Part shown: positions 1 through 64,000 of the stretch, one piece after another
Position numbering within the stretch: position 1 is the first letter of the stretch
How the letters are laid out: the number at the start of each line of letters is the position of its first letter
DNA from: an uncultured Opitutaceae bacterium
Lineage (GTDB): Bacteria > Verrucomicrobiota > Verrucomicrobiia > Opitutales > Opitutaceae
Reading direction: 5' to 3'
Assembly (NCBI GenBank): GCA_903891325.1
Contig: CAITEC010000029.1
Coordinates: 539 to 64,538 of the forward strand
DNA length: 64,000 nucleotides
Position numbers and translations under genes: made by a program
The notes under the pieces: generated by a model
Databases searched by the model: none
The model's input: only the letters and a program-made list of their open reading frames with translations
Told to the model about the DNA's origin: nothing

Positions 1-2
1 AT

Positions 3-443
3 TTGGATAAGGTTCTTTCACTTTATCGGGAACTCTACCTGAAGGAGCGCCCGTCCTCTAACGTTATCGACCAGGAAGATGACGAAGTTCTTTATGAGGA
101 CAGAACAAAAATACGGATACACAAACGTATCGAAAGAAACCAAAAACTTTCAAGGAAAGTGAAAGCTCTCAAGGGTCTCAAATGCGAAATCTGTGGTTTT
201 ACATACTCGGATAAATACCTCGGTCTCAAAAGTGATTACATCGAAGCTCATCATCTCGTTCCATTTTCAAAACTAGAGCAAAAGGTCGTTTCATTAGACC
301 CCCAAGGTGACTTCGCGGTTTTGTGCGCGGACTGCCATCGTATGATTCACCGTTCAGAGTTTATCAGTGACATCAACGGGTTCAAAGAAAACCACCTTCG
401 TCCTGGGTGGGGTCCAAGAATTCTCAACCAACCAACGTCGTGA
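3..443 (+). CDS. HNH endonuclease domain protein (5' end outside window)
   Basis: Frame open to window edge; HNH/zinc-ribbon pattern KCEICGF ... EAHHLVPF ... CADCHRMIH; segment visibly AT-richer than the rest of the window. Confidence 0.8.
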   Translation: MDKVLSLYRELYLKERPSSNVIDQEDDEVLYEDRTKIRIHKRIERNQKLSRKVKALKGLKCEICGFTYSDKYLGLKSDYIEAHHLVPFSKLEQKVVSLDPQGDFAVLCADCHRMIHRSEFISDINGFKENHLRPGWGPRILNQPTS

Positions 444-742
444 CCTTCGAAGATTGGCTGATGCGAGAATTTAGGCAACACCTTACGGATTACGGTATCC
501 TGTTAATCTCTACCGTAGGTATCGTGAGCAAGATCACTGTGATTTCTGCTCCTGATAATCGTTACACGTGCACGCTTTTTTTCCGGCTTCCTTACGTTCA
601 GGACAAGCTTCTGAAGGCAAAGGTAATTGGAGCCAAGAAAACGGCGAAAGGCGCGAGATTTACCGTACAAGACGGTAAAGACACGATCACCGCAGAACTG
701 CATCTACCCGTCATGAAACGGCGACGGCGGCAGATGTCCTAG
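440..742 (+). CDS. hypothetical protein, island-borne, no recognisable family
   Basis: ORF in the same AT-rich segment; candidate GTG at 440 overlaps the HNH stop (GTGA), alternative ATG at 461; followed by stem-loops at 763-790 and 803-821. Confidence 0.45.
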   Translation: MTFEDWLMREFRQHLTDYGILLISTVGIVSKITVISAPDNRYTCTLFFRLPYVQDKLLKAKVIGAKKTAKGARFTVQDGKDTITAELHLPVMKRRRRQMS

Positions 743-762
743 CGCCGAATCCTAAAAAGCAA

Positions 763-790
763 AACACCGAGGAGATAAATCCTCGGTGTT
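763..790 (-). terminator. stem-loop, intrinsic-terminator-like (U-tract only when read on the minus strand)
   Basis: aacaccgagg (763-772) pairs with cctcggtgtt (781-790), 8-nt loop; aaaaagcaaa immediately 5' on plus strand equals a T-rich tail 3' of the hairpin on the minus strand. Confidence 0.4.
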
Positions 791-857
791 CGCATACCGC
801 ACCCGACTCGGCAAGAGTCGGTGACCGCGGTCGGCAGCTCAAAGCTACGTGTTATAG

Positions 858-1325
858 GAAACCTACTTCGTCGGCGAAAAGTGGCCCGAGCTGGCGATCG
901 AGGCCCGGCGGAACCAGGCGGACCCGCTTACCCAGGAGGTCTTTGACTCGATCCGCGACGCGGTGAACGACTCGTCCGACGGGACGATCGGCCGCGGCGC
1001 CCGCTACTATGTCCTCCTTTCCGCGCTCGACGGGCCGGCATTTCTCCGCCACCAGGCCGTCCTGCTCTGGCGCACCCACGTATCCACGGAATACTGGGGC
1101 CGCTACATCGACGAGGTCCTGCCGACGCTCATCGACACGGCTGCGCTCACGGCGGGCCGCGAAACGGAGCAGCTCCAGGTGATCACCGCGCCGCTTGCCG
1201 GCTGGCATTCGCTCAAAAGCGCAAAGTCCGAGTTGACGCAGGCCCGTCCGATTCGCGGGCCCGCGGAGACCGTTGTCGGCGGGACTCTATTGTCGTTGAG
1301 CCGCCCCGGATTGGCGGCAAAGTGA
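858..1325 (+). pseudogene. 5'-truncated paralogue of the downstream secreted-protein gene (1322-2182)
   Basis: Frame is open from the TAG at 855-857 but the first ATG/GTG/TTG is at 963. RYYVLLSALDGPAFLRHQAVLLWRTHVS...IDEVLPTLIDTAA aligns with RYYVMISALDFAEFMKKHPVVLWTARVS...LDEVLPALINAAG of the neighbour. The N-terminal ~150 aa and signal peptide are missing. The break coincides with the GC shift at about 800-860. Confidence 0.5.
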
Positions 1326-2182
1326 TCCGGATGAAGCCACCCCTGTTTCGCCTCTGCTTCCTCGTCGCGGCCCTCTTCCCCGCCCGCGCGCATGCCGAGG
1401 AGGCGCCGGCCGACCTGGCGATCGACGTTGTCGTGGACATGACTGACGCCGGCCAAAAGGTCTCCCGGCCGGAACCGGGCCGGCCCGTCTTTTACTACCC
1501 CGTTTCGAAGGGATACACCCAGGGGGGGGAGGTGCTGCAGGGCGAGAACACGCCGCCGCCGCCGCCAAAGGTCGAGCGAATGATCGCCCTCGCCCTCCAG
1601 AAGGAGGGTTACCTGTACTGCGGCAAAACGCATGCGCCCTCGCTGCTGCTCATGCTCTGGTGGGGCTACAAGGCGCCGGTGATCATGGACAACGCCGGCA
1701 ATATCCAGTCCCCGTCGCTCGGCGGCGGGCCGACCGGCGGCCAGGCGGCGATCAACGCGGCCTTTCGCACGGGCGAGATGCCGACGGAGTCGATGATGAA
1801 CAAGGTCGAGATGGAGGAGCTCGTCTTCGGGAGCGACTATGAGCCGGAATCCTACCGCAATCTCCGGTCCCTGCGCCTTGAGCGGCTTGTCGAAGCATCG
1901 CGGGTCCCGCGCTACTACGTGATGATATCCGCCCTGGACTTCGCGGAGTTCATGAAGAAGCACCCGGTCGTGCTGTGGACCGCCCGGGTGAGCGTCGCCC
2001 GCGAGGGGCACACGCTCGACGAGGTGCTGCCCGCCCTGATCAATGCCGCGGGCCCGATGTTGGGCAGGAAAACCAGGGTCCCGCAATGGTCGGACGGGAC
2101 CACCGTCCCGAGAGGGCATGTCGAGGCCGGCACGCCGGTCATGAAGGCGGGCGCGCCCGGCCAAAGGGAAGCGCAGCCCTAA
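1322..2182 (+). CDS. secreted hypothetical protein (signal peptide; unknown family)
   Basis: N-terminus MKPPLFRLCFLVAALFPARAHA-EE (ATG at 1331 is an alternative start); GC3-rich coding frame; 1-nt gap to the ECF sigma gene. Confidence 0.75.
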   Translation: MIRMKPPLFRLCFLVAALFPARAHAEEAPADLAIDVVVDMTDAGQKVSRPEPGRPVFYYPVSKGYTQGGEVLQGENTPPPPPKVERMIALALQKEGYLYCGKTHAPSLLLMLWWGYKAPVIMDNAGNIQSPSLGGGPTGGQAAINAAFRTGEMPTESMMNKVEMEELVFGSDYEPESYRNLRSLRLERLVEASRVPRYYVMISALDFAEFMKKHPVVLWTARVSVAREGHTLDEVLPALINAAGPMLGRKTRVPQWSDGTTVPRGHVEAGTPVMKAGAPGQREAQP

Positions 2183-2183
2183 G

Positions 2184-2726
2184 GTGGACTCCGGCGAAAC
2201 AGACGAGGCGCGGTGGTTCGCCCGCGAGGTCCAGCCGCACGAGGCGATGCTCCGCGCCTGGCTCCGGTCCCGGTTTTCCAACGAGGGCGACCTTGACGAC
2301 CTGGTCCAGGACGCATTTGTCCGGGTGCTGTGCGCGCGAGCCAGCGGAACGATCCGGTCCCCCAAGGCCTTCCTCTTTGCGACGGCGCGGAACCTGGCGC
2401 TTGACCGCCTGCGCCATCGCCGCGTGACCGGGGGGGATTCCCTGGCGGACTTCGACGTGCTTGCCCTGGTCGACGAAACCGGGGACGTTCCCGAGGCAGT
2501 CTCCCGATCCGAGGAGATCGAGCTTCTGGCCCGCGCCATCCAGTCCCTGCCCACCCGCTGCCGGCAGGTCCTCACCCTGCGAAAGATATACGGTCTGCCC
2601 CAGAAGGAGATCGCCGCGCGGCTGGGCATCGCCGAGCACACGGTCGAGTCCCAGGGCGCGATCGGCCTTCGCAAGTGCACGGAGTTTTTTGCCCGGCATA
2701 GCCGCTCCCGAATTTCCCACCCATGA
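2184..2726 (+). CDS. ECF-type RNA polymerase sigma-70 family factor (FecI-like)
   Basis: Region 2 LVQDAFVRVL ... FLFATARNLALDRLRHRR and region 4 HTH CRQVLTLRKIYGLPQKEIAARLGIAEHTVESQ. Confidence 0.9.
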   Translation: MDSGETDEARWFAREVQPHEAMLRAWLRSRFSNEGDLDDLVQDAFVRVLCARASGTIRSPKAFLFATARNLALDRLRHRRVTGGDSLADFDVLALVDETGDVPEAVSRSEEIELLARAIQSLPTRCRQVLTLRKIYGLPQKEIAARLGIAEHTVESQGAIGLRKCTEFFARHSRSRISHP

Positions 2727-3757
2727 ACCCCGCCCGCCAAGATTCCCCAATACCGGAGGCCGCCGATGTCACCGCGGCCGGATGGGTCATGCGCGTCGAC
2801 CGCGGCCTCACGGCTTCGGAGCAGGACGACTACCTCCGCTGGATTTCAGGGGATCCCCTGAACCGGGAAGCCTTCGCCCGGCAGATGGCCGCCTGGCGCC
2901 GGCTCGACGCGGTGGCCGCGTGGATGCCCGAGCACGGCGCGGAGGCCAATCCCGACCTCCTGGCGCCGCCCCGCCGCCGTCGGATCGCGCGAGCCTTTCC
3001 GCTTGTGCTGGCCTGCGCGGCGGCCCTGGCGGTCGGGCTCTTCATTGCGCGACAGGGGCGGACCCCGGCGGCGGCCGATGCGCCACGGCCGTCACAGCCC
3101 CCGCCGGCGGCGGCCGATTTCCAGCTTCGGACCCTCCCCGACGGATCGGTGATCGAGCTTAACCGCGGCGCCGAGGTCGCGGTTGCCTATTCGCCGGGCG
3201 AGCGGGATGTGACGCTCCTGCGGGGTGAGGCGCATTTCACGGTCGCCAAGAATGCGGCCCGCCCCTTCGTGGTCCGCGCGGCTGGCGTCGCGGTCCGGGC
3301 CGTTGGCACGGCGTTCGACGTCAGGCTTTCCGGCGGCGCCGTGGACGTTCTCGTGACTGAGGGCAGGGTCCGGGTGACATCGGGCCAGGCGGGCCCCGGG
3401 CGCGCCATCCCGGGGATCGCGGTCGGCGCGGGCGAGCGGGCGTCATTTTCCGCGGCGTCGGCCAGCCGGCCGGCGATCGCCGCCCCGGTGCCGCCCGGGC
3501 AGATCGACACCTACCTGGCGTGGCGCGTGGAGAGGCTCGACTGCACCGGCCGCCCCCTGCCCGAGATCGTGGAGCGCTTCAACCGGCATAACCGCATCCA
3601 GATGAAGGTCGCCGATCCCCGGGCCGCCGCGACCCGGCTCGACCTTCTCGGTTTCCGGACCAGCGACGTCGAGGCGTTTGTCGACCTTCTTCAGTCCGGG
3701 TACGGCGTGCGCGCGGCGCGCTCCGGGGACACCATCCTGCTGAGCGGCTCGCGCTAG
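2723..3757 (+). CDS. FecR-family anti-sigma factor / transmembrane sensor
   Basis: ATGA overlap with the sigma gene; central TM helix AFPLVLACAAALAVGLFIA; FecR core TLPDGSVIELNRGAEVAV ... LLRGEAHFTVAKNAARPFVVRAAGVAVRAVGTAFDV. Confidence 0.9.
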   Translation: MNPARQDSPIPEAADVTAAGWVMRVDRGLTASEQDDYLRWISGDPLNREAFARQMAAWRRLDAVAAWMPEHGAEANPDLLAPPRRRRIARAFPLVLACAAALAVGLFIARQGRTPAAADAPRPSQPPPAAADFQLRTLPDGSVIELNRGAEVAVAYSPGERDVTLLRGEAHFTVAKNAARPFVVRAAGVAVRAVGTAFDVRLSGGAVDVLVTEGRVRVTSGQAGPGRAIPGIAVGAGERASFSAASASRPAIAAPVPPGQIDTYLAWRVERLDCTGRPLPEIVERFNRHNRIQMKVADPRAAATRLDLLGFRTSDVEAFVDLLQSGYGVRAARSGDTILLSGSR

Positions 3758-3777
3758 GTTCCGGGGCGCGCTCGACC

Positions 3778-5802
3778 ATGGCCCGGCCCCCTATTCGCCG
3801 CCGCGCGATTTGCGCCGTCGCCGCCGCATTCCTGGTCGCGTGCGCCGCCCGCGCGGTCGACGACTCCCCGCGCCGCTTCGCGATTCCCGCGGGCGACGCG
3901 GCCGAGGCCCTCCGGGAGTTTGTCCGGCAGTCCGGCGGGGAGATCATGTTCCTGTCCGGCTCGCTGCAGGGCCTTGCGACCGCTGCGGTGAATGGCGAGT
4001 TCACCCCGCCGGAGGCCATCAGGCGGCTCATTGCGGGCGACGCGCTTGCGGTGAGGCGGGACCCGAGGACGGGGGCGTTTGCAATCACCCGGGTGGAGGC
4101 CGACCGCATCGTCCGGCTTCCGCCCTATCTCGTGGAGGGGAACCGCGACACCCGGCGCTGGAAGTATGCGGCGATACCCGGCTTCGAGGCCCTGTCCTGC
4201 TGCAGCACGAAGGACACGGAGGACGTGATGGGCGAGGTCCATCGCGAGCAGGCATGGTTCGACCAGATCGTCCCGCCGGGCCTGCAGGGGATGGGATCGG
4301 TGCCCACGCGGTTGATCCTGTTCAGCGACGACGCAAAAAAGACAATCTCCGAGAATGTCTCGAGCCTGGCCGGGGAGTACGACAGCCGCCTGCGGCTGAA
4401 GCTGGCGGAGGCCGGGCTGCAGATTCCCCATGTGACCAAGGGCCTCATACCGCAGGTCAAATTGTGGGACGAGGACTCCACGGCCGTTGACATGGTGCTT
4501 CGGTACCTGGGCGCCGATTCCCGGCGCAACCTGTCGTTTCAGCTCGATTACGTTCTCTTCCTCCTGGCCCGCCGGGCGCCGCCGCTGCCTTCCTGGTACA
4601 TCGAGGGAGTGCTCCGGCTCTACCAGTCCCGCGGCGCGGGACCCCGGGCGGGCCCATCCGGGACGGTGGTTCCCGTCATGGTCGGCCTGCGGGGGGGAAT
4701 GAGCGTGGAATTCGGGCCGGGCGCCGGCTCCCTGTCGCCGCAACGGCAGGTTTTCCTGCCGGTCACCTGGGTGGCGCCCGGGGTGACGGACCTGATCCGG
4801 GAGGATCCGTCGCTGGCCGGGCGCGTGGCCCCGCTGCGCGACCTGCTCGCCGGGCCGCCGCCCGCGGCCCGCGCGCCGGGGACTCCGGGAGAAGTCCGCG
4901 CGGAGGAGCCGTCGCCGGACCAGGCCCGCGGGATCCTGGCGCAGGGGGCCGGGAAGGACTCGCCCTGGCGACGGGACCTTTGGGCGTCGGAGGCCCTCCT
5001 CTTCGTGCGCTGGGCCCTGGACGACCCGAGCTTCGAGCGCCGCCATGCCCTTTGGAAGCTGGTCGCCCGCGCGGGGAGCGGTCCGGTCGACGAGGCGATG
5101 TTTCGGGACTGCTTCGGGATGGGGTTTGACGAGGCCGATGCGCAGCTCGCCGGCTACCTGGGTGACGCCGTGGCCCGGCGCTTCGTCCTCATCCCCGAGA
5201 GCCCCGTTGACTACCCCTTCATCGACGTCGAGGGCGCGACCGAGGCCCAGTCCTCGCGGGTCCTGGGCGACTGGGAGAGGATGGAGTACGAGTTTGTCAG
5301 GGAGTCCCATCCGGAATTTGCCGCGGCCTACGCGCGACAGGCCGCCCGCACCTTCCAGGATGCCTATGACGACGGTGTGCGGGACCCGGAATTCCTGGCC
5401 GCATTCGGGATCTATGAATGCACGGTCGGCGACGATGCCCGGGCGGCCGGGTACCTGGAGGCTGCCGTCCATGCGGGCGCGGCCCGGCCGCGGGCCTTCG
5501 TGGAGCTCGCGCGGATCCGCTACGGGGAGGCTATCGCCAATCCAGCCGGCCCGGGGCGCTGGCTTGGCGCCGCCCAGGTCGCCTCGGTCCTCGGGCTGAT
5601 CCGGGCTGCCGGGACGCTCGAACCCCGCCAGCTTGCCGGCTACGCAGCGGCCGCCGATGTGCTTGCGCACGCCGCAGCCCCGTCGGCCGGCGACCTCGGG
5701 ATCCTGGACGAGGGGGTCCGCTGCTTCCCCTATGATTCCCGGCTGGCCCTTGAAAGGGACCGGCTCAGGGCGAGGCTGGGGGCGCGGGGACCTGAAAAAT
5801 GA
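3778..5802 (+). CDS. STN (secretin/TonB N-terminal) domain protein with a non-receptor C-terminal region
   Basis: Signal peptide, then STN-like FAIPAGDAAEALREFVRQSGGEIMFLSGSLQGLATAAVNGEFTPPEAIRRLIAGDALAV; the remaining ~570 aa show no plug/barrel hallmarks and no terminal aromatic residue; helical-repeat-like C-terminus. Confidence 0.8.
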   Translation: MARPPIRRRAICAVAAAFLVACAARAVDDSPRRFAIPAGDAAEALREFVRQSGGEIMFLSGSLQGLATAAVNGEFTPPEAIRRLIAGDALAVRRDPRTGAFAITRVEADRIVRLPPYLVEGNRDTRRWKYAAIPGFEALSCCSTKDTEDVMGEVHREQAWFDQIVPPGLQGMGSVPTRLILFSDDAKKTISENVSSLAGEYDSRLRLKLAEAGLQIPHVTKGLIPQVKLWDEDSTAVDMVLRYLGADSRRNLSFQLDYVLFLLARRAPPLPSWYIEGVLRLYQSRGAGPRAGPSGTVVPVMVGLRGGMSVEFGPGAGSLSPQRQVFLPVTWVAPGVTDLIREDPSLAGRVAPLRDLLAGPPPAARAPGTPGEVRAEEPSPDQARGILAQGAGKDSPWRRDLWASEALLFVRWALDDPSFERRHALWKLVARAGSGPVDEAMFRDCFGMGFDEADAQLAGYLGDAVARRFVLIPESPVDYPFIDVEGATEAQSSRVLGDWERMEYEFVRESHPEFAAAYARQAARTFQDAYDDGVRDPEFLAAFGIYECTVGDDARAAGYLEAAVHAGAARPRAFVELARIRYGEAIANPAGPGRWLGAAQVASVLGLIRAAGTLEPRQLAGYAAAADVLAHAAAPSAGDLGILDEGVRCFPYDSRLALERDRLRARLGARGPEK

Positions 5803-5824
5803 CTTTGCGGTAAAGCGCGCCGCT

Positions 5825-6664
5825 ATGCTACAGTGGGTGATGCTCGCTGAATCCCCCCAAACGCTGGACGGAGGCGTCCAGGCAGAATTTTTCCGCCGCG
5901 AGGGCTATTTTCTCGCCCGCGGCCTGTTCAGCTCCGCGGAGGTCGCGGAGATCCGGGCGATATTCGACCGGGTTCACGCCGAGGGGGTCCCGGGCCACTA
6001 TGAGCTCGAGAAGGTCCACGACGGCGTGGCGAATCCGGGCGATCCCCTTTACCAGTATCCCCGGGTGATGCAGCCGCACCGGTTCAATGGCAGGATCCGT
6101 GATTTTGTCATCCACCCCGGCGTGATCGCGACCCTCCGCGCGCTCTTCGGCGGGGAACCGGCCGCCGCGCAGAGCATGTTCTACTTCAAGCCCCCCGGCG
6201 CGCGCGGCCAGGCGCTCCACCAGGACCAGTTCTACCTGATGGTCGAGCCGGGCACCTGCATCGCGGCCTGGACGGCGATCGACGACTGCGACCTGGACAA
6301 CGGGGCGATGATGGTGGTGCCGCGGACCAACGAGACGGCCGTCATCTGCCCGCAGACCGCCGACAGCTCCGTGAGCTACACCTCCCACTTCGTGCCGGTC
6401 CCCGAGGGCCGGAAGGCAGAGATGGTCCGGATGAAGGCGGGCGACACGCTCTTCTTCAATGGCAACCTGATCCACGGCTCCGGGCCCAACCGGTCCAAGG
6501 AGCGGTTTCGCCGCTCTTTCATCGCCCACTATGTGCCGGCGACCACGCGGAAGCTCTCCCAGTTTTACATGCCCCTGGTGACGCCCGACGGGACGGAGTT
6601 TGCGACCGCCATCCAGGCCGGCGGCGGCCCCTGCGGCGAGGGCTGGGCCGGAGCCCAGCACTAA
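5825..6664 (+). CDS. phytanoyl-CoA dioxygenase (PhyH) family Fe(II)/2OG oxygenase
   Basis: ALHQDQFY (HxD) and GNLIHGSGPNRS (distal His); start set at the first ATG after the upstream stop (track ORF is 5'-extended). Confidence 0.85.
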   Translation: MLQWVMLAESPQTLDGGVQAEFFRREGYFLARGLFSSAEVAEIRAIFDRVHAEGVPGHYELEKVHDGVANPGDPLYQYPRVMQPHRFNGRIRDFVIHPGVIATLRALFGGEPAAAQSMFYFKPPGARGQALHQDQFYLMVEPGTCIAAWTAIDDCDLDNGAMMVVPRTNETAVICPQTADSSVSYTSHFVPVPEGRKAEMVRMKAGDTLFFNGNLIHGSGPNRSKERFRRSFIAHYVPATTRKLSQFYMPLVTPDGTEFATAIQAGGGPCGEGWAGAQH

Positions 6665-6672
6665 GGGCGATT

Positions 6673-8559
6673 TTGAAACGCGCGCGCGAGAACCTGGCGA
6701 GGGCTTCGCTCGTCGCCTGCGCCACGCTGGTCGCCTACCTTCCCGCGCTGAACGGCGGGTTCATCTGGGACGATGATTTCCATGTGACCGGCGGGTCGCT
6801 TCGCTCCCTGCACGGGCTCCGGCGGATATGGACCAGCGTGGGCGCGACGCCCCAGTATTACCCGCTTCTCCACTCGGCCTTCTGGCTTGAGCACCGGCTC
6901 TGGGGCGACTCGGTCCTTGGCTACCACCTGCTGAACGTGGCCCTCCATGCGACGGCGGCCTGCCTGTTCGGGGCCGTCCTCAGGTTGCTCCTCGAGCGGC
7001 CGGCCGGGTCCCCGGCGCGGTTTTTCGACGGCCCCCTGGTCGGCGCCCTGCTGTTCGCGCTCCACCCGGTCTGTGTTGAGTCGGTCGCCTGGATATCCGA
7101 GCAGAAGAACACGCTCTCGGCGGTGTTCTACCTCCTTGCCGCACTGGGCTACCTGAAATGGGCGTCCGGCGGGCGCGGGGCGCCCGTCCGGTACCTGCTG
7201 GCGACGCTCTTCTTTGCGGCGGCACTCCTGACAAAGAGCGTGACCGCCACGCTTCCCGCCGCCCTCCTTGTCATCGCCTGGTGGAAGGGCGGCAGGCTTT
7301 CCCTGCGGAGGGATGTCGCGCCCCTGGTCCCCTGGCTGGCGGTGGGAGCGGCCGCCGGGTTCTTCACGGCCTGGGTCGAGCGAACCTCGATCGGGGCGAC
7401 GGGCGCGGGGTTCAGCCTGGGCGTGATCGAGCGCTGCCTGCTCGCGGGCCGCGTGGCCTGCTTCTATGCCGGCAAGCTGCTCTGGCCCGCGGGGCTCACG
7501 TTCATCTACCCGCGCTGGGTCGTCGACGCGTCCGCGGGCTGGCAGTATCTTTTCCCCCTTGCCGCCCTCGCGCTCCTGGCTGCCGCGGCCCTGGCCTTCC
7601 GGCGGAACCGCGGGGTGCTCGCCGGGCTCCTGGTCTTTGTCGGGACGCTCCTGCCCGTCCTCGGCTTCCTGAACGTGTATCCCTTCAGGTACTCCTATGT
7701 GGCGGACCATTTCCAGTACCTTGCCTGCATGGGGCTGATCGGGCTCGCCGCCGGCGTGTGGGAGGCCCGCGCCCTCCCGCGCGCGCTTCCGCTCGCCCTG
7801 GCCTGCGTCCTGGGCCTGCTCACATGGAGGCAATGCGGCATGTACCGGGACGCGGGGACGCTCTACAGCGAGACGATCGCCCGGAATCCGGACTGCTGGA
7901 TGGCCTATAACAACCGGGGAAACCTCCTGCTCGGCCAGGGGCGCAATGCCGAGGCCATCTCCGACTACGAGGCCGCGCTCGGGCTGAAGGGCGACGACCC
8001 GATCCCGCACAACAACCTGGGGCTTGCGCTCGCGGCCTCCCACCGGCTCCCGGAGGCGATCGCCGCCTTCCAGGACGCGCTCCGTCTGAAGCCCGACTAC
8101 CCTGAGGCCCGTGTCAATCTCGCGGCGGCCCTGCGCCGGTCCGGCGACATTCCCGGGTCCATCGCCCAATGCGAGGAGGCGCTGCGCCTCCTGCCCGGTT
8201 ATCCGGAGGCGCGGGCCGACCTCGCGCGGGCCCTTGCCGCCGAGGGGCGGCTTCCCGAGGCCATCGCGGCATTCGAGACGGCCATCGGCCTGGAGCCCGC
8301 CAATCCGGAGTTCCATGCCGACCTGGGGACGGCGCTCTCACGATCCGGCCGGCTTCCGGCGGCCATTTCCCAGTATGAGGAGGCCCTGCGCCTGAACCCG
8401 GGATACGCGGAGGTTTGCAACAACCTGGGAGTCGCGCTTGCGCAGGCCGGCCGCCTTTCGGAGGCGGAAGTCCGCCTCGAGCAGGCGGTACGGCTCAAGC
8501 CGGGCTATTCCGACGCCAGCGAAAACCTGGCGCTTGTCCGCCGGGCCCTCGGCCGTTGA
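6673..8559 (+). CDS. TMTC-like membrane protein: multi-TM glycosyltransferase-like N-domain plus C-terminal TPR repeats
   Basis: N-terminal FIWDDDFHVT, HPVCVESVAWISEQKNTLS and many hydrophobic helices; the C-terminal half is a run of 34-aa TPR units (AYNNRGNLLLGQGRNAEAISDYEAALGLKGD ...). Confidence 0.75.
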   Translation: MKRARENLARASLVACATLVAYLPALNGGFIWDDDFHVTGGSLRSLHGLRRIWTSVGATPQYYPLLHSAFWLEHRLWGDSVLGYHLLNVALHATAACLFGAVLRLLLERPAGSPARFFDGPLVGALLFALHPVCVESVAWISEQKNTLSAVFYLLAALGYLKWASGGRGAPVRYLLATLFFAAALLTKSVTATLPAALLVIAWWKGGRLSLRRDVAPLVPWLAVGAAAGFFTAWVERTSIGATGAGFSLGVIERCLLAGRVACFYAGKLLWPAGLTFIYPRWVVDASAGWQYLFPLAALALLAAAALAFRRNRGVLAGLLVFVGTLLPVLGFLNVYPFRYSYVADHFQYLACMGLIGLAAGVWEARALPRALPLALACVLGLLTWRQCGMYRDAGTLYSETIARNPDCWMAYNNRGNLLLGQGRNAEAISDYEAALGLKGDDPIPHNNLGLALAASHRLPEAIAAFQDALRLKPDYPEARVNLAAALRRSGDIPGSIAQCEEALRLLPGYPEARADLARALAAEGRLPEAIAAFETAIGLEPANPEFHADLGTALSRSGRLPAAISQYEEALRLNPGYAEVCNNLGVALAQAGRLSEAEVRLEQAVRLKPGYSDASENLALVRRALGR

Positions 8560-8623
8560 TCGGCCGGCCACTTCCTTCTTTCCACGTTCCCAGTTACCAA
8601 TCACCGTCCTGACAGACTTTCCC

Positions 8624-10090
8624 ATGCCCCTACGCATCGCCTTCATCGGAGCCGGATCGATCGGCTTCACCCGGAAACTGGTGGCCGATCTCCTCGCCGT
8701 GCCCGAGTTCGCCGGCGTCGAGTTCGCGTTCACGGACATCAACCGCCGCAACCTGGAGATGGTGGCCGAGCTGTGCCGGCGCGACATCGCCGCGAACGGA
8801 ATGAACGTCGTGGTGCGCGCGGACACGAACCGCCGCGCGATGCTCAAGGGCGCCCGGTACGTCTTCAATGTCACGCGGATCGGCGGGCTCGAGGCGTTCG
8901 CGACCGACATCGACATCCCGCTCAAGTACGGGATCGACCAGTGCGTGGGCGACACGCTGTGCGCGGGCGGGCTCATGTACGCGCAGCGCGGGATCCCGGC
9001 GATCCTCGATTTCTGCCGCGACATCCGCGAGGTCGCCGCCCCGGATTGCCTGCTGCTGAACTACTCCAACCCCATGGCGATGATGACCTGGGCGGCCAAC
9101 AAGTACGGCGGCGTGCGCTGCGTCGGGCTCTGCCACGGGATCCAGCACGGGCACCACCAGATCGCCCAGGCGCTCGGCGCCGGGAAGCAGTCCGACGTCG
9201 ACATCATCTGCGCGGGGATCAACCACCAGACCTGGTACGTCGACGTGCGGTGGAACGGGCGGAAGGTCTCCGCCGTGGAGCTGCTCGCGGCCTTCGAGCG
9301 GCACCCGGAGTACTCGAAGACCGAGAAGGTCCGGATCGACGTCCTCCGGCGGTTCGGCTGCTACAGCACCGAGTCGAACGGGCACCTCAGCGAGTACCTG
9401 GCGTGGTACCGCAAGCGCCCGGCGGAGATCGCCCGCTGGATATCGATGGACGTGTGGATTAACGGCGAGACCGGAGGCTACCTGCGGGTCTGCCGGGAGG
9501 CCCGGAACTGGTTTGAGTCGGAGTTCAGCCGCGGCGCCGACGGCCACCCGCCGCTTTCCTACGGGCAGAAGGAGCGCTCGACGGAGCACGGGAGCTTCAT
9601 CATCGAGGCGTTCGAGACGGGCCGCATCTACCGCGGGCACTTCAACCTTCCCAACGCCGGGACGATCACCAACCTGCCCAACGACGCGATCACGGAAAGC
9701 CCGGGATTTGCGGACCGTTTCGGCTTCAACCGGCCGGTGGTCGGCGACCTGCCCGCGGGCTGCGCGGCGGTCTGCAGTAATTCGATCTCCGTCCAGCGGC
9801 TGGGGGTGGAGGCCGCCGTGCACGGCGACGACACGCTGCTGCGCCAGGCATTCCTGCTCGATCCCCTGACCGGGGCGGTGTGCAATCCCCCGGAAGTCTG
9901 GCAGCTTGTGGACGAGATGCTGGTCGCCGGCGCCCCGTGGCTCCCGCAGTACAAGCGATCGATCGCCGCCGCCCGCCGCCGGCTCGCAAAGGGCCCGAGG
10001 ATCAAGACCAATGTGACAAGGGGCGCCGCGCGCCTCGAGACGCGGTCGTTGGCCGCCCTGAAGCGACTCAACCCGCGCGAGGGGCACTGA
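8624..10090 (+). CDS. glycoside hydrolase family 4 (NAD/Mn-dependent alpha-galactosidase/alpha-galacturonidase type)
   Basis: MPLRIAFIGAGSIGF Rossmann N-terminus, NYSNPMAM, VGLCHG motif; start at the first ATG with a GH4-like N-terminus. Confidence 0.85.
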   Translation: MPLRIAFIGAGSIGFTRKLVADLLAVPEFAGVEFAFTDINRRNLEMVAELCRRDIAANGMNVVVRADTNRRAMLKGARYVFNVTRIGGLEAFATDIDIPLKYGIDQCVGDTLCAGGLMYAQRGIPAILDFCRDIREVAAPDCLLLNYSNPMAMMTWAANKYGGVRCVGLCHGIQHGHHQIAQALGAGKQSDVDIICAGINHQTWYVDVRWNGRKVSAVELLAAFERHPEYSKTEKVRIDVLRRFGCYSTESNGHLSEYLAWYRKRPAEIARWISMDVWINGETGGYLRVCREARNWFESEFSRGADGHPPLSYGQKERSTEHGSFIIEAFETGRIYRGHFNLPNAGTITNLPNDAITESPGFADRFGFNRPVVGDLPAGCAAVCSNSISVQRLGVEAAVHGDDTLLRQAFLLDPLTGAVCNPPEVWQLVDEMLVAGAPWLPQYKRSIAAARRRLAKGPRIKTNVTRGAARLETRSLAALKRLNPREGH

Positions 10091-12152
10091 TCTCGATCGT
10101 CCGCTCCCGGCCCAGGTGCACCAGCTTCGCCGTCGCCGGGTAGGCGTCGGGGGGCAGGATCGGATTGACGGAGACTCCCTCGAACGAGGGTTCGATCCCC
10201 ATGAGCCAGCGCGGAAGCGCGAGGGAGACCAGGCCCTGGTCGGAGAGGAAGGGCTCGTAGGATATCAGCTCGTAATCCTGCCAGGCGGTCGGGCTGGGCT
10301 TTCCCGAGAAATCCCAGTAATTGCATCCCTCGACCAGCGAGGTGGCCGCGAAGCGGCCGACCACGCGGCGCCAGGTGGCGAGCGCCTCCTCCGCGAACCC
10401 GGTCTTCACCAGGGCGCCGATCCAGTAGAAGTTCCACGACACCAGGCAGCCCCCGTTCATCGTCTGCCCGAATCGGGTCACGTCACTCTTGTACTCGCGA
10501 AACATCATCGAGTCGCGCTCCGCGTCGTAAAAGTTCGTCTGGAGGGAAAAGCAGGCCTCCCAGTCCGGGCCGAGCTCGTGCCGCCGGCGGAGGATCGCCT
10601 CGACCACGCGCCGGGCGCGCCCGGGAGGGACCAGGCCGGCGGTTATCGCCTGGAGCTGGGGTCCGGCGTAGAGGTGGAAGTGGGGTTTTCCCGCGAGGTC
10701 GATCCAGTCCGCGTAGAATCCGCGATCCTCATCCCAGAAAGCGGTATTGTACGTTTCCACCAGGGTGTCCGCGAGTCCATCGGCCCGTCTCGCCTCCGCG
10801 GCGTCGCCCAGCCAGCGGGCGGTCGCCGCCTGCGCCCGCAGCCCGACCGCCGCCAGGACGTTGAGCGAGGCGATCCGGCCGTTGCGCGCGATCCAGTCCC
10901 AGTAGTCGTTCCCCGTGTCCCGCGCGGTCGCGATCATGCCGCCGCCCCGTTCCATCTGGCCGGCGATGATCGCGGTCGCCCGGCAGGCCCCTTCCCAGTG
11001 GCGCCCGGCCCAGTCCCGGTCCCCGGTCAGGAGGAGAAGGTCGCGGAACGAGGCGAGAAAGGAGGGGAGGATGTCGAGCGAGGTGTCGGCCTGGTAGCCC
11101 GGTCCGGCGCTGCCGGTTGCAGCCAGGCTGAGGGCGGTCCGGCCGATCTGCGCGGCGAGGACCCGGCCCGGGTCCATGACATCCGCCCCGAGCGGCCCGG
11201 CCGGCACGCCCCATCCGGCCATCTGGGAATACATGTAGGAGCAGAGCTGGGCCACGTAGCCGGAGGGTTCGTTCCCGAATCGCCAGTCGTGGGTGTCCGC
11301 GAGGATCGCGCAATTGGCGTGGGTGTCGAAGAAGCGGCGGTTCACCGCGGCTTCCGCCCGGAGCGGACCGCTCACCTCCGCGGCGAGCCGGACGCCGGTC
11401 TCGGTTGAGTCCGGCTCGAGGACGAGGGTGAGGACGAGCCTGTCCCCGGCCTTCATCCGGCGCGTCTCCCCGGGCTCGCACCAGGGCGTGTGCGCGAGAA
11501 GCGACATGAAATTCAGGATCTCCCCCTTTTTCAGGTGGTGGCTGACGGTGGCCCGCAGGTCGCCGTTTGGCATCGCGTGGGAGAGCAGCTTGGCGACCCC
11601 CCATCCGCCCGGGGTGCTGCGCGTGCTCCGGGATGCCGGCATCGTCGCGGTACCGCCGAAGGAACCCTCGACGCTGTAGAACCCGTCCTGGCGGGTGTCG
11701 CGGTCCCAGAGCTGGAAGACGAGCGCCTCGCCCCAGGGAGCGTGCGCGGAAAAGAAGAGGCCGGGGATGAAGGCGTCCGCAAGTTCCGTGTCCGCGAGCC
11801 AGGACTGCTCGATTGTCCACTCGAGCCGACGGCCGTCCAACCTCAGGATCCAGCGCTCCCGGACGTTCCCAAATTCAATGGAGTCGACCTCCAGGGCGGT
11901 TCCGGCGAGGTCCCGGGCCCGGCCGGAGCGGCACGACGAGCTGAGGTGCATCCCGCCGGACGCGTCGAAATAGCCGGTCTGCGCGCCGCACACGGTCGCA
12001 ATCGGGTGCCGCGGGGAGCGGGGCGATCCTGTCTTCAGAAGATTGGCGCACCAATGCCCCGTGCCGCCCGCATCGAAGCGAAGCGAGTTGAGCATCGCGC
12101 CGTCAACGGACAGCGACAGGTTCCAGTACGGGTTGTGAAGCTCGCGCCCCAT
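10068..12152 (-). CDS. (alpha/alpha)6 six-hairpin glycosidase-like protein, family not assignable by eye
   Basis: 694-aa GC3-biased ORF, last gene of the minus array; C-terminal half resembles six-hairpin GH domains (NGRIASLNVLAAVGLR ... MNGGCLVSWNFYWIGAL); no signal peptide. Confidence 0.7.
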   Translation of the reverse strand: MGRELHNPYWNLSLSVDGAMLNSLRFDAGGTGHWCANLLKTGSPRSPRHPIATVCGAQTGYFDASGGMHLSSSCRSGRARDLAGTALEVDSIEFGNVRERWILRLDGRRLEWTIEQSWLADTELADAFIPGLFFSAHAPWGEALVFQLWDRDTRQDGFYSVEGSFGGTATMPASRSTRSTPGGWGVAKLLSHAMPNGDLRATVSHHLKKGEILNFMSLLAHTPWCEPGETRRMKAGDRLVLTLVLEPDSTETGVRLAAEVSGPLRAEAAVNRRFFDTHANCAILADTHDWRFGNEPSGYVAQLCSYMYSQMAGWGVPAGPLGADVMDPGRVLAAQIGRTALSLAATGSAGPGYQADTSLDILPSFLASFRDLLLLTGDRDWAGRHWEGACRATAIIAGQMERGGGMIATARDTGNDYWDWIARNGRIASLNVLAAVGLRAQAATARWLGDAAEARRADGLADTLVETYNTAFWDEDRGFYADWIDLAGKPHFHLYAGPQLQAITAGLVPPGRARRVVEAILRRRHELGPDWEACFSLQTNFYDAERDSMMFREYKSDVTRFGQTMNGGCLVSWNFYWIGALVKTGFAEEALATWRRVVGRFAATSLVEGCNYWDFSGKPSPTAWQDYELISYEPFLSDQGLVSLALPRWLMGIEPSFEGVSVNPILPPDAYPATAKLVHLGRERTIEISAPRAG

Positions 12153-12155
12153 CGC

Positions 12156-14642
12156 TCAGGAGGGGGCGTACGAGTAGTATCCGTCCGAAATCGCCCGGGT
12201 GTTCTCCTTCCACCAGCGCCGGGTCACCCAGGCCTCGACCCGCGCCTCGACATCGGCGGGAACGTTGGCATGGACGGAGATCTCCACGGGCGCCCCCGAC
12301 CACTCCGCGGGGAGCCGGGTCTTGTAGAGGACCCAGGAGCAGCCGTAGGACTGGGTGTTGCCGTGCTGGCGGCCGTCGGGGACCGGGGCGAGAAGCACGC
12401 TCCTGCCCCCGATCCGGGCGAGGGCCTGGACGATCTGGACGACCGTCGGCGAATAGCGCCACTCCTCGGTGCCCTTCCGCAGGCGGATCACGATGGAGAG
12501 GATCATCGGATCGCCGGCAGTGAAGGCGGGGAGCTCCGACTCGAACGCGTACGCCTTCTTCTGGAGGTTCTTGGCCGCGAAGGCCGCGGCATCCACGAAA
12601 GTCACCTCCGTCCCGGGAGCCGGGGCGATCGTCCGCAGCGCGAGGGCGGTCCCCAAAGCCGCGGCCTGCGCGGCGCTGACCGAGCGGACCGGGAGGCGGC
12701 TGGCAAGCCGCGCGGCGGGGCCGACCTCAAGCATGAGGGTCTCGAAGGGCCGGAGCCGGATATCGAGGACGTCGCCGAGCCTGAATTCCTTTCCGTCGGG
12801 CCGCAGCAGCCGGGCGCGATCCGGAAAGTGGGCCCGAACTCCCAGCGGCGTCCCGGCCCGGGCGTCGAGCCCGATTTCGGCGCCCAGCCGGACCACGGCG
12901 CGGCGGGATGTGAAGTGGGCGTTGTTGATGAAGAGGAACCCGCGCGAGCCTCGGCAATGCGCGTATCCGTACACCTCGTTGCGGAACGGGTCGCCCAGGA
13001 TGTTCCTGCGCCGGCCGAAGAGCCGGGACTCCTTTTTTGCAAGGGCGGCGATCCATGCCAGGAAATCCACATCGTCGCCCTCCAGGTGGAAGAGGTTTCC
13101 CCAGATGTTGGGAAAAAGGAGGCTGCCGCGGCCCAGGTCCATGACGATCGCCTCGCGCCAGCGCTCCTTGGCCATGAAGTTTCCCCAGCGCGTGTCCGAG
13201 AGCCAGAGCCCAAGGCTGTCCTTCACGATCGGCGGGATGGTGCGCGCGCACTGCGTGTTCTGGTCGAGCGCCACGCTGACCGAGTCGCGGTAGTAGAGGG
13301 CCGGGAAGGCGCTGGTCGCCGAGCCCTCCATGTGCAGGCCCGACTCGAAGATCATGTCGCCGTGCATCGCCCAGAACGGGGACTGCAGGCCCCAGTACCA
13401 GATGATGAACACGTCGGGGGCGATCGCCCGGGCGCTTTCCGCAATGTCGATGAGGGAGTCGAACATCGGCTCCACCGAGTACTTCCCGGTCAGGTGCCCG
13501 TGGTCCTCCTTGTCGCAGCGGTAGATGCCGCCGTCGAACTTGAGCAGCCGCACGCCGTTTTCCTTCACATGGTGGAGGACGGCGTTCTTGAGGATCCTCT
13601 GGTAGCGCTCCTCGGCGAAGCAGAACCAGACCCCCTCCAGGCCCGTGGGATGCCCTTCGCGGTAGGGCATTGTGCCCGGCTTCCCGTCGGCAAAGGCCGG
13701 CCCGTATTGCCAGCAGGACTGGGAGCCCCAGCCCGTCGCGAACCAGAGCCCGAACTTCATTCCCAGGTCCTTCACGCGCCGGATGAGCGCGGCGGGACCC
13801 TCGGGGAAGGCGTTGGGCCGGAAGCGGGTCAGGTCGGAGTCGAAGTCCACCCAGCCGGTGTCGAGGGTGTAGTAGTCGAATTTCACGCCCTTTTTCCGCC
13901 AGGCCGCGAGCCGGTCCAGGACGTTCAGGTTCTGCTCGTCGTCGAGCGTGGGGCAGGAGCCCCACTGGCTGTTGAAACCGAAGGGGGTGAAGGTGGAGAC
14001 GGTCTTCCGGGGCCGGATGCTGCGCGCCTCGATGTAGTCGACGAAGTGGGCCCGGGCGCAACCCGGCGCGGCGACGCTCACCAGCGCGGTGCGGCTCGTG
14101 AAACGTCCGCCGGCCGGCAGCCGCCGGCCCGGGAAATGGGCGAGCCGCACGCGCCCGGGCTCCCCGGTGTTGGTCCCGCAGGGATGCTCGATCGCCGCGA
14201 ACACATCGTCCCCGATGAAGACCGGCTTGCCGTCCCCCCCGCCGGAGACCGTGCCCTCGGCGGTGAACTCGTCGAGCTCGATGTCCAGGAGAAGGACCTC
14301 GCGGGACGAGGTATTGACCACCTCAGCCCGCTTGCGCCGGGTCGGTCCATCCAGCCGGATGTCCAGGGTCACGGAAAGCCCCGCCGCGGCCAGCTCGAAC
14401 ACGGCCCCGTCCCGGCCCCGCGGGCGGACGCCGCGAACGGAGAACTTCTCCACCCGCCGGAGCGGCTCGGCGAGCCGGTCGGTCGCCGCGGAGAAGACCA
14501 GCGCGATTTCCCGGGACCCGGTCAGGTACTGGGTGAGGCCGGAGAGCCGGTTTTCGAAATGCGTGGCGCGGAGCCGGCCGCCGCTCCAGTCGAAGTGCCA
14601 GGCGACACTTCGGTTGGCGAGGATGAGGGAGGTCTTCTTCAC
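12156..14642 (-). CDS. clan-D (GH36/GH27-like) alpha-galactosidase-type glycoside hydrolase
   Basis: YYTLDTGWVDF and GMKFGLWFATGW resemble the GH36 DDGW / KFGLWFEPE motifs; GTG start at 14642 overlaps the upstream TGA (GTGA); track ORF is 5'-extended into the neighbour. Confidence 0.75.
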   Translation of the reverse strand: MKKTSLILANRSVAWHFDWSGGRLRATHFENRLSGLTQYLTGSREIALVFSAATDRLAEPLRRVEKFSVRGVRPRGRDGAVFELAAAGLSVTLDIRLDGPTRRKRAEVVNTSSREVLLLDIELDEFTAEGTVSGGGDGKPVFIGDDVFAAIEHPCGTNTGEPGRVRLAHFPGRRLPAGGRFTSRTALVSVAAPGCARAHFVDYIEARSIRPRKTVSTFTPFGFNSQWGSCPTLDDEQNLNVLDRLAAWRKKGVKFDYYTLDTGWVDFDSDLTRFRPNAFPEGPAALIRRVKDLGMKFGLWFATGWGSQSCWQYGPAFADGKPGTMPYREGHPTGLEGVWFCFAEERYQRILKNAVLHHVKENGVRLLKFDGGIYRCDKEDHGHLTGKYSVEPMFDSLIDIAESARAIAPDVFIIWYWGLQSPFWAMHGDMIFESGLHMEGSATSAFPALYYRDSVSVALDQNTQCARTIPPIVKDSLGLWLSDTRWGNFMAKERWREAIVMDLGRGSLLFPNIWGNLFHLEGDDVDFLAWIAALAKKESRLFGRRRNILGDPFRNEVYGYAHCRGSRGFLFINNAHFTSRRAVVRLGAEIGLDARAGTPLGVRAHFPDRARLLRPDGKEFRLGDVLDIRLRPFETLMLEVGPAARLASRLPVRSVSAAQAAALGTALALRTIAPAPGTEVTFVDAAAFAAKNLQKKAYAFESELPAFTAGDPMILSIVIRLRKGTEEWRYSPTVVQIVQALARIGGRSVLLAPVPDGRQHGNTQSYGCSWVLYKTRLPAEWSGAPVEISVHANVPADVEARVEAWVTRRWWKENTRAISDGYYSYAPS

Positions 14643-16777
14643 GCGATGGCCGGCTCGATGATCAGGATCCAGTCGTGGTCGATTCCCGCGGGGGGCGGGC
14701 AGCGCCACTCCCCGGCCCGGTCCGATTTCGCGCCGGATATCTGCACCCGGGTTCCCTCGACCGGGTCGAAATACGCCGCGGCAAGGGAACGGTTCTCGCC
14801 GAGGTGGCGGACGATGACTGGCAGGGCGCAGGGCGCGTAGACAATCCGGACGCCCCCGGGAATTCCCGCCGCCTGCGGCCCGAAATACTTCGGGTCGGGG
14901 TCGGCGACCGGTCCCCAGATTGCATCGCCAAGGCTGCCCAGGACGACCGACGGCTTCCACGAGCTGTCGTCGAACCCGGGCGCCAGCCATCCGGCAACCT
15001 CGGCTTCAGAGTATTTCCAGGATTCGCCGGTCTCGATTCTCGTCACGCCGCCGTCGGCGAACCCGATTTCCAGGACGGCGATCAGGCCGTTTGGGTTGCC
15101 CGTGGGCGGGCGGTGCTCCACCCAGATCGCGAGGACGTTCGCGCCCGGCCGAAGGAGCCGCGCCCGGTCGTCGAACTGCGATCCGGTAACCCGGCCCCAG
15201 CCGACGCCCGCCTGCGCGCCGTTCAGCCTTGCATCAATGTGGCTTTCGCCGGCGAAGCGAAGCCGGGAGTAGGTGACGGCCCGTCCGGCCTCCAGCGTGA
15301 AGGTGCGCCGGAAGTAGCGCCGCGCGTTGGGCCCGTCCGCCGGCGGCTTGACCGCGTCGCTCCAGATCCAGCGGGCGCCCTCGAGGCCGAGCCACTTGAA
15401 ATTGTCGAAGGCCGCCCACTCCGGATGGGGGGTGAAACGCTGCCACGGAAAGCGCGCGAGCAGGGCCTTGCCGAGCGCCACCTGCCGCGATCCTCCCAGG
15501 TTCATCGCCTGCTCCCAGGTGATCGTCCCGTAGCCGCCGCCCCACGGCGAATTCCCGTGCGCCTGGTCCGCCCGGTTGCACTGCCAGATGCCGTTCGCCC
15601 CGTAGGTGTGACCGGCCGCCCCGTTGAGCATGCACGACCAGAAGGAGCGGCGCACCCACTCGGTCGTGATGGTGTCGTTGAGCATCTCGTAGCAGGGCTC
15701 GCTGTTGATGATGGGGATCGTGGGGGTTGCGGCGAAGCACTCCCTGACGGTCCGGATCGTCGGCTCGATCGCCTCGTTGCACGCATGCCCGGTTTGAAGG
15801 AAGTCGATGTCGAGCAGGCCCGCGTCCTCGATCGCATTGCGGGCGGTGAAGAGCCTGATGGCGGTCGGATGAATGGTCATCGGCCGGTTGAAAGGATCGT
15901 TCTCGCGGACGTAGCGGGCGACTTTTGTCCACTCGCGGACCTGATCGCGGTCGTCCCAGGGAAATCCCTTCGCGAGGTACCAGGGAAGGTTGGCCTCCCC
16001 CGCAATGCACCAGGTCATCGGCCAGGCCCCGTAGCGGGCGATCAGGTACCGCCAGTGAGCCTTGAGTTTCTCCGTCCCCATCCACGGGATGAAGTAACCC
16101 CATGCCCCGACGAGGCAGGGGCTGATCCCCTGGTCCACCAGGTGCCGGAGCCTCATGTCGGCGGCATCGTAGTACTCCGGGCGCATCCGCGCGTAGTTTT
16201 CCTCCCAGGGGAAACCCGCCTCGTTGGCGCCGCGGGGATCGAAGGCCGGCATGTCCGGGTACAGGCCCGCCACGATCTGGACCACGTTGAAACCCTTGGC
16301 CACGCGGTCGGCGGTGAGCCGCTGGAACTCGTCCGGCCAGTGCAGTCGGTTGCACAGCCCCATCCACCAGGTGTCGCCGAGCCAGAAGAAGGGTGTGCCA
16401 TCCCGGTGCTCCAAGCTGCGCCGGTCCCCGGAAACCCGGAGCGGCCCGTGCCGGAAGAGGGGATTCGAGCCGGCATAGGGCGAGATCGAGACAGCCCCCG
16501 TGACGCCGTGGAGCCCGGGATCGGCCGCGTCCGAGCATTCGCTGCGGAAGGGATGGAGCCCGGCGAGGGGGGAGGCATAGCGGACTTTCCACGTGCTTCC
16601 CCCGGCCCAAAACGCGGGGACCCGCAGCTCGCGGCCCTCCGGGTCGACAAAGACCAGGTCGAGCGTCACGTCGTTGAAAGGATCGCCGTGGCTGCGGGCC
16701 GCCTCCAGGGTCAGTTCAACGGGGACGTTGGCTTCGGTGCGTGTCGGGGCAGGGTCAGCCGGTCGGGCTTTTTTCAT
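14639..16777 (-). CDS. GH140-type (DUF5060 + DUF4038) glycoside hydrolase with extra C-terminal beta-sandwich-like domain
   Basis: DUF5060-like VPVELTLEAARSHGDPFNDVTLDLVFVDPEGRELRVPAFWAGG; DUF4038-like GTPFFWLGDTWW, NVVQIV; C-terminal ARWIWSD...RRYFRRTFTLEAG...NVLAIWV resembles rhamnosidase N-domains. Confidence 0.85.
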   Translation of the reverse strand: MKKARPADPAPTRTEANVPVELTLEAARSHGDPFNDVTLDLVFVDPEGRELRVPAFWAGGSTWKVRYASPLAGLHPFRSECSDAADPGLHGVTGAVSISPYAGSNPLFRHGPLRVSGDRRSLEHRDGTPFFWLGDTWWMGLCNRLHWPDEFQRLTADRVAKGFNVVQIVAGLYPDMPAFDPRGANEAGFPWEENYARMRPEYYDAADMRLRHLVDQGISPCLVGAWGYFIPWMGTEKLKAHWRYLIARYGAWPMTWCIAGEANLPWYLAKGFPWDDRDQVREWTKVARYVRENDPFNRPMTIHPTAIRLFTARNAIEDAGLLDIDFLQTGHACNEAIEPTIRTVRECFAATPTIPIINSEPCYEMLNDTITTEWVRRSFWSCMLNGAAGHTYGANGIWQCNRADQAHGNSPWGGGYGTITWEQAMNLGGSRQVALGKALLARFPWQRFTPHPEWAAFDNFKWLGLEGARWIWSDAVKPPADGPNARRYFRRTFTLEAGRAVTYSRLRFAGESHIDARLNGAQAGVGWGRVTGSQFDDRARLLRPGANVLAIWVEHRPPTGNPNGLIAVLEIGFADGGVTRIETGESWKYSEAEVAGWLAPGFDDSSWKPSVVLGSLGDAIWGPVADPDPKYFGPQAAGIPGGVRIVYAPCALPVIVRHLGENRSLAAAYFDPVEGTRVQISGAKSDRAGEWRCPPPAGIDHDWILIIEPAIA

Positions 16778-16825
16778 GGAATGGGCTTGGGCCGCCGGAA
16801 TCCTCCCGCGGCCCCGCTGCGGCCA

Positions 16826-17788
16826 TCAGCAGATCGGCTCCGATCCCTTGAGCAGGGACGAGTCCCAGGCCATCACCTGGCGGGCCTTCGATTTCCAATA
16901 GTACTTCAGGCGCTTGTTCTTCCAGCCCCGGTACAGCTCCCTCCACTGGACGCCACCCATGTGGGGGCGCAGCGAGGAAATGTGGACCTGGTCGCGGGCG
17001 GGCTGGTAACGGAAATCGCAGGAGAGGCGGATCCGGCCGGGCTTCCGGTTCGGAAGCGCCTTGTGCACGACGTGGCTCGGGAAGGTGATGATGTCCCCGC
17101 ACTCGTAGTCGCCCTGGACCCAGGTGTGGTCCATGTCGCAGAGCATGCTCTCGAAGCCGCCGGCCCCCTTGGCCGTCTTGACCTTGAGGACCTCCTCGCG
17201 GTGCGAACCCCTCAGGATGCTCAGCCCTCCCAGGCTCATCGGGCAGTCGCCCAGCGGAAACCAGCAGGTCCAGAAGCTGTGGGCGCCCTGGATGTAGATG
17301 TAGTCCTGGTGGGGCGGCGTCGGGTTGAAGCTGGGCGCCGGCAGGAGGACGCGCGCGATATTGCGCGGGTGGGGGAGGACCGCCCCCTGGAAGAGCGCCC
17401 GGTAGAGCGCGATCAGCCGGGGATGGTGGGCCAGGGAGTGGAAAAGCTCCAGCTTCTGGATGTCGATGTACGCCTGCTTCCCGACCCCGATGTACTTCAG
17501 GCTCGGGTCGAGCCGGTCGGAGGCGGCGATCGCGTCGAGGTCGCCGATCCCGTCGATCAACTTCGTGCCCTTCCGGATCCAGCCGTTGCGCTCGACGATC
17601 TCCAGTATCTGCCGGCGGACCTCCATCAGGGGCTCCTTCGGGAGGAGGCCCTTGAAGAAGAGGTATCCGTCACGGTCCGCCCGGGCGCGAAGCGCCTTGG
17701 GCGAGGACAGGAGCGGCGTCGAATTCAGGAATCCGGTGATGACCTTCTTGGGCATCTTCCGGTGCCGGGGTTTCTTCAGCATGATCAT
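16826..17788 (-). CDS. PhyH family Fe(II)/2OG dioxygenase
   Basis: TPPHQDYIYIQG (HxD) and FPSHVVHKALPN (distal His). Confidence 0.85.
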   Translation of the reverse strand: MIMLKKPRHRKMPKKVITGFLNSTPLLSSPKALRARADRDGYLFFKGLLPKEPLMEVRRQILEIVERNGWIRKGTKLIDGIGDLDAIAASDRLDPSLKYIGVGKQAYIDIQKLELFHSLAHHPRLIALYRALFQGAVLPHPRNIARVLLPAPSFNPTPPHQDYIYIQGAHSFWTCWFPLGDCPMSLGGLSILRGSHREEVLKVKTAKGAGGFESMLCDMDHTWVQGDYECGDIITFPSHVVHKALPNRKPGRIRLSCDFRYQPARDQVHISSLRPHMGGVQWRELYRGWKNKRLKYYWKSKARQVMAWDSSLLKGSEPIC

Positions 17789-17828
17789 GGCGATTCGGGT
17801 GTTCCTTTGAGGCGCGGGGAGGGGGATT

Positions 17829-20525
17829 TCAAGCCATTCCTTTGGCGGTGAAACGGTAGCGTCCCGCCGCCAGTTCGCAAACGACGGACCCGCCGCTGCG
17901 GCGGATCCGAGTGATGCCGCGCGAGCGGGCCAGCGATCGGCCCCCCTCGGTCACGTCCGCCGCGGAGCCCTTCGCCGCGGGGGGGAAGGACGCCGTCGCG
18001 GTCGTGTTGGGCGGGACGACCACCTCCCACTCGAGGCGCCCGCCGCGGAGCTTCCATGAGCTGAGGATCCCGCCGTGGATCGACTGCAGGCTGCCCCGCG
18101 CCGAGGTGATCTCGCCGCCGGGGCGGGGGGCGAGGAGGATGTGCTTGTAGGCGGGTTTCTCCGGATCCACGTCGATCCCGGCAACCGTCGTGTAGAGCCA
18201 GGCGCCGATCGCCCCGTAGGCATAGTGGTTGAAGGAGTTCATCCCCTTGTCCTGGAACCCGCGGTCGTGGGTCCAGCCGTCCCAGCGTTCCCAGATCGTG
18301 GTCGCGCCCTGCGTGACCGCGTAGAGCCAGGAGGGCCACTGCTTCTGGTGCAGGAGCTTGTAGGCGACGTCGATGCGGCCGGCCCGGGAGAGCACATCGC
18401 TCACGTAGGCGGTGCTGACAAATCCGGTCGAGAGCTTGTTGCCGCGCAGCTCGATGTCGCGGACCAGCTCGGCCAGGAGCCGGGGCCGGAGGGCCTCGGG
18501 CGCCAGGTCGAAGTGCAGGGTGAGGACGTAGCCGGTCTGCGTCAGGGCGGCGACGAGGCCGTCGCCGGTGAGGAAGCGCCTGCGGTAGGCGCGGACAACG
18601 CGCGCGACAAGCCGGTCGCAGCGGGCCGCGGCGGCGGAATCCCCCAGGATCCGGGCTATCCGGCCCACGAGCCGCGTGCTGTGGACGAAGAAGGCGGTGC
18701 CGATCAGGTCCTTGGGCGTGCCGCCCTCCACCTTGCCGCTGCCGTCAAGGGCCAGCCAGTCGCCGTACCCCAGCCAGCCCTTCGCGTCGGGGTGCGAGCG
18801 GATGAGCCCGATCGACTGCTTCTCCAGGAAGCCGATGTAGCGCTTCAGGGACTCGAAGTGGGTCCGCAGCAGCGCGGTGTCCCCGTAGCACAGGTACATG
18901 GTCCACGGGCAGATGACGGCCGCGTCGGCCCAGGCCGGCCCGCCGTCGCGGAACGGCCCGCCGACGTGCGGGGCGACCGAGGGCATCGCGCCGGCCTCGG
19001 TCTGCGCGTCGGCGATGTCGCGCTGCCACTTGTTGAAGAAGCCGATCACGTCGCGGTTCCAGGCGGCGGTCCTGCAGAACACCTGCGCGTCGCCCATCCA
19101 GCCCAGGCGCTCGTTGCGCTGGGGGCAGTCGGTGGGGACCTCCAGGAAGTTGCCGCGCTGGCCCCAGTCGATGTTGCTCTGGAGCTGGTTCACCAGCGCA
19201 TCGCTGCAGGAGAATTCGCCGGTCCGCGGGGTGTCGCTGTGCAGGACAATCCCCGTGATGGCCCCGGGTACGGGGTCGGCCGTCGGCCCGTAGATCTCGA
19301 CGTAGCGGAAGCCGTGGAAGGTGAACTGGGACTCCCAGGTCTCGCCGGCGGGGTCGCCCCGCAGCGTGTAGTGGTCGGTCTGGCGTGCCGCCCGGAGGTT
19401 GTCCGTGTAGATGTTGCCATCGGGGCTCAGGACCTCGGCAAAGCGCAGGCGGACCACCTGACCGGCGGCGCCGCGCACCTTCAGCTGGACCCGCCCGACC
19501 ATGTTCTGGCCCATGTCGTAGATCCAGATCGGCGTCTGCCAGGTCTCGATCCGCTTCGGGGGCCCGAGCGGGCGGAGTTCCTGGGTCGCGCGCACCGGGG
19601 GCCCGATGTGCGGGGAGATCGCGATCGCCGGGGAGGGGAATATCTCGGCCGGCTGCCAGGAGCTGTCGTCAAAGTCGGCGGTGTCCCAGCCGGGCATCTC
19701 CTTGCGCGCGTCGTAGGCCTCCCCGTTGATCAGGTCGTTGTCGACGATCGGGCCGAAGGCCGTCCGCCAGGAGTCGCCGGTCGCGATCGTCTGCGTCGAG
19801 CCGTCGGTGAAGGTGATGACGACCTGCGCGAGGAGGCGCGGCCGGTCGCCGTAGTAGGCGCGCGGCAGCCAGCCCACGTGCCCGCAGTACCAGCCGTCGC
19901 CCAGGATGGCGCCGGCGGCGTTGGCCCCCCGGCGCAGCAGCCGGGTCACGTCGTAGACGTCGTACTGGACCCGCGTCGCATAGTCGGTCCACCCCGGGCT
20001 GAACACGTCGGTGCCGACGCGCCGGCCGTTGATGTGGAACTCATACAGCCCCAGTGCCGTCGCGTAGAGCCGGGCCGAGGCGATCCGGCGCCCCACGTTG
20101 AAGATGGTCCGCAGGTGGGGGCTGGGGATCCCGGACTCCGGGCCGCCGGTCAGCGAGGTGCCGATCCACGACCCGGTCCAATCGCCCCGGTCCAGGAGCC
20201 CCGCCTCCCAGAACGCCGATCCGCTCTCGGAGCGCCTCCCGCGCTCGTCCCAGGCCTGCACCCGCCACCAGGCGCGCCGCCCGGACGAAAGCGGCTTTCC
20301 CCGGTAGGCGACCTGGGCGGTCGCGTCGGAGGCCACGCGGCCGCTGTCCCACAGGTCGGGCGCGGCGCCCTCGGCGGTCGAGACGAGGACGCGGTACCCG
20401 GTCTGGCGGGCGCCGCGGCGCCCGTCGGTCTCCAGTCTCCAGCTGAGCCGGGGAGCCGGGTCGTCAAGGCCCAGCGGGTTGGCCAGGTGATTGCAGCGCA
20501 GTTCGGTCGGGAGGGTGGTGGGCAT
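17829..20525 (-). CDS. alpha-L-rhamnosidase, GH78
   Basis: N-terminus LRCNHLANPLGLDDPAPRLSWRL, typical of the bacterial rhamnosidase N-domain; six-hairpin region FLEVPTDCPQRNERLGWMGDAQVF; start at ATG 20525 just below the upstream stop. Confidence 0.9.
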   Translation of the reverse strand: MPTTLPTELRCNHLANPLGLDDPAPRLSWRLETDGRRGARQTGYRVLVSTAEGAAPDLWDSGRVASDATAQVAYRGKPLSSGRRAWWRVQAWDERGRRSESGSAFWEAGLLDRGDWTGSWIGTSLTGGPESGIPSPHLRTIFNVGRRIASARLYATALGLYEFHINGRRVGTDVFSPGWTDYATRVQYDVYDVTRLLRRGANAAGAILGDGWYCGHVGWLPRAYYGDRPRLLAQVVITFTDGSTQTIATGDSWRTAFGPIVDNDLINGEAYDARKEMPGWDTADFDDSSWQPAEIFPSPAIAISPHIGPPVRATQELRPLGPPKRIETWQTPIWIYDMGQNMVGRVQLKVRGAAGQVVRLRFAEVLSPDGNIYTDNLRAARQTDHYTLRGDPAGETWESQFTFHGFRYVEIYGPTADPVPGAITGIVLHSDTPRTGEFSCSDALVNQLQSNIDWGQRGNFLEVPTDCPQRNERLGWMGDAQVFCRTAAWNRDVIGFFNKWQRDIADAQTEAGAMPSVAPHVGGPFRDGGPAWADAAVICPWTMYLCYGDTALLRTHFESLKRYIGFLEKQSIGLIRSHPDAKGWLGYGDWLALDGSGKVEGGTPKDLIGTAFFVHSTRLVGRIARILGDSAAAARCDRLVARVVRAYRRRFLTGDGLVAALTQTGYVLTLHFDLAPEALRPRLLAELVRDIELRGNKLSTGFVSTAYVSDVLSRAGRIDVAYKLLHQKQWPSWLYAVTQGATTIWERWDGWTHDRGFQDKGMNSFNHYAYGAIGAWLYTTVAGIDVDPEKPAYKHILLAPRPGGEITSARGSLQSIHGGILSSWKLRGGRLEWEVVVPPNTTATASFPPAAKGSAADVTEGGRSLARSRGITRIRRSGGSVVCELAAGRYRFTAKGMA

Positions 20526-20545
20526 GGTGAGTGGACGGGTTCCCG

Positions 20546-21688
20546 TCACGCGACGGCGACGCGGTACTTGGAGATGGTGTCGGCCCTGAGCGGCAGTCCG
20601 AATCCGGGCCCCTCCGGCAGGTGCATGAACCCATCCTTGATGGCCGGCTGCTTTTCCGGGAGGTCGAACCACATCGGATCGCGGCTGTAGTTGGGGAATA
20701 TCTCCACGCAGATCCCGTTGGACACCCCGGCAAGAAGGTGGAGGGCCACCTGGGGTTCCTCGTGGTGGGCCATGTTCACCCCGAAGCTCGCGCCCATCCC
20801 GGCGATCCGGCGCCACTCGGTGACCCCGCCGGCGATCGTCACGTCCACGTTGAGGATGTCCACGGCGCCGCGAAGGATCAGGTCCTTGCAGCCAAAGCGC
20901 GAGATCTCGCCCTGGCCGAGGTTCACCGGGATGCCGGCGGTGCGGACGCGGGCGTTGCCCTCGATCTGGTCGTACCAGCGGACCGGCTCCTCCAGCCACG
21001 CGAGGTTCAGGTCGGCGGCGCCCCGGGCGAAGCGCAGGGCCTCCTCGACCGTCCACGCCTGGTTGGCGTCCGTGCACAGGTGAAACTTCGGGCCGGCGAG
21101 CTTTCGCACGCGGCGGGTCCTCGCCAGGTCCTCCTCCACGGTATGCCGCCCCACCTTGAGCTTCATGCCATGGATTCCCTGGTCGAGATAGTGCTGCACC
21201 TCGGTCTCGAGGGCCGCGGCCTTGGCCCCGTCCATCACGTAGCCGCCGATCGCGATCACCGGGACCTTGTCCCGGAAGCCGCCGAGGAGCTTGTAGACGG
21301 GCTGGTTGAGCGACTTGCCCAGGGCGTCCCAGAGGGCGATGTCGACCGCCGCGATCGCCTGGGTCTTGGCGCAGTGCTTTGCCAGGTCGAGCATGTGGAT
21401 GCTTCGGTTGCCCAGGTCGATCACCGCGTCCCACATCCGCTGCCAGTGGGCCTCGACGTCGCGCACGTCCGTCCCGGCGAGCAGGGGAGCGAAGGTCTGG
21501 TTGACCACGCGGCAGACATCCATCTGGTACTGCTCCTCGTCCCCGCCGAAGACCTCGCCGACGATCCCATTGTCCAGCTCGACCCGGGTGACGATCGTGT
21601 TTCGGGAGGTGATGACGTAGGTCCCCCCCTTGAAAACGTCCTCGAGTTTCCTGACGAGCGGAATGGCTTCGATGTGCTTGATTTTCAT
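20546..21688 (-). CDS. enolase-superfamily (mandelate racemase/muconate lactonizing type) sugar-acid dehydratase
   Basis: DIALWDALGK, GMKLKVG, CTDANQAW, LEEP, GQGE metal/acid-base motifs. Confidence 0.9.
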   Translation of the reverse strand: MKIKHIEAIPLVRKLEDVFKGGTYVITSRNTIVTRVELDNGIVGEVFGGDEEQYQMDVCRVVNQTFAPLLAGTDVRDVEAHWQRMWDAVIDLGNRSIHMLDLAKHCAKTQAIAAVDIALWDALGKSLNQPVYKLLGGFRDKVPVIAIGGYVMDGAKAAALETEVQHYLDQGIHGMKLKVGRHTVEEDLARTRRVRKLAGPKFHLCTDANQAWTVEEALRFARGAADLNLAWLEEPVRWYDQIEGNARVRTAGIPVNLGQGEISRFGCKDLILRGAVDILNVDVTIAGGVTEWRRIAGMGASFGVNMAHHEEPQVALHLLAGVSNGICVEIFPNYSRDPMWFDLPEKQPAIKDGFMHLPEGPGFGLPLRADTISKYRVAVA

Positions 21689-21705
21689 AATTTCAATCTG
21701 AAGAT

Positions 21706-21758
21706 GTCATGTCCCAACTTCTTAAATCGAATGGCGATTTAAGAAGTTGGGACATGAC
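21706..21758. repeat. perfect 23-bp inverted repeat (hairpin, 7-nt loop) in a low-GC intercistronic insert
   Basis: gtcatgtcccaacttcttaaatc (21706-21728) / gaatggc / gatttaagaagttgggacatgac (21736-21758); the right arm encodes the last 6 codons and the stop of the upstream gene. Confidence 0.9.
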
Positions 21759-22296
21759 CCCTTAATGCATTGTTGTAGAGATCCCCGCCGACGGAGTCGT
21801 TGAGCACCACCGCGGGAAAACGCCGGAAACGCATCACATGGATCGCCTCGCTGAGCAGCTCGGGGAAGGCGACGACCCGGGCCTCCTCGATGCACAGCGC
21901 AAGCAGGGCCCCGGTCCCGCCAATCGCGCCGAAATAGACTCCCTGGTTGCGGACGAGCGCCTCCTTCACCTCCGGATTCAGGTAGCCCTTGCCGATGAAT
22001 CCGCGAAGCCCCTGGGCGAGGAGGGTCGGCATGAAGGGGTTCATCCGGCCGCTCGTCGTCGGGCCGGCCGAGCCGACGACCGCGCCGGGCTTCGCCGGCG
22101 AGGGGCCCACGAAGTAGATAAGCTGGCCGGCGAGCTCGACCGGAAGGGGCTCCCCTGCGCCGATCATCCGGAAGAGCCGCGCGCAGGCCTGGTCCCTTCC
22201 GGTGAGGACCGTGCCGGTCAGCTCCACCTCGTCGCCGGCCCGGAGCCCGGCGGCGGTCGCCGGGTCGAGGGGAAGGGACAGTTCGCGGGGGGTCAC
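21739..22296 (-). CDS. Fe-S hydro-lyase beta subunit (class I fumarase / L-tartrate dehydratase TtdB-type)
   Basis: GPTTSGRMNPF motif; GTG start overlaps the alpha-subunit stop (GTGA). Confidence 0.85.
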   Translation of the reverse strand: MTPRELSLPLDPATAAGLRAGDEVELTGTVLTGRDQACARLFRMIGAGEPLPVELAGQLIYFVGPSPAKPGAVVGSAGPTTSGRMNPFMPTLLAQGLRGFIGKGYLNPEVKEALVRNQGVYFGAIGGTGALLALCIEEARVVAFPELLSEAIHVMRFRRFPAVVLNDSVGGDLYNNALRGHVPTS

Positions 22297-23135
22297 AGCT
22301 CGACCTCCTGGTGCCGGTGCGCGTGGCACTCGATGTTCACGCTGACCGGAAGGCTCGCAACGTGGCAGGCGGCGGTCTCCACCTGGACGGCGAGCGATGT
22401 GGTCTTTCCGCCGTAGCCCTGCGGCCCGATCCCGCTCGCGTTGATCTGCCTGAGGATCTCCTCCTCGAGCTCGGCGACATGGGGCAGGGGGCTGCGCTCG
22501 CCGACGCGCCGGAGGAGCGACTTCTTCGCGAGGACGGCCGAGTACTCGAAGGAGCCGCCGACGCCCACGCCGACGACGATCGGCGGGCAGGCGTTGGGCC
22601 CGGCCCGTTTGGCGGTTTCGACCACGAAGGCGACGACCCCGTCCCGCCCGTCGGCCGGCGTGAGCATCCGGAACGCGCTCATGTTCTCGCAGCCGCCGCC
22701 TTTGGCGAGCAGCCGGAGCCGGAGGGTCTCCCCGGGGACGAGCTCGGTGTGGACGACCGCCGGCGTGTTGTCGCCGGTGTTCTTCCGGAGGATGGGGTCG
22801 CCGGTCACCGAGGCCCGCAGGTAGCCCGCCTTCCACCCGCGCCGGACCCCCTCGTTGACGGCCTCCCGCAGGGTCCCGCCCGTGATTCGGACGTCCTGCC
22901 CCACGTCGGCGAAGACGACGACCAGCCCGGTGTCCTGGCACATCGGCAGGGATCGCTCCGCCGCGAGGTCGGCGTTCCTTATGATCCTCGCCAGGGTGTT
23001 CCGCGCCAGGTCCGTGGTCTCGGCCGCGGCCGCCGTCCCCAGGGCGGCGCGCATGTCCGCGCCCAGGCTGAAATTGGCCCGCTGGGACAGTTCGGCGACC
23101 GCGTCGCGGATTTGGTCGGTGGTGATTGTCTTCAA
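22293..23135 (-). CDS. Fe-S hydro-lyase alpha subunit (class I fumarase / TtdA-type)
   Basis: LPMCQDTGLVVVF and KGGGCENMS motifs. Confidence 0.9.
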   Translation of the reverse strand: MKTITTDQIRDAVAELSQRANFSLGADMRAALGTAAAAETTDLARNTLARIIRNADLAAERSLPMCQDTGLVVVFADVGQDVRITGGTLREAVNEGVRRGWKAGYLRASVTGDPILRKNTGDNTPAVVHTELVPGETLRLRLLAKGGGCENMSAFRMLTPADGRDGVVAFVVETAKRAGPNACPPIVVGVGVGGSFEYSAVLAKKSLLRRVGERSPLPHVAELEEEILRQINASGIGPQGYGGKTTSLAVQVETAACHVASLPVSVNIECHAHRHQEVEL

Positions 23136-23150
23136 GCGGCGGGGGTGAAA

Positions 23151-24113
23151 TCAGGCGTACACGAAGTCGCCGACCGTCGCGGGCTTCGGGCTCTCGCTGG
23201 CGATCGCGAAGGCCAGCGCCTCGTCGTTGACCGCCTTCGCCTTCTCGCGGAGGGCCTGGAGCTGGGCCTCGGTCGCGCCGCGGGCGAGCAGGACCTTTTC
23301 CAGCCGGGGGATCGGGTCGGCCTTCTTCCACTTCATGGCCTCCTCCTCGTTCGCGTACTTGCCCGCCGAGATCGCGCTGTGGCGCTCCCAGCGGACGGTC
23401 TTGCACTCGATGAGCGTGGGCCCCTCGCCGCGGCGGGCGCGGGCCACCGCCTCCGCCACCGCGCCGTGGACGAGCGCCGGGTCGTTTCCGTCCACCGTGA
23501 CCCCGGGAAGCCCGAAACCGTCCGCGCGCTGCGAGATGTTCTCGATCGGGATCGCCGTGCGGGTCGGCACCGAGATCGCGAAGCCGTTGTTCTCGCAGAC
23601 GAGGACCAGCGGGATCTTCCAGAGGACGGCCATGTTCAGCGTCTCGAAGAAGGCCCCCTCGCAGGTGGCCCCGTCGCCGAAGAAGACGACGACGACCCTC
23701 CCGTTGCGCTTGAGCTGGTTCGCGAGCGCGACCCCGGCGGCGATCGGGATGTGGGCGGCGACTATCGCGTTGGTGCCCATGAAGCCCTTGTCCACGCCGC
23801 ACAGGTGCATGGACCCGCCGCGGCCCCCGCAGCACCCGGTCTCCTTGCACAGCAGCTCGGCCATGAGGCTGCGCGGCTCCAGGCCCTTGGCGATCGCGTG
23901 CCCGTGGCCGCGATAGGTCGCGAGGACCTGGTCGGCGGGCTCGAGGGCCGCGGCGGCCCCGACGGCGATCGCCTCCTGGCCGATGCACGGGTGGGTTGAG
24001 CCGGTGAAGAGGCCCTGGCGGAAGCTGGCGATCGCGTTGTCCTCGAAGTACCGGATGGTCCACATCTGCCCGTACCAGCCGAGCAGGGTTTTCAGTTCGG
24101 GTTCAGTTGTCAT
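23151..24113 (-). CDS. TPP-dependent 2-oxoacid/acetoin dehydrogenase E1 alpha subunit
   Basis: TPP-binding GDGATCEGAFFETLNMA ... ENNGFAIS. Confidence 0.9.
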   Translation of the reverse strand: MTTEPELKTLLGWYGQMWTIRYFEDNAIASFRQGLFTGSTHPCIGQEAIAVGAAAALEPADQVLATYRGHGHAIAKGLEPRSLMAELLCKETGCCGGRGGSMHLCGVDKGFMGTNAIVAAHIPIAAGVALANQLKRNGRVVVVFFGDGATCEGAFFETLNMAVLWKIPLVLVCENNGFAISVPTRTAIPIENISQRADGFGLPGVTVDGNDPALVHGAVAEAVARARRGEGPTLIECKTVRWERHSAISAGKYANEEEAMKWKKADPIPRLEKVLLARGATEAQLQALREKAKAVNDEALAFAIASESPKPATVGDFVYA

Positions 24114-24125
24114 GGATATTTTTTT

Positions 24126-24198
24126 AACAGGAAGGCCGGGAAGATCGTGAAGGTATCGGAAATCAGGCCTTCCCGTCGGGCTTCCCGATCTTCCTGTT
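24126..24198. repeat. repeat family C copy 1: imperfect long hairpin built from gaacaggaag/atcgggaag units
   Basis: aacaggaaggccgggaagatcgtgaagg ... ggccttcccgtcgggcttcccgatcttcctgtt; sits in the 108-nt E1-beta/E1-alpha intercistronic gap; related copy at 56165-56323. Confidence 0.75.
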
Positions 24199-24221
24199 CA
24201 AATTGGTTTGGATGATTGGAT

Positions 24222-25199
24222 TTATGCCATGGCGGTTCTGACGGCGGCCTCCACGTCGGCGGCGCCCGGGAAGACGCTGTCCTGGAGCTTGCCGGTCGGG
24301 ATGGGGAGGTCCCGGGCGGCCACCCGCTGGATGGGCGCCTGGAGGTAGTCGAAGGCGCCCTCCATGGCGCTCTGGGCGATTTCCGCCCCGGCGCCCGCGG
24401 TCTTGACCGCCTCGTGGGCCACGATGAGCCGGCCGGTCTTCCGGACCGAGGCGCAGATGCCCTCGCGGTCGAGCGGGGCGAGCGTGCGCAGGTCAAGGAC
24501 CTCGCACTCGATCCCCTCGGCGGCCAGCTTCGCGGCGGCCTCGAGCGAGGGCTTCACCATGCCGCTGTAGGTGGCGATCGTCGCGTCGGTCCCCTCGCGG
24601 GCGACGCGGAGTTTCCCCAGGGGGATCGGGTGATCCTCCTCCTCGACGGGCATCTTCGCCGCATAGAGCCGCACGTGCTCGATGAACACGGTCGGGTTGC
24701 CGTCGCGGATCGCCGCGATCAGCAGCCCCTTCGCGTCCGCGGCGTTGGACGGGACGATGACGTGCAGGCCGGGGGTGTGCATCATCCACGCCTCGAGGCT
24801 CTGGGAGTGCTGCGCGCCCAGGCCGAGCCGGTTGACGATCGGGGCCCGGAGGATGAGCGGCACGCTCACCTGTCCGCCGAAGAAATACCGCATCTTCGCC
24901 GCCTGGTTGCAGATCGCATCGGAGGCCAGGGTCAGGAAGTCGAGGAACTCGATCTCGACGATCGTCGGCATGCCGCTGATCGCCAGGCCCACGCCCCAGC
25001 CGGCCGTCGATGCCTCGCAGAGCGGGCCGTCGCGGACGCGGTCCGGGCCGAACTCATCGTAGAGGCCCTTGTAGACGCCGAAGCTCCCGCCGTAGGCGCC
25101 GATGTCCTGGCCCAGGAGCACGATGTCCTTGTTCCGCCGCATCTCGTGGCGGATGGCCTCGTTGATCGCTTCCGCCATGCTGAGTTGTCGTGTGGTCAT
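24222..25199 (-). CDS. 2-oxoacid/acetoin dehydrogenase E1 beta subunit
   Basis: MAEAINEAIRHEM...IVLLGQDIGAYGGSFGVYKGLYDEFGPDRVRDGPLCE, typical E1-beta N-terminus. Confidence 0.9.
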   Translation of the reverse strand: MTTRQLSMAEAINEAIRHEMRRNKDIVLLGQDIGAYGGSFGVYKGLYDEFGPDRVRDGPLCEASTAGWGVGLAISGMPTIVEIEFLDFLTLASDAICNQAAKMRYFFGGQVSVPLILRAPIVNRLGLGAQHSQSLEAWMMHTPGLHVIVPSNAADAKGLLIAAIRDGNPTVFIEHVRLYAAKMPVEEEDHPIPLGKLRVAREGTDATIATYSGMVKPSLEAAAKLAAEGIECEVLDLRTLAPLDREGICASVRKTGRLIVAHEAVKTAGAGAEIAQSAMEGAFDYLQAPIQRVAARDLPIPTGKLQDSVFPGAADVEAAVRTAMA

Positions 25200-25217
25200 T
25201 GTTTCGATGGTTAAGAG

Positions 25218-26009
25218 TCAGCGCCCGGCGCGGGATGCGGGGGCGTTGCGCCGCCGCGGGCCCGTGTAGGTGATCTCCGCGGGCTCCGCCGCCTTGAAGG
25301 GCCGCTCGCGCGTCATCTGCTCGTGGGCGTGCGCCGCATACCCGGGAGCCCGGCCGATGACGAAGAACGCCCGGCCCAGCCGGGCATCCATGCCCAGGTC
25401 GCACATGAGGGCGGCGATCACGCCGTCCACGTTGAGCGGAAGGCGCTTGCCGAAGACGGCGGTGGTCGCCCGCTCGATTCCGAGCGCCGCGCGGGTGTGC
25501 GACCCGGCCAGCTTCCATTTCCGGGCCAGGGACAGGAGAACCTTCGTGCGGGGATCGCTCCGGTGGACCGGGTGGCCGTAGCCGGGCATCCGCCGCTTCG
25601 CCGCCTGGAGCCCGCGCAGGACCGCGGTCCCCGTCTTCCCCTCCCTGACCGCCTGCGCCAGGATCAGCGCGCAGGGCTCGATCGCCCCGCCGTGCACGTC
25701 GCCGATCGCGCTTACGCCCGCGGCGACCGCGGTGGGGAGGGGAACCCCGCACGAGGCGACAAACCGGACCGCATCCACGCTGGGGGAGGCCAGGCTGTGC
25801 TCGCAGCAGGAGACCAGGATCGCCTCGACCAGGAGCCCCTCGCGTCCGCGGGGCAATTCGCCGGTGAGCAGGAGGTGGACGACGTCCCCGAAGGACCGCC
25901 GCCGCGTGAGCTGCTCGATGGGGTACCCCCGGACGAGAATTTCGCCGGGCCGGACACGGGAGATCGAGGTTTTCCAGAATTCGCTCATGGCAGGGGGGAG
26001 GTTGTCCAA
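25218..26009 (-). CDS. short citrate-synthase-fold protein (citryl-CoA lyase-like)
   Basis: 263 aa; GYGHPVHRSDPR (citrate synthase His loop) and AHAHEQ; lacks the N-terminal part of full-length citrate synthases. Confidence 0.8.
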   Translation of the reverse strand: MDNLPPAMSEFWKTSISRVRPGEILVRGYPIEQLTRRRSFGDVVHLLLTGELPRGREGLLVEAILVSCCEHSLASPSVDAVRFVASCGVPLPTAVAAGVSAIGDVHGGAIEPCALILAQAVREGKTGTAVLRGLQAAKRRMPGYGHPVHRSDPRTKVLLSLARKWKLAGSHTRAALGIERATTAVFGKRLPLNVDGVIAALMCDLGMDARLGRAFFVIGRAPGYAAHAHEQMTRERPFKAAEPAEITYTGPRRRNAPASRAGR

Positions 26010-26040
26010 GGCAGCACGTCTTTGAGGAGGGTGTCCATTC

Positions 26041-26946
26041 TCATCGGGCCGGGGTCGTCATCCCGGGGGCGCCCAGTCCCTCGAGGATGTCGTCGAACGC
26101 GTCGGCCACGTGCACGCCGACGGAGCGCAGGGCGTCGGCCTTCCCGCGGACCGACCCTCGCCCCCCCTCGACGATCACCGCGGCGTGGCCGAAGCGGACG
26201 CCCTCCAGGTCGTCCACGAAGCGGCCGGACAGGAAGGCGTTGATCCGCAGGCGGCTCGGCTTGCGCGCGAGCCGCTCGGCGAGCTGCTCCTCGGCGCCGC
26301 CGCCCGGCTCGCCGTAGATCACGACCGCGTCGGTCCCCGGGTCGTCCTCGAGCATCCCGATCAGGTCCGTGAAATTGGCGCCGATCACCGGGTCGCCGCC
26401 GACGCCGACGGCGATGCTCTGCCCGACGCCCCGGCTGGTCAGGAAACTGGCGATCTCCGTTGTCATCCCGCCGCTTCGCGAGAGGACCGCGGTCCGCCCG
26501 GGCATGAAGGAGCGCCGCACGTTGTCCACCCGGCCGCCGATCGTCCCCAGCTTGGCGACCCCGGGCCGGATCAGCCCCAGGGTGTTTGGCCCGATGACCG
26601 TGCAGCCGGCCTCCCGCGCGGCGACCAGCAGCCGGCTTGTGTCCAGCCGCGGGACGCGCTCGGTCATGATCAGGCAGAGCTTGATCCCGCCCGCGAAGGC
26701 CTCGAGCGCCGCGGCGGGCACGGCCGGGGCCGGGACCGAGATGATGGAGACGGTGGGACCGTGCCGGCGGACCGCCTCGGCGACCGTGTCGTAGACGGGC
26801 ACGCCGTGGACCTCCCGGCCGCCCTTTCCCGGGGTCACCCCGGCGACAATCGGGCTGCCGTACGCCAGGGAATCCTCGACCATTGCCGAGGCCTCGCGGC
26901 CGGTGATGCCCTGGACAAGGATGCCCGCCTTTGGATCAAGCAGCAT
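26041..26946 (-). CDS. acyl-CoA synthetase (ADP-forming) alpha subunit, SucD-like
   Basis: VQGITGREA, IGPNTLG, SRSGGMTTE and the phosphohistidine loop RFGHAAVI. Confidence 0.9.
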   Translation of the reverse strand: MLLDPKAGILVQGITGREASAMVEDSLAYGSPIVAGVTPGKGGREVHGVPVYDTVAEAVRRHGPTVSIISVPAPAVPAAALEAFAGGIKLCLIMTERVPRLDTSRLLVAAREAGCTVIGPNTLGLIRPGVAKLGTIGGRVDNVRRSFMPGRTAVLSRSGGMTTEIASFLTSRGVGQSIAVGVGGDPVIGANFTDLIGMLEDDPGTDAVVIYGEPGGGAEEQLAERLARKPSRLRINAFLSGRFVDDLEGVRFGHAAVIVEGGRGSVRGKADALRSVGVHVADAFDDILEGLGAPGMTTPAR

Positions 26947-28117
26947 GGGTCACCGCCAATCGCGCCGCCTCGTCGAGCGAGACCTCGCGCCCCAGGGCGC
27001 GGATCCCGGCCGCTGCCATGATGGCGCGGGCCTCGTCTTCCCAGGAGCCGGGGATCCGGAAGACGGCGATCGTGCCGGCCGCCGTTCGGCCTGCGCGATC
27101 CAGCCCCAGCAGGACGCCGCGGGCCATGACGTCGGCCCGGGTGTTGTTCACGACATTCATGATGACGGCGAGCTTCCGCACGCCGGGTTTTCCGAGAAGG
27201 AGCGCGGTGAGGGCGGCCACCTTCTCCTCGGTGGGATTCCCGCCGACCTCGCAGTAGTTTGCCGGGTTCCCCCCGTGGCGCTGGATCGCATCGAAAACAG
27301 TCAGGCTCGCGCCGCCCCCGCCGATCAGCAGGGCCAGGTCGCCGCCGAACTCGACCACCCGGCCGGCGACGCCGCGGTGGTCCAGGGCGTCGATCCTCGC
27401 GGCCTCCGCCTCGAGCGGCGTCGCGGGCCGGCCCAAGGATCCCTGGGAGATGGCGCCGAGGGGCGCCAGGCGCACCTGCTGCCGCGCGGCCGCGTCGTCG
27501 TCGATTTCCACGCGGGCATCGAGGCCGATCAGGATTCCATCCGTCGTTTCCGCGAGCGGGTTGATCTCCACGGTGATCGCGTCGCATTCCACGAGGGCGC
27601 GCGTGACCTTCTCGAGCACCCGCCCGAGTTCCGCGGCGACCCGCGCGTCGATTCCGAGCCCGTCCACCATTTCCGCCCCGGCGGATGCCGGCAGGGGGCC
27701 GCGGGGATCGAAGCTGCGCCGGGCGACGTTGCGGGACGATTCGACCTCGATGCCCCCGGCCGCCGCGAGGATCGCGACCGGCAGCTTCGCGGCGCAGTCC
27801 CAGGCCGCGCCCACGTAAAATTCGCGCCGGATGGAAACCCGGGGTTCGACGGACACGGCGGCGATCCGGTGCCCCCTCAGGGTCGTCCCCAGCAGCTCGG
27901 CCGCCGCCGTCCACGCCGCGCCCGGGTCGTTGGCCACCTTGACGGCGCCGGCCTTGCCGCGGCCGCCGAAGGGGACTTGCGCCTTGACGACGACCGGGCC
28001 GCCGATCTCCGCGGCAGCCTCGCGCGCCGCGTCGGCCGACGCGGCGACGGTCCCGGCGTTCAGGTTCAGGCCGAACCCGGCGAGGAGCCGTTTTCCCTGG
28101 TGCTCGAGCAGCCTCAT
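26936..28117 (-). CDS. acyl-CoA synthetase beta subunit, SucC / citryl-CoA synthetase-like (ATP-grasp)
   Basis: MRLLEHQGKRLLAGFG N-terminus, VVVKAQVPFGGRGKAG, GGNPANYCEVGGNPTEEKV; ATG 28117 overlaps the upstream stop (ATGA). Confidence 0.9.
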   Translation of the reverse strand: MRLLEHQGKRLLAGFGLNLNAGTVAASADAAREAAAEIGGPVVVKAQVPFGGRGKAGAVKVANDPGAAWTAAAELLGTTLRGHRIAAVSVEPRVSIRREFYVGAAWDCAAKLPVAILAAAGGIEVESSRNVARRSFDPRGPLPASAGAEMVDGLGIDARVAAELGRVLEKVTRALVECDAITVEINPLAETTDGILIGLDARVEIDDDAAARQQVRLAPLGAISQGSLGRPATPLEAEAARIDALDHRGVAGRVVEFGGDLALLIGGGGASLTVFDAIQRHGGNPANYCEVGGNPTEEKVAALTALLLGKPGVRKLAVIMNVVNNTRADVMARGVLLGLDRAGRTAAGTIAVFRIPGSWEDEARAIMAAAGIRALGREVSLDEAARLAVTHAA

Positions 28118-28590
28118 GGCGCGATGCCGCCGGCCTTCTTCACGTCGTCGAGGGAGATCCTGCCCCCCGGGCCGGTCCCGGGGATCGAGCCCAGGTCCAG
28201 GCCGAGATCCGACGCGAGCTTCCGCGCCGCCGGCGCGGCGCGGATGCCCCCGGCAGGCTCGGGCGCCGGTGCGGGGCCGCCTGCCGCAGCGGCCGGTCCG
28301 GCCGCGGAACCGGGGGCGGCACCGCTTCCCGGTTCGTCCAGGGGCTCGTCCGCCCCGGTCGTGACGATGCAAAGGAGCGCCTTCTCCCCGATGGTGTCGC
28401 CCTTCGCCACGCAGAGCCTGCGGATGAAGCCGGCCACGGGGCAGGGCGCCTCGACGACGCTTTTTTGCGTCTCGATCTCGACGATCGGCTGGCCCGCCGC
28501 GACCGGGTCGCCCACGCCCACAAGCCACCGGGCGACCAGGACGCTCTCCATGGTCAGTTCAAGTTGCGGAAGCAGGACGGCGGTTTGCAT
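28114..28590 (-). CDS. lipoyl domain + peripheral-subunit-binding domain protein (E2 lacking its catalytic core)
   Basis: Lipoyl motif QPIVEIETQKSVVEAPCPVAG; Ala/Pro/Gly linker; PSBD AAPAARKLASDLGLDLGSIPGTGPGGRISLDDV; stop right after the PSBD. Confidence 0.85.
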   Translation of the reverse strand: MQTAVLLPQLELTMESVLVARWLVGVGDPVAAGQPIVEIETQKSVVEAPCPVAGFIRRLCVAKGDTIGEKALLCIVTTGADEPLDEPGSGAAPGSAAGPAAAAGGPAPAPEPAGGIRAAPAARKLASDLGLDLGSIPGTGPGGRISLDDVKKAGGIAP

Positions 28591-28602
28591 GGGGGCCTCG
28601 GG

Positions 28603-28902
28603 TCAGAATTCCTTGACGTTGAAAAACCGGGCCTCGGGCGGCCGGCTCCAGCAGCGGGCGTAGGCCGCCGCGATCCTATCGTGGCCGGGGCTCCGGCGCC
28701 ACTCCATGAGCCGGCGCAGGCTCTCAAACTCCACGACGACGTCGACCTCCTCCGGGCGGGCCGGGTTGGCGGGCGTGAGCCGGCGCAGGGAGATGAAGCC
28801 CGGCCGCGCGGAGGCGAGCCGGTGGTGCTCGCGGATCACCCGGCCGAAGGCCCGGCGCCCGGCCGGGGTGAGGAAGTGGCGGACCTGGATGGCGACCTTC
28901 AT
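28603..28902 (-). CDS. ABM (antibiotic biosynthesis monooxygenase-like, ferredoxin-fold) small protein
   Basis: 99 aa; VVVEFESLRRLMEWRRSPGHDRI resembles the ABM signature; ATGA overlap with the upstream gene. Confidence 0.7.
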   Translation of the reverse strand: MKVAIQVRHFLTPAGRRAFGRVIREHHRLASARPGFISLRRLTPANPARPEEVDVVVEFESLRRLMEWRRSPGHDRIAAAYARCWSRPPEARFFNVKEF

Positions 28903-30026
28903 ACGCGCTCGTTGCGGCCGCTCCGGGCCGAGCGGTAGGCCGTGTCTATGATCTCGACGGAGCGCATTGCGGCCTCCCCGGGCGAGAAATTCTCCGTCGT
29001 GAGCCCGAGGATCAGCTCGACGAACTGGTGGGGCGGCCCGTCGCAGCGGTAGGCGGCATCGCCCTTTCGCAGGGGGACCACCTCGTGCCGGCCGTCGTGG
29101 GTGTCCAGGGAGAGGTGGTCGCGGGCGATGTCGAGCGAGAGGACGCCGCGGTCCCCGAAAATCCTCACGTCGAGCTGGAATGACCCGGGCGTGCCGGGAG
29201 GAAGCGTCGCCGAGCCGGAGACCGTCCCAATCGCGCCGCCCTTGAACCGGACGCTGATCGCGTCGTACATGTCCACCCGGGAGCCGACGTTGCTCAGGTT
29301 GGCAAAGACCGAGGTCGCCCGCAGGCCGGTCAGCCAGAGCATGAGGCCGGTGGCATGCGAGAGCTGGCCCTGGCCGTAGCCGCCGCGCGAGACCCGCGGG
29401 TCCGACCAGGTGGAAAGGCTGCTGGGGACGTAGGCGGTGTCCGTGAAGTCGAAGGACTTCCCCGAGAAGAGGTTCTTCACCGGGGAGGCCATGTGGCAGA
29501 GGACGTAGTCGATCCGGCCCACGCTGCCGCGGTCCATCAGGGCCCGGGCCCGAAGGCCGATCGGGCGGTGGTTCCAGCCGTAGGGGACGACGACGTGCAG
29601 CCCCTTTCGCGCGGCCAGGGCGACGATCTTCCGGGCATCGGCCGCGTCCGTCGTGAAGGGCTTCTCGACCATCACGTGGCAGCCGGCCCGCAGGGCGGCG
29701 AGCGCCTGGGCCGCATGGGTCGCGTGGGGCGTGGCGATCACGACCCCGTCGAGGTCCTGCCGCAGCAGTTCGCGGTAGTCGTCGGTCGTGTGCGCAAATC
29801 CGAAATCCCGCCGGCAGCGCTCGAGGACCGCCGGATCCAGCCCGCAGACCGAGACCATCTCGACGTCGCGGCGCGCCGCCAGGACGGGCATGTGGTTGGT
29901 GGTCGCCCACCAGCCCGCGCCGATGAACCCGAGCCGCGCCCGCCGGGTCCGCGACTGCGGGCGCGCCGCCATCCGCCGGATCGCGTCCGGGGAGAGGACG
30001 CCCACGTTTCGCTCCTGGCGCCTCAT
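28899..30026 (-). CDS. Gfo/Idh/MocA family oxidoreductase
   Basis: LGFIGAGWWATTNHMP Rossmann motif and HVMVEKP; ATG 30026 overlaps the upstream TGA. Confidence 0.9.
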   Translation of the reverse strand: MRRQERNVGVLSPDAIRRMAARPQSRTRRARLGFIGAGWWATTNHMPVLAARRDVEMVSVCGLDPAVLERCRRDFGFAHTTDDYRELLRQDLDGVVIATPHATHAAQALAALRAGCHVMVEKPFTTDAADARKIVALAARKGLHVVVPYGWNHRPIGLRARALMDRGSVGRIDYVLCHMASPVKNLFSGKSFDFTDTAYVPSSLSTWSDPRVSRGGYGQGQLSHATGLMLWLTGLRATSVFANLSNVGSRVDMYDAISVRFKGGAIGTVSGSATLPPGTPGSFQLDVRIFGDRGVLSLDIARDHLSLDTHDGRHEVVPLRKGDAAYRCDGPPHQFVELILGLTTENFSPGEAAMRSVEIIDTAYRSARSGRNERV

Positions 30027-30763
30027 AGCATGAACCAGCCGCCGTTGATGTCGAAGGTCGCGCCCGTGCAGTAGCTGCACTCGTCGCTCGCCAGGAAGGC
30101 GATCAGGGCCGCCACCTCGGCGGGCTTGCCGAGGCGCTTGAGCGGGATCTGGTCGGCGATCGCGCGGACCTTCTCCGGCGGGAAATTGCGCATGATCTCC
30201 GTGTCGAGGACCCCGGGGGCGACGCAGTTGATCAGGATGTTGTCGGCGGCGACCTCGCGGGCGATCGACTTGCTGAACATCACGATCCCGCCCTTGGTGC
30301 CGCTGTAGATGCTCGCGTTGACGATCGCGCCCGTGCGCCCGGAGCTGGATGCGACGTTGACGATGCGGCCGCCGCCCTGGCGCTTCATGACCGGGCAGAC
30401 CGCCTGCATCAGGAAGTACTGGCTCTTTGCGTTGATGCCCATCAGCCGGTCCCAGTCCTCCTCGGTCGAGGTCTCGAAGGGAAGGCGGGGGCAGACCCCC
30501 GCGTTGTTGACCAGGATGTCGATCCGGCCGAAGTCGCGGACGACGTCGGCAACGAGTTGGCGAAGCTCCGCGACGCGGGAGACGTCCACCCGGTACCCGC
30601 GCGCCTCCGGCCCGCAGTCGGCGGCCGCCTTCGCAACCTCGGCCTCCTGCAGGTCCGCGAGCGCGACCCGGGCGCCCTGGGAGGCGAGGGTACGGGCGGT
30701 GACGGCGCCCAGCCCGCGGGCCGCGCCGGTCACGATGGCCACCTTGTTGTCGAGTCGGAACAT
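30023..30763 (-). CDS. short-chain dehydrogenase/reductase (SDR)
   Basis: VTGAARGLG, NNAG, YSGTKGG catalytic YxxxK. Confidence 0.9.
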   Translation of the reverse strand: MFRLDNKVAIVTGAARGLGAVTARTLASQGARVALADLQEAEVAKAAADCGPEARGYRVDVSRVAELRQLVADVVRDFGRIDILVNNAGVCPRLPFETSTEEDWDRLMGINAKSQYFLMQAVCPVMKRQGGGRIVNVASSSGRTGAIVNASIYSGTKGGIVMFSKSIAREVAADNILINCVAPGVLDTEIMRNFPPEKVRAIADQIPLKRLGKPAEVAALIAFLASDECSYCTGATFDINGGWFML

Positions 30764-30785
30764 GGGATCGGTTCGGGTTCCGGGG

Positions 30786-31520
30786 TCAGCGGGCCAGCCA
30801 GCCTCCGTCCACGGGAAGGATTGTCCCGTGGACGTAGTCGGAGGCCGCCGAGGAGAGGAACACGGCCGCGCCCGCGAGGTCGGCCGGCCGGCCCCAGCGG
30901 CCCGCCGGGATCCGCTCGAGGATCTGCCGATTCCGGGTGGCGTCGTTCTGGAGCGCCGCGGTGAGGTTGCTTTCAAAATAGCCCGGGGCGATCGCGTTCA
31001 CGTTGATACCCTTGGGGGCCCATTCATTGGCGAGGGCCTTGGCGAGCTGGGCCACGCCGCCCTTGCTGGCGGAGTAGGCCGAGCAGCGCAGGCCGCCCGA
31101 GAAGGAGAGCATCGAGGCGATGAAGACGATCTTTCCGCTCCCCTGGGCCAGGAAGTGCCGCCCCGCCGCCTGGGCGCACTCGAAGGCCGAGCTGAGGTTG
31201 GTCGCGATCGTGTCGTTCCAGTCCGCCGGCGTGAATTCCTCCACGCTGGCGCGGCGGGTGATCCCGTGCGCGATCACGATGATGTCCAGGCCGCCCATCC
31301 GCCGGATCGCCTCGGCGACCACGCCGGAGGCGTCGCCCGGCTTGGAGATGTCCCCGGGAAGGAAGGTGAAGCCGGCCTTGGCGAGGTCGTCGGCGCGGGC
31401 CTGCGAGCGGCCGGACACCGCGACGCGGGCCCCGGCGTCGCGGAGCGCGTCGGCCATGCCGCGGCCGAGGCTGCCGGTGGCTCCTGTTACCAGTGCAATC
31501 TTGTTGTCGAGTCGGAACAT
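30786..31520 (-). CDS. SDR, KduD/gluconate-5-dehydrogenase-like
   Basis: VTGATGSLG, YSASKGG, C-terminal HGTILPVDGGWLAR; tandem paralogue of 30023-30763. Confidence 0.9.
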   Translation of the reverse strand: MFRLDNKIALVTGATGSLGRGMADALRDAGARVAVSGRSQARADDLAKAGFTFLPGDISKPGDASGVVAEAIRRMGGLDIIVIAHGITRRASVEEFTPADWNDTIATNLSSAFECAQAAGRHFLAQGSGKIVFIASMLSFSGGLRCSAYSASKGGVAQLAKALANEWAPKGINVNAIAPGYFESNLTAALQNDATRNRQILERIPAGRWGRPADLAGAAVFLSSAASDYVHGTILPVDGGWLAR

Positions 31521-31528
31521 GGGTGAGG

Positions 31529-32662
31529 TCAGTTGAATTGGTACTTGCGGACGACGTCCTCGCGGACGGTGACGCCCAGCCCGGGCTGGTCCCGGACGGC
31601 GATGAAGCCGCCCTTCTGGACCCAGGGGTCGCTGACCAGCTCGTGCTGCATCGGCGACTCGTGCGGCTTGAAGTCCATGCACCATCCCGCGCGCGAGGCG
31701 GCCAGGAGGTGCACGCTCGCCGCCGTATTGAGGGCGCTGCTCCAGGTGTGGGCGCTGAACTTGAGGTTGGCCGCCTCGATCAGCTTGACCACCTTGATGC
31801 AGCCGGTGATGCCGTGGATCCGGCCCGGGTCGATCTGGATCACGTCGACCCCGCCGCCGGCGATCAGCCGGCGGTACCCGGCCACGTCCCACTCCTGCTC
31901 GCCGGTGCCGATCCGCGTCGCGCAGCGGCTGCGCAGCATCGCGTGCGCCGGATAGTCCTGCGGGTGGAGCGGCTCCTCGATCCAGAGAAGCCGGTAGGGC
32001 TCGAGCTGCGCCAGGCGCTCGATTGCCGTGTGCACGTCCCAGCGCACGCGCGCCCCCAGGACATCCAGCACGAGGTCAAGGTCCGGCCCGATCACCTCCC
32101 GAATCCTCCGGGTCAGCTCGAGGTCCCGCTTGGCGTTGGTGCCGAAGACCGACTGCGGGCGCGTGCCCCAGCCGCCCTTGACGATGTTGTAGCCCTGCTC
32201 CTTGAACCAGGCGAACTCGCGGACCGACCAGTCCAGGTCGTCCATGTCCAGGTGGATCGAGGCCATCGCGATCACCTGGTCGCGGAGCTGGCCGCCGATC
32301 AGGTTGCACAGCGGCTGGCCGAGGAGCTTTCCCTTCAGGTCCCAGAGGGCCATGTCCACCGCGCTCACGGCGAAGGCGGCGATCCCCTGCGGCCCGTACC
32401 ACCAGATCCGGTCGAGCATCTGCTGCCAGCGGGCCTCGACGTCGAGGGCGCACTGGCCGACCAGGAGGGGCGCGAAGCCCTGCTCGATGATCACCTTGGT
32501 CGCCTGGCTCGGCTCGGGGAACTGGCTGATGCACTCCCCCCAGCCGACGGCGCCGTCCTCGGTCTCGACGCGGGCGAGGGTGATGTAGCGCAGGACCCCG
32601 TGGTCGTGCGGCTCGGGATAGCGGAGCGGGTGGGCGGTTACGGACTTTATGCGGGATTTCAT
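31529..32662 (-). CDS. enolase-superfamily sugar-acid dehydratase (second copy)
   Basis: AVDMALWDLKGK, LWIEEPL, GTGEQE, IQIDP motifs. Confidence 0.9.
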   Translation of the reverse strand: MKSRIKSVTAHPLRYPEPHDHGVLRYITLARVETEDGAVGWGECISQFPEPSQATKVIIEQGFAPLLVGQCALDVEARWQQMLDRIWWYGPQGIAAFAVSAVDMALWDLKGKLLGQPLCNLIGGQLRDQVIAMASIHLDMDDLDWSVREFAWFKEQGYNIVKGGWGTRPQSVFGTNAKRDLELTRRIREVIGPDLDLVLDVLGARVRWDVHTAIERLAQLEPYRLLWIEEPLHPQDYPAHAMLRSRCATRIGTGEQEWDVAGYRRLIAGGGVDVIQIDPGRIHGITGCIKVVKLIEAANLKFSAHTWSSALNTAASVHLLAASRAGWCMDFKPHESPMQHELVSDPWVQKGGFIAVRDQPGLGVTVREDVVRKYQFN

Positions 32663-32671
32663 GGGCGGAAG

Positions 32672-33517
32672 TCAGAGCCTCTCGGCGGTGCGGCGGAGGA
32701 AGTCGCGAAGCTGGATCGTCTCGGAGATGTTGTCGCTCTCATTGCAGTGCTCCCAGTCGATCCACACGTACTCGACCCCGATCCAGCCCTTGTAGCCGGC
32801 GGCCTTCATTGCGGCAAGGACCCTCGCGTAGTCGATCGTGTTCTGCGTGAAATTGCACTGCAGGCGCCCCTTGCAGGCGCCCCGGGCGTGGAAATGGCTG
32901 GCGTGCCGCACCAGGGGCTCGATCTTCCGGTCGGGGACGCCCATGCGGGTGAAGTGCGTGTAGTCGAGCGTGAGGGTGAGTCCCGGGACCCGGCGCACCA
33001 GCTCGTCGGCCTCCCGCGGCGTCGGGGCGATCGAGCCCACATGGGCCTCCGTGCCGAAGACAATTCCCGCCTCCCGGCCCCGGGCGACCCGCCAGCCCAG
33101 CTCGTCGGCGGCCCGGGCGAGCGACGAGGCGCGGGACTCGCCGGAAAAGGCGACGCCCGGAAGCCCGGTCACGTGCCGGGACCCCAGCGCGTCGGCGTAG
33201 TCGAGCGTCCGCTCAAAATAATCCCGCGCCTTGCGCCGGCGGCGGGCGTCCGGCTGGTTGACCGCGTAGGCCTCGAAGTCGGGGGCCATCTGGAGGAAGA
33301 CGTCCGCGGCCTGGAGCCCGCGGGCCGCCAGCTTGCGGCCCAGGCGACGGGCCGAGGCCCGGGGACTCCGGAACTCCCGCGAGGGCCAGAGGTGCGAGCG
33401 GCCCTCGAAGAGCCCGATGTCCACCCCCTTGAAACCGAGCATGGCCGAGACATCGAGCGAGTGCTCGTGGGAAAGCAGCGGAAAGGCGAAGTCGGCGCAG
33501 GCGAATTTGGTCTTCAT
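32672..33517 (-). CDS. xylose-isomerase-like TIM-barrel protein (sugar phosphate isomerase/epimerase family)
   Basis: GTEAHVGS, TLDYTHF, WIGVEY; ATG 33517 overlaps the upstream TGA. Confidence 0.8.
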   Translation of the reverse strand: MKTKFACADFAFPLLSHEHSLDVSAMLGFKGVDIGLFEGRSHLWPSREFRSPRASARRLGRKLAARGLQAADVFLQMAPDFEAYAVNQPDARRRRKARDYFERTLDYADALGSRHVTGLPGVAFSGESRASSLARAADELGWRVARGREAGIVFGTEAHVGSIAPTPREADELVRRVPGLTLTLDYTHFTRMGVPDRKIEPLVRHASHFHARGACKGRLQCNFTQNTIDYARVLAAMKAAGYKGWIGVEYVWIDWEHCNESDNISETIQLRDFLRRTAERL

Positions 33518-34356
33518 CGTTTCTTCGGGGGTTTCTGGAAGGCGGTCGGCCGGTCGGCGGTCCACTCGGCCGCCGTCAGGTAGCCGCAGTCGATCGTGAT
33601 CGAGGTTCCCGTGACCCCGGACGAGTCCTCGCAGCTCAGGAAGAGGATCGAGCGGGCGACGTCCGCCGGGGAAAGGGCAACGCCCATCGGCACCCGCCGC
33701 AGCCGCTCGGCGAGGAGCCCGTCGGGGTCGGGGCTCGCGTTCAGGTGCTCGCGGAGCATCGGCGTGTCGGTGATTCCCGGGCAGACGCTGTTGCAGCGGA
33801 CCCCGTGGACGGCGTAGTCCAGGGCGATCGAGCGCGTGAGGCCCAGGATCGCGTGCTTGGAGGTCGTGTAGACCGGCGTCCGCGCCTGGCCGACAAAGCT
33901 GCTGATCGAGCCCACGTTCACCACATGGCTCCGCTCCGCCGCGGCGAGGTGGGGGAAGGCGTGCTTGAAGGCGAAGAACATGGACTTCACGTTGACCGCG
34001 ATCACCCGGTCCCAGCGGGCCTCGGAGTATTCGTGCAGGTCCCCGACCTCGACCATCCCCGCGTTGTTGACAAGGATGTCCAGCCGCCCGAATTCCCGGG
34101 CCGTCGCGGCGATGGAGCGGGCGACATCGCGCTCCCGGCTCACGTCGCAGCGGTGCGCGGTCGCGCTTCCGCCCGAGGCCCGGATCCGGCCGGCGATCGC
34201 CCGGCCGAGCTCAACCCGGCGGCCCGCGAGCGCGACCGACGCGCCCTCGCGGGCGAAGAGTTCCGCGACGGCCTCGCCGATCCCCGAGGTGGCCCCGCTG
34301 ATCCACGCGACGCGCCCGGCCAGGCGGCCGCTCTTGCGGGGGACGGGGGTCTTCAT
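33514..34356 (-). CDS. SDR (first gene of the 21-gene minus array)
   Basis: ISGATSGIG, NNAG, YTTSKHA; start at ATG 34356 (track ORF is 5'-extended). Confidence 0.9.
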   Translation of the reverse strand: MKTPVPRKSGRLAGRVAWISGATSGIGEAVAELFAREGASVALAGRRVELGRAIAGRIRASGGSATAHRCDVSRERDVARSIAATAREFGRLDILVNNAGMVEVGDLHEYSEARWDRVIAVNVKSMFFAFKHAFPHLAAAERSHVVNVGSISSFVGQARTPVYTTSKHAILGLTRSIALDYAVHGVRCNSVCPGITDTPMLREHLNASPDPDGLLAERLRRVPMGVALSPADVARSILFLSCEDSSGVTGTSITIDCGYLTAAEWTADRPTAFQKPPKKR

Positions 34357-34419
34357 TCCTGCGGGGTGGGGTGCGCCGGGATTGGCGGGGGCAAACCTGA
34401 CTCGATCGGGGCGGCCTGA

Positions 34420-34484
34420 ACTTATAGCCGATTTCCCCGGCCGCAACCATTGACTCTCTGAGCGTTCTCCTCAGTTTTTTGAGC
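34420..34484 (-). promoter_or_regulatory. conserved operator/promoter-like element, copy 1 (faces the 21-gene array)
   Basis: Read on minus: GCTCAAAAAACTGAGGAgaACGCTCAgaGAG, then tcaATGG and TCGGCTATAAGT 23 nt downstream; near-identical copy at 35410-35474 in the same orientation relative to its operon. Confidence 0.6.
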
Positions 34485-34489
34485 ACCCT

Positions 34490-35404
34490 GTGACCAGCTC
34501 AACCCCGAAGAGCTACTACCGGTATTTCCTGGCGGACTCGCGCGACCGCGACTGGGGCATCTACGCCACGTCGGCCGGTTACGTGGACATCGCGCCCGGC
34601 GAGCCCTATCCGCCCGCCGGCCACCCGAAGCGCTACGCCTTCGACTGGAAGGACGGCCGGGAGCTCGACGAGGTGCAGGTCCACTTCATCAGCCGGGGGC
34701 GCGGGATCTTCGAGTCGGCGAGGGATGGCGAGCGCCAGGCCGTCGAGGCCGGGAGCGCGTTCCTGGTATTCCCGCGGGTCTGGCACCGCTACGCCCCGCT
34801 TGAGCGCACGGGCTGGCTCGAGTACTGGATCGGATTCAAGGGGGACTATGCCGAACTCCTGCTCAAGAAGCGCTTCTTCAGCCCCGCCCGGCCGGTCGTG
34901 ACCCTTCCGGAGACAAGCGGCCTGCTCCGGCTTTTCACCGAGGCGGTCGCCTGCGTCCGCCACCACCCCTCGGGGGCGCCCCGGCTCCTCGGCTCGCTGG
35001 CGACCCGGGTGCTCGCGGAGATGGAGGCGGGTGCCTCGGCCGGGACGGCGGAGCCGGCGGAGAACCGCGCCGAGCGCATCATCGGGGAGGCCAAGTCGAT
35101 GCTCGGCCAGCACCTCGGCCAGGACTTCGAGCTGGAGTTCCTCGCCCGGAAGCTGAACGTGGGCTACCACTGGCTCCGGCGCGCGTTCAAGAGGGAGACG
35201 GGACAATCCCTGCACCAGTACCGGCTGCAGCTGAGGATCAACCACGCCAAGTACCTCCTCCAGCGCTCGGACGCGACGATCGGGCAGATCGCGGTGCGGA
35301 CCGGTTTTGAGAACCCGTATTATTTCTCACAGATCTTCAAGCGGAAGACCGCGAGCACCCCCTCCGGCTGGCGCCGCGCGCGCTCGCCGGTGATCCCGAT
35401 TTGA
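34490..35404 (+). CDS. AraC/XylS family transcriptional regulator
   Basis: C-terminal double HTH LRRAFKRETGQSLHQYRLQLRINHAKYLL ... IGQIAVRTGFENPYYFSQIFKRKTASTPSGWRR; cupin-like N-domain; divergent from the catabolic array. Confidence 0.9.
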   Translation: MTSSTPKSYYRYFLADSRDRDWGIYATSAGYVDIAPGEPYPPAGHPKRYAFDWKDGRELDEVQVHFISRGRGIFESARDGERQAVEAGSAFLVFPRVWHRYAPLERTGWLEYWIGFKGDYAELLLKKRFFSPARPVVTLPETSGLLRLFTEAVACVRHHPSGAPRLLGSLATRVLAEMEAGASAGTAEPAENRAERIIGEAKSMLGQHLGQDFELEFLARKLNVGYHWLRRAFKRETGQSLHQYRLQLRINHAKYLLQRSDATIGQIAVRTGFENPYYFSQIFKRKTASTPSGWRRARSPVIPI

Positions 35405-35409
35405 CCTTC

Positions 35410-35474
35410 GCTCAAAAAACTGAGGATTACGCTCACGGAGTGGATGGCCGTCCGGCGGTCGTTCGGCTACAACC
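35410..35474 (+). promoter_or_regulatory. conserved operator/promoter-like element, copy 2 (faces the ABC importer genes)
   Basis: GCTCAAAAAACTGAGGAttACGCTCAcgGAG, then tggATGG and TCGGCTACAACC at the same offsets as copy 1; starts 6 nt after the araC stop. Confidence 0.6.
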
Positions 35475-35481
35475 GTCCCTG

Positions 35482-36789
35482 TTGCCCCTTGCAAGAACCC
35501 TGTTGCTGGCGCTCTTTTGCGCGCTCGCGGGCGGCTGCCTCAAGCCGCCACCGCCGCCCGGCGTGACCCGGCTGCAGTTCTTCCTCATGGGATGGCCGCC
35601 GGACTCGTGGCTTGAGAAGGACATGATAGCGGAATTTGAGCGCGAGAACCCGGGGATCAAGGTGGACCTGACCCTGGTCAACCCCAACAGCTACAGCGAG
35701 CGGATGCAGACCCTGATCGTCGGCGGGATCGTGCCCGACGTGATGTTCGTGGACATCAACAATTATTACGAGTGGGCAGACCGGGGAATGCTCGTGGACA
35801 CGACGGACATCATGGAGGCGGCCGCCCGCGAGCAGCGGATGACCTACATGCCGATCGTCCCCGAGGAACTCCTCTACCACGGCCGCTACTTCGCGGTGCC
35901 CTACGACATGTGCGGGGTCATCCTCCAGATCAACCGCGACATCTTCCGGAAGGGCGGGGTTGATATTCCGCCCGCTGCAGGGGTCACCTGGGACTGGGTC
36001 TACCGGGTGGCGCCCAAGCTCTCGCGCCGCAGCGGCAATCCGGGCGCCCCCGGGGAGTTCTTCTGCTCGATGCCGGACATGGCGAGCCTGCTCTTCACCT
36101 TCGGCGGGGAGGTTTTTGACGATGACCGCAACCCGCACAAGGTCCTCGTCCGCAGCCCCCAGGTCGAGGAGATGTGCCGCTATGTCCGGAAGCTCGTTGC
36201 GACCCGGGCGGTGTTGAGCCGATCGGAGGCCACGACCGGGTCGAACATGAGCATGCAGACCCTGTACATTCGGGGCCAGGATGCCGCCCGGATCCACGGG
36301 CTCTGGGCCAAGCCGGGACAGTACGGCGTCCCGGTCGGCTTCGACTGGGACGTCCTGCCCTTTCCCTCCGGTCCGGGCGGACGGCGGGTGACGGCGAACG
36401 GCGCCTACCTGCTCGGCATTTCGTCCCGATCAAGGCAGATCGACGCCGCTCGGAAATTCCTCCGTTTTTACCTCAGCCCGCGGGGAATAGCGATCCACAC
36501 GGGCACGGGCGCGTTCAGCCCCGTCTTCCGCGAGCTCCTGGCGCGCCCGCCGGGCGCGCCACCGCCCGACCCGGTCCATCTCCGGTATTACAACGACACG
36601 ATGGAAAGCGGCATGTGCCGTCTCCCCGTCCGCGGGCCCGGGGTTGCCGAGCTGCGGCGGATCATCGACGGGCGGCTCGACCAGGTGTCTTCCGAGCCGG
36701 ACGTTCCGATCCCGGTCATCCTGAAGACACTCGAGGGTGAGATTTACCGCTGGCTCGAGCGGGAGAAGGAGGATGGATTTTACCAATGA
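35482..36789 (+). CDS. ABC transporter extracellular solute-binding lipoprotein (carbohydrate family 1)
   Basis: A TTG start at 35482 gives the lipoprotein signal MPLARTLLLALFCALAGG-C (GTG 35440 and TTG 35401 are alternatives, but they overlap the conserved element); family-1 SBP-like body. Confidence 0.8.
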   Translation: MPLARTLLLALFCALAGGCLKPPPPPGVTRLQFFLMGWPPDSWLEKDMIAEFERENPGIKVDLTLVNPNSYSERMQTLIVGGIVPDVMFVDINNYYEWADRGMLVDTTDIMEAAAREQRMTYMPIVPEELLYHGRYFAVPYDMCGVILQINRDIFRKGGVDIPPAAGVTWDWVYRVAPKLSRRSGNPGAPGEFFCSMPDMASLLFTFGGEVFDDDRNPHKVLVRSPQVEEMCRYVRKLVATRAVLSRSEATTGSNMSMQTLYIRGQDAARIHGLWAKPGQYGVPVGFDWDVLPFPSGPGGRRVTANGAYLLGISSRSRQIDAARKFLRFYLSPRGIAIHTGTGAFSPVFRELLARPPGAPPPDPVHLRYYNDTMESGMCRLPVRGPGVAELRRIIDGRLDQVSSEPDVPIPVILKTLEGEIYRWLEREKEDGFYQ

Positions 36790-37697
36790 AGCCCCGGAAA
36801 ATGCCCGGCGACCTCCGCCCGGCGGCGGCGTTCCTGCTGCCCAACATCATCGGCTTCGCCCTGTTTACCGCGGGCCCGGTCCTTGTCTCAATCTACCTGA
36901 GCTTCACCTCCTGGGACGCGCTCCGCCCGCCGCACTGGATCGGCCTGGGAAACTACGAGAGGCTCTTCGGCTTCCACGCCACACCCGAGGGCTGGAGGGC
37001 CGACGACGCCGAGTTCTGGCGCTATCTGGGCAACACGTTCTTCATGCTGCTCGTCCTCCCGCTGAACATCGCCGGCTCGCTCGCGCTTGCGCTCGTCCTC
37101 AACCAGCGCCTGCGCTTCCAGGCCTTCTACCGGCTCGTGTACTTCCTGCCGTCCATCCTCTACGGCGTTGCGATCTTCTTCCTGTGGAAGTACATGTTCG
37201 AGCCCAACTACGGGGTCTTCAACGCGCTCCTCGAGCGGGCCGGGCTCCCGCCGCTGCGCTGGCTCGAGGACGCGCGCATGGCCAAGCCGGCCCTGATCTT
37301 CATGATGCTCTGGCTGACGATCGGCGGGGCGAGCATGATTATCTACCTGGCCGCGCTCCAGACCGTCCCCGAGGAGCTGTACGAGGCGGCCCGGATGGAC
37401 GGGGCGGGGTGGTGGGCGCAGTTCCGGGTCGTCACCTGGCCCGCGCTGCGGCCGGCGACCTTCTTCATCTTCACGATGGGACTCATTGCGAACCTCCAGT
37501 GGAATTTCGACGTGGCCTACATCATGACCGACGGCGGCCCCTACGGGTCCACGACCACGCTCGTGTTCTACCTCTACCTGAAGGCCTATCGGTTCTTCGA
37601 GATGGGCTACGCCTCGGCGATCGCCTGGATCCTGTTTGCGCTGACCCTCGCGGTCACCGTCCTGGCGCGCCGAGGCGCCGGCGAGACCAACCTTTAG
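36786..37697 (+). CDS. carbohydrate ABC transporter permease (MalF/UgpA-like)
   Basis: ATGA overlap with the SBP gene; six hydrophobic helices; EAA loop EELYEAARMDGAGWWAQFRVVTWPALRP. Confidence 0.9.
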   Translation: MKPRKMPGDLRPAAAFLLPNIIGFALFTAGPVLVSIYLSFTSWDALRPPHWIGLGNYERLFGFHATPEGWRADDAEFWRYLGNTFFMLLVLPLNIAGSLALALVLNQRLRFQAFYRLVYFLPSILYGVAIFFLWKYMFEPNYGVFNALLERAGLPPLRWLEDARMAKPALIFMMLWLTIGGASMIIYLAALQTVPEELYEAARMDGAGWWAQFRVVTWPALRPATFFIFTMGLIANLQWNFDVAYIMTDGGPYGSTTTLVFYLYLKAYRFFEMGYASAIAWILFALTLAVTVLARRGAGETNL

Positions 37698-37706
37698 CCC
37701 AGCCCG

Positions 37707-38663
37707 ATGAAATTCACCGCCCGCACCCTCTGGCACATCCCGCTGCTGCTTTTCGCGGTGACGATGGTCGCCCCGCTCGCCCTCATGGTCACGACCTCCC
37801 TGGGAAGCGGCCACATCGCGCTGGCGCCCGGCGACCCGCTCTGGCGCATCTTCTGGCCCCGCGAATGGCGCTGGCACAACTTCGCGGATGTCTGGAGGGG
37901 CAATGTCGGCATCGACGCGAAGGTCCTCGCCCAGGTCGATTTTGTCCGGTACTACCTGAACAGCATCGTCGTCGCCCTCACGGTCACCGTTGGCAGCGTC
38001 TTTACAAGCGCCTGCGCGGCCTACGCCTTCGCCCGGCTCCGCTGGCCGGGCCGCGACAAGATATTCCTCGCCTACCTGGCGACGATGATGGTGCCCGCGC
38101 CGGTGACTCTCATCCCGCAATTCGCGCTGATGAAGCACCTGGCGGACTGGCTCGCGACCGCGGTGCCCTATGTGGACTGGTCGGGGCTGCGGTACCTCGG
38201 CTCCTCCGCCCACGCCCCGCTGGTCGGCCGGTTGGTCGGGCTCGACTCCTTCTTCGCCCTTATCGTACCGGGTCTCTTCTCGGCCTACGGCACCTTTCTC
38301 CTCCGCCAGTTCCTCCTGACGATCCCCCGGGAGCTGGACGAGGCGGCCCGGATCGACGGGGCCTCGCACTGGCAGACCTTTTCCCGCGTGATCCTTCCCC
38401 TGGCGCGGCCCGGCCTGGCCACGCTCGCGATCTTCACCTTCATGGGCTCCTGGAGCGCCGTCCTGTGGCCGGTGGTCGTGACGAACCTGGAGTCCATGTA
38501 CACGCTGCCGCTGGGGATGCAGGAGTTCCAATCGCAGGGCGGCACGCAGTGGAACCTGATGATGGGCGCCTCGCTCCTCGTCCTCCTGCCCGTGGTCGTC
38601 GTCTTCCTCATCGGCCAGCGCAGCTTCATCCGCGGGTTGACCATGGGCGCGGTCAAGGGATGA
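37707..38663 (+). CDS. carbohydrate ABC transporter permease (MalG/UgpE-like)
   Basis: EAA loop RELDEAARIDGASHWQTFSRVILPLARP. Confidence 0.9.
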   Translation: MKFTARTLWHIPLLLFAVTMVAPLALMVTTSLGSGHIALAPGDPLWRIFWPREWRWHNFADVWRGNVGIDAKVLAQVDFVRYYLNSIVVALTVTVGSVFTSACAAYAFARLRWPGRDKIFLAYLATMMVPAPVTLIPQFALMKHLADWLATAVPYVDWSGLRYLGSSAHAPLVGRLVGLDSFFALIVPGLFSAYGTFLLRQFLLTIPRELDEAARIDGASHWQTFSRVILPLARPGLATLAIFTFMGSWSAVLWPVVVTNLESMYTLPLGMQEFQSQGGTQWNLMMGASLLVLLPVVVVFLIGQRSFIRGLTMGAVKG

Positions 38664-38705
38664 GGATGTCCGTCCGCCGGCCGGGATTGGGTGATGGGTG
38701 AGATT

Positions 38706-38789
38706 GAGGGTGGAGCGGGACTCCGGGCACGCTGGTTTGAGTCAGAGTCGCTCAGCGCGCTCGGAGATCGCGCTCCACCTTCAGGCCTG
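38706..38789 (+). repeat. repeat family A, copy 1 (full length)
   Basis: gagggtggagcg ... tccgggcacgctggtt ... tcgctcagcgcgctcggagatcgcgctccaccttcaggcctg; terminal arms ggtggagcg / cgctccacc are inverted repeats. Confidence 0.85.
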
Positions 38790-38795
38790 TGGTGC

Positions 38796-38824
38796 TTGAC
38801 TTTTATGGTATCATATTGATACTG
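38796..38824 (+). promoter_or_regulatory. putative hicAB promoter with palindromic operator
   Basis: TTGACT at 38796-38801; GTATCA-TAT-TGATAC inverted repeat at 38808-38822 overlapping a GATACT -10-like hexamer (16-nt spacer). Confidence 0.4.
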
Positions 38825-38830
38825 CTTATC

Positions 38831-39025
38831 GTGCCGCGTAAAGTCCGTCAGTTGATTTCGGATCTTGAGCGCGCAGGTTTTGTCAATCGTGGTGGCAAAG
38901 GCAGTCATCGCAACCTGGAGCATCCGAAAGGGCTCCGGGTGACACTATCCGGCAAACTGGGAGACGATGCGCTGCACTACCAGGAGAAGCTAACCCGCAA
39001 AGCCATTCAGGAGTCCCGGAAATGA
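38831..39025 (+). CDS. hicA: type II toxin HicA (mRNA interferase)
   Basis: 64 aa from GTG 38831; KVRQLISDLERAGFVNRGGKGSHRNLEHP matches the HicA/YcfA GSH core; toxin-first order; lower GC. Confidence 0.8.
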   Translation: MPRKVRQLISDLERAGFVNRGGKGSHRNLEHPKGLRVTLSGKLGDDALHYQEKLTRKAIQESRK

Positions 39026-39375
39026 AAACCACTGCCGCCCAAATTGCTGAGGCCGCCAAGCAGTATATCAAAATCGTCGAATGGAGCGCCGAGGATCGCT
39101 GCTTTGTCGGCAGCGCTCCTCCTCTGGTCGGGCAAAGTTGCCATGGCGACACCGAGGCGGAGGTCCTGGCACAACTTCAGACCATTGTGGACGAATGGGT
39201 CCACCTATTGCTCACCGACGGCAAACCATTGCCCGCTTCCACCTCGAAACGGAAATTCAGTGGCAAATTTGTCGTGCGCCTATCCCCTGAAATTCATCGG
39301 AAAATAGCCCTCAAGGCGATGGCCCAGGGCGATAGCCTCAACCATTACGTAGCCGAGACATTGGATAGGGCTTAG
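39022..39375 (+). CDS. hicB: type II antitoxin HicB (N-terminal HicB fold + C-terminal RHH-like DNA-binding tail)
   Basis: ATGA overlap with hicA; YIKIVEWSAEDRCFVGSAP ... GDTEAEVLAQLQTIVDEW; C-terminal FSGKFVVRLSPEIHRKIALKAMAQGDSLNHYV. Confidence 0.8.
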   Translation: MKTTAAQIAEAAKQYIKIVEWSAEDRCFVGSAPPLVGQSCHGDTEAEVLAQLQTIVDEWVHLLLTDGKPLPASTSKRKFSGKFVVRLSPEIHRKIALKAMAQGDSLNHYVAETLDRA

Positions 39376-39460
39376 GGGCGGCAATTTTTGAGGGTCAGGT
39401 TGTAAATGTTGATCTGCGGGGCATTTTGGCTGGCATTGCGATTGCGTGGATGATCGTAAT

Positions 39461-39530
39461 TCCGGGCACGCTGGTTCGGGACTATGGTCGCTCAGCGCGC
39501 TCGGAGATCGCGCTCCACCTTCAGGCCTGG
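39461..39530 (+). repeat. repeat family A, copy 2 (left arm missing)
   Basis: tccgggcacgctggtt + divergent 11 nt + tcgctcagcgcgctcggagatcgcgctccaccttcaggcctg; 16-nt and 42-nt blocks identical to copy 1. Confidence 0.85.
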
Positions 39531-39544
39531 TTTCGAGTGGAAAG

Positions 39545-39745
39545 TCATTCCTCGCCGTCGTAGTAGTCGGCCTCCGTCATCCTGAACACCTTGCGGGCGG
39601 GCATCAGCGCCCACTTTCCCGAGTCGGGGTAGTGGGTGCTGTCCGCCGGCAGGGCATGTCGTCGATTCGGATGGTTTTCATAGGTGAAGAATTTGCGTTC
39701 GAAGACTGGCGGATCGCCCGTTTGGCTATCGAAACCGATCCCCAA
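39545..39745 (-). CDS. orphan small ORF (66 aa), unknown, possibly a gene remnant
   Basis: ATG-initiated ORF between repeat A2 and repeat B1, intermediate GC, no recognisable motif. Confidence 0.25.
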   Translation of the reverse strand: MGIGFDSQTGDPPVFERKFFTYENHPNRRHALPADSTHYPDSGKWALMPARKVFRMTEADYYDGEE

Positions 39746-39765
39746 TGTCTAACCTTTGGAGTTGT

Positions 39766-39868
39766 TCCGATGTAGCCGGGGTCCGAGACCCCGGATGCTT
39801 GGGGTCCTATTCTCGATCCCCGGCCCCTTCGGGGTCGGTCCGGGGTCTCGGACCCCGGCTACATCGGA
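39766..39868. mobile_element. repeat family B, copy 1: MITE-like element with 27-29-bp perfect terminal inverted repeats
   Basis: cgatgtagccggggtccgagaccccgg (39768-39794) is the exact reverse complement of 39840-39866; each arm also contains its own ccggggtc/gaccccgg hairpin. Confidence 0.8.
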
Positions 39869-40007
39869 CACGGCTATCGTCGATGGGGAGGATGCCATTG
39901 CGGGGAGTTCCGCCGGGCTCCGTCCGATGGGCCGAAAATCAGCGCTTTTTCCTGGCGCGAACGAATGTCGGCTGGACGGGGAAAACGGAATGGGCTTGGC
40001 TGGCGGG

Positions 40008-41147
40008 ATGACTTCGACCCCTCGGAGAGCTCGTTCCACCCCGGCCGGCTGGCACCTGCGAAACGACACCGTGCGGGCCTATCTCACCCGCGTCGGCGGG
40101 CAGCTCGGGCCGGTGTTCTTCCGCCTGGGCCGCCGCGAGGTGCAGCCCTTCTCGATCGCGCCCTGGCAGGGCGAGAAGCTCCCGGGGATCCCCGCCATGC
40201 TCCGGATCCTGCGGGGCGACTTCTTCTGCGCGCCCTTCGGGGGGAACGACACCCCCTTCCGGGGGGAGCGCCACCCGCCGCACGGCGAGACGGCGAACCG
40301 GGCCTGGACGCTCGCCGGGCGGAGCCGGGCGGGGGGCGCGTCCGGCCTCCACGCTGTCATGAAAACTCGGATACGGAAGGGCGTCGTGGACAAGCGGATC
40401 ACGCTCCGCGACGGCCACGCGGCGGTCTACTGCGAGCACGTCCTTTCCGGTTTCGAAGGCCCGATGTGCCTGGGCACACACCCGATGCTCCGCTTCCCGG
40501 ACATCGAGGGCTCCGGGATTGTCTCGGTGAGCGGGTTTACCCGGGGCTGGGTGGTGCCGGACCCGTGGGAGACCCCGGAGAAGCGCGGCTACCACGCCCT
40601 TCGCCTGGGCGCCGGTTTCACGTCCCTGCGGCGGGTGCCGGCCCGCGATGGCGGCACGGCCGACCTGAGCCGCTTCCCGGCGCGGCGCGGTTTCGAGGAC
40701 CTGGTCCTCCTGAAGGGGGATCCCTCGCAGCCCTTCGCCTGGAGCGCGGTTTCGTTTCCCGCCGAGGGCCACGTCTTTTTCTCGCTCAAGAACCCGCGGG
40801 TGCTCCGGCACACGGTGCTGTGGATCTCGAACGGGGGAAGGCACTACCCGCCGTGGAACGGCCGGCACGTGAATGTGCTCGGCCTGGAGGAGGTCACCTC
40901 CTTCTTTCACCTTGGGCTCGCGGAGTCCGCCGGGAGAAACCTGCTCAACCGGGCCGGGATTCCGACCGCGGAGAACCTCGATCCGCTCCACCCGACCCGC
41001 GTTGCGCATATCCTGGCGATGGCGGCGACGCCGCGGGGCTTTGGCGAAGTGGTCCGGATCGTGCCGAGCCCCGGGGGCGTGACGCTGGTGTCCCGCGAGG
41101 GGAAGCGCGTCTTCGCGCCGCTTGACCTTGAATTCGTCAGCCGCTGA
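40008..41147 (+). CDS. galactose-mutarotase-like (aldose 1-epimerase superfamily-like) protein
   Basis: GC3-biased ORF; FCAPFGGNDTPFRGERHPPHGETAN is reminiscent of mutarotase-fold sugar-binding proteins; the start is ATG 40008 or 39990 (track ORF is 5'-extended through repeat B). Confidence 0.6.
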   Translation: MTSTPRRARSTPAGWHLRNDTVRAYLTRVGGQLGPVFFRLGRREVQPFSIAPWQGEKLPGIPAMLRILRGDFFCAPFGGNDTPFRGERHPPHGETANRAWTLAGRSRAGGASGLHAVMKTRIRKGVVDKRITLRDGHAAVYCEHVLSGFEGPMCLGTHPMLRFPDIEGSGIVSVSGFTRGWVVPDPWETPEKRGYHALRLGAGFTSLRRVPARDGGTADLSRFPARRGFEDLVLLKGDPSQPFAWSAVSFPAEGHVFFSLKNPRVLRHTVLWISNGGRHYPPWNGRHVNVLGLEEVTSFFHLGLAESAGRNLLNRAGIPTAENLDPLHPTRVAHILAMAATPRGFGEVVRIVPSPGGVTLVSREGKRVFAPLDLEFVSR

Positions 41148-41161
41148 CACTTGGCCAACCC

Positions 41162-43114
41162 ATGAAGAATGCCCTGCCCCTGACCGGTGACTGGAAAGTG
41201 GTGTACGTCGAGCCCGGGCTCGGCCTGACCCCCGGGTGCTCGACGCGGCCCGTCGAGACTCGCTGGATCCCGGCGCAGGTTCCGGGCGACGTGCACCTGG
41301 ATTGCCAGAGGGCGGGGATCATCGGCGACCCCTTCTTCGGGCTGAACCACGACCACATCCGCTGGATGGAGGAGTGGGACTGGTGGTACCGGGTGGATGT
41401 GACTCCCCCGGTCCCGGCCGAGGGCCAGCGGCTCCACCTGCTCTTCGAGGGCCTCGACGTCTTCGCGACCGTTTACCTGAACGGCGTCAAGGTCGGGGAG
41501 AACAGCAACATGTTCACGCCGTTGCGGATCGATGTCACCGACCGGGTCCGGCCGGGATCCAACCGGCTGGAGGTCTGCCTCGGCGCGCCCGTGTTTCCCC
41601 CGGGCCGCTCCCACACGCCCGAGGTCCGCGGCTACGGCCCCCCGCTGCGGCTCCAGGTCCGCAAGTCCCAGTCCTGCTACGGGTGGAACATCTCCCCCCG
41701 CCTGGTCACGATCGGGATCTGGAAACCGGTTTCCTTCCTGCTCGTCGACGAGGTGGAAGTCGACGATGTGGCCGTGACCACGGTCTCGCTCCACGGCGGA
41801 ACCGCCGAACTGGAGGCGCTCGTCGAGCTCAGGCGCAACCATGGCGCGCCCGGTACGGTCGAGTGCGTCCTGAACGTGGCGGGGCAGGAGCGGCGGCTTG
41901 CGATCCCCGTCGGCGGCTCCGGCGGCCGGCATGTCGAGCGTTTCACCGTCACGCAGCCGAAACTGTGGTGGCCCCACAACCACGGCGGCCAGCCGCTCTA
42001 TGAGTGGAGCGCCGCGCTGCGCCGCCAGGGCCGCGACCTGGACCGGCGCACCGGCCGCTTCGGCATCCGGACAATCGCCCTCATCCAGGAGCCGACCGGC
42101 GACGGGGGAATCTCCTTCATCGTGGCGGTCAACGGCCGCCCCATCTTCCTTAAGGGGATGAACTGGACGCCGGCCGACGCGATGTTCTGCCGCGTGACCG
42201 ACGCCCGCTACCGCGAGCTGGTCTCCGCGGCCAAGGGCGCCAACATCAACGCCATGCGGGTGTGGGGCGGGGGGGTCTACGAGCGCGACTCCTTCTACGA
42301 TCTGTGCGACGAGCTGGGAATCCTGCTGACCCACGACTTCATGTTCGCCTGCGGCTGCTATCCCCAGGACCTCGCCTTCCTCGACGAGGCCCAGCGCGAG
42401 GCCGTGCACCAGGTGCGGCGGCTCCGGAACCACCCCTCCATGGCCGCCTGGTTCGGCGACAACGAGAACGATGTCCTGGCCGACAACAGCTTCAACTACC
42501 CGAATTACCGGTTCAACCGGCTCAGCAAGGAGGTCCTGGCCTCCGTGGTCCGCGAGCACGCCCCGCTCACGCCCTACGTTCCGACCTCGCCGTATTCGCC
42601 GCTCACCTACGACCAGAATTCCCCGCTGGAGGGCGACTGCCACATCTGGGGTCACGGCTGGTCCTACAAGTCCGACTTCTACGTAAAGCAGCGGCCGCGG
42701 ATGGTGACGGAGATCGGCCACCTGGGGATGCCGCCGATGGAGGTGGTGGAGGCCTTCACGAGCCCGGAAAACCGCTGGCCGATCTGGAACCCGGAGTTCC
42801 TGACGCACGGCGCCGACTGCGCGCGCCTGGACATGGAGGGCCGGTTCCGGACCTTCTGGGACAGCATCAAGGCGCGGGGATGGGAGGAGCCCTCATCGCT
42901 GGAGGACCTGATCGCGAAGACCCAGAAGCTGCAGGCCGAGGCGACGAAGTTCTGGGTGGAGTTCTACGGCAACCAGCCGGAGTGCTGGGGGATCTTCCTG
43001 TGGAACCTCGCGGACAGCTGGCCCCAGATGTCCGACGCCTACATCGCCTATCCCTTTCACCCCAAGCCGGCCTTCGCGGCCGTCAAGGAGGCCTACGGCG
43101 CCCTGAAGAGATGA
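41162..43114 (+). CDS. glycoside hydrolase family 2 (beta-mannosidase / exo-glucosaminidase-like)
   Basis: DWWYRVDV, LLFEGLDVFATVYLNGVKVGENSNMF, NAMRVWGGGVYE; no signal peptide. Confidence 0.85.
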   Translation: MKNALPLTGDWKVVYVEPGLGLTPGCSTRPVETRWIPAQVPGDVHLDCQRAGIIGDPFFGLNHDHIRWMEEWDWWYRVDVTPPVPAEGQRLHLLFEGLDVFATVYLNGVKVGENSNMFTPLRIDVTDRVRPGSNRLEVCLGAPVFPPGRSHTPEVRGYGPPLRLQVRKSQSCYGWNISPRLVTIGIWKPVSFLLVDEVEVDDVAVTTVSLHGGTAELEALVELRRNHGAPGTVECVLNVAGQERRLAIPVGGSGGRHVERFTVTQPKLWWPHNHGGQPLYEWSAALRRQGRDLDRRTGRFGIRTIALIQEPTGDGGISFIVAVNGRPIFLKGMNWTPADAMFCRVTDARYRELVSAAKGANINAMRVWGGGVYERDSFYDLCDELGILLTHDFMFACGCYPQDLAFLDEAQREAVHQVRRLRNHPSMAAWFGDNENDVLADNSFNYPNYRFNRLSKEVLASVVREHAPLTPYVPTSPYSPLTYDQNSPLEGDCHIWGHGWSYKSDFYVKQRPRMVTEIGHLGMPPMEVVEAFTSPENRWPIWNPEFLTHGADCARLDMEGRFRTFWDSIKARGWEEPSSLEDLIAKTQKLQAEATKFWVEFYGNQPECWGIFLWNLADSWPQMSDAYIAYPFHPKPAFAAVKEAYGALKR

Positions 43115-46100
43115 AATTGCCGCCGATGCGGGAGCCGGGCCAGGTGGTGACCGCGGCCTATCTCGGCAAGGGAAGCCTGCGCTACGGCGCGCTCGATCGC
43201 GAGATCACGGGCCGGGACGGCGCATTCTTCAACAACCGGCCGCTCTACGGGCCGGCGAATGCCGGCGGCGTCACCCTCGCCGGCGACCGGCCCTTCATCC
43301 GGCTGATCGCGAAGCCCTATGTCCACGGCTCATTTGCGGCGGCGATCCTGAGGGGCGCGGGCGGCCGCTGGTTTCACGAGTACGAGGCGGTCGAGACCCG
43401 CTACCGCTGCGGGCGGATGACCTGGCGGATGACGGACCCGTGCCTGCCCGGGGTTGAGGTGACGCTGGTCATCGCGCCGCTTGCGGACGGGGCCGGATTC
43501 GCGGCGCATTTGTCTGCCCGGGGACTGCTGCAGGGGGACCGGCTGGCCTGGACCCTGGGCGGGGCCGTCAGGGACGAGGACCCCCGCACGCGCTGGGACC
43601 CGGTAAACCGGGGGAATCCGCAGGTCCTGCGGACCGACGGCGGGATCAAGCCCGAGCTGTTGATCGGGCCGATGCCGGAGTGGAGCCGGGGCAACGAGGT
43701 CGGGATCGGGGGGGGCGGGTTTCGGCTGGCGGCCTCGCCGGGCGCCGCTGCGGCCGTGGGCCGCTCGGACCGGGGCGGAACGAGGGCCCTCGCCGACGCC
43801 TCGGCGGGGGCGACGCCCGCGGGCCTTGCGGCCTCCGTCGCCGGATCGCTTCCGGTCGCGTGCGAGGTGATCGCCCTGGGCGCCGGCGAGGACGCGGTTT
43901 TCTGGTCGGTCGGCGTCGAGGGCACGCTCACTAGGGAGCTGGCGCCGCGGGGGGATTTCGAGCGGGCGCTCGCCCGCCTGGAGTCCGTCGAGCGGATCCG
44001 GTCCGCAACCCCCGACCCCTTCCTCGACGCGGCGGTCGCCGCGGTCTGCCACCCCATCGACGGCAACTGCGAGAAGGATCCGGCCATCTTCCGGCACGGC
44101 TGCATGAGCTTCAGCATCCGCTTCATCGGCTGGAGGGTGATCAACGGGGCCACGGTCCTGGGCTGGCACGACCGCGTGAGGGAGAACGCGGCCCACTACG
44201 TCGCGCTGCAGGAAAAGGAGGCGGGGACCCGGACGGAACCCTGGCCGGACCCCGGACTGAGGCTCTGCCAGGAAGGCCTTCCCTCCCGTTTCTACGGGCG
44301 CGGCCGGATAACGCCCGACCAGTCGATTTATAATACCCAGACGCAGTTTTTCGACCAGACGATCCGCGACTGGCGCTGGACGGCCGATCCGGCGCTGGAG
44401 ACGATCCTCCGGCCCGCGCTCGAGCTTCACCTGGAATGGGCCCGCGAGTGCTTCGACCCGGACGACGACGGCCTTTACGAGAGCTACAACAACACGCTTC
44501 CCACCGACAGCATCTGGTACAACGGCGGCGGCGGGGTGGAGGAGTCCGCCTACGCCTTCTACGGCCACCGGGCGGCGGCCGACCTCGCACGCCGGGCCGG
44601 CGATCATGCGGCGGAAGCCCGCCACGGCGCGCGAGCCGACAAGATCGCACGGGCGCTGCGCGACGTGCTCTGGCTCAAGGACCGGGGGCATTTCGGCGTC
44701 TACGTCGAGCAGGGCGGGCACCGTCGCGTCCAGGCGGAGTCCTGGACCTGCAGCCAGTTCCTGCCGGTGGACGCGGGCATCGTCACGCCCGACGAGGCCC
44801 TTCAGTCGCTCTTCTTCACCGAATGGGCCCTCGAGAGGATCCGGCTGCCCTTCGGCGGCGTCCTCTGCCAGCAGAGCAACTGGGTCCCCTCAAAGTGGTC
44901 GGTCCGCGACATGTTCTCGGGCGACCTCTGCCACCTTGCGCTCGCGTATTTCCAGACGGGCCTGGCGGAGGAGGGGTGGGACCTACTCCGGGGGACCCTG
45001 CTCGAGGGATGCTATGCGAGCGCGGTCCCCGGCGGGTTCAGCCACATCGGCGCGGGGACCGATTTTGGCGACAGCGCCCACATGTTTGCGCGGGTCGTCG
45101 CCGAGGGGCTCTTCGGCTACGATCCGGACTACCCGAACGGCGTTGTGCGGATCCACCCGGCCTTCCCGGCGGAGTGGCCGTCGGCCTCGTTGAAGACTCC
45201 CGATTTCTCGCTCGAATACCGCCGGGACGGCGATACGGAGCGCTACGTCCTCGAGCTTTCCAGGGACGCCGCGGTCGCCTTCCGGGTCCCCGTCCGGGCC
45301 GCGGCGGTCGCGCGCGTCACCTGGGCCGGCCGGGAGGTCGCCTGGGCGGCCGAGCCGGGATTTGGCTTCACCTGGATAGCCGTCGCCATTCCCCGGTTCG
45401 GCCCGGCGGAAGGCCGCGCCGAGCTCGCGGTCGCGCTTACCGGACGCGTCCCGGCCGCCCCCGCTCAGTTCGTCGAGGGCGAGGCGGGGACGGCCGTCAG
45501 GCTGGAAGTCGGCGAGGGCGGGGTGCTTCGGGATTTCCACGGTGCGATCGCCGACCCGGTGGTTTCGGGCGGATTCCTGACAGGCCGGCTCGCGCGGAAA
45601 CCCGGGCACCACGTTGCCCTTGTGACGGGGAAGGTCGGCGACCTGCCGCGGCACCGGATAATCAAGCTGGCCGTGCGGGATTCCGCCGCGGCGGCGGCGC
45701 ATGCCGCGCGGACCCCCCGCGAGGCGCCGCCGGGATCCGCCTGGACCTGCGTGGACATCGGCGGGCTCCTCAATGCGGACGTGAGGGAAATCTTCAGGCA
45801 GCGCTACCTGTCGCCGCGGCCGAGGACCTGCTCGGTCCGGCTCGGGGTGGACGGCTATTCGGCCTGGACCTTTCCGCATTGGCGCGAGGAGCCTCCGGAT
45901 ATCCGGCTGGACGCGCTTGACGGGCTGGCCGCCGGTGACGGCCGGATCCTGACGCCGCAGGGCGTTCCCTTTGCGCGTCCCGGTCCCGGGCGGAACATCG
46001 GCTTCACTTCCCACTGGGACAATTGGCCGCGCTCGGTGACCGTCCCCGTCGGCCGGACCGCGACCACGGCCTGGCTCCTGGTCTGCGGATCGACCTTTCC

Positions 46101-46419
46101 CATCCAGATGGGCATCGCGAACGCCGTCCTGCGTTTTGACTACGCCGACGGGCGCGTCGAGACCCTCGACCTCGTTCCCCCGCGCAATTTTTGGTCGCTT
46201 TGCACCTGGGGAGGGTTGGACTACAGCTATGAGACGGATGCCTTCTGCCTGCCCTCGCCGCCTCCCCCGATGGTGCAGCTGGGCGCCAATTGCCGCGCCA
46301 TGGTGCTTTCCTGGAAGCTTCTCCCGGGGGCGGAACTCGCCGCCGTGACCCTGGAAGCCCTCTCGCAGGATGTCGTGATCGGGCTGATGGGCCTAAGCCT
46401 GATGGATGCCCCGCGGTGA
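43111..46419 (+). CDS. 1102-aa putative glycoside hydrolase of unassigned family (possibly DUF4450-type N-region + six-hairpin-like centre)
   Basis: ATGA overlap with GH2; FFNNRPLYGP near the N-terminus; central DPDDDGLYESYNNTLPTDSIWYNGGG ... SNWVPSKWSVRDMFSGD; no signal peptide. Confidence 0.75.
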   Translation: MKLPPMREPGQVVTAAYLGKGSLRYGALDREITGRDGAFFNNRPLYGPANAGGVTLAGDRPFIRLIAKPYVHGSFAAAILRGAGGRWFHEYEAVETRYRCGRMTWRMTDPCLPGVEVTLVIAPLADGAGFAAHLSARGLLQGDRLAWTLGGAVRDEDPRTRWDPVNRGNPQVLRTDGGIKPELLIGPMPEWSRGNEVGIGGGGFRLAASPGAAAAVGRSDRGGTRALADASAGATPAGLAASVAGSLPVACEVIALGAGEDAVFWSVGVEGTLTRELAPRGDFERALARLESVERIRSATPDPFLDAAVAAVCHPIDGNCEKDPAIFRHGCMSFSIRFIGWRVINGATVLGWHDRVRENAAHYVALQEKEAGTRTEPWPDPGLRLCQEGLPSRFYGRGRITPDQSIYNTQTQFFDQTIRDWRWTADPALETILRPALELHLEWARECFDPDDDGLYESYNNTLPTDSIWYNGGGGVEESAYAFYGHRAAADLARRAGDHAAEARHGARADKIARALRDVLWLKDRGHFGVYVEQGGHRRVQAESWTCSQFLPVDAGIVTPDEALQSLFFTEWALERIRLPFGGVLCQQSNWVPSKWSVRDMFSGDLCHLALAYFQTGLAEEGWDLLRGTLLEGCYASAVPGGFSHIGAGTDFGDSAHMFARVVAEGLFGYDPDYPNGVVRIHPAFPAEWPSASLKTPDFSLEYRRDGDTERYVLELSRDAAVAFRVPVRAAAVARVTWAGREVAWAAEPGFGFTWIAVAIPRFGPAEGRAELAVALTGRVPAAPAQFVEGEAGTAVRLEVGEGGVLRDFHGAIADPVVSGGFLTGRLARKPGHHVALVTGKVGDLPRHRIIKLAVRDSAAAAAHAARTPREAPPGSAWTCVDIGGLLNADVREIFRQRYLSPRPRTCSVRLGVDGYSAWTFPHWREEPPDIRLDALDGLAAGDGRILTPQGVPFARPGPGRNIGFTSHWDNWPRSVTVPVGRTATTAWLLVCGSTFPIQMGIANAVLRFDYADGRVETLDLVPPRNFWSLCTWGGLDYSYETDAFCLPSPPPPMVQLGANCRAMVLSWKLLPGAELAAVTLEALSQDVVIGLMGLSLMDAPR

Positions 46420-46444
46420 ATCCCCTTCAACGGAAATTTTCACG

Positions 46445-47398
46445 ATGACCTTCGGAATCGACATTGGAGGAACCAAGTCCGCGGTTTGCCGGCTGGGGGA
46501 TGACGGCCGGATCGTCCAGATCCACCGAATGGCCACGCGCGGCCCGGACGACACGCTGGCGGAACTGGCCGCGGCCATCGAGCGCGCGCGACCGGGCGCC
46601 TCGCCCCTGATCGGAATTTCCGGGGGCACCCTGGGCGCGGCCCGCGGGGTGATCACCCAGGCCCCGAACCTCCCGGGCTGGGACGAGATCCCGGTCGTCG
46701 ACTATTTCAACCGGCGCTTCGGCGGGCCGGCCTACCTGATGAACGACGCCAAGGCCTGCGCCATCGCCGAGTGGCGCTACGGTGCGGGCCGCGGATCCCG
46801 GCACCTGGCGTTCCTCACCGCCGGCACCGGCATGGGGGCGGGCTTCATCCTCGACGGCCGGCTCTACCTGGGCTGCGGCAACGCGGGCGAGGTCGGGCAC
46901 ATCCGCCTGGCCGCCGACGGCCCCCCGGGACACGGCAAGCGCGGATCCTTCGAGGGCTTCTGCAGCGGCGGTGGGCTCGGCCGCTGGGCGCAGGAATTCC
47001 TGGCCGCCCGCGGGTTGACCTCGGGGTTTGGCTGCGCGCGGATCGGGGACGTGACCGCGGCGGCCGCCGGGGAGGCCGCCGCGCGCGGCGACCCGCTGGC
47101 CCGGGAACTCCTCGATCTTTGCGGGGAGCGCCTCGGGGAGGCCCTTGCCCTGCTCGTCGATATCCTGAACCTCGAGTGCATCGTGATCGGCAGCGTCTAC
47201 GTGCGGAGCCGGCCGTGGCTCGAGCCCGGCATGCGGCGGGCCCTCGCCCGCGAGGCGCTGCCCGGCTCGCTGGCCGGATGCCGGATCGTCCCCGCAGCCC
47301 TCGGCGAGGAGGTGGGCAACTATGGCGCGATCTGCGTCGCCCAGTACAACCACGACAAGGACAGCTTCGTCGCGGCGGCCGAATCAAATCCCCTGTGA
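46445..47398 (+). CDS. ROK family sugar kinase
   Basis: [12 protein letters not shown] phosphate-1 motif, [23 protein letters not shown]. Confidence 0.85.
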
Positions 47399-47456
47399 AC
47401 GTGCTTGTCATTTTTGCGCAATAAAAGGTCAATCGAGCCAGCTTTCTCCCCTACCC

Positions 47457-48587
<1,131 letters not shown>

Positions 48588-48594
48588 AGACCCT

Positions 48595-50157
48595 GTGACC
48601 AAGACACCCGCCATCGTACCCGCCCCCCGTGAAATCAACGTCCCGAGCGCCGCGCCCTTCGTCCTTACGGCGGCGACCGCCATCCGGCACGATGCCGCCG
48701 CCGCCCCGGCCGCGGCATGGCTCTCCCGCTGGCTCGGCCTGAAGGCCGGCGCGGCCGGCCCGGGCCCGGCAATCAGCATTTCGGTGGACCCGGCCCTTGC
48801 CGGCGAAGTGGGTGGCGAGGGCTACCGGCTCTCGGCCGGCGCGGGCGGCGTGGCGATCCGCGCAGCGGCGCCCGCCGGCGCCTTCTACGGGGTGCAGACG
48901 CTGCGCCAGCTTCTTCCGCCCGACATCGAGCAGAGCGGGCTGCGGGCGCAGAACGGACGGATGGAGGTCCCCGCCGTCGAGATTTCCGACGCGCCCCGCT
49001 TCGGCTGGCGCGGGGCCATGCTCGACGTGTCGCGGCACTTCGCCTCGGTGGCCGAGGTGAAGCGCTTCATCGACCTGATGGCGCTCCACAAGCTCAACGT
49101 CTTTCACTGGCACCTGGTCGACGACCAGGGCTGGCGGATCGAGATCAAGAAGTACCCGAGGCTGACGGAGATCGGCGCCTGGAGGGCGGAGACGCCCCGG
49201 CGGGACGAGGAGGGGAGGGGAGACGGCGTTCCCCATGGCGGATTCTACACGCAGGAGGAGATCCGCGCGGTGGTCGCCTACGCGGCGGAGCGCTTCATCA
49301 CCGTCGTGCCCGAGATCGAGCTCCCGGGGCACAGCTCGGCCGCGCTCGCCGCCTACCCGCACCTGGGCAACACCGACGTGCCCGAGTACCAGCCCATGGT
49401 CCGCTGCCATTGGGGCATCATCATGGAGACCTACGCGCCCAAGCCGGAGACCTTCCAGTTCCTGGACGACGTCTTCACCGAGGTCCTCCAGCTCTTCCCG
49501 GGGACCTTCGTGCACATCGGCGGCGACGAGGCCATGAAGGACCAGTGGGAGAAGTCCGCCCATGCCCAGGCCTTCATGAAGGCCAACGGGCTGAAGGACG
49601 CGCACGAGCTGCAGAGCCACTTTGTCCGCCGCACGGAGAAGTTCCTCGCCGACCGCGGCCGCCGGCTGATCGGCTGGGATGAGATCCAGGAGGGCGGACT
49701 CGCCCCCGGCGCCGCCATGATGGCCTGGCGCGACGTCAAGTGGGCCGTTCAGGCGGCCCGCATGGGGCACGACGTGGTGATGGCGCCGCACACCCACACC
49801 TACTTCAACTTCACGGAGAGCAACACGGGGGGGGACGAGGACCGCTGGGGGATGGAGACCTCCCTGGAGAAGGCCTATTCCTACGAGCCGATCCCCGAGG
49901 ACCTGGAGCCCGCCCATCACGCCCGGGTCCTGGGCGGCCAGGGCCAGCTCTGGCGCGAGGACATCCCGGGATGGGCCCGGCTCGAGTACATGACCTTCCC
50001 CCGGCTGACCGCGCTCTCCGAGGTCCTCTGGAGCCCGGCCAAGCGGAAGGATTTCGCGGACTTCCGCGAAAGGCTCCGCCGGATCCTCGCCCGCTTTGAC
50101 CGGATGGGGGTCGGCTATCGCCGGTCGGCGCTCCCCACGAAGGAGAAGGCTGGCTGA
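48595..50157 (+). CDS. beta-N-acetylhexosaminidase, GH20
   Basis: RGAMLDVSRHF, NVFHWHLVDDQGWRIEI, catalytic HIGGDEA. Confidence 0.9.
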   Translation: MTKTPAIVPAPREINVPSAAPFVLTAATAIRHDAAAAPAAAWLSRWLGLKAGAAGPGPAISISVDPALAGEVGGEGYRLSAGAGGVAIRAAAPAGAFYGVQTLRQLLPPDIEQSGLRAQNGRMEVPAVEISDAPRFGWRGAMLDVSRHFASVAEVKRFIDLMALHKLNVFHWHLVDDQGWRIEIKKYPRLTEIGAWRAETPRRDEEGRGDGVPHGGFYTQEEIRAVVAYAAERFITVVPEIELPGHSSAALAAYPHLGNTDVPEYQPMVRCHWGIIMETYAPKPETFQFLDDVFTEVLQLFPGTFVHIGGDEAMKDQWEKSAHAQAFMKANGLKDAHELQSHFVRRTEKFLADRGRRLIGWDEIQEGGLAPGAAMMAWRDVKWAVQAARMGHDVVMAPHTHTYFNFTESNTGGDEDRWGMETSLEKAYSYEPIPEDLEPAHHARVLGGQGQLWREDIPGWARLEYMTFPRLTALSEVLWSPAKRKDFADFRERLRRILARFDRMGVGYRRSALPTKEKAG

Positions 50158-50161
50158 CCTC

Positions 50162-52537
50162 ATGCCGCTGCATCCCTTTGAGAAGTCGGAGTGGCTCTGG
50201 CCCGGGTTGCCGCTGGAGATCCGGAACACGTACGCGGATTTTCGCCGCGACTTCCGCCTCGCGAGGGCGCCGCGGAAGGCCCCGTTCTTCATCACCGCGG
50301 ACCAGAATTACATGCTGTATGTCAACGGCCGCTACGTCGGCCGCGGGCCGGCGCGCGGCTTCCAGTCGAGCTGGCCCTACGACGAGCACGACCTTGCGAC
50401 CCGCCTGCGGCGCGGGAAAAACTGGATCAGCGTCCGGGTCTACAATTCCGGATCGAGCAGCGGCCAGTACCTTTACCAGGGGAAGGCCGGGCTGATCTGC
50501 GCCGGGACGGCGGGCGGCGTCGACCTGGCGACCAACGGAACCTGGATCAAGCGGCTCACGCCGGGCAACCGGGAGGACACGGCGCGGCTTTCCTGGCTGC
50601 TCAGCTTCCAGGAGCAGGCCGACCTGCGGAAGGGCGACCAGTCCTGGATCACGTCGGCTGCGCCGCCGCGGGGCTGGAAATGCGATCCGTGGGTGGCGGG
50701 CGGCGCGGCCAGCGGCTGCATGCCCTGGCCCTCGTTCGAGCCCCGCGGGATCGCCAACCTCGGCTCCCGGCTGATCCCCTATGCGCGGACCCTCGCGGCC
50801 GCCTCCGGGCGCAGCGATCCGGGATGGGAGGGCTGGACGAACGCGAGCGTGGGCGCGCGCGGGGAGCTTTCCGCCGCCCGCTGGAAGGCCGCGGCCGCGG
50901 CCGGACCTGTGGTCCGGATCGCGCCGACCGGCCGCAAGCGCTGGCGCGCCGTCATCCTCGACATGGGCGGGCCGGTGATCGGCACGCTGATCGTGGACGC
51001 CGCCGGGGCCCGCGGGGGCGAGGCCCTCGACTTTCTCTTCACGGAAATCCTGAACGACGACGGGTCGCCCATGATTCCCGACGGTCGGCTCGGCTGCGGC
51101 TCATCGATGGCCGCCCGGCTGCGCCTGCGGCCCGGACGCAACCGCCATGAATTTTTCCAGCTGATCGGGCACCGCTACCTGGTCGCGATGGTCCGCGACG
51201 CGGCCGGGCCGATTTCCCTCCGCCTTTCCCTCCGCTACAGCGTGTACCCGATGGACGTCACGGGCCGGTTCGAGTCCGACCATCCCGGCCTCAACGGGAT
51301 CCACCGGATCTGCGTGGACACCCAGCGGGCGTGCGCGCTCGACTCCTACGTGGACACCCCCTGGCGCGAGCAGGCGCAGTGGTGGGGCGACGCGCGCGTC
51401 CAGGCCCAGAACACCTTCCACCTGTGCGACGACACCCGGCTGGTCGCCCGGGGGATCCGGCAGATCGGAACCCAGGACGTGCCCAACGGGCTCACCTACG
51501 GGCATGCGCCCACCTGTTTCCATCACTGCATCCTGCCGGATTTCTCGCTGATCTGGCTGCTCACGATCTGGGACCATTACAACCAGACCGGCGACATCGC
51601 GCTTTTTGTCGAGCAGTGGCCGCGGGCGCGCCGCGTCCTCGATTACTTCCTGACCGAGGGGCGTGACGCCCGCACCGGGCTTCTCCGCTACGACCCCCGG
51701 TACTGGCTGTTTCTCGACTGGACCGAGATCCACAAGGACCCGATCCCGACCCTGCTCAACCTCTGGCACGTGCTCGCGCTTCGGAAGATGGGTGTCCTCG
51801 CCGGGATTGCCGGGATGAAGGCGGAGGGCCGGGACATCGCCCGGCGGCTGGCCGACCAGGTTGCCCGCGTCAACCGGCACCTCTGGGACGCAAAGGCCGG
51901 CCTCTTCCACGACGGGCTGGACAAGGCCTGGCGGCCGGTGCCCGTGCACAGCGTGCACAACCAGACGCTGGCGATCCACGCGGGGCTCCAGCCTTCGCGG
52001 CACGGGGAATTCATCTCGAAATCGCTGCTTCCCTACGCCCGCGACGACCGGGCCGAGGGCGTCGCCCGGCCGTCGAGCTACTGGGTCACCTACGTCTATG
52101 AGGCGCTCGCCGCCGCGGGACACCGCCGCGAGGTGGTCGGGCACATCCTGCGCCACTACTCGAAGATGGTCCCGGGCGGCGGCACCTGGGAAAATTTCGA
52201 CGTGATGATCAACGACACGATCGCCAGCCGCTCGCACGCCTGGTCCGCGCACCCGATCTATCACTTCGCGCGGAATGTCGGCGGGGTGACGCAGGCCGCC
52301 ACGGCCTGGCGGCGCGTCGCCTTCTCGCCCGAATTCTCGATTCCCGGCGTCAATCGGGCGCGGGTCGCCATTCCCTCGCCGCAGGGCCGGATCGAGGCCT
52401 CCTGGGCCCGCGCCGCAGGCCGGATCGACGTCGAGCTGCGGCTTCCCGCGGGGGTCACCGCCGACGTGGATCTGCCCGGGATTCCGCGCGCCGCCGTCAC
52501 CGGCCGCAGCCGCTGGCGCCTAGCGGAAGCGGGTTAA
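50162..52537 (+). CDS. alpha-L-rhamnosidase-like six-hairpin glycoside hydrolase (GH78-related)
   Basis: WLWPG...YADFRRDFRL...FFITADQNYMLYVNGRYVGRGP N-domain; DTPWREQAQWWGDARVQ six-hairpin entry motif. Confidence 0.75.
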   Translation: MPLHPFEKSEWLWPGLPLEIRNTYADFRRDFRLARAPRKAPFFITADQNYMLYVNGRYVGRGPARGFQSSWPYDEHDLATRLRRGKNWISVRVYNSGSSSGQYLYQGKAGLICAGTAGGVDLATNGTWIKRLTPGNREDTARLSWLLSFQEQADLRKGDQSWITSAAPPRGWKCDPWVAGGAASGCMPWPSFEPRGIANLGSRLIPYARTLAAASGRSDPGWEGWTNASVGARGELSAARWKAAAAAGPVVRIAPTGRKRWRAVILDMGGPVIGTLIVDAAGARGGEALDFLFTEILNDDGSPMIPDGRLGCGSSMAARLRLRPGRNRHEFFQLIGHRYLVAMVRDAAGPISLRLSLRYSVYPMDVTGRFESDHPGLNGIHRICVDTQRACALDSYVDTPWREQAQWWGDARVQAQNTFHLCDDTRLVARGIRQIGTQDVPNGLTYGHAPTCFHHCILPDFSLIWLLTIWDHYNQTGDIALFVEQWPRARRVLDYFLTEGRDARTGLLRYDPRYWLFLDWTEIHKDPIPTLLNLWHVLALRKMGVLAGIAGMKAEGRDIARRLADQVARVNRHLWDAKAGLFHDGLDKAWRPVPVHSVHNQTLAIHAGLQPSRHGEFISKSLLPYARDDRAEGVARPSSYWVTYVYEALAAAGHRREVVGHILRHYSKMVPGGGTWENFDVMINDTIASRSHAWSAHPIYHFARNVGGVTQAATAWRRVAFSPEFSIPGVNRARVAIPSPQGRIEASWARAAGRIDVELRLPAGVTADVDLPGIPRAAVTGRSRWRLAEAG

Positions 52538-52572
52538 TTTGAAAAAAGATCGATTTTTTGCTCACAGCAACG

Positions 52573-52599
52573 CCTGAAGGTGGAGCGCGCTCCACCCTC
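52573..52599 (-). repeat. repeat family A, collapsed copy: both termini joined into an 18-bp perfect palindrome
   Basis: cctgaaGGTGGAGCGCGCTCCACCctc; palindrome at 52579-52596; the flanks match the two ends of the full element in reverse orientation. Confidence 0.7.
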
Positions 52600-52620
52600 A
52601 AACACGCTTCCGCCCCGCGC

Positions 52621-54177
52621 ATGATCACCGACTACGGCTTTGCCGGGGATTTCCCGAGCCGGGCGTTCAGGCTCCGTGTCGATGGAACCCCGATCCGCGT
52701 CGCGGAGGTTCCCCCGATGGACGTGGGCGAAAGGGAGCGGCTCGCGGCTGCCTACCGGAAATTGCCGGAGTACTGCCACATCCACGATCCGGCCTGCATG
52801 CACCTCCACGCGGCCCACTGCGGAGCGGCCGGTGGCGTCCGGATCGAGGTCGAGGCAACCGAGGATATCCGGACCTTTGAGGTGAGTCCCTCGCGCCGGG
52901 GAGGAGCGGCCGCGGCGGCGGGAAGGATCCTGAAGTTTGAGTCCGGCGACACCGATCCGCGCTATTTTGTGGTCCGGATCAACGAGCTGCCGCCCCTGAT
53001 GCTGGCAATCGATTCCCCGGAGACGGATGTTCCGGTTCCCGGGAAGGCGGGGATTGTTGACGGCGGGACATTCCTGTCGGATCCAACCGGCGCAACCGAC
53101 CAGACTGCGGGCTTTCAAGACGCGCTGGCCGCCGCTGCCGCTTTTTCCGGGACGCTTGTCGTTCCGCCGGGTGTCTTCGCCGTGTCGGGTCTTTGCCTGC
53201 GGCAGGCCGCGGGCGTGCGGATTCATCTTTCCGCCGGTTGCCTCATAAAGGTGAGCCCGAGCGCGCCGGGTGGAAACGAGCACCGGCACGGGCTGTGGAT
53301 CCGGGACTGCAGCGACATCTCCGTGACGGGCCGGGGCTGCATCGACCACCAGGCCTATGAGCATTACGTCCTCGCGGGAAACGACTACCAGCACGGGATG
53401 GTGGACTATTACACGGCCGACGACACCTGCCCGTGGACGACCCAGTCCACCCTTTTCATCACCGGCTCAAGGCGCATCCGGGTCGAGGGCATCACGATTC
53501 GCAACGGGAGGAATTTCAACATCAACTGCCGGGGCTGCGACGAGATCGCGATCCGCGGGGTGAAAATCCTCACGCCCGCGGCCTGCACGCCCGAGTACGC
53601 GGACGGCATCAACACCGGGAGCTGCAGGGGGGTTCGGGTCGAGAATTGCCTGGTTGCCTGCAACGACGACAGCTTTGCCTCGGGGCATTACCTCCTGCCC
53701 TTCGACTCCCGGTCCGCCGGCAACCACATCGTGCGGGGTCTGCTCGGATGGAACCTGCGGGGCAGCGGTGCCCGGCTGGGTTTTTACGCAGCCTTCGACC
53801 AGGGGGACTTCACATTTGAAGGCTGCGATTTCCTGGCGATGACCCACTCGACCCTGCTCGTCCACGCGCTGCGGCCGGGACCCTCCGGCGGCCCGAGCCG
53901 CTACGGCACGATTCGCGCGGTGGACTGCAGCTTCGACGCCCGCCGCGTGCAGTTTCTGATTTCCGTCGAGAAGGCCGCAGCGGGCGCAGTGGAACTCGAT
54001 CGGGTGAGTTTCACAGGGAGTCCGCCTGCGGCCGCCGTCTTCGCGGTCGAGGGCGACCCCGCGTCGCCCATTGGCAGCCTCACGCTTCGCGCTGTGACCT
54101 GCGACGGTCGGCCGGTGGTGAGCCTGGCGCAGTTGAACTCCCGGGTTGAGCAGGTCGCCCGGGTGATCGTGGATTGA
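52621..54177 (+). CDS. parallel beta-helix (pectin-lyase fold) glycoside hydrolase, GH28-like
   Basis: Repetitive beta-helix turns; ADGINTGSC, CNDDSFASGH resemble GH28 NTDGI / GDDC / GHG motifs. Confidence 0.7.
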   Translation: MITDYGFAGDFPSRAFRLRVDGTPIRVAEVPPMDVGERERLAAAYRKLPEYCHIHDPACMHLHAAHCGAAGGVRIEVEATEDIRTFEVSPSRRGGAAAAAGRILKFESGDTDPRYFVVRINELPPLMLAIDSPETDVPVPGKAGIVDGGTFLSDPTGATDQTAGFQDALAAAAAFSGTLVVPPGVFAVSGLCLRQAAGVRIHLSAGCLIKVSPSAPGGNEHRHGLWIRDCSDISVTGRGCIDHQAYEHYVLAGNDYQHGMVDYYTADDTCPWTTQSTLFITGSRRIRVEGITIRNGRNFNINCRGCDEIAIRGVKILTPAACTPEYADGINTGSCRGVRVENCLVACNDDSFASGHYLLPFDSRSAGNHIVRGLLGWNLRGSGARLGFYAAFDQGDFTFEGCDFLAMTHSTLLVHALRPGPSGGPSRYGTIRAVDCSFDARRVQFLISVEKAAAGAVELDRVSFTGSPPAAAVFAVEGDPASPIGSLTLRAVTCDGRPVVSLAQLNSRVEQVARVIVD

Positions 54178-54181
54178 GATT

Positions 54182-54286
54182 AATGTAGCCGGGGTCCTAG
54201 ACCCCGGCCCGGTCTCGAAGAGACCGGGGATTGGAGGTCGTGTAAATGGGACGCCAACCACCGGGGTCTGGGACCCCGGCTACATT
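54182..54286. mobile_element. repeat family B, copy 2 (26-bp TIRs, one mismatch)
   Basis: aatgtagccggggtcctagaccccgg (54182-54207) vs ccggggtctgggaccccggctacatt (54261-54286); lies between convergent genes. Confidence 0.8.
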
Positions 54287-54295
54287 CGAACCCCC

Positions 54296-56116
54296 TCAGT
54301 CCTGCGTGCGCAGGGCCTCCAGCTGCTCCCAGCGGGCGAAGGCTTCGGCGTGCTCGCGCTCCGCGGCCTCGAGTCTGGCCCGGGCGGCGGCGGGGGCGGT
54401 CGGCTCGCCCTTGTAAAAGACGGGGTCGGACAGCTTGGCCGCGAGGGCGGCCTGCTCGGTCTCGAGCGCCTCGATCCGGGCGGGTAGCGCTTCCAGTTCG
54501 CGCTTCTCCTTGTTGGTGAGTTTCCGCGCGGGGGTGGCCGGCTTCGCGGGGGCCGCCGCTGCTGCGGGCTTGGCCGGCGGCGCCGCGGTCGGCTTGGGCT
54601 GCGCGGCGGCTGCGGGACCCCGCTGGCGGACCCAGTCGGCATAGCCGCCCACCGTCTCGACGATCCCGCCCCGGCCGTCGAGGGCGAAGGTGCTCGTGAC
54701 CACGTTGTCGAGGAATTCACGGTCGTGGCTGACGAGCAGGAGGGTTCCCTGGAACTCGACCAGCAGGTCCTCCAGCAGGTCGAGGGTCTCGGCGTCCAGG
54801 TCATTCGTCGGCTCGTCCATCACCAGCACGTTCGCCGGCTTCGTGAAGAGCCGGGCGAGCAGCAGCCGGTTGCGCTCGCCGCCGGACAGCACGCGCGCGG
54901 GGGTGCGGGCGCGATCGGGCGCGAAGAGGAAATCCTGGAGGTAGCTCATCACATTCCGCGACCGGCCGTCGATGGTCACCGTCGTGTTCCCGTTGGCGAT
55001 GTTGTCGGCGACCGTCTTGGTGTCGTCGATCTGCTCCCGGAGCTGGTCGAAGTAGACGACCTCCAGCTTCGTGCCGTGAGTGATCGTCCCGGCGGTGGGT
55101 GAGAGCTGGCCGAGGAGAAGCTTGATCAGGGTCGTCTTGCCCGCGCCGTTGGGCCCGATGATCCCGATCTTGTCGCCGCGGATCAGGGTCGTGGTGAGGT
55201 CGCGGACGACCGTGCGGCCGCCCGGCCAGGCGAAGGACGCATTCTCCACGTCGATCACCTTGACCCCCGAGCGCTCCGCCTCGGAGAGGCGCAGGCTGAC
55301 ATTTCCCGTGCGGTCGCGCCGGGCGCGGCGCTCGGCCCGCATCTGCATGAGCTGGTTGATCCGGCTTTGCGCCCGCGAGCGCTGCGCCCGGACCCCGCGG
55401 CGGATCCACGCCTCCTCCTGCGCGAGCTTCTTGTCGAAGAGGGCCTGCTGGCGCTCCTCGGCCTCGAGCACCTCCTGCTTGCGGGTGAGGTAGGTGTCGT
55501 AGTCGCAGGCCCAGCTCGCGAGCCGTCCGCGGTCGAGCTCCACGATCCGGGTCGCCAGCCGGCGGAGGAAGACCCGGTCGTGGGTGACGAAGAAAAGCGA
55601 GAGCCGGGAACTGACGAGGAATTCCTCGAGCCAGAGGATGGACTCGATGTCGAGGTGGTTGGTCGGCTCGTCGAGCATCAGCAGGTCGGGCTGGCCGCCG
55701 ATGGCCCGGGCGAGCAGGGCCCGCCGCTTGAGCCCGCCCGAAAGGGTCGAAAACTCCGCCTTTGGGTCGAGCTGGAGCCGATCGAGCAGGTCCTCGAGCC
55801 GAATTTCGCGCTCCCAGTCCTCCTCATGGTCACCGGCGCGCTTTGGCCCGGAGGCGACCAGGTCGTGCACCGCCCCGTGGAGGTCCGTCGGGACCTCCTG
55901 CGGAAGCCGGGTGCACAGCGAACCGGCGGGTCTGAAGATGTCCCCCCGGTCCGGTTTCATCTCCCCGGCGATCACCCGCATGAGCGTGGATTTCCCCGCG
56001 CCGTTTCGTCCCAGCAGGCAGACCCGCTCGCCGGGGTCGATCTGGAGATTGACGTTACCCAGGACCGGCGCGCCGCCGAAGCTGAGGCTGATGTCGAGGA
56101 GGCTGAGCAGGGCCAT
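54296..56116 (-). CDS. uup: ABC-F family ATPase, Uup-like
   Basis: Two ABC cassettes (GRNGAGKST/LSGGLKRR and GPNGAGKTT/LSGGERNR), no TM domain, C-terminal Ala/Pro-rich linker and coiled-coil tail. Confidence 0.85.
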   Translation of the reverse strand: MALLSLLDISLSFGGAPVLGNVNLQIDPGERVCLLGRNGAGKSTLMRVIAGEMKPDRGDIFRPAGSLCTRLPQEVPTDLHGAVHDLVASGPKRAGDHEEDWEREIRLEDLLDRLQLDPKAEFSTLSGGLKRRALLARAIGGQPDLLMLDEPTNHLDIESILWLEEFLVSSRLSLFFVTHDRVFLRRLATRIVELDRGRLASWACDYDTYLTRKQEVLEAEERQQALFDKKLAQEEAWIRRGVRAQRSRAQSRINQLMQMRAERRARRDRTGNVSLRLSEAERSGVKVIDVENASFAWPGGRTVVRDLTTTLIRGDKIGIIGPNGAGKTTLIKLLLGQLSPTAGTITHGTKLEVVYFDQLREQIDDTKTVADNIANGNTTVTIDGRSRNVMSYLQDFLFAPDRARTPARVLSGGERNRLLLARLFTKPANVLVMDEPTNDLDAETLDLLEDLLVEFQGTLLLVSHDREFLDNVVTSTFALDGRGGIVETVGGYADWVRQRGPAAAAQPKPTAAPPAKPAAAAAPAKPATPARKLTNKEKRELEALPARIEALETEQAALAAKLSDPVFYKGEPTAPAAARARLEAAEREHAEAFARWEQLEALRTQD

Positions 56117-56164
56117 AAGCGGTCCAACGTGAACTTGTGGGCCGGCATAGGCAATAGAGGGGAT

Positions 56165-56323
56165 TTTGAACAGGAAGATCGGGAAGACCGGAAAGTTATA
56201 ATCTAATGCCTTCCAACAGAGTCTGGAACTTTAGGACGATGGGATTTAATCCCTGATTTTGGAGTTCTGTACCGGGCCATTCCCATCCGATCTTTCCGGC
56301 CTTCGCGGCCTTCCTGTTCAAAA
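56165..56323. repeat. repeat family C copy 2: two arms separated by about 90 nt
   Basis: tttgaacaggaagatcgggaagaccggaaag (56165-56195) and ccgatctttccggccttcgcggccttcctgttcaaaa (56287-56323) in inverted orientation, in the uup/MFS divergent intergenic region. Confidence 0.7.
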
Positions 56324-56415
56324 GCATTCCATCCTCTGTGACAATTTGCCGCCCCGGGAATGGTTGTGCTTGTCATGCTCCGGCCTATAATCTGAATCAC
56401 AGCGCCCGCCTCACG

Positions 56416-57897
56416 ATGTACCTAATCACAATCGGATTCTGCATGGTCCTGGTGATTACGGTGTATTTTTTGAACAATCCGCTGAGGCACGGGCGGTGGT
56501 TCCTGATCCGGCGCTTCATCAACTGGTTCCCGCTGGGGATGACCTACGCCTTCCTCTACATGGGGCGCTACAACCTGACAGTGTCCAAGACGGCGCTGGG
56601 ATCGCTCATGACGAAGGAGGACTTCGGCTGGATCGCGGCGGCGGGCACCTGCACCTACGCCCTATCCTTCATCGTCAACGGCCCCCTGGTGGACCGGATC
56701 GGCGGGAAGAAGGGAATCCTCATCGGCGCCCTCGGCTCCTCCTTCGCCAACATGCTCCTGGGCGTCCTCACTTACCTTGTCCTGACCCACCGGTTGAAGA
56801 TCCGGCTGGTCACGGCGTTCTCGGCGATCTACGCGCTCAATATGTATTTCCAGAGCTACGGCGCCGTCTCGATCATCAAGATCAAGGCGTACTGGTTCCA
56901 CGTCCGCGAGCGCGGTACCTTTGGCGCGATCTTCGGATCCCTCATCTCAATCGGGATCTATTTTGCGATAGACTGGGGCCAGGGCATCGCGCAGATGACG
57001 AAGGCCAGCATCGGGCCAGATGCCACGTGGCTTCATCGGTCCATCCTCCATGTGTTTGGCCTCAAGGGCGGCGGCGTGGACGCGACCTGGGCGGTGTTCC
57101 TGATTCCCGCGGTCATCCTCATCTTCTGGGCGCTGGTCGACTGGCTGCTGATCAAGAACACGCCGGAGGAGGCGGGCTTTGCCCCCTTCGACGCGCACGA
57201 CGCCTCGTCCGGCCAGATGCACATCACGCTGACGAAGATGGACCTCCTCAGGAAGGTCTTCACCAGCCCGCTCATGCTGATGATCGCCCTGATCGAGATG
57301 ACCTCGGGCATTTTTCGGGACGGCATCACGAACTGGTACTTCATCTTTTCGGCCGAGGTGCGGCAGCCCGGGGCCCTGTTTTTCCAGCAGCACTGGGGCT
57401 GGCTCCTCTGCATTTTCGGCATCGTGGGCGGTTTCGCCGGCGGACTGACCTCCGACAGGTTCTTCCAGTCCCGGCGCGGTCCCCCGGCCGCCATGCTATG
57501 CGGCATTGTCCTGGTCGCCTCGCTGGTGATGGCATCCTTCCTCTTCTCCTCGCCGGTCATCGCGGGCTCGGCCGCCGTGGCGATTGTCATGTGCGCGGTC
57601 GGCATCACCTCGCTCATGTCGGGCACGGCGGCCGCCGACTTTGGCGGACGCAAGGCGACCGCCACCTGCATGGGCATCGTGGACGGGTTCGCCTACGTCG
57701 GGAGCGGCCTTCAGGCGGTGTGCCTGAGCCATATCACGACCTTTAACTGGCGGTTGTGGCCCCTCTTCCTCGCGCCCTTCGCCCTTCTCGGCCTGATCAT
57801 TGCGATCAAGATATGGACTGCGCTTCCCGCCGCGACGCGCCGCTACATCGCCGAGGTCGAGGAGTGCGACGACAAGGTGGTGCCCGTGCCGGCCTGA
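56416..57897 (+). CDS. MFS transporter, organophosphate:Pi antiporter (OPA, UhpC/GlpT-like) family
   Basis: About 12 hydrophobic helices; FLYMGRYNLTV and VNGPLVDRIGGKK resemble the OPA-family signature. Confidence 0.8.
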   Translation: MYLITIGFCMVLVITVYFLNNPLRHGRWFLIRRFINWFPLGMTYAFLYMGRYNLTVSKTALGSLMTKEDFGWIAAAGTCTYALSFIVNGPLVDRIGGKKGILIGALGSSFANMLLGVLTYLVLTHRLKIRLVTAFSAIYALNMYFQSYGAVSIIKIKAYWFHVRERGTFGAIFGSLISIGIYFAIDWGQGIAQMTKASIGPDATWLHRSILHVFGLKGGGVDATWAVFLIPAVILIFWALVDWLLIKNTPEEAGFAPFDAHDASSGQMHITLTKMDLLRKVFTSPLMLMIALIEMTSGIFRDGITNWYFIFSAEVRQPGALFFQQHWGWLLCIFGIVGGFAGGLTSDRFFQSRRGPPAAMLCGIVLVASLVMASFLFSSPVIAGSAAVAIVMCAVGITSLMSGTAAADFGGRKATATCMGIVDGFAYVGSGLQAVCLSHITTFNWRLWPLFLAPFALLGLIIAIKIWTALPAATRRYIAEVEECDDKVVPVPA

Positions 57898-57913
57898 CGC
57901 CCCCTATTATTTC

Positions 57914-59059
57914 ATGGCAACGAAGGACAAAAAACTGCGCATCGGCTTCGTCGGGACGGGCTTCATGGGCCAGTGCGCGCACCTGCGGAATTACGCGACG
58001 ATCGAGGGATGCGAGATCGTCGCCCTGGCCGAGATGCGGGAGGACATGGGCAGGCGGGTGGGCGCCAAATACGGCATCCCGAAGGTCTACAAGCTCGCCT
58101 CCGAGATGCTCGCGAAGGAGAAGCTCGACGGGATCGTCGCCTCGCAGCAGTTCAACCGCCACGGGATCGTCGTGAGCGAGATCCTCGCGGCGGGGCTGCC
58201 CGTCTTCATCGAGAAGCCCCTGGCCGCCTCGCTGCCGGTGGGCGAGCAACTGGCGGCGGCCGACAAGGCCGCGGGCGGGAAGGTGATGGTCGGCTACCAC
58301 AAGAGGAGCGACCCGGCCACGATCTACGCCAAGGCGGAGATCGAGCGGCTGAAACAGACCGGCGAGATCGGCAAACTGCAATATATCCGCGTTACGATCC
58401 CCTCCGGGGACTTCATCGCCAACGGTGTCTTCGACGGGCTGCTCGGGACCGACTCCCCGGCGCCCGCGGACATCGACCCGAAGGACCCCGGCCTGAGCGA
58501 GGAGCAAAACACCGCCTATTTTTACTTCGTCAATTTCTTCATCCACCAGCTCAACCTGATCCGGCACCTGCTGGGGGAGGACTACAAGCTCTCCTACGTG
58601 GACCCGTCCGGGATCGTCATCGTTGGGCACGGGCTGGGCACGGGCATCCCGGTGACCCTGGAGTGCATCCCGTACACGACGATTTCCGACTGGGAGGAGG
58701 TCGCGCTGGTCGGCTTCGAGTCCGGCTACCTGAAGCTGACGCTTCCCGCCCCGCTGATCCTCAACCGCGCGGGCGAGGTGGAGATCGTCAAGGACCCGAA
58801 GAAGGGGACGGCCCCGACCCCCGGGCTGCCGCCATACCCGATCCACTTCCAGCATCCCTATTCCCATCTCAACGAGAGCAACTGGAGCGCCGGCAGCACG
58901 TTCAAGCCCAAGATGCCCCAGGACCACGCGATGCGGATCCAGGCGGTCAATTTTCTCCGCTTTGTCCGCGGCGAGGCGCCGCCCCCGGTTGGCGCCGCCG
59001 AGGCGCTGAAGGATTTGCAGCTGGGCCGCGACTGGCTCAGGATGAAGTACGGAGCCTGA
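57914..59059 (+). CDS. Gfo/Idh/MocA family oxidoreductase
   Basis: LRIGFVGTGFMGQCAH Rossmann motif, VFIEKP. Confidence 0.9.
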   Translation: MATKDKKLRIGFVGTGFMGQCAHLRNYATIEGCEIVALAEMREDMGRRVGAKYGIPKVYKLASEMLAKEKLDGIVASQQFNRHGIVVSEILAAGLPVFIEKPLAASLPVGEQLAAADKAAGGKVMVGYHKRSDPATIYAKAEIERLKQTGEIGKLQYIRVTIPSGDFIANGVFDGLLGTDSPAPADIDPKDPGLSEEQNTAYFYFVNFFIHQLNLIRHLLGEDYKLSYVDPSGIVIVGHGLGTGIPVTLECIPYTTISDWEEVALVGFESGYLKLTLPAPLILNRAGEVEIVKDPKKGTAPTPGLPPYPIHFQHPYSHLNESNWSAGSTFKPKMPQDHAMRIQAVNFLRFVRGEAPPPVGAAEALKDLQLGRDWLRMKYGA

Positions 59060-59064
59060 AATTT

Positions 59065-60162
59065 ATGCCTGTAAAATTCACCAAACTGACGGTCGCGGCG
59101 GAAAGCTACGAGTCGGCCGGTGTGTGGGACGTCGACGGCGACGGGATTCCCGACATCGTCTCCGGCTCGTTCTGGCACAAGGGCCCGGACTTCCGGCAGC
59201 GCTTCTTTATCAGCGACGTGAACCGGATGGGGGAGTACTGGAACGATTTTGCCACGATTCACATGGACATCAGCGGCAGCGGCCGGATGGATTTCGTGAC
59301 CGGCGGCTGGGGCGGGGATTTCCGCTGGGTGGAGTGCCCGGCGGACCCGACCAAGCCCTGGACGGTCCACCCGCTGGGAGATATCGGCAACATCGAGACG
59401 ATCCGCGCCGCCGACGTCGATGGTGACGGGCATCTGGAGATCGTCCCGAACACCCCGGGAAAGCCGGTCACGATCTTCAAGCGGGTGCTCGACGCCAAGG
59501 GCAAGGGCACGGGGAAATTTGTCTCCCACGTCCTCAAGCGGGAGGGCCCCGGCTCGGAATTTTCCGGTCACGGGCTGGGATTTGGCGATATCGCGGGGAA
59601 CGGCCGCACCGACATCCTCCTTTGCGACGGCTGGCTGGAGGCCCCGGAGAAACCCTACGAGCAGCTCTGGAAGTTCCACAAGGAGTACGACCTGGGCTGC
59701 GCGAGCGTGCCCATCATCGTGGCCGACGTGAACGGGGACGGGCTGAACGACCTCATTGTCGGCCAGGCCCACAACTACGGGCTGGACTGGTACGAGCAGA
59801 GGAAAAACAAGGACGGCACGCGCTCCTGGATCAAGCACCCGATCGACCCCTTCAACTCTCAGTACCACGACCTGATCTGGGCCGACATTGACGGCGACGG
59901 GAAGCCCGAGCTGGTGACCGGCAAGCGCTTTCGCGCCCACTGCGGCCACGACCCGGGGGAATTTGACGACCTGGGCGTCTACTATTTCAAGTGGAACGGC
60001 ACCGGCTTCGCCAAGCAGGTCATCAGCTACGGCCAGCCCGGGATCGGGGCCGGATGCGGGATCCACTTCGCGCTGGCGGATCTGCGCGGGACCGGCCGGA
60101 TCGACGTGGTCGCCCCGGGCAAGGACGGGCTCCACGTGTTCTTCAACGAGGGCTCCAAGTGA
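59065..60162 (+). CDS. FG-GAP/VCBS repeat protein without signal peptide
   Basis: Repeated DVDGDGIPDIV, DVDGDGHLEIV, DVNGDGLNDLIV, DIDGDGKPELV calcium-binding-like loops. Confidence 0.85.
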   Translation: MPVKFTKLTVAAESYESAGVWDVDGDGIPDIVSGSFWHKGPDFRQRFFISDVNRMGEYWNDFATIHMDISGSGRMDFVTGGWGGDFRWVECPADPTKPWTVHPLGDIGNIETIRAADVDGDGHLEIVPNTPGKPVTIFKRVLDAKGKGTGKFVSHVLKREGPGSEFSGHGLGFGDIAGNGRTDILLCDGWLEAPEKPYEQLWKFHKEYDLGCASVPIIVADVNGDGLNDLIVGQAHNYGLDWYEQRKNKDGTRSWIKHPIDPFNSQYHDLIWADIDGDGKPELVTGKRFRAHCGHDPGEFDDLGVYYFKWNGTGFAKQVISYGQPGIGAGCGIHFALADLRGTGRIDVVAPGKDGLHVFFNEGSK

Positions 60163-61016
60163 AAAATGGGATCGGCGTAAATTCCTGGGTCTGGACCTCC
60201 CCGTTCACCGACGATTCCGCAGCCCTCATCGGCCGCGCGGCTCGGATGGGTTTCGACGCCTTTGAGGTGGCGGTCGAGGACCCGGCCCACTTCAAGGGCG
60301 ACAAGGTCGCCAGGGCCCTGCGGGCGACGGGGCTGCGGCCCGTCATCTGCGGGGCCTTCGGCCCGTCGCGCGACCTGACGCACGACGATCCCCGGTTCCG
60401 CGCCGAGAGCCTCCAGTACATCACCGACGTGCTGGGGCTCTGCGACAAGTGGGGCGTCAAGGTCTTCGCCGGCCCGATGTATTCGGCAGTCGGCAAGCGG
60501 CGGCAGGTGTCGCCCGCGCAGAGGAAGCGGGAGTGGGACCGCGCAGTCGCCGGGCTCCGGAAGGCCGGGAAGCGGGCGGCCGACCACGGGGTAACGCTCG
60601 CCATCGAGCCGCTCAACCGCTTCGAGACCGACCTGGTCAACACCTCCGCCCAGGTCGTGAGGCTCGTGGACGAGGTCGACCATCCCAGCGTGAAGGTCCA
60701 CCTCGACACCTTCCACATGACGATCGAGGAGGACTCGATCCTCGAGGCGATCAAGGGTGCGGGGAGCCGGCTCGCCCACTTCCACGCCTGTGAGAACAAC
60801 CGAGGCACGCCGGGCAACGGGCTGGTCGCCTGGGAGCAGGTGGCCAAGGGCCTCAGGGCGGTCCGCTACAAGGGCGACCTGGTCATCGAGTCCTTCACCC
60901 CGCAATGCCTGGCGATTGCGGCTGCCGCCGCCATCTGGCGGCCGCTTGCCCCCTCCCAGGACTCGCTTGCCCGGGGCGGGCTGGCCTTCCTGCGGAAGCT
61001 GGTCGCGAAGGCGTGA
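60159..61016 (+). CDS. xylose-isomerase-like TIM barrel, ketose 3-epimerase-like
   Basis: GTGA overlap with the upstream gene; LAIEPLNRFET, HLDTFHMTIEE, HFHACENNRG metal-ligand pattern. Confidence 0.85.
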   Translation: MKNGIGVNSWVWTSPFTDDSAALIGRAARMGFDAFEVAVEDPAHFKGDKVARALRATGLRPVICGAFGPSRDLTHDDPRFRAESLQYITDVLGLCDKWGVKVFAGPMYSAVGKRRQVSPAQRKREWDRAVAGLRKAGKRAADHGVTLAIEPLNRFETDLVNTSAQVVRLVDEVDHPSVKVHLDTFHMTIEEDSILEAIKGAGSRLAHFHACENNRGTPGNGLVAWEQVAKGLRAVRYKGDLVIESFTPQCLAIAAAAAIWRPLAPSQDSLARGGLAFLRKLVAKA

Positions 61017-61047
61017 GTTTTTTTCCAACCCAAAAAATCATTCAACC

Positions 61048-61812
61048 ATGCTAAGCTACGACCAGGTTCAGGCCTATGAGCGGGACGGCTACGTCCTCGC
61101 CAAGGACGTATTCACGCCGGCCGAGGTGGAAGTCCTCCTCGCCGCCACCGAGCGGGAGGGACGGATGACCGAGAATGTATGGGACATCCCGGACGCGGCG
61201 GGCCGCTCCAGCAAGCTGGCCTTCTGGACGGACGTGCGCGCGGACCTGTTCGGCGCCGTGACCACCCATCCGCGGCTCGTCAACAATGCGCGCATGCTCC
61301 TGCGCGAGGACCTCTACCACTGGCACAGCAAGCTGAGCGTCAAGCAGCCAAAGACCGGCGGGGCCTGGGAATGGCACCAGGACTACGGCTACTGGTACGG
61401 GGACGCCTGCCTCTATCCGCGGATGATCTCCTGCATGATCGCCCTGGACCCGTGCACGCGGGCCAACGGCTGCCTCAAGGTGATCGCCGGTTCGCACCTC
61501 CTGGGCCGGATCGACCACGGCAAGGTGGGCGGCCAGAACGGGGCGGACCCGGCGCGCGTCGAGGCGATCATGGCGCGGCTCCCCGTCCACCTCTGCGAGG
61601 CGCCTCCCGGAAGCGTGCTCTTTTTCCACTGCAATACCTTCCACTCCTCGGAGGCCAATACGTCGGAAATTCCGCGCCGCGCCTACATCTGCTGCTACAA
61701 CGCGCTGTCCAACGAGCCGTATTCCCAGGAGAAGGCCCACGGCAAGGCGGTCCCGATCCAGGTCGGGGCGGACGACTCGATCACGCGCTTTGCCCAGGCG
61801 GCGGTCGCCTGA
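61048..61812 (+). CDS. PhyH family Fe(II)/2OG dioxygenase
   Basis: EWHQDYGYWY (HxD), FFHCNTFHSSEANTS (distal His). Confidence 0.85.
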   Translation: MLSYDQVQAYERDGYVLAKDVFTPAEVEVLLAATEREGRMTENVWDIPDAAGRSSKLAFWTDVRADLFGAVTTHPRLVNNARMLLREDLYHWHSKLSVKQPKTGGAWEWHQDYGYWYGDACLYPRMISCMIALDPCTRANGCLKVIAGSHLLGRIDHGKVGGQNGADPARVEAIMARLPVHLCEAPPGSVLFFHCNTFHSSEANTSEIPRRAYICCYNALSNEPYSQEKAHGKAVPIQVGADDSITRFAQAAVA

Positions 61813-62646
61813 TCATCCGGCCCGCCGGCGCTCCTCGCTCGGGCTCCGGCCGGTCGCCAGCCGGAAGCGCCGGTGGAAGTACTGCGGGTTTCCCAGCCCG
61901 GCCTCGATCGCGACCGCCTTGATCGGCAGGCGCGTCGCCGCGAGGAGGTGTCGCGCGAGCTCGATCCGCCGGCCGAGCACGTAGCGCTTCAGGGGGACGC
62001 CGTGCCGGGCGCGGAACTGCCGCGCGAGGTAGTTCTGGCTCACGCCGACCTGACGGGCGAGCACCGCGACATCCAGCGGCGCCCGGTAGTTCTCGTCGAG
62101 GAACCGGCGGACCCGCTCGACCACCTGGTCGACCCGGGTGGGGGAGGAGCCGGCGGCCCGCTCCTCGGGGCTCGCGGTGACAGCGATCCACAGCAGCAGC
62201 GCCTGGAGCGCGGCGCCCGCCGCGCGGCCGGCCAGGGCCGATCGGGGTCCGCCGCTCTCGGCGAGCCGGTGCAGGTCGATCACCTCCTGCAGCCTCTCGC
62301 GCACCGCGCGCTCGTGCGGCCCGGTGCGCCAGTGCAGGGGCAGCCGCAGCGGCGAACGCCCCGGCGGGAGGGCCCTGAAGTGCACGCAGAGATGGTGGCT
62401 GTTCCCCTCCAGGTCGTAGCGGGACACCAGGCCGGCCGGCGTCAGGGTGAAGTCCCCGGGTTGGAGCGGCACCTCGCGCCTCCCCAGCCACATCCGGCCC
62501 ACGTGGTCGTTTAGGTGCAGGGCGACCGTCTTCGGGGAACGGTAGAGGAAGTCCGAATTGTGTTCCGGCATCGGGAAGCGCCCCCCGCTGACCAGGGCGG
62601 GCAGGGCCCCCGCGGGCCAGGAAAGATGGGAGGTCGAATGGGACAT
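61813..62646 (-). CDS. AraC/XylS family transcriptional regulator (second)
   Basis: C-terminal HTH LARQVGVSQNYLARQFRARHG ... IKAVAIEAGLGNPQYFHRRFRLATGRSP; start at ATG 62646 (track ORF is 5'-extended through repeat A3). Confidence 0.85.
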   Translation of the reverse strand: MSHSTSHLSWPAGALPALVSGGRFPMPEHNSDFLYRSPKTVALHLNDHVGRMWLGRREVPLQPGDFTLTPAGLVSRYDLEGNSHHLCVHFRALPPGRSPLRLPLHWRTGPHERAVRERLQEVIDLHRLAESGGPRSALAGRAAGAALQALLLWIAVTASPEERAAGSSPTRVDQVVERVRRFLDENYRAPLDVAVLARQVGVSQNYLARQFRARHGVPLKRYVLGRRIELARHLLAATRLPIKAVAIEAGLGNPQYFHRRFRLATGRSPSEERRRAG

Positions 62647-62672
62647 CGGAAAATTGGATAGTGGGTCGGTCC

Positions 62673-62749
62673 GAGGGTGGAGCGGGACCTCCGGGCACGC
62701 TGGTTTGGGAATGTCGCCGCTCAGCGCGCTCGGAGATCGCGCTCCACCC
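62673..62749 (+). repeat. repeat family A, copy 3 (full length)
   Basis: gagggtggagcgggacctccgggcacgctggtt + divergent centre + gctcagcgcgctcggagatcgcgctccacc. Confidence 0.85.
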
Positions 62750-62898
62750 AGGAACTGCAAACCTAGCAATTTAAGTGTTGAAAAGAGACAATAGAGAGCG
62801 GAAAGCGACAACAGAATAACGTTACGTGGCTTTCACTTGCCGCCCAAGTCTTCCATTGAACCCAATTCCCACCCGCACCTGTATCCCTACGGACACCC

Positions 62899-63675
62899 AT
62901 GAAAAACGCAAAAGAGATCAAGGAATTTTTTGATGAAAACGGTTACTACTTCGCCCGCGGGGTCTTTTCGCCGCAGGCCATCCGCGAGATGGAGTCGGAA
63001 TTCGACCGGATCGTGTCCCACAACACGGCCAGGAACGACAACTCGAACCGCAAGTGGGTGGGCGACAACAAGGACCTGCTGGCCGCCCGGGCCGACTCGG
63101 TGATCGTCCACACCCACCAGCTCCAGTCCTATTCCGCGCGCTGGCTCCAGGCCGTCCTCGACCCCGGCTTCCTCGACGTGGTCGAGGCGATCCTCGGGCC
63201 CGACATCATCCTGCACCACACGAAGCTCCTGCAGAAGCCCGCGGAGAAGGGCGCGCCCTTCCCGATGCACCAGGACTGGTCCTACTTCCCCTCGGTCAAC
63301 AACACCATGCTCGGCGGGTCGATCCACGTCACCCGGGCGACCGACGACATGGGCTGCCTGCGCGTCTATCCCGGGTCCCACCGGCTTGGCCGGACGACCG
63401 GGACCAACGGCCAGGAAGCGAGCGCGTTCATGGAGAAAAACTACCCGCTGTCGGGGGCCAAGGTGATCGAGGCGGAGGCCGGCGACGTCCTCTTCTTTCA
63501 CTACTTCACCGTCCACGGGTCGATGCCGAACACGTCGAAGAACACCCGGAAGAACGTCCTGGTCCAGCTTCATTCCGGCAACGACCGGATCGAGGGGGAC
63601 AACCACCATATCAATTCCCGGCTTGTCCTCCGCGGATTCAACAACATCGCAACCCGGAGCTACGTGGAAGCCTAA
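62899..63675 (+). CDS. PhyH family Fe(II)/2OG dioxygenase
   Basis: PMHQDWSYFP (HxD), FFHYFTVHGSMPNTS (distal His). Confidence 0.85.
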   Translation: MKNAKEIKEFFDENGYYFARGVFSPQAIREMESEFDRIVSHNTARNDNSNRKWVGDNKDLLAARADSVIVHTHQLQSYSARWLQAVLDPGFLDVVEAILGPDIILHHTKLLQKPAEKGAPFPMHQDWSYFPSVNNTMLGGSIHVTRATDDMGCLRVYPGSHRLGRTTGTNGQEASAFMEKNYPLSGAKVIEAEAGDVLFFHYFTVHGSMPNTSKNTRKNVLVQLHSGNDRIEGDNHHINSRLVLRGFNNIATRSYVEA

Positions 63676-63768
63676 ACGGGTGGAAGGCGAGCGCTTCCAT
63701 TGCCCGCCGTTCCCGCAGCTCTGGCCGCAGCCTTGACTGGGCGTTTCGGATCCCGGTAGGTTTTCCGC

Positions 63769-64000
63769 TTGAAAACCCCACTACCCCTAGTCGTCGGTTT
63801 GCTCCTTGCGTCGCTCCCCGGACTTCGCGCCAACCCCAGGCCCGCGTCCGATTTCGTCCGTGATGTAGCCTATTCGCATGTGATGGTGTCGCCCGACGGC
63901 CGGCGCATTGGATTCCTGTCCCCGATCAGCCAGGATAAAACGGACATCGTGCTTGTGATTGTCGAGTTGGCCACGGGAAAGAAGAGCGTGATCCAGGCGC
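63769..64000 (+). CDS. secreted protein, N-terminus resembling S9 (prolyl oligopeptidase/DPP) family peptidases; 3' end outside window
   Basis: My own translation from TTG 63769: LKTPLPLVVGLLLASLPGLRA signal-like, then YSHVMVSPDGRRIGFLSP...DIVLVIVELATGKK, typical of S9 beta-propeller starts; not in the ORF track. Confidence 0.35.
   Translation, partial: MKTPLPLVVGLLLASLPGLRANPRPASDFVRDVAYSHVMVSPDGRRIGFLSPISQDKTDIVLVIVELATGKKSVIQA

Follow-up and report, generated by a model that had tools for sequence, protein, structure and literature searches.

PhyH-family (PF05721) oxygenase genes are associated with sugar-catabolic genes throughout the genome of an uncultured Opitutaceae bacterium (assembly GCA_903891325.1), and four of them, PhyH1 to PhyH4, lie in the 64,000-nucleotide stretch analyzed here (the window). 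The reading we favor, held at about even confidence, is that PhyH1–4 are cytoplasmic Fe(II)/2OG oxygenases, predicted to be active, within a lineage-specific 29-copy expansion that serves carbohydrate catabolism. They are a real, uncharacterized set of accessory oxygenases. Their placement in sugar loci points to an undescribed O2-dependent helper step by which sugars from plants or mosses would be broken down, and which might consist in taking off methyl caps.

Four of the 50 window ORFs submitted to Pfam matched PF05721, all above its cut-off of 22 bits and at exactly the positions where the original prediction had named four paralogues keeping an HxD...H triad; the motifs read identically:

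5840..6664, plus strand: PhyH1, PF05721 Fe(II)/2OG oxygenase (ORF 5633-6664; E 3.9e-31, 109 bits; motifs HQDQFY/IHGSGPN)
16826..17788, minus strand: PhyH2, PF05721 oxygenase (E 9.8e-16, 59 bits; HQDYIY/VVHKALPN)
61048..61812, plus strand: PhyH3, PF05721 oxygenase (ORF 60757-61812; E 4.5e-40, 139 bits; HQDYGY/FHSSEAN)
62899..63675, plus strand: PhyH4, PF05721 oxygenase (E 7.4e-33, 115 bits; HQDWSY/VHGSMPN)

Only PhyH1 has an ambiguous start (5825, or 5840 from the codon-bias caller). When the four were aligned with eight orthologues (12 sequences, PhyH1 numbering), H132-Q133-D134, H217, R229, G27, G160, G206 and F211 were invariant, and all 12 sequences carried the HxD motif, the distal His and the 2OG-binding Arg 12 residues downstream of it. 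The PhyH2 family (10 members) likewise has invariant H160, Q161, D162 and H242 and a nearly invariant R254. Judged by sequence, PhyH1–4 are thus intact PF05721 Fe(II)/2OG oxygenases that have kept both the triad and the 2OG-binding Arg. Pairwise identities of 20–27% rule out recent duplication; the four therefore represent old, distinct subfamilies. The AF2 model of PhyH2 (pLDDT 76.8, pTM 0.80) adopts a PhyH-type fold, with PtlH (2rdq, E 1e-16) as its best fold match.

PhyH2 is indeed wedged between GH78 and GH140-like genes in a 21-gene array, as first described. The array runs co-directionally on the minus strand from 34356 down to 10068, with gaps of 40 bp between PhyH2 and GH78 and 48 bp between PhyH2 and the GH140-like gene:

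10068..14642, minus strand: two large proteins of no recognized family (828 and 694 aa), at the array end
14639..16777, minus strand: GH140-like (Apiosidase-like Pfam) glycosidase lacking a leader peptide (PF13204, E 7e-67)
17829..20525, minus strand: GH78 alpha-L-rhamnosidase lacking a leader peptide (Bac_rhamnosid6H, E 6e-113)
20546..34356, minus strand: upstream part of the array, enolase-superfamily gene to TIM barrel (Pfam and PDB matches, gene calls)
34490..38663, plus strand: first AraC regulator, lipoprotein solute-binding protein and two ABC permeases (Pfam)

Just 17 codons separate the start of the GH140-like gene from its upstream stop. For the two large proteins, Pfam and PDB searches found nothing but a weak match of the 694-aa protein to rhamnosidase B (2okx, E 1e-3). 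The upstream part encodes, in order, an enolase-superfamily protein, Fe-S hydro-lyase alpha/beta, E1 alpha/beta, a citryl-CoA-lyase-like protein, CoA-ligase alpha/beta, a lipoyl protein, an ABM-like protein, a Gfo oxidoreductase, three SDRs, a second enolase-superfamily protein and the TIM barrel. The ABC system, whose solute-binding protein has a lipobox-like N-terminus, probably imports oligosaccharides.

The other three oxygenases have the following surroundings:

2184..10090, plus strand: ECF sigma factor, FecR-like anti-sigma factor, 674-aa unknown protein, PhyH1, TPR protein and GH4
56416..61016, plus strand: MFS transporter, Gfo/Idh/MocA oxidoreductase, FG-GAP protein and xylose-isomerase-like TIM barrel
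61813..62646, minus strand: AraC-family regulator between PhyH3 and PhyH4 (HTH_18, E 2.8e-20)

PhyH3 is the final gene of a tight plus-strand run, MFS, Gfo/Idh/MocA, FG-GAP, TIM, PhyH3, with successive gaps of 16, 5, −4 and 31 bp, the last between the TIM barrel and PhyH3. PhyH4 is divergent from the AraC gene, so that PhyH3 and PhyH4 flank this second regulator near epimerase-like and Gfo genes, in agreement with the original description. The genome holds only six HTH_18 genes, three of which adjoin a PhyH gene. Two genes downstream of PhyH4, beyond the window, lies a P450 gene whose top PDB hits (8yhn, YjiB) are generic.

Across the 3.29-Mb genome we found 29 PF05721 matches, compared with none in 14 control genomes; of 151 class-level genomes sampled, 39 had a match and several were expanded. 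Because of this copy number, finding four PhyH genes in the window is barely notable and not remarkable alone (5.5% of 5000 random placements put four within 58 kb, P~0.055). Tight pairs within 5 kb were more frequent than expected (6 observed vs 1.0, P=0.0016). The real signal is the genome-wide association of PhyH with sugar genes, which is statistically strong: a sugar-catabolic gene lay within ±2 genes of 19/29 PhyH genes vs 5/32 random genes (one-sided Fisher p=7e-5), where the 29 paralogues are not independent data points and the list of sugar-gene families was fixed before the control was read but drawn up after the PhyH neighborhoods had been seen. Merging tight clusters left 18/24 loci with such a gene (p=9e-6 vs random genes). 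This upholds the proposed connection of these oxygenases with the catabolism of glycans or sugars. By individual family, AP_endonuc_2 occurred within two genes of 4/29 PhyH genes (0.5 expected, p~0.0008) and AraC within one gene of 3/29 (0.1 expected, p~0.0002); adjacency was not significant for URO-D or for Gfo alone (2/29, p=0.27). One paralogue locus (L003) reads PhyH-Gfo-sugar transporter. Sulfatases adjoin PhyH genes at two further loci of this genome (L001, L009) and in relatives (L040, L041, L052, L055, L122/L123 and L127/L128).

Orthologue neighborhoods repeated the sugar association to varying degrees. The order GH78-PhyH-GH140-~845-aa unknown protein is kept in L068, L069 (86% identity) and L070 (71%), the last of which also retains the upstream enolase-superfamily gene. 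Independent links to rhamnose come from a 44% PhyH2 relative adjoining another GH78 (L041, genome G191) and from 51–52% relatives adjoining RhaT and GH106 (L110, L120). FGGY sugar kinases adjoin three further PhyH2-family genes (L087, L088, L093). The neighbors of the six PhyH4 orthologues examined are GH38 in two, GH4, Gfo with ThuA, and sulfatase with AraC in two, and PhyH1 orthologues neighbor aldose 1-epimerase (two), UxaC with PfkB, GH36 with GH29, and AP_endonuc_2 or PfkB/Gfo, with a divergent AraC gene in 8/10. A set of MFS, TIM and PhyH genes similar to the PhyH3 operon occurs in L046, and an FG-GAP-PhyH pair in L047. Over about 43 distinct metagenome contexts, a hand tally found a sugar gene within ±2 genes in about 16. 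Contexts of distant orthologues are mixed, many being stand-alone AraC-PhyH pairs. The original prediction had named orthologues in unrelated contexts as evidence against itself, and such contexts were found in part: housekeeping genes (ClpB/FtsK, ClpXP, RNase E, sulfite reductase) surround the PhyH2-family gene at 5/9 class-level loci, and in the complete genome G112 the PhyH1–4 orthologues are spread over 1.2 Mb (at 0.52, 0.66, 1.63 and 1.71 Mb).

These mixed contexts leave some room, in our view limited, for non-carbohydrate substrates such as amino acids, ectoine-like osmolytes, terpenoid or aromatic acids, or xenobiotics, with proximity to sugar genes reflecting shared inducible catabolic islands. 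The nearest characterized relatives take non-sugars (PtlH a terpenoid acid, GriE and EctD amino-acid-like compounds, PHYH an acyl-CoA), lone AraC-PhyH pairs sit among housekeeping genes, and the closest PhyH3 orthologues (66–67%) lie beside a DeoC-type aldolase, a 4HBT thioesterase and DUF4440 rather than the MFS-Gfo-TIM set. This reading is unlikely given the four-fold enrichment of sugar genes, the position of PhyH2 and PhyH3 inside tight sugar operons, and the conserved GH78-PhyH-GH140 synteny together with the independent GH106/RhaT and GH78 associations. Scores against curated EctD, PtlH and PhnY-type models also fall far under their cut-offs (PhyH2 against NF045813, 63.8 bits, cut-off 550; PhyH3 against TIGR02408 (EctD), 91 bits, cut-off 336.5).

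A role in carbohydrate catabolism would be exercised inside the cell. The PhyH enzymes and all window glycosidases lack leader peptides at their N-termini and are therefore cytoplasmic, acting on imported oligo- or monosaccharides and not on external polymer. This weakens the original idea that they remove or hydroxylate glycan decorations. The window's ABC system and MFS transporter would bring oligosaccharides into the cell, where the leaderless GH78, GH140-like, GH4, GH2, GH20 and GH28-like enzymes would cut them. Each oxygenase would then hydroxylate a single type of small molecule derived from sugars and refractory to ordinary dehydrogenase, dehydratase or kinase routes, and the AraC-type regulators adjoining many family members would induce the genes when the substrate is present.

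As for the chemistry, methyl sugars are described in parts of PMC6292453 and PMC9400963 as blocking catabolism, with dedicated P450 demethylases in marine PULs. According to sections of PMC12709175 (2025), bacterial FJS, PHYHD1 and other PF05721 enzymes take the 2'-O-methyl group off the ribose of free nucleosides, with formaldehyde as a product, an activity called widespread in the family and found in very different clades; sugar O-demethylation is therefore plausible. Hydroxylation of the O-methyl carbon, followed by collapse of the hemiacetal to a free sugar hydroxyl and formaldehyde (oxidative O-demethylation), is tentatively the likeliest single reaction, though itself less likely than not. 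We infer the sugar substrate, its identity and the demethylation chemistry. No formaldehyde-handling gene was recognized near the PhyH genes, and the genome (94.7% complete) yielded no Fae.

The RNA runs containing this DNA are labelled peat. Identical RNA-library contigs cover PhyH1 (5856-6038, 6282-6493), GH78 (19173-19630, 19977-20127) and the GH140-like gene, evidence that consists of contigs only and may include DNA carry-over. The leading candidate substrate of PhyH2 would be a methylated L-rhamnose, e.g. 3-O-methyl-rhamnose, which occurs in arabinogalactan proteins of mosses and ferns and which the part of PMC6918356 consulted gives as characteristic of moss AGPs, those of Sphagnum among them. 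RG-II, one of the targets first suggested, is poorly supported: leaving aside the GH140-like gene, none of the locus's large unknown proteins resembles a solved RG-II enzyme, the habitat label is peat, and the same source reports RG-II in bryophyte walls at <1% of the tracheophyte amount. Methyl-rhamnose from mosses would fit better.

The same genomic contexts would equally suit sugar oxidation away from methyl ethers, either ring or C6 hydroxylation of deoxy-sugars or oxidative epimerization or rearrangement of the SnoN/SnoK kind. By fold, SnoN ranks second among the matches of PhyH2, and SnoK, SnoN and EvdO, which judging by their PDB titles act on sugar moieties (SnoN and SnoK on an antibiotic sugar), are among the sequence matches of PhyH1–4; PhyH3 moreover shares its operon with a Gfo oxidoreductase and with an isomerase/dehydratase-like TIM-barrel protein. 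These operons are, however, already rich in NAD-dependent Gfo and SDR enzymes for sugar oxidation, so that an O2/2OG route would seem redundant, and the literature searched yielded no catabolic precedent; we consider such chemistry quite improbable. Nucleoside salvage, in which one or more of PhyH1–4 would demethylate free 2'-O-methyl-nucleosides like FJS and PHYHD1, draws on the breadth of clades reported in sections of PMC12709175, on the PHYHD1 matches of PhyH1 and PhyH3, on the proximity of PhyH3, like FJS, to ectoine hydroxylases, and on one PhyH2-family relative (L140) that adjoins a nucleoside hydrolase. It is very unlikely: no nucleoside-metabolism gene adjoins any of PhyH1–4, 29 copies far exceed the needs of salvage, and PhyH2 and PhyH4 show no PHYHD1 match at E<=0.01 in the sequence search. 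The least probable reading is oxidative cleavage of sugar sulfate or other esters, complementing or replacing hydrolytic sulfatases, as by the 2OG-dependent alkylsulfatase AtsK, which cleaves its ester oxidatively: sulfatases do adjoin several PhyH genes, but none was found among the window's Pfam matches, AtsK belongs to the TauD family and not to PF05721, and sulfatases are so numerous in these bacteria that some adjacency is expected.

Sugar O-demethylation by PhyH1–4 can be set against several known systems. Human PHYH (2a1x), the family founder, is the best PDB match of PhyH1 (E 1.8e-15) and PhyH4 (E 2.4e-15) and shares their triad and Arg, but it acts on an acyl-CoA, and no fatty-acid or CoA-ester gene adjoins PhyH1 or PhyH4. 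PtlH (1-deoxypentalenic acid 11-beta-hydroxylase, 2rdn/2rdq), the closest solved relative of PhyH2 (sequence E 6e-15; fold match TM 0.65/0.78, 23% identity), is a biosynthetic terpenoid hydroxylase with an entirely different gene context. The closest solved relatives of PhyH3, 7e01/7dzz (E 4e-27), GriE (5nch, E 7e-27) and EctD (4mhr/3emr; 4mhr E 7e-19), resemble it as small soluble PF05721 enzymes acting on free polar metabolites; unlike EctD, PhyH3 lies in an MFS-Gfo-TIM operon, with no ect genes here. The MocD-MocE-MocF oxygenase reportedly O-demethylates a methylated cyclitol in rhizopine catabolism; it is a membrane di-iron enzyme, not an Fe/2OG one. In the two RhaT-GH106 loci the PhyH2-family gene is immediately followed by a gene of this type, a fused FA_desaturase-Rieske-reductase, where either PhyH or its MocDEF-type neighbor could be the demethylase.

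FJS and PHYHD1 share Pfam family and cofactors with PhyH1–4, act on a free cytoplasmic small molecule and remove a methyl ether from ribose, the chemistry proposed here; they differ in taking nucleosides, for which the PhyH1–4 neighborhoods hold no genes. Sequence similarity, measured via PHYHD1 alone, was weak (2opw; PhyH1 E 6e-11, PhyH3 E 4e-9). Sections of PMC12709175 describe FJS as close to ectoine hydroxylases and human PHYH as inactive as a demethylase. Finally, the CYP236A cytochromes P450, which demethylate 6-O-methyl-D-galactose and are encoded in porphyran loci of marine Flavobacteriia, are unrelated haem enzymes that need ferredoxin and reductase instead of Fe(II)/2OG; they fill a role like the proposed one in the portions of PMC6292453, PMC9400963 and PMC10033563 consulted: an oxygenase encoded among glycosidases strips the methyl ether from a released sugar and thereby opens it to catabolism, with formaldehyde as by-product.

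The window encodes four proteins of family PF05721, putative Fe(II)/2-oxoglutarate (2OG) oxygenases. Because the window is ~69% G+C, genes were called by codon-position bias, and 50 candidate ORFs were scanned against Pfam.

PF05721 genes of the window
5840/5825-6664, plus strand: PhyH1, PF05721
16826-17788, minus strand: PhyH2, PF05721
61048-61812, plus strand: PhyH3, PF05721
62899-63675, plus strand: PhyH4, PF05721

Translation and Pfam bore out the original prediction of four PF05721 paralogues with HxD...H motifs, at scores of 109, 59, 139, and 115 bits for PhyH1 to PhyH4 (gathering cut-off 22). The HxD...H iron-binding facial triad is invariant when the four are aligned to eight orthologues (12/12 sequences) and in an alignment of the PhyH2 family (10/10). 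In PHYH structures, an arginine about 11-12 residues after the distal histidine binds the C5 carboxylate of 2OG. An arginine 12 residues past the distal histidine (R229, PhyH1 numbering) is invariant in the 12-sequence alignment, and R254 is almost invariant among the ten PhyH2-family members. The AlphaFold (AF2) model of PhyH2, the one protein modelled (pLDDT 76.8, pTM 0.80, poor around the HQD loop at residues 156-169), showed a double-stranded beta-helix fold with PtlH, SnoN, and PHYHD1 as top Foldseek matches; the search confirmed the fold and gave no substrate clue. With triad and arginine conserved, all four look catalytically competent and are predicted to be oxygenases, PhyH2 also from its modelled fold. 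Their pairwise identity is 20-27%, and they therefore represent four old subfamilies.

None of the four reached the NCBIfam equivalog cut-offs for EctD, PtlH, PhnY-type, or halogenase proteins: EctD (TIGR02408, cut-off 336.5 bits) was rejected at 31.5 bits for PhyH1, 91.2 for PhyH3, and 53.9 for PhyH4, with no match for PhyH2, and PtlH (NF045813, cut-off 550 bits) at 63.8 bits for PhyH2 and 40.1 for PhyH4. Phytanoyl-CoA 2-hydroxylase proper (EC 1.14.11.18) was likewise rejected, with a best E of only ~2e-15 over the domain (PhyH1, PhyH4); a Pfam scan of neighbours found no lipid or CoA-ester genes adjoining PhyH1 or PhyH4. An ESM Atlas look-up returned only generic 'PhyH' clusters. Human PHYHD1 matched PhyH1 (E 6e-11) and PhyH3 (E 4e-9) by sequence, and left PhyH2 and PhyH4 unmatched at E ≤ 0.01. 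Demethylases of the type of PHYHD1 and of FJS, a metagenomic bacterial PF05721 protein, lack a curated model, and their activity is scattered over diverse PF05721 clades.

The genome that holds the window (3.29 Mb, 140 contigs, 94.7% complete) contains 29 PF05721 matches, compared with none in 14/14 control genomes. Four PhyH genes in the window exceed chance only marginally (of 5000 random placements of 29 genes, 5.5% put at least four within 58 kb), whereas tight pairs within 5 kb numbered six against 1.0 expected (P=0.0016, random placement). In a same-class sample, 39/151 genomes had any PF05721 match and about ten were expanded, counting no more than 18 matches per genome. What needs explanation is this lineage-specific expansion, not the window alone. 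Among named genomes in a contig search, a Phycisphaerae MAG held the nearest PhyH2 relative.

We fetched 20 kb around each of the other 25 PhyH copies and scanned 219 neighbouring ORFs. Many copies lay among sugar genes. At locus L005, PhyH was sandwiched by genes for an acetyl-xylan esterase and a GH29 fucosidase; at L004 it overlapped a GH2 gene, and at L010 it was flanked by a sugar ABC system and ThuA. A sugar transporter together with Gfo/Idh/MocA adjoined it at L003 and L008, PfkB together with ribulose-phosphate epimerase at L006, and a trehalase-like GH with an aldolase, a kinase, Gfo, and two TIM barrels at L009. Further neighbours were GxGYxYP, GH127, GH78-like, GH38, DUF2961, and RhaT. 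A sugar-family gene lay within two genes of 19/29 PhyH genes (18/24 after merging tight clusters), against 5/32 random genes of the same genome (fixed seed, 128 neighbours scanned; Fisher one-sided p 7e-5, locus level 9e-6), with the sugar-family list drawn up once the PhyH neighbourhoods had been seen and paralogues not independent. AP_endonuc_2 occurred within two genes of 4/29 (0.5 expected, p~0.0008) and AraC/HTH_18 within one gene of 3/29 (p~0.0002); the genome has only six such regulators, two of them in the window and three directly adjoining PhyH. Gfo-PhyH adjacency in this genome was not significant (2/29, p=0.27). At one locus on contig C107 (L011:9723-14005), three PhyH genes alternate strictly with the two genes of a 2-oxoacid dehydrogenase E1 (PhyH, E1a, PhyH, E1b, PhyH), preceded by a class-II aldolase and PfkB and followed by an aldolase_II-SDR fusion and GH38. 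The window likewise has an E1a/E1b pair (23151-25178).

Orthologues were sought in 201 class genomes (E ≤ 1e-30 for the PhyH2 family, E ≤ 1e-40 for the others) and found, the source genome included, in 9 genomes for PhyH2, 12 for PhyH3, 8 for PhyH4, and 19 for PhyH1. Three same-family genomes carry all four, but dispersed (at 0.52, 0.66, 1.63, and 1.71 Mb in the complete genome G112). Across 31 class-level loci (251 ORFs scanned), contexts differed by family. All six PhyH4-family loci adjoin GH38 (2), GH4, Gfo and ThuA, or a sulfatase and AraC (2). PhyH1-family genes have a divergent AraC gene at 8/10 loci, with aldose 1-epimerase (2), UxaC and PfkB, GH36 and GH29, a TIM barrel, or PfkB/Gfo as other neighbours. 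Three PhyH3 orthologues at 66-67% identity (L043-L045, from G196, G160, and G112) share a conserved set different from that of the window, namely a ~420-440-aa protein without Pfam family, DUF4440, a 4HBT thioesterase, and a DeoC/LacD-type aldolase, with an aldehyde dehydrogenase added at L043. More distant PhyH3 relatives (44-49%) lie with MFS and TIM barrel (L046), FG-GAP (L047), rhaM, FAH, GH29, and galactokinase (L049), or AraC only (L048, L050). Among nine PhyH2-family class loci, three have sugar contexts (GH38, Gfo, and sugar ABC at L037; sulfatases and DUF2961 at L040; GH78 and sulfatase at L041), one has an ABC permease neighbour (L022), and 5/9 lie among housekeeping genes.

A metagenome scan with the PhyH2-family alignment retrieved 324 relatives, and 52 of the best 80 were examined (28 too short; 161 neighbours scanned). 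The order GH78, PhyH, GH140, ~845-aa uncharacterised protein is kept at L068 and L069 (86%) and L070 (71%), the last also retaining the upstream enolase-superfamily gene. At 51-52% identity (L110, L120), the order is RhaT, GH106, PhyH, and then a fused FA_desaturase-Rieske(-reductase) oxygenase. In three separate lineages, members of this subfamily neighbour a rhamnosidase, from one or the other of two unrelated families. FGGY kinases (L087, L088, L093) and a ThuA, Gfo, and SASA esterase set (L078) occur elsewhere, AraC adjoins the PhyH2-family gene at 12/52 loci, and by hand tally a sugar gene lies within two genes in about 16 of ~43 distinct contexts. The fused FA_desaturase-Rieske(-NAD_binding) genes directly after PhyH (L110:4406-6415, L120:6827-9220) resemble the MocDEF demethylase type. 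In the source genome, an FA_desaturase gene lies near PhyH, GH2, and GH78-like genes (L004), and FA_hydroxylase and RhaT adjoin another PhyH (L017).

Unrelated orthologue contexts would count against the original prediction, and they do so in part because many orthologues sit in neutral contexts; the rhamnosidase links recur nonetheless. The predicted tie to sugar catabolism survives as enrichment beside sugar genes in the source genome and is weakened by those same neutral loci. On balance, we lean slightly towards these oxygenases being part of carbohydrate catabolism in the lineage.

Gene calls and Pfam upheld the predicted position of PhyH2, wedged between GH78 (40 bp upstream) and a GH140-like gene (48 bp downstream) within a 21-gene array on the minus strand (34356 down to 10068), which also encodes two enolase-superfamily dehydratases, three SDRs, Gfo, and a TIM barrel. 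PhyH3 comes last in a tightly packed operon, after MFS, Gfo, FG-GAP, and TIM barrel genes, and PhyH4 is transcribed divergently from an AraC gene. PhyH1 is preceded by genes for an ECF sigma factor, a FecR-like protein, and a 674-aa uncharacterised protein, and followed by those for a TPR protein and GH4. Every window glycosidase (8624-54177: GH4, GH140-like, GH78, GH2, DUF4450 protein, GH20, GH78-like, GH28-like) lacks a leader peptide, and the solute-binding protein has a lipobox. As the glycosidases lack leaders and oxygenase action requires Fe(II) and 2OG, we place the chemistry in the cytoplasm, on imported oligo- or monosaccharides; the whole depolymerisation in the window appears cytoplasmic, supplied by one ABC importer.

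Several other features of the region were recorded. An unusual array block (21739-28902, minus strand) encodes Fe-S hydro-lyase alpha/beta, E1 alpha/beta, a citrate-synthase-like protein, CoA-ligase alpha/beta, and a stand-alone lipoyl protein, and includes an ABM-monooxygenase-like ORF (28603-28902, minus strand, 99 aa, E 5e-5). From the second ABC permease to a 358-aa uncharacterised protein, ~1.4 kb (38664-40070) is without a confident gene; G+C is lower in the surrounding 4-kb bin (0.64), and a longer TTG-started ORF (39756-41147) would narrow the gap. Outside the window on contig C29 (CAITEC010000029.1), the second gene downstream of PhyH4 encodes a cytochrome P450 (66391-67572; L147:2092-3273). 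An S9-type hydrolase gene precedes it, and genes for a heparinase II/III-like protein, an SSF transporter, and a DegT aminotransferase come next. The best PDB matches of this P450 are generic (8yhn, YjiB, E ~3e-78 to 8e-78) and do not link it specifically to sugar demethylases.

Fragments identical to the window occur in two peat metatranscriptome runs (Logan contigs; shares 0.16 and 0.05), which mark presence in RNA libraries, not levels, strand, or co-transcription, and whose uncovered parts carry no meaning.

Window segments identical to RNA-library fragments
5856-6038 and 6282-6493: PhyH1
16157-16406: GH140
19173-19630 and 19977-20127: GH78

Other array genes were likewise matched, and PhyH2 depth was non-zero.

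MtaA/URO-D-like proteins are a second large expansion of the source genome (26 PF01208 matches against one HemE expected, 7/26 of them on contig C91). In relatives, nine loci (L022, L040, L052, L062, L066, L071, L074, L081, L087) have a URO-D gene at most two genes away from PhyH; the one at L062 shares an operon with S-methyl_trans and a RACo corrinoid activase. URO-D-PhyH adjacency in the source genome did not exceed chance (0/29 at ±1 gene; 2/29 at ±2, where 0.8 was expected, p=0.2).

FJS and PHYHD1 remove the 2'-O-methyl ether from the ribose of free nucleosides, as do bacterial, plant, fungal, and giant-virus PF05721 relatives, in a 2OG-dependent reaction that releases formaldehyde; human PHYH is inactive, and the authors describe such activity as widespread across PF05721 (PMC12709175, December 2025). 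For the family, taking a methyl group off a sugar hydroxyl is thus established chemistry. A term search of that paper for free methyl sugars came up empty. Work on a marine P450 system shows that methyl sugars in glycan loci need dedicated demethylases (PMC6292453, PMC9400963, PMC10033563); in the literature found, these P450s were the only sugar demethylases tied to glycan-degradation loci, and no open-access or bioRxiv study tying PhyH or 2OG enzymes to such loci was found. Formaldehyde-activating enzyme (Fae) was not found in the 94.7% complete source genome, which weighs little either way. As a single mechanism we favour oxidative O-demethylation over any other, though tentatively, at odds well short of even.

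The original prediction named O-methyl ethers such as those of RG-II as targets. In the Bacteroides thetaiotaomicron locus, RG-II-specific families GH137, GH138, GH139, GH141-143, GH106, and GH127 stand beside GH140. By Pfam, without CAZy-specific models, the window glycosidases are GH140-like, GH78 (two clear and one weak), GH28-like, GH2, GH4, GH20, and a weak DUF4450, and its 828-, 694-, and 1097-aa uncharacterised proteins had no match at E ≤ 0.01 to solved RG-II enzymes. The RNA runs that hold window DNA carry a peat label. Bryophyte walls are reported to contain <1% of tracheophyte RG-II, and 3-O-methyl-rhamnose is typical of moss AGPs, Sphagnum included (PMC6918356). The case for RG-II is thus weak, with no RG-II enzyme match beyond the GH140-like gene, peat-labelled RNA runs, and RG-II-poor bryophytes; RG-II is not the best candidate substrate. 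Methyl-rhamnose is our leading guess for PhyH2, since the window has three GH78-type genes and rhamnosidase links recur.

Moss, fern, algal, and bacterial glycans commonly contain capped sugars, methyl-etherified or otherwise, which block normal catabolic routes. We offer, as speculation that is unlikely to hold in full, that PhyH expansions in Phycisphaerae and other glycan degraders might form an unrecognised cytoplasmic O2/2OG 'de-capping' layer in polysaccharide breakdown, each oxygenase under an AraC sensor of its own, taking methyl ethers and perhaps other caps off imported plant, moss, and algal sugars, in which PhyH2 would be a methyl-L-rhamnose (acofriose-type) demethylase for moss AGP glycans in peat. 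If PhyH-type enzymes demethylate sugars, a very large unannotated share of PF05721 would gain a function, models of peat and soil carbon turnover an O2-dependent step, and CAZyme-based genome predictions would need an extra accessory class. For the marine P450 sugar demethylases the proposed layer would be an Fe/2OG counterpart, and for the corrinoid (URO-D-type) systems found beside PhyH genes in some relatives an oxygen-using one.

Follow-up and report, generated by a model that had tools for sequence, protein, structure and literature searches.

The window is a stretch of 64,000 nucleotides from an uncultured Opitutaceae bacterium, and it contains a block of eight co-directional genes that runs from a lipoyl protein to the beta subunit of an Fe-S hydro-lyase (Table 1). 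An ORF check and a domain search find all eight where a sequence-only reading of the same DNA had placed them, with the domains that it had assigned. That reading described start/stop overlaps at most of the junctions, which is generous: three of the seven overlap (the lipoyl gene stop with the SucC-like start by 4 nt, SucC/SucD by 11 nt and FumA/FumB by 4 nt) and the remaining four are gaps of 15-108 nt. A scan of the minus strand from 14500 to 34499, which performs at chance level, returned no terminator-like sites. The identical locus is present on 23 independent metagenome contigs and its core order recurs in 68 related loci, so the eight-gene block is more than chance and not a local accident.

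Table 1. Features of the window, in order along the minus-strand operon and preceded by the divergent genes. Coordinates obtained on L001 were converted by window = 36947 - x (for example, L001 1543-2457 for the AraC gene).
Feature	Coordinates	Strand	Basis or remark
CUT1-type ABC transporter, binding protein + two permeases	35563..38663	+	SBP_bac_1/SBP_bac_8, BPD_transp_1; divergent from operon
AraC-family regulator	34490..35404	+	AraC_binding + HTH_18; divergent from operon
SDR oxidoreductase 1	33514..34356	-	adh_short; below every NCBIfam equivalog cut-off
AP_endonuc_2, xylose-isomerase-like TIM barrel	32672..33517	-	Pfam
MR_MLE 1, enolase-superfamily acid-sugar dehydratase/cycloisomerase	31529..32662	-	MR_MLE_N/C
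SDR oxidoreductase 2, KduD-like	30786..31520	-	TIGR01832 286 bits, under 339 cut-off; window-specific
SDR oxidoreductase 3, conserved SDR	30023..30763	-	Orthologues in L008, L009, L014
Gfo/Idh/MocA oxidoreductase	28899..30005	-	Pfam; no specific hit in PDB or NCBIfam
99-aa ABM-fold (dimeric alpha/beta barrel) protein	28603..28902	-	PF03992 23.8 bits, cut-off 23.1
Lipoyl + peripheral-subunit-binding protein, truncated E2	28114..28590	-	Biotin_lipoyl + E3_binding only, 158 aa
CCS-like large subunit, SucC-like ATP-grasp	26936..28117	-	ATP-grasp_2 + Citrate_bind
CCS-like small subunit, SucD-like	26041..26946	-	CoA_binding + Ligase_CoA
CCL-family protein, short citrate-synthase fold	25218..25988	-	NF004869; alternative TTG start 26009
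E1 beta, TPP-dependent	24222..25178	-	Transket_pyr + Transketolase_C; alternative start 25199
E1 alpha, TPP-dependent	23151..24113	-	E1_dh
Class I (Fe-S) fumarase/tartrate-dehydratase-type alpha	22293..23135	-	Fumerase PF05681
Class I hydro-lyase beta	21739..22296	-	Fumerase_C PF05683
MR_MLE 2, enolase-superfamily protein	20546..21688	-	PDB 3msy/4h83/3no1, E 2.5e-86; function of those structures unassigned
GH78 alpha-L-rhamnosidase	17829..20525	-	Bac_rhamnosid domains; window-specific
PhyH-family Fe(II)/2-oxoglutarate dioxygenase	16826..17788	-	PF05721
GH140-like protein	14639..16777	-	DUF5060 + Apiosidase (Pfam); window-specific

The block is flanked on the same strand by three SDRs, AP_endonuc_2, MR_MLE, GFO/Idh/MocA and ABM-fold genes upstream, and by MR_MLE, GH78, PhyH and GH140 genes downstream. 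Within the divergent transporter region, high-GC3 ORFs lie at 36741-37697 and 37698-38663. Among these neighbors, MR_MLE1 and MR_MLE2 each have orthologues in 21 loci (median identity 73% and 72%, respectively), the latter usually as the terminal gene of the block. SDR 3 orthologues are 66-70% identical and adjoin MR_MLE1 in L008, L009 and L014, AP_endonuc_2 has orthologues in L009, L014 and L025 (45-51% identity), and ABM-fold orthologues (38-39% identical) lie directly 5' of the Lip/E2 gene in L047 and L008. Elsewhere, too, PhyH genes are repeatedly found close to the trio, and they are not orthologues of the one in the window. The top PDB matches of MR_MLE1 are uncharacterised MR_MLE entries and the protein falls below all NCBIfam cut-offs. 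No accessory enzyme scores high enough to pass a curated cut-off for function.

Central to the block is the protein related to citryl-CoA lyase (CCL). In public gene calls its start is the ATG at 25988 and its length 256 aa. It comprises the C-terminal part of Citrate_synt only, including GYGHPVHRSDPR, and is without the N-terminal half of citrate synthase. It scores 225 bits against NF004869 (cut-off 212) and matches the Hydrogenobacter thermophilus CCL (6hxp) at E 1.8e-55, whereas all citrate synthases score at most 78 bits. In addition, the catalytic motifs are conserved, and His106 (HGGA), His146 (GYGH), Asp195 (NVDG), Arg154 (DPR) and Arg220 are invariant. By these comparisons, the citrate-synthase-fold protein is a true member of the CCL family.

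The two preceding genes encode proteins resembling the subunits of citryl-CoA synthetase (CCS) and of succinyl-CoA synthetase (SCS). The large subunit contains GGNPANYCEVGGNP and a Citrate_bind domain (PF16114, 30.7 bits; cut-off 26.8), and its stretch RIDALDHRGVAGRVVEF can be aligned gap-free with CCS 6hxq_B, whereas the alignment with SCS beta has gaps. Its acid loop, NNTRADV, is like the NNTRIDV of CCS and unlike the GGITRAD of SCS; the loop MNVVNNTRAD occurs in 41 of 46 family members scanned, which are all of the close orthologues. The SucC-like subunit thus carries two CCS signatures that are missing from SCS. Over the whole sequence, a family profile gives 223 bits for CCS and 242 for SCS, so that it is no closer to CCS. 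The small subunit, which is 71-80% identical across phyla and has the phosphohistidine loop RFGHAAVIVE, is closer to SCS alpha (241 bits) than to CCS (207 bits). Profile and PDB comparisons agree with the earlier view that the trio is homologous to CCS and CCL and follows the domain order of ATP-citrate lyase.

Further down the block, E1 beta passes NF006667 (333.7 bits; cut-off 321) and the closest solved relative of E1 alpha is human PDH E1 alpha (E 6e-57), on which grounds the E1 is assigned as PDH-like. The sequence-only reading made a core-less lipoyl protein part of the system. This is true of the window, but in most of the orthologous clusters the E2 is complete (365-400 aa) and has an intact DHRxxDG catalytic site, and the core-less form is therefore a derived, minority state. 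The window, L047 and L078 are the only cases of clean truncation, and they do not form a clade. The hydro-lyase alpha subunit scores 386 bits with the 'fumarate hydratase' equivalog NF004885 (cut-off 276) and has the three conserved Cys motifs MCQDTG, GGGCEN and NACPP, while beta stays under the NF005310 cut-off (188 bits against 238). In L012 and L049, a MmgE/PrpD-family dehydratase replaces FumAB or MR_MLE2, a swap suggesting that the hydro-lyase acts on a hydroxy acid resembling citrate or an alkylmalate.

The 68 related loci come from MAGs and metagenomes of peat, groundwater, lakes and the open ocean. Their carriers, all uncultured, belong to the Verrucomicrobiota, Planctomycetota, Lentisphaerota, Latescibacterota and Gemmatimonadaceae. 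Across these five phyla the shared order is E2, CCS-large, CCS-small, CCL, E1beta, E1alpha, FumAB or a PrpD-like gene, and MR_MLE, with the trio proteins 64-80% identical and the E1 subunits 67-82%. Upstream there is usually a second MR_MLE with SDR, GFO and AP_endonuc_2 genes, and in some loci a rhamnose mutarotase gene as well. The proposed linkage to enolase-superfamily dehydratases is kept in different phyla: of the 33 loci of at least 10 kb, 20 have MR_MLE2 and 19 have MR_MLE1. CCS and CCL are never apart among close orthologues, and all complete clusters have the trio inserted after the E2 gene and ahead of the E1 genes; it occurs without E1/E2 in L020 and L022 and alone in L010, L011, L021 and L131.

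The sequence-only reading, noting the nearby GH78 and GH140 genes, also named aceric acid and apiose-derived apionate as attractive but unproven substrates. The link to RG-II or apiose through GH78 and GH140 exists in the window and is confined to it, as none of the 68 related loci shares this context or that of the AraC gene and the ABC transporter. Many of the relatives are from open-ocean samples (TARA, ALOHA, ETNP), a setting in which one would not expect RG-II. For these two reasons aceric acid or apiose is an unlikely family-wide substrate, while either is possible in this organism. Instead, an L-rhamnose-mutarotase-family gene (rhaM) in some relatives (L047, L074, L075/L132 and L117), together with a FucI/AraA-like isomerase in relatives, favors a 6-deoxyhexose over a branched sugar.

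Could this be ordinary central metabolism, with housekeeping SCS, citrate synthase or reductive TCA (rTCA) citrate cleavage, PDH and fumarase adjoining sugar genes by chance? Each protein does belong, by name, to a TCA-related family, and genome surveys use CCS and CCL as markers of the rTCA cycle (PMC9802188). Even so, this explanation is highly improbable. By curated equivalog cut-offs the trio is distinct from a housekeeping SucCD/GltA set, as the earlier reading had held: SucC reaches 223 bits against 370 and SucD 252 against 353, and the citrate-synthase-fold protein lacks its N-terminal half. In five phyla the block is accompanied by MR_MLE, SDR and GFO genes, the E2 of the window is truncated, and the carriers are heterotrophic, polysaccharide-degrading lineages. 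No 2-oxoglutarate:ferredoxin oxidoreductase, aconitase, IDH or fumarate reductase gene was found in any annotated neighborhood of the window locus or its relatives.

To our knowledge, the CCS and CCL three-gene set is known only from CO2-fixing hot-spring bacteria. The literature searched gave no description of the present enzyme combination, in line with the earlier statement that no described sugar pathway is known to use it. The recurrence of a CCS/CCL trio, a PDH-like complex and an Fe-S hydratase in a sugar-acid operon of uncultured bacteria from at least five phyla points to an undescribed catabolic route.

The best explanation, which falls a little short of being probable, is that an ATP/CoA-activating module of the CCS/CCL type was recruited into a conserved operon for sugar-acid breakdown, probably an aerobic one, where it cleaves a citrate-like 2-substituted malate ahead of PDH-like oxidation of the 2-oxo acid. 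Here, the GFO/SDR oxidoreductases, AP_endonuc_2 and the two enolase-superfamily enzymes would oxidise and dehydrate a sugar, probably a 6-deoxyhexose (L-rhamnose, L-fucose) in the relatives and whatever GH78 and GH140 release in this organism. The Fe-S hydro-lyase, or a PrpD-like dehydratase in some relatives, would then yield the hydroxy-polycarboxylate HOOC-CH2-C(OH)(X)-COOH. Judging from family membership, the SucC/SucD-like enzyme would convert this to a thioester with CoA and ATP, via the phosphohistidine. The CCL-family protein would split the thioester by retro-Claisen cleavage into acetyl-CoA and X-CO-COOH. Finally, E1 alpha/beta, the lipoyl E2 and a housekeeping E3 would decarboxylate this 2-oxo acid, pyruvate or a close analogue, oxidatively to an acyl-CoA. 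In the window, where the E2 core is lost, unloading of the lipoyl-PSBD arm must fall to a different E2 core or a different enzyme.

The loci with only the trio fit a self-contained activate-and-cleave function that leaves the 2-oxo-acid product to central metabolism, and the recurrent O2-dependent PhyH or P450 genes, found in or adjoining many clusters, count for an aerobic, catabolic setting. Against this model, a linear hexose cannot yield a 2-substituted malate (X other than H) without rearrangement or a branched precursor. The subunit scores and the sub-threshold accessory enzymes described above also weigh against it, and FumA, which passes a fumarate hydratase equivalog, may just interconvert fumarate/malate or tartrate/oxaloacetate.

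The acyl-CoA-forming E2 directly 5' of CCS/CCL gives an order that also fits the reverse direction, a serious if unlikely rival. In this case the trio would be an ATP-conserving, split (methyl)citrate synthase: CCL condenses an acyl-CoA with oxaloacetate, and the CCS-like enzyme frees the acid and makes ATP. The acyl-CoA would come from E1/E2 acting on a sugar-derived 2-oxo acid (acetyl- or propionyl-type), or from acetoin-dehydrogenase-like cleavage of the CH3-CO-CH(OH)- end of an oxidised 6-deoxy sugar acid. The rhaM and FucI/AraA-like genes of relatives are consistent with this, as 6-deoxyhexoses have a methyl-carbinol end suited to such TPP cleavage, and L130 has an extra aldehyde dehydrogenase. 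Oxaloacetate would come from FumAB and MR_MLE2 acting on tartrate-type C4 diacids, their families including tartrate dehydratases and D-tartrate dehydratase, respectively; alternatively, MR_MLE2 or PrpD with FumAB could carry out later dehydration and rehydration as in the methylcitrate cycle, and the PrpD-family gene does lie 3' of E1a in L012 and L049. Moreover, the ATP-citrate lyase reaction is near equilibrium, and Desulfobacter postgatei runs it in the ATP-forming direction. However, a second dedicated citrate synthase would be redundant in aerobes, which the PhyH/P450 genes suggest, and the trio-only loci have neither an acyl-CoA source nor an oxaloacetate-forming enzyme nearby. The E2 core needed to supply acyl-CoA is lost in three loci that conserve E1, which is easier to accommodate if E1/E2 act downstream of the trio, as in the activate-and-cleave route.

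The interleaving of E2, CCS, CCL and E1 genes would also be accounted for if E1/E2 fed CCL directly, which is quite improbable. MR_MLE dehydratases typically make 2-keto-3-deoxy acids, which are 2-oxo acids and hence natural E1 substrates, and most loci have two MR_MLE genes flanking the block. The PDH-like complex would turn a 2-keto-3-deoxy-aldarate of the 4-hydroxy-2-oxoglutarate type, HOOC-CO-CH2-C(OH)(X)-COOH, into an X-malyl-CoA (malyl-, citramalyl- or citryl-CoA), and CCL would release acetyl-CoA with glyoxylate, pyruvate or oxaloacetate. This requires a pentarate or branched aldarate precursor, of which the loci give no sign. It also reduces CCS to interconverting free acid and thioester, for salvage or ATP gain, and so makes dispensable an enzyme that is never apart from CCL; in L020, L022, L021 and L131, which lack E1/E2, CCS would be the sole source of the thioester.

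Each of the eight minus-strand genes has the place and the domains that the sequence-only reading had given it. The G+C content of the window is about 70%, which results in many spurious ORFs; the eight genes are high-GC3 frames with clean domain content, and the identical locus is present on 23 metagenome contigs, including JGI 3300029913 and several ENA assemblies (exact look-up of the SucD-like protein). An exact look-up of the 263-aa, TTG-start form of the short citrate-synthase-fold protein returned no match, because the public gene calls use the ATG at 25988. The starts and stops had been described as mostly overlapping. This holds for three junctions (4, 11 and 4 nt), whereas the other four are gaps of 15-108 nt.

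On the minus strand, the block is preceded by genes for an SDR, an AP_endonuc_2 protein, an enolase-superfamily protein (MR_MLE1), two further SDRs, a Gfo/Idh/MocA oxidoreductase (GFO) and a 99-aa ABM-fold protein. It is followed by a second enolase-superfamily protein (MR_MLE2), GH78, PhyH and GH140 (DUF5060 + Apiosidase). An AraC regulator and a CUT1 ABC transporter are transcribed divergently from the operon (precomputed annotation of the identical contigs). Promoter and terminator counts in 14500-34499 equal the shuffle expectation, and no terminator-like site was found on the minus strand of this interval by a scan that itself performs at chance level. The tRNA and Rfam scans of the whole window gave no matches.

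Several other features of the window were observed. Further glycan genes lie on the plus strand, namely a second PhyH dioxygenase, a GH4 glycosidase, a GH2 enzyme and a 1099-aa DUF4450/MGH1-like GH protein. No Pfam match at E <= 1e-4 was obtained for five long ORFs (386-949 aa) of high GC3, and two of these extend the minus-strand operon directly downstream of GH140. Three segments, 1-2000, 38001-40000 and 56001-58000, have a lower G+C content (58-61% as compared to about 70% elsewhere), and the second of these contains a gap of about 1.1 kb (38663-39753) without a convincing ORF.

Features of the window and of related loci (locus handles, L plus a number, denote fetched loci)
Feature	Position	Strand	Remark
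Lipoyl + E3-binding (PSBD) protein, 158 aa	28114-28590	-	those two domains only
SucC-like ATP-grasp protein	26936-28117	-	also above the Pfam PF16114 threshold
SucD-like protein	26041-26946	-	loop RFGHAAVIV
Short citrate-synthase-fold protein	25218-26009	-	public gene calls begin at 25988
E1 beta	24222-25199	-	Transket_pyr + Transketolase_C
E1 alpha	23151-24113	-	E1_dh
Class I Fe-S hydro-lyase, two subunits	22293-23135 and 21739-22296	-	PF05681 and PF05683
Four extra glycan-related genes	5633-6664, 8438-10090, 41162-43114, 43120-46419	+	outside the eight-gene finding
Five Pfam-less ORFs	10068-12152 (-), 12156-15005 (-), 6661-8316 (-), 3778-5802 (+), 39965-41125 (+)		
Insertions between E1 beta and E1 alpha	L014 11977-12861; L064 3747-4553; L074 8536-9990; L075/L132 11760-13196; L130 11811-13268		
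Amide hydrolases, M81/MlrC	L011, L054, L060, L123, L131		
Amide hydrolases, CN_hydrolase and amidase	L020/L022		
Amide hydrolase, PIG-L	L131 4217-4915		

The short citrate-synthase-fold protein can be assigned with confidence, from its scores and motifs, to the citryl-CoA lyase (CCL) family. It is 256-263 aa long; residues 60-236 correspond to positions 169-352 of the 357-position PF00285 profile, and only the C-terminal, catalytic part of the citrate-synthase fold is present. The score against NF004869, the curated citryl-CoA-lyase model, is 225.1 bits (cut-off 212). The best structure match is the CCL of Hydrogenobacter thermophilus (6hxp, 191 bits, E 1.8e-55), as compared to 78 bits for the best citrate synthase. 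Residues H106 (HGGA), H146 (G(Y/F)GH), D195 (NVDG), R154 (DPR) and R220 are invariant in CCL alignment A1 and the related loci; the comparison of oxaloacetate-binding arginines covers R154 and R220, the equivalent of pig CS Arg421' not being placeable from sequence alone.

The two preceding proteins are homologous to SucC and SucD, the subunits of succinyl-CoA synthetase (SCS), and the phosphohistidine loop is present and conserved among the SucD-like orthologues as RFGHAAV(I/M)VE. Neither protein reaches the curated equivalog cut-offs, with 222.7 bits against 370 for SucC, and 244.3 against 336 and 251.8 against 353 for SucD. The SucC-like protein also matches the malate-CoA ligase beta model, with a score far short of the cut-off (161 bits, cut-off 604). 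As a single sequence, it scores 159 bits to Thermus SCS beta and 158 bits to the citryl-CoA synthetase (CCS) of H. thermophilus, and a 15-sequence family profile gives 241.7 bits to SCS beta (3ufx) and 223.2 bits to CCS (6hxq_B). The SucD-like protein scores 241 bits to SCS alpha and 207 bits to the CCS small subunit. Local features are CCS-like: the stretch PLEAEAARIDALDHRGVAGRVVEF of the SucC-like protein aligns without gaps to CCS and with gaps to SCS, and the acid-binding loop is NNTRADV, as compared to NNTRIDV in CCS and GGITRAD in SCS. This loop is found in 41 of the 46 family members scanned, that is, in all close orthologues. In addition, PF16114, the citrate-binding domain of ATP-citrate lyase, is matched with 30.7 bits (threshold 26.8). 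Within the SCS/CCS superfamily, the ligase is divergent, and its substrate site has features like those of CCS. The earlier proposal of a CCS/CCL-type trio in the domain order of ATP-citrate lyase (ACL) is borne out by the NF004869 score, by SucC and SucD scores below the SCS cut-offs and by these local features.

In H. thermophilus, CcsAB and Ccl (6hxq, 6hxp) perform the two-step citrate cleavage of the reductive TCA (rTCA) cycle. The trio resembles this system in being three separate proteins from the same three families, in the large-subunit insertion RIDxxDHRGxAG, the NNTRxDV loop and the small-subunit phosphohistidine loop, and in a lyase that passes the family cut-off and keeps the catalytic His/His/Asp and two Arg. 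It differs in that the hosts are heterotrophic PVC, Latescibacterota and Gemmatimonadaceae MAGs instead of autotrophs, that sugar-acid genes surround the trio in one operon, in which it separates the E2 gene of a PDH-like complex from the E1 genes, and that the small subunit scores higher to SCS alpha than to CCS; in addition, the predicted substrate need not be citrate. ACL (Chlorobium AclBA, eukaryotic ACLY) has the same module order of ATP-grasp/citrate-binding, CoA-binding/phosphohistidine and citrate-synthase-fold lyase. In ACL the lyase is fused to the CoA-binding/phosphohistidine subunit, whereas here the lyase (25218-25988) and the SucD-like protein (26041-26946) are separate genes with a 52-nt gap. 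The matches to AclB-AclA/ACLY are weak but significant and score well under those to CCS and SCS (101-158 bits, beta subunit). It is very improbable that the proteins are housekeeping TCA or rTCA enzymes; SucC and SucD scores under the curated cut-offs, the sugar-acid gene context and the truncated E2 contradict this. The annotated parts of the window and seven annotated neighbourhoods showed neither 2-oxoglutarate:ferredoxin oxidoreductase nor fumarate reductase.

The CCL alignment was searched against one-genome-per-species contigs and JGI metagenomes, which resulted in 68 loci of the same orthologous group. Identities are 61-79% (CCL), 71-80% (SucD-like protein), 52-66% (SucC-like protein) and 67-82% (E1 subunits); no other CCL relative in the fetched set exceeds 53% identity. 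The carriers are MAGs of Verrucomicrobiota (Chthoniobacterales, Terrimicrobiaceae, Opitutaceae), Planctomycetota (Tepidisphaerales, Pirellulales), Lentisphaerota, Latescibacterota and Gemmatimonadaceae, and come from groundwater, lakes, peat and the open ocean (TARA, ALOHA, ETNP). Genes were counted in the 33 loci of at least 10 kb, with presence defined as at least 45% identity. The members of the trio are found in 31-33 of these, both E1 subunits in 21, MR_MLE2 in 20, MR_MLE1 in 19 and the two-subunit hydro-lyase (FumAB) in 14. The trio is the invariant core, and E1/E2, the hydro-lyase and the two MR_MLE proteins are frequent, separable modules. The expected gene neighbourhood is conserved in part: linkage to MR_MLE is kept, whereas the GH78 and GH140 of the window, like its PhyH, AraC and ABC transporter genes, occur in none of the 33 loci.

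The gene set is fullest in related loci L130 and L132, where up to 18 genes are closely spaced in one operon. The first part is AP_endonuc_2, (glyoxalase-fold), GFO, SDR, rhaM, MR_MLE1, (P450) and a 485-aa FucI/AraA-like protein. This is followed by E2, CCS-large, CCS-small, CCL, E1 beta, a 480-aa ceramidase-N-like hydrolase, E1 alpha, FumA, FumB and MR_MLE2, and L130 has an additional Zn-ADH and aldehyde dehydrogenase. Other loci lack FumAB (L009, L047, L069, L117) or E1/E2 (L020, L022), and in marine Lentisphaeria and Pirellulales the trio stands alone (L010, L011, L021, L131), with an M81/MlrC peptidase, a GH123_N/HEAT protein, a sulfatase, PhyH genes and MR_MLE as neighbours. In L012 and L049, an MmgE/PrpD-like dehydratase and a corrinoid methyltransferase pair lie downstream of E1 alpha. 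Here, the MmgE/PrpD-family gene stands where other loci have FumAB or MR_MLE2, and a comparison of L024 with L012 places PrpD at the MR_MLE2 position; the PrpD-like protein scores 45 bits against the PrpD equivalog (cut-off 950). PhyH was considered as a defining partner and rejected: the PhyH genes near the trio share 22-30% identity and are not orthologues, and PhyH is a recurrent context, not a fixed component.

E1 beta passes its PDH-like subfamily cut-off. E1 alpha stays under the equivalog cut-off for PDH (334 bits against 394); among solved structures, human PDH E1 alpha is its best relative. An E1 of this kind would fit oxidation of a pyruvate-like 2-oxo acid. The PDH-type E1 alpha/beta, together with the full E2 of most relatives, is shared with PDH and acetoin dehydrogenase complexes that have a heterotetrameric E1. 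In contrast to these, the order here is E2 ... E1 beta-E1 alpha with three unrelated genes between, no E3-sized Pyr_redox protein is encoded in any annotated neighbourhood, and the E2 of the window is without its catalytic core.

The lipoyl protein of the window stops after the PSBD, with no acyltransferase core and no DHRxxDG. The core-less protein noticed in the sequence-only reading is therefore real in the window, but it is not a feature of the system. In most orthologous clusters the gene preceding the SucC-like gene encodes a full E2 of 365-400 aa, with a single lipoyl domain, a PSBD, a 2-oxoacid_dh core and an intact DHRxxDG (core and motif present in L007-L009, L012, L014, L015, L018 and L049). 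The clean core-less form, 158-167 aa long and with its stop adjoining the start of the SucC-like gene, is confined to the window, L047 (TARA) and L078. L024 also has a short form, which is probably a frameshift artefact of long-read assembly, since the lipoyl, SucC-like and SucD-like genes (7395-9235 of L024, chromosome OZ244235.1) are all in fragments there. A single origin of the core-less protein was rejected: in short, low-resolution NJ trees without support values, neither SucD+CCL nor lipoyl/PSBD groups the window, L047 and L078 exclusively, and the nearest neighbours of the window have a full E2 (L054 and L007 in one tree, L008 in the other). The core-less state is read as a derived loss, which has probably been repeated. 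As E1 is highly conserved in the window, some other E2 core or enzyme must act on the lipoyl arm. A core-less lipoyl arm is an unusual state for a 2-oxo-acid dehydrogenase, and retention of the lipoyl-PSBD arm with repeated loss of the E2 core raises the question of how the acyl-lipoyl arm is unloaded without an acyltransferase of its own.

The hydro-lyase is predicted to be of the two-subunit, class I (Fe-S) fumarate hydratase/tartrate dehydratase type. The alpha subunit scores 386 bits against NF004885 (cut-off 276) and keeps the three cluster-binding Cys motifs MCQDTG, GGGCEN and NACPP; with 188 bits, the beta subunit does not reach its equivalog cut-off of 238.

From the observed family memberships, catalytic motifs and conserved gene order, we infer the following chemistry. 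CCL-family enzymes would interconvert a 3-hydroxy-3-carboxy-acyl-CoA and acetyl-CoA plus a 2-oxo acid, with the adjacent ADP-forming ligase making or using the thioester. In the close orthologues CCS and CCL always occur together, an argument for successive action on one CoA ester, as in Hydrogenobacter. The hydro-lyase position is occupied by either a class I fumarase-type enzyme or a PrpD-family dehydratase. Fumarase-type, PrpD and MR_MLE enzymes all add or remove water beside carboxylates, which points to a citrate-like or alkylmalate-like hydroxy-polycarboxylate as the central intermediate. Our preferred reading, which is tentative, is that a sugar would be converted to a sugar acid and then to a 2-substituted malate (substituent X), which the CCS-like ligase would turn into its CoA ester. 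The CCL-like enzyme would cleave this ester to acetyl-CoA and a 2-oxo acid, and the PDH-like E1 would convert the latter to a further acyl-CoA and CO2. The main weakness is that there is no evident sugar-derived route to such an acid: a linear hexose would give X = H unless a rearrangement takes place.

Operation in the reverse direction is rather unlikely. In this case the proteins would act as a split (methyl)citrate synthase that conserves ATP and receives its acyl-CoA from E1/E2, and FumAB and MR_MLE2 would either supply oxaloacetate, derived from tartrate-type C4 acids, or act on the product. Such an arrangement would agree with the interleaving of the E2, CCS, CCL and E1 genes and with the rhaM and isomerase hints, as a TPP E1 could attack an oxidised 6-deoxy sugar acid at its CH3-CH(OH)- end, which resembles acetoin. 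The truncated E2 and the trio-only loci agree poorly with this arrangement. Cleavage is favoured over synthesis because the characterised homologues cleave, because trio-only loci and loci without E1/E2 exist and because loss of the E2 core is tolerated.

Known pathways have parts of the preferred cleavage route. In mesaconate/itaconate degradation via citramalyl-CoA, a class I fumarase functions as mesaconase and is combined with a CoA transferase and a CitE-type citramalyl-CoA lyase, and the serine cycle uses malate thiokinase and malyl-CoA lyase. The logic is alike, in that an unsaturated diacid is hydrated to a substituted malate, which is converted to a CoA ester and cleaved to acetyl-CoA and a 2-oxo acid. 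The lyases of those routes have the CitE/HpcH fold, whereas here the citrate-synthase fold is used, and in the itaconate route activation is by CoA transferase instead of a SucC/SucD-like ligase. The 2-methylcitrate cycle (PrpC, PrpD, aconitase) also combines a citrate-synthase-fold enzyme with a dehydratase for a citrate-like acid; however, PrpC itself hydrolyses the thioester, whereas here there is a separate ADP-forming ligase, and PrpB is absent. A wider formulation is possible, though doubtful: a multi-phylum, aerobic pathway of uncultured polysaccharide degraders, in which CCS/CCL and the PDH-like complex would split a sugar-derived, citrate-like acid into acyl-CoA units, and in which some lineages, including that of the window, would use a free, H-protein-like lipoyl-PSBD carrier without an E2 core of their own.

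As to the sugar, non-phosphorylative L-rhamnose/L-fucose pathways consist of a sugar dehydrogenase, a lactonase, an MR_MLE dehydratase and an SDR 4-dehydrogenase, followed by an aldolase or FAH-type hydrolase. They share with the operons the SDR/GFO and MR_MLE enzymes, the rhaM-family mutarotase (in relatives) and GH78 (in the window). In place of the usual C-C cleavage step stands the CCS/CCL plus E1/E2 block; no aldolase or FAH-family hydrolase is present in the annotated neighbourhoods. Against the L-rhamnonate dehydratase model, whose cut-off is 393 bits, MR_MLE1 and MR_MLE2 reach no more than 136 and 107 bits, and solved L-fuconate dehydratases are weak matches to MR_MLE2 (E about 1e-22). 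That E1/E2 forms the CCL substrate directly from a 2-keto-3-deoxy-aldarate of the 4-hydroxy-2-oxoglutarate type is improbable. Assignment of the substrate by homology was rejected, with MR_MLE1, MR_MLE2, the SDRs, GFO and AP_endonuc_2 below every NCBIfam equivalog cut-off. The PDB matches of the accessory enzymes are structural-genomics entries without assigned function, and a search of papers for codes 3MSY, 4H83 and 3NO1 gave nothing relevant. In relatives, the only sugar-specific genes are rhaM-family mutarotases (L047, L074, L075/L132, L117) and the FucI/AraA-like protein, a weak match to the sulfoquinovose-isomerase model (72 bits, cut-off 700).

A branched pectic sugar, such as aceric acid or apiose, had been proposed as the source of the acid. 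The window does contain GH78 and GH140, and it is reasonable, because of these two enzymes, that an RG-II stub (Rha-Api) feeds its operon; both enzymes are absent from all related loci, however, and many carriers are pelagic marine. The described D-apiose/D-apionate pathways use apionate oxidoisomerase, a DUF1537 kinase and a RuBisCO-like transcarboxylase/decarboxylase. Neither RuBisCO_large nor DUF1537 is matched among the genes called in 16041-36946; a GFO gene is present. Branched pectic sugars are a possible substrate in the window and, given the missing GH78/GH140 elsewhere, the marine carriers and the absence of apiose hallmark genes at the locus, an unlikely one for the family as a whole. 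The L130/L132 operon probably represents a complete, undescribed route for a common plant or algal glycan sugar, which may be a 6-deoxyhexose.

In full-text literature searches, CCS and CCL are treated only for the rTCA cycle, and papers on citryl-CoA or citramalyl-CoA lyases deal only with CitE-type enzymes. CCS/CCL genes serve as autotrophy markers in genome surveys (e.g. PMC9802188). The enzyme families are known; their context and partnership are undescribed and conserved across phyla, and a new substrate is probable. If the proposed role is true, it would be the first catabolic, non-autotrophic one for CCS/CCL, which have so far counted as hallmarks of autotrophic CO2 fixation. A heterotrophic CCS/CCL clade linked to sugar-acid genes would also lead MAG studies to false-positive rTCA calls, and its carriers are abundant, uncultured PVC, Latescibacterota and Gemmatimonadaceae lineages of peat and ocean.

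Two other groups of CCL relatives were seen. A clade of about 50% identity (L088-L126) was rejected as a functional clue, having a housekeeping context and no SucCD. Its members (e.g. L097 10001-10771) are 46-53% identical in CCL, come mostly from metagenome contigs Ga01877xx, have Thy1, an MBL-fold protein, Lhr helicase and DUF2153 as neighbours, and are probably archaeal. Distant SucC-SucD-CCL trios with a 33-42% identical CCL are found in Desulfurellales, Gammaproteobacteria and Candidatus Daviesbacteria MAGs (L026, L030, L033, L034, L036, L129), and their NNTRAD loop is missing.

Additional genes recur within the related clusters. Several have an extra gene, with start/stop overlaps, between those for E1 beta and E1 alpha. 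It encodes either a PhyH dioxygenase or a 480-aa protein whose match to neutral ceramidase is limited to the N-terminal half of the latter; 11 of the clustered loci have the ceramidase-like gene. In L049 (14327-16205) and L012 (families f24 and f31), the PrpD-like gene is followed by a URO-D/MtaA-like methyltransferase and a B12-binding protein, a pair that looks like a corrinoid-dependent O-demethylase. Other clusters contain a P450 (L075/L132) or PhyH genes. Together, these genes hint that the substrate may be O-methylated or need hydroxylation. Non-homologous amide hydrolases also recur beside the trio, chiefly in the trio-only marine loci, and the acid may be freed from an amide-linked conjugate.

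Follow-up and report, generated by a model that had tools for sequence, protein, structure and literature searches.

The carrier gene and its operon

The window, a stretch of 64,000 nucleotides of a contig from an uncultured Opitutaceae bacterium, contains on its minus strand an open reading frame from 28590 to 28114 with a translation product of 158 aa. Translation, Pfam, homologues, an AlphaFold2 model, and the occurrence of the exact sequence on 19 public contigs from several sources characterize this product (28114..28590, minus strand) as a core-less E2 derivative composed of a lipoyl domain, a linker, and a peripheral-subunit-binding domain (PSBD). A frame on the plus strand at 28114-28590 was rejected as a gene. 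The lipoyl domain comprises residues 7-74 (28369..28572, minus strand; Pfam PF00364 Biotin_lipoyl, E = 2.5e-13) and contains the lipoyl-lysine K43, which is encoded by the codon AAA at 28462-28464 (minus strand) and is invariant in an alignment of 21 homologues. It is followed by a flexible Ala/Pro/Gly-rich linker at about residues 81-115 (28246..28350, minus strand), visible as variable, gapped alignment columns with low pLDDT, and by the PSBD, an E3/E1-binding domain, at residues 116-151 (28138..28245, minus strand; PF02817 E3_binding, E = 6.4e-14). The match to PF02817 covered the full length of the profile (1-36/36), and residues A118, P120, A121, A122, R123, G138, G140, P141, G143, R144, and I145 of the PSBD were invariant in the homologue alignment. 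AlphaFold2 predicted a beta-barrel for residues 1-80, disorder with a pLDDT below 50 for linker residues 86-114, and two helices for the PSBD.

The C terminus of the protein is only 7 residues past the PSBD. A Pfam scan at E ≤ 0.01 yielded only Biotin_lipoyl and E3_binding in the 158 aa, with no match to a 2-oxoacid_dh domain or to GCV_H (PF01597), and the score for the AcoC-type model NF011457 was 69.6 bits at profile positions 3-122 of 372, which did not reach the cut-off of 307. The carrier has a lipoyl domain with a lipoylatable lysine, a PSBD, and descent from an E2 but not the catalytic core with the DHRxxDG motif. Its stop codon TGA (28114-28116) overlaps the ATG (28115-28117) of the SucC-like gene in an ATGA, and the SucC-like product aligned with its homologues from residue 1, so that a hidden core could not be accommodated. 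A reading made earlier from the sequence only had described the 158-aa frame with its three segments and the overlap with an intact SucC-like start; the peptides quoted there were present, and the strand could be assigned as minus. The product is a genuine free lipoyl and PSBD protein from which the acyltransferase core is absent, and its gene is co-operonic with those for E1 alpha and E1 beta. In the textbook 2-oxoacid dehydrogenase, the E2 core is the acyl-CoA-forming catalyst and also the scaffold for the other components. The carrier is able neither to pass an acyl group to CoA nor to assemble a 24-mer or 60-mer.

All neighboring genes described here are also on the minus strand. Upstream of the carrier gene is that of a 99-aa ABM-fold protein (28603..28902; Pfam ABM, E = 5e-5), and an ABM-fold gene is located directly upstream of the E2 or lipoyl-PSBD gene in most related loci (L006-L010, L034, L112, L116, L124, and L125). 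The genes further upstream (30023..32662) encode, according to Pfam, an enolase-superfamily dehydratase (31529-32662) and two SDR dehydrogenases (30786-31523 and 30023-30760), an order that is kept in L006-L009, L012, and L034. Downstream of the carrier gene, the SucC-like ATP-grasp subunit with a citrate-binding-like domain (26936..28117; Pfam ATP-grasp_2 and Citrate_bind) resembles the large subunit of citryl-CoA synthetase, with PDB matches to 3ufx_B (1.4e-45) and 6hxq_B (3.9e-45). It is followed by a SucD-like CoA-binding subunit (26041..26946; Pfam CoA_binding and Ligase_CoA; TIGR01019 with 251.8 bits, short of the cut-off of 353) and a citryl-CoA-lyase-like protein (Ccl) with a C-terminal citrate-synthase fold (25218..26009, start codon uncertain), which scored above the cut-off of 212 for NF004869 (225 bits) and matched the citryl-CoA lyase 6hxp in the PDB (2.2e-55).

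The operon also encodes both E1 subunits in intact form, as the earlier reading had noticed for their presence. These are a PDH-like E1 beta of the alpha2beta2 type (24222..25199; Pfam Transket_pyr and Transketolase_C; NF006667 with 333.7 bits, exceeding the cut-off of 321) and a PDH-like E1 alpha paralogue (23151..24113; Pfam E1_dh, 3.6e-77; TIGR03182 with 333.7 bits, short of the cut-off of 393.85). E1 alpha matched human PDH E1 alpha in the PDB (6e-57), and E1 beta matched 3duf_B/1w85_B (5e-79) and was closest to PDH E1 beta of G. stearothermophilus, a protein that has reportedly been crystallized with bound PSBD. The alpha subunit (22293..23135; Fumerase family, Pfam PF05681, 1e-107) and the beta subunit (21739..22311, start approximate; Fumerase_C, PF05683, 5.6e-44) of an Fe-S hydro-lyase come next, followed by a second copy of an enolase-superfamily acid-sugar dehydratase (20546..21688; Pfam MR_MLE_N/C), for which the best NCBIfam matches were arabinonate and talarate/galactarate dehydratases, all of them under the cut-offs. 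This uncharacterized operon combines deoxy-sugar or sugar-acid genes with an ATP-citrate-lyase-like module and an E1. From the 6-deoxyhexose context and the PDH/acetoin type of the E1, acetyl or another short acyl group is a plausible product of the E1; oxidative decarboxylation of 2-keto-3-deoxy-rhamnonate or an acetoin-like cleavage of a methyl-ketone intermediate are guesses concerning the reaction.

Short and full-length orthologues

The gene order carrier, SucC, SucD, Ccl, E1 beta, and E1 alpha is conserved, and about 20 short homologues with invariant K43 and PSBD motif are present in the same operon and gene order. At the same operon position, full-length E2 orthologues of 347-388 aa with an intact DHRxxDG motif exist in Tepidisphaerales, Verrucomicrobia, and Lentisphaerae, and the carrier shared 45-59% identity with these long E2s across the N-terminal 150 residues. 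The earlier reading had considered that relatives might all have a full-length E2 in this context, which is the case for many of them but not for the short homologues. Position, identity, and tree placement show that the carrier is an orthologue of the full-length E2s found in this deoxy-sugar/sugar-acid operon, so that the short form represents a lineage-specific deletion of the core. A clean deletion that removed the catalytic and scaffolding core of about 210 residues is the best explanation.

In the trees, the short forms were nested among the full-length E2s. Three separately supported short clades were obtained in the N-terminal tree, twelve diverged short sequences (66-91% identity) formed one supported clade, and a topology with all short forms in a single clade was rejected by the AU test (delta lnL of 111.6, p = 2.4e-8). 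The E1 beta and SucC trees gave two to three state changes, while their strongly supported branches alone were compatible with one loss. A single ancestral loss was rejected by the N-terminal tree and the AU test, with the E1 beta and SucC trees being less decisive. Judged by these trees, the core has been lost repeatedly, at least twice, within one sub-lineage of the operon. Between the long form L125 and the short form L128, dS was only 0.34.

Among the short forms, dN/dS was 0.10-0.36 overall, with 0.28 for L007 versus L008, 0.20 for L115 versus L123, and 0.10 for the window versus L112, the latter being the only comparison behind the value of the window clade. The dN of the PSBD and of the lipoyl domain was lower than that of the linker. 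As measured by these ratios, purifying selection has acted on the short forms since the loss of the core, and both the lipoyl-lysine and the motifs of the PSBD have been preserved. The carrier is best described as a recurrent, retained loss of the E2 core. Searches for the carrier and the SucC-like gene in other species of the genus, 24 in one search and 38 in another, found neither; the operon was probably acquired horizontally.

E2 cores and lipoyl partners in the genome

A six-frame search of the 3.29-Mb assembly with PF00198 identified E2 cores on two contigs only, C33 and C115, and none in the window or on contig C29, which agrees with the earlier observation that there is no acyltransferase core nearby. 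The E1 alpha, E1 beta, and E2 of the housekeeping PDH, above the NCBIfam cut-offs, are encoded on C33, and SucA and SucB of OGDH on C115. The sole lipoamide dehydrogenase above the curated cut-off, Lpd, is located on C126 and not in the window, from which an E3 had been reported missing. LipA and a LipB/LplA-type domain are also encoded. In this genome, the one on which the short-form inventory is based, each of three accessory E1 pairs of the PDH-like type (window, C16, and C107) is accompanied by only a core-less lipoyl protein, and there are four lipoyl proteins without a core versus two E2 cores. The core of the housekeeping E2 shared only about 28% identity with the cores of the long-form orthologues. 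No other E2 core was found in the long-form genome G056; other long-form operons reside in genomes with two or three further E2 cores, which means that a spare core alone does not drive the loss.

A paralogous core-less carrier adjoins FabH, and the family of FabH-linked paralogues is large.

Unloading of the carrier

In the reading that we prefer, and to which we assign an even chance of being correct, the carrier is a functional core-less E2 descendant that is docked to E1 and deacylated in trans, most likely by the core of the housekeeping PDH E2. The carrier would first be lipoylated, a step for which the genome encodes LipA and a LipB/LplA-type enzyme. Through its PSBD, it would then dock onto the PDH-like alpha2beta2 E1 of the operon, and this E1 would reductively acylate the tethered lipoyl domain. 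The acyl group would subsequently be removed in trans, with the core of the PDH E2 from the other contig as the likeliest agent, and the single lipoamide dehydrogenase of the genome would re-oxidize the carrier. An E1 generally needs its cognate lipoyl domain, while E2 cores and E3 accept foreign, even free, dihydrolipoamide. According to this proposal, the lipoyl domain and the PSBD would have been kept for this reason and the core would have been expendable. Untethered lipoyl domains are kinetically poorer substrates than tethered ones, however, and the PDH core may refuse an acyl group other than acetyl. The low identity of the housekeeping core to the long-form cores and the long-form operons in genomes with further cores also speak against this reading.

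A tentative generalization would be a scaffold-free use of lipoate in sugar catabolism. By cleavage or decarboxylation of a keto intermediate derived from a 6-deoxyhexose, a PDH- or acetoin-type E1 could load a diffusible protein that consists of a lipoyl domain with or without a PSBD. Like an H-protein, this carrier could deliver the acyl group to any available acceptor, be it a CoA ligase, a ketosynthase, or an E2 core borrowed from another complex. Such a scheme is consistent with the repeated core losses, with the three E1 modules that lack an E2 in a single genome, and with the large family of paralogues linked to FabH.

It is doubtful that the acyl group is passed instead to a non-E2 acceptor encoded in the operon, bypassing CoA transfer by an E2 core. 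The SucCD-like ligase, by phosphorolysis to acyl-phosphate and ATP, or the citryl-CoA-lyase-like protein would be the candidates, and the tight translational coupling of the carrier and SucC-like genes by the ATGA, the conserved gene order, and the excess of core-less lipoyl proteins over E2 cores all point in this direction; the FabH-adjacent paralogue hints at such acceptors in general. The comparison of contexts argues otherwise, because relatives have the same SucCD-like and Ccl-like genes beside catalytically intact E2s of full length, short forms in L115, L123, and L126 occur with E1 beta/alpha but with no SucCD/Ccl nearby, and Poribacteria, Latescibacterota, and Pirellulales contain the SucCD/Ccl module without any E1 or E2. 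Moreover, the operon gains no gene upon loss of the core. The SucCD/Ccl module is independent of the state of the E2 core. From the free-carrier idea of the earlier reading, the genuine, conserved, and selected lipoyl-PSBD protein stood, while the adjacent CoA-ligase and lyase proteins as its specific partners were not supported.

The same context evidence, short carriers without SucCD and SucCD/Ccl without E1 or E2, weakens a second possibility, which we regard as unlikely: hydrolysis of the acyl-lipoyl thioester, either spontaneously or by a thioesterase. E1, carrier, and E3 would operate as an NAD-linked oxidative decarboxylase that releases a free acid, and the SucCD-like ligase would activate this or the next acid, which would account for a CoA ligase gene behind the carrier gene and for a dispensable core. 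This would waste the thioester energy conserved by the long-form relatives, and no thioesterase was found in the operon.

An adaptor or regulator similar to E3BP, also considered in the earlier reading, would recruit E3 or E1 to a complex with a core encoded elsewhere and would have its lipoyl group off the main catalytic path. Although conservation within the carrier is highest in the PSBD and E3BP provides an example of an E2 paralogue without catalytic activity, this function is very unlikely, because the carrier has no core-forming domain with which it could join an E2 core, K43 does not vary, and the constraint on the lipoyl domain equals that on the PSBD. A non-functional remnant, for which the existence of full-core orthologues and the absence of the operon from the 38 other species searched could speak in the sense of a recent, dispensable acquisition, is largely refuted: a core hidden by a frameshift or assembly error, which the earlier reading had allowed for, was rejected by the overlap with the intact SucC-like start, the lack of a core remnant in any frame and of PF00198 on C29, and the 19 identical copies from several sources, and pseudogene decay was rejected by the dN/dS values and invariant functional residues, with the supported clade of twelve diverged short sequences as further evidence.

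Significance of a lost E2 core

Whether or not deacylation in trans by the PDH E2 core is the solution, the E2 core, long held to be indispensable, can be shed, with a natural E2 having lost it at least twice and being still selected. The full-length orthologues in the same operon offer a built-in comparison, which opens a test of how far untethered lipoyl carriers work and what unloads them. The data also flag an operon in Verrucomicrobia, Planctomycetota, and Lentisphaerae, which are important groups in the turnover of plant and algal glycans. Genes of this kind are now named "E2 component" or "biotin/lipoyl-containing protein," and scoring them as complete dehydrogenase complexes is wrong.

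Comparison with known systems

A literature search found no description of the operon or of naturally core-less E2s, only work on canonical PDH, the Corynebacterium hybrid complex, and Qnc-type systems. The canonical E2 of PDH complexes with an alpha2beta2 E1 and the recombinant lipoyl-PSBD "didomain" have the same lipoyl domain, flexible linker, and PSBD as the carrier, and the partner of the canonical E2 is an alpha2beta2 E1 of the PDH type as in the operon of the window. The carrier differs from the former by the missing catalytic and scaffolding core with DHRxxDG, and from the didomain used in vitro by being natural and selected rather than engineered.

In the actinobacterial PDH/ODH hybrid, OdhA/Kgd uses the lipoyl domains of AceF/DlaT in trans, which is a precedent for a reaction cycle whose lipoyl domain and acyltransferase core belong to separate polypeptides (PMC7568260). 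The E1o-E2o fusion of the hybrid borrows lipoyl domains, whereas the carrier would borrow a core. E3BP, or protein X, of eukaryotic PDH is likewise an E2 paralogue with lipoyl domain and PSBD and without acyltransferase activity, but it retains an inactive core domain through which it is incorporated into the E2 core, and the carrier has nothing comparable. As a free lipoyl shuttle between loading, unloading, and re-oxidizing enzymes, the carrier would resemble GcvH, which belongs to a different family and has no PSBD, while the carrier is of the E2-type Biotin_lipoyl family. The acetoin system AcoABCL, like the window, combines a PDH-like alpha2beta2 E1 in a catabolic operon with an E2 that has a non-canonical C-terminal part, which is an alpha/beta-hydrolase-type domain in AcoC (PRK14875 type), whereas the carrier has no C-terminal domain at all. 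The likeness to CcsAB and Ccl of Hydrogenobacter thermophilus concerns the neighboring genes, with Ccl-like matching 6hxp and SucC-like matching 6hxq_B; these enzymes function in the reductive TCA cycle, while the module of the window is found in a context of sugar catabolism.

The carrier gene and its conservation

The lipoyl-PSBD protein of 158 residues is encoded on the minus strand at 28590-28114, as indicated by translation and Pfam. The sequence-only reading had identified a real ORF at 28114-28590, but not its strand, and the plus-strand reading is not a gene. Its description of a product with a lipoyl and an E3-binding domain but without an E2 catalytic core was borne out. The Pfam scan of the carrier matched a Biotin_lipoyl domain at residues 7-74 (E 2.5e-13) and the E3_binding or peripheral-subunit-binding domain (PSBD) at residues 116-151 (E 6.4e-14), and no 2-oxoacid_dh domain was found. 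The lipoyl-lysine is K43 within the motif ETQKS (codon 28462-28464). An AlphaFold2 model with 21 homologues as input predicted a beta-barrel at residues 1-80 (pLDDT 71-88), a disordered linker at 86-114 (<50), and two PSBD helices (about 80). The TGA stop codon shares nucleotides with the start codon of the following gene (ATGA), as had also been seen from the sequence, and the SucC-like product encoded directly 3' aligns with its homologues from residue 1, so that a hidden core could not be accommodated.

The exact 158-aa sequence was present on 19 contigs (NCBI, JGI, ENA, Logan), and this identity together with the conserved homologues ruled out an artefact. A search among proteins of similar length yielded about 25 homologues (142-194 aa, 47-91% identity), each with both domains. 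Invariant in the alignment were K43 and, in the PSBD, A118, P120, A121, A122, R123, G138, G140, P141, G143, R144, and I145, and all complete aligned members ended 3-15 residues past the PSBD. Wherever the context was available, the short gene was complete with the next gene 4-15 nt away; no core remnant was found near it in the related loci L007, L008/L009, L112, L124, and L128 or in the contigs of the homologous proteins P0003, P0006, and P0008. The dN/dS was 0.10 for the window gene versus L112 and 0.18-0.36 in other pairs of short forms that were divergent enough to be informative. In the former pair, dN was 0.12 in the lipoyl domain and 0.15 in the PSBD, both below that of the linker (0.21). 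As judged from these substitution rates, the short proteins are under purifying selection. The observation of the carrier is confirmed, and the gene is functional.

The operon around the carrier

In the order of transcription on the minus strand, the operon starts with an enolase-superfamily dehydratase (31529-32662), two SDRs (30786-31523 and 30023-30760), and a 99-aa ABM-fold protein (28603-28902) just before the carrier gene. This is followed by a SucC-like ATP-grasp subunit with a citrate-binding-like domain, a SucD-like subunit, a citryl-CoA-lyase-like (Ccl-like) protein, E1 beta and then E1 alpha, which agrees with the earlier placement of E1 alpha/beta in this operon, a two-subunit Fe-S hydro-lyase, a second enolase-superfamily dehydratase, and a GH78 rhamnosidase. 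Related loci contain in addition RhaT, rhaM, GFO/IDH/MocA oxidoreductases, and sugar ABC transporters. This gene content indicates that the setting of the operon is 6-deoxyhexose or sugar-acid catabolism.

The Ccl-like protein is nearest to the Hydrogenobacter citryl-CoA lyase (6hxp, 2e-55), and the SucC-like protein to the large subunits of succinyl-CoA and citryl-CoA synthetases. SucCD-like modules, with or without the Ccl-like gene and 58-62% identical to that of the window, occurred without any E1 or E2 at L035-L057, L065, L067, and other loci, at L065 beside an Fe-S hydro-lyase and a second enolase-type dehydratase, and at L040 near an HpcH/CitE-type lyase. The ABM-fold protein, possibly mutarotase-like, is encoded directly upstream of the E2 or lipoyl-PSBD gene in most related loci; at L011 and L012, its gene is replaced by that of a 456-486-aa protein with a weak Arabinose_Iso_C match.

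Within the region 17829-35000, no close relatives of the carrier or the SucC-like gene were found in the same-genus species searched (24 in one search, 38 in another), and the best matches came from other verrucomicrobial, planctomycete, and lentisphaeral MAGs. Absence of the operon from the 38 other species suggests that it was probably acquired horizontally.

E1, E2, and lipoyl proteins of the genome

When the whole assembly (3.29 Mb, 140 contigs, 94.7% complete) was searched in all six frames, E2 cores were found on contigs C33 and C115 only. C33 encodes a housekeeping PDH whose E1 alpha, E1 beta, and E2 (445 aa) each exceed their NCBIfam cut-offs, and C115 an OGDH (SucA and SucB). The sole lipoamide dehydrogenase (Lpd) to pass the cut-off is encoded on C126; LipA and a LipB/LplA-type enzyme are also present.

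There are three accessory PDH-like E1 pairs; in each, the E1 alpha scores under the equivalog cut-off, and no pair has a core of its own. One is that of the window, with the lipoyl-PSBD protein. The second (C16:3219-7362) is a fused E1 alpha-beta of 659 aa; downstream lie genes for an 81-aa lipoyl-only protein, an SDR, and the rhamnose symporter RhaT, which again places an E1 unit lacking an E2 in a rhamnose context. In the third (C107:9296-14005), a lipoyl-only ORF precedes the E1 alpha/beta genes, among which three PhyH-type dioxygenase genes are interspersed; neither a PSBD nor an E2 core was found near this pair. A fourth core-less protein, 159 aa with lipoyl domain and PSBD, is encoded on C113 (20271-20750; minus strand of L033 at 8272-8751) where it is flanked by a YmdB-like gene and FabH. 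The family to which it belongs numbers >2000 protein clusters and was found in nearly all of 24 same-genus genomes sampled. Its members in Opitutaceae MAGs carry the name "biotin/lipoyl-containing protein", and these source names suggest membership of the present genome in the Opitutaceae.

Origin of the carrier from full-length E2s

A search among longer proteins found E2s of 355-375 aa with PF00198 that were 45-57% identical to the carrier across its whole length. They occupy its operon position in Lentisphaerae, Verrucomicrobia, and Tepidisphaerales: the ABM-like gene (or an alternative to it) lies on one side, the SucC-like gene on the other, and E1 beta and E1 alpha follow downstream. The DHRxxDG-type catalytic motif was kept in all 13 long E2s examined, with the last Asp changed to Asn in two. 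Full E2s with this motif at the equal position indicate that the ancestral operon coded for an ordinary E1 alpha/beta-E2 dehydrogenase; on this comparison, the window gene is a derivative that lost its core.

The gene order at L120 is E1 beta, E1 alpha, and then the long E2; at L115, L123, and L126 it is gluconolactonase, short carrier, E1 beta, E1 alpha, cupin, VOC, SDR, and SDR. An Acidobacteriota MAG (L066:5566-5984) contains E2 core fragments only, upstream of the SucC-like gene and with no lipoyl or PSBD match, which may be another rearranged or degraded E2.

In a tree of the lipoyl-PSBD region (51 rows), the short forms fell into three separately supported groups: the clade of the window, with 12 rows, all short (support 100/99); L115, L123, and L126 (100/99), with a long form as sister; and the short L007, L008, L124, and L128 intermixed with the long L125 and P0085 (99/96). 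Forcing a single short clade in a set of 12 verified short and 20 long rows cost 111.6 log-likelihood units (AU p = 2.4e-8), and at least five changes between long and short state were needed in this set. The E1 beta and SucC-like trees placed all short-form loci, plus a few long forms, in one operon sub-lineage; on these trees, the number of changes required is 2-3, and a single change would be compatible with the strongly supported branches taken by themselves. The long L125 and the short L128 differed by a dS of only 0.34 in the shared region. We conclude that the core was lost at least twice and probably three or more times.

Proposed discharge of the carrier

The adjacent SucCD-like ligase or Ccl-like lyase had been proposed to take the acyl group from the carrier, but the gene context of the relatives speaks against this specific link. 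SucCD-like and Ccl-like genes of the same kind adjoin intact E2s. The short carrier and E1 beta/alpha at L115, L123, and L126 are accompanied by gluconolactonase, cupin, VOC, and SDR genes in place of SucCD/Ccl. In Poribacteria, Latescibacterota, and Pirellulales, the SucCD/Ccl module is found by itself. Loss of the core was accompanied by no gene gain in the operon.

In 2-oxoacid dehydrogenase complexes, E1 is specific for its cognate lipoyl domain; E2 cores and E3 can also act on non-cognate lipoyl domains, and even on free dihydrolipoamide. In complexes of the alpha2beta2 type, the PSBD binds E1 beta or E3. We infer that the carrier may be discharged in trans by another E2 core, for which the housekeeping PDH E2 on C33 would be the candidate, especially if the acyl group is acetyl. 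A lipoyl domain and PSBD kept under selection with a repeatedly lost core fit the expectation for discharge in trans. In the long-form genome G056, the operon E2 was the only core detected; this comparison is only suggestive because three other long-form genomes possess additional E2 cores.

Comparison with known systems

A GcvH or an AcoC-type protein was ruled out by the domain and profile matches. The carrier descends from the E2 family but does not possess the core that defines it. It had also been considered as an E3BP-like adaptor; because it has no inner domain, it is unlike E3BP in assembly. A literature search found no paper on an operon of this type or on natural core-less E2s. With both long and short orthologues available, the question of whether the E2 core can be dispensed with becomes directly accessible to experiment. 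The nearest functional precedent is the actinobacterial PDH/ODH hybrid, in which carrier and core are split between polypeptides (PMC7568260), although in an arrangement opposite to that of the window. The carrier itself is the natural counterpart of the recombinant lipoyl-PSBD didomain from canonical E2s.
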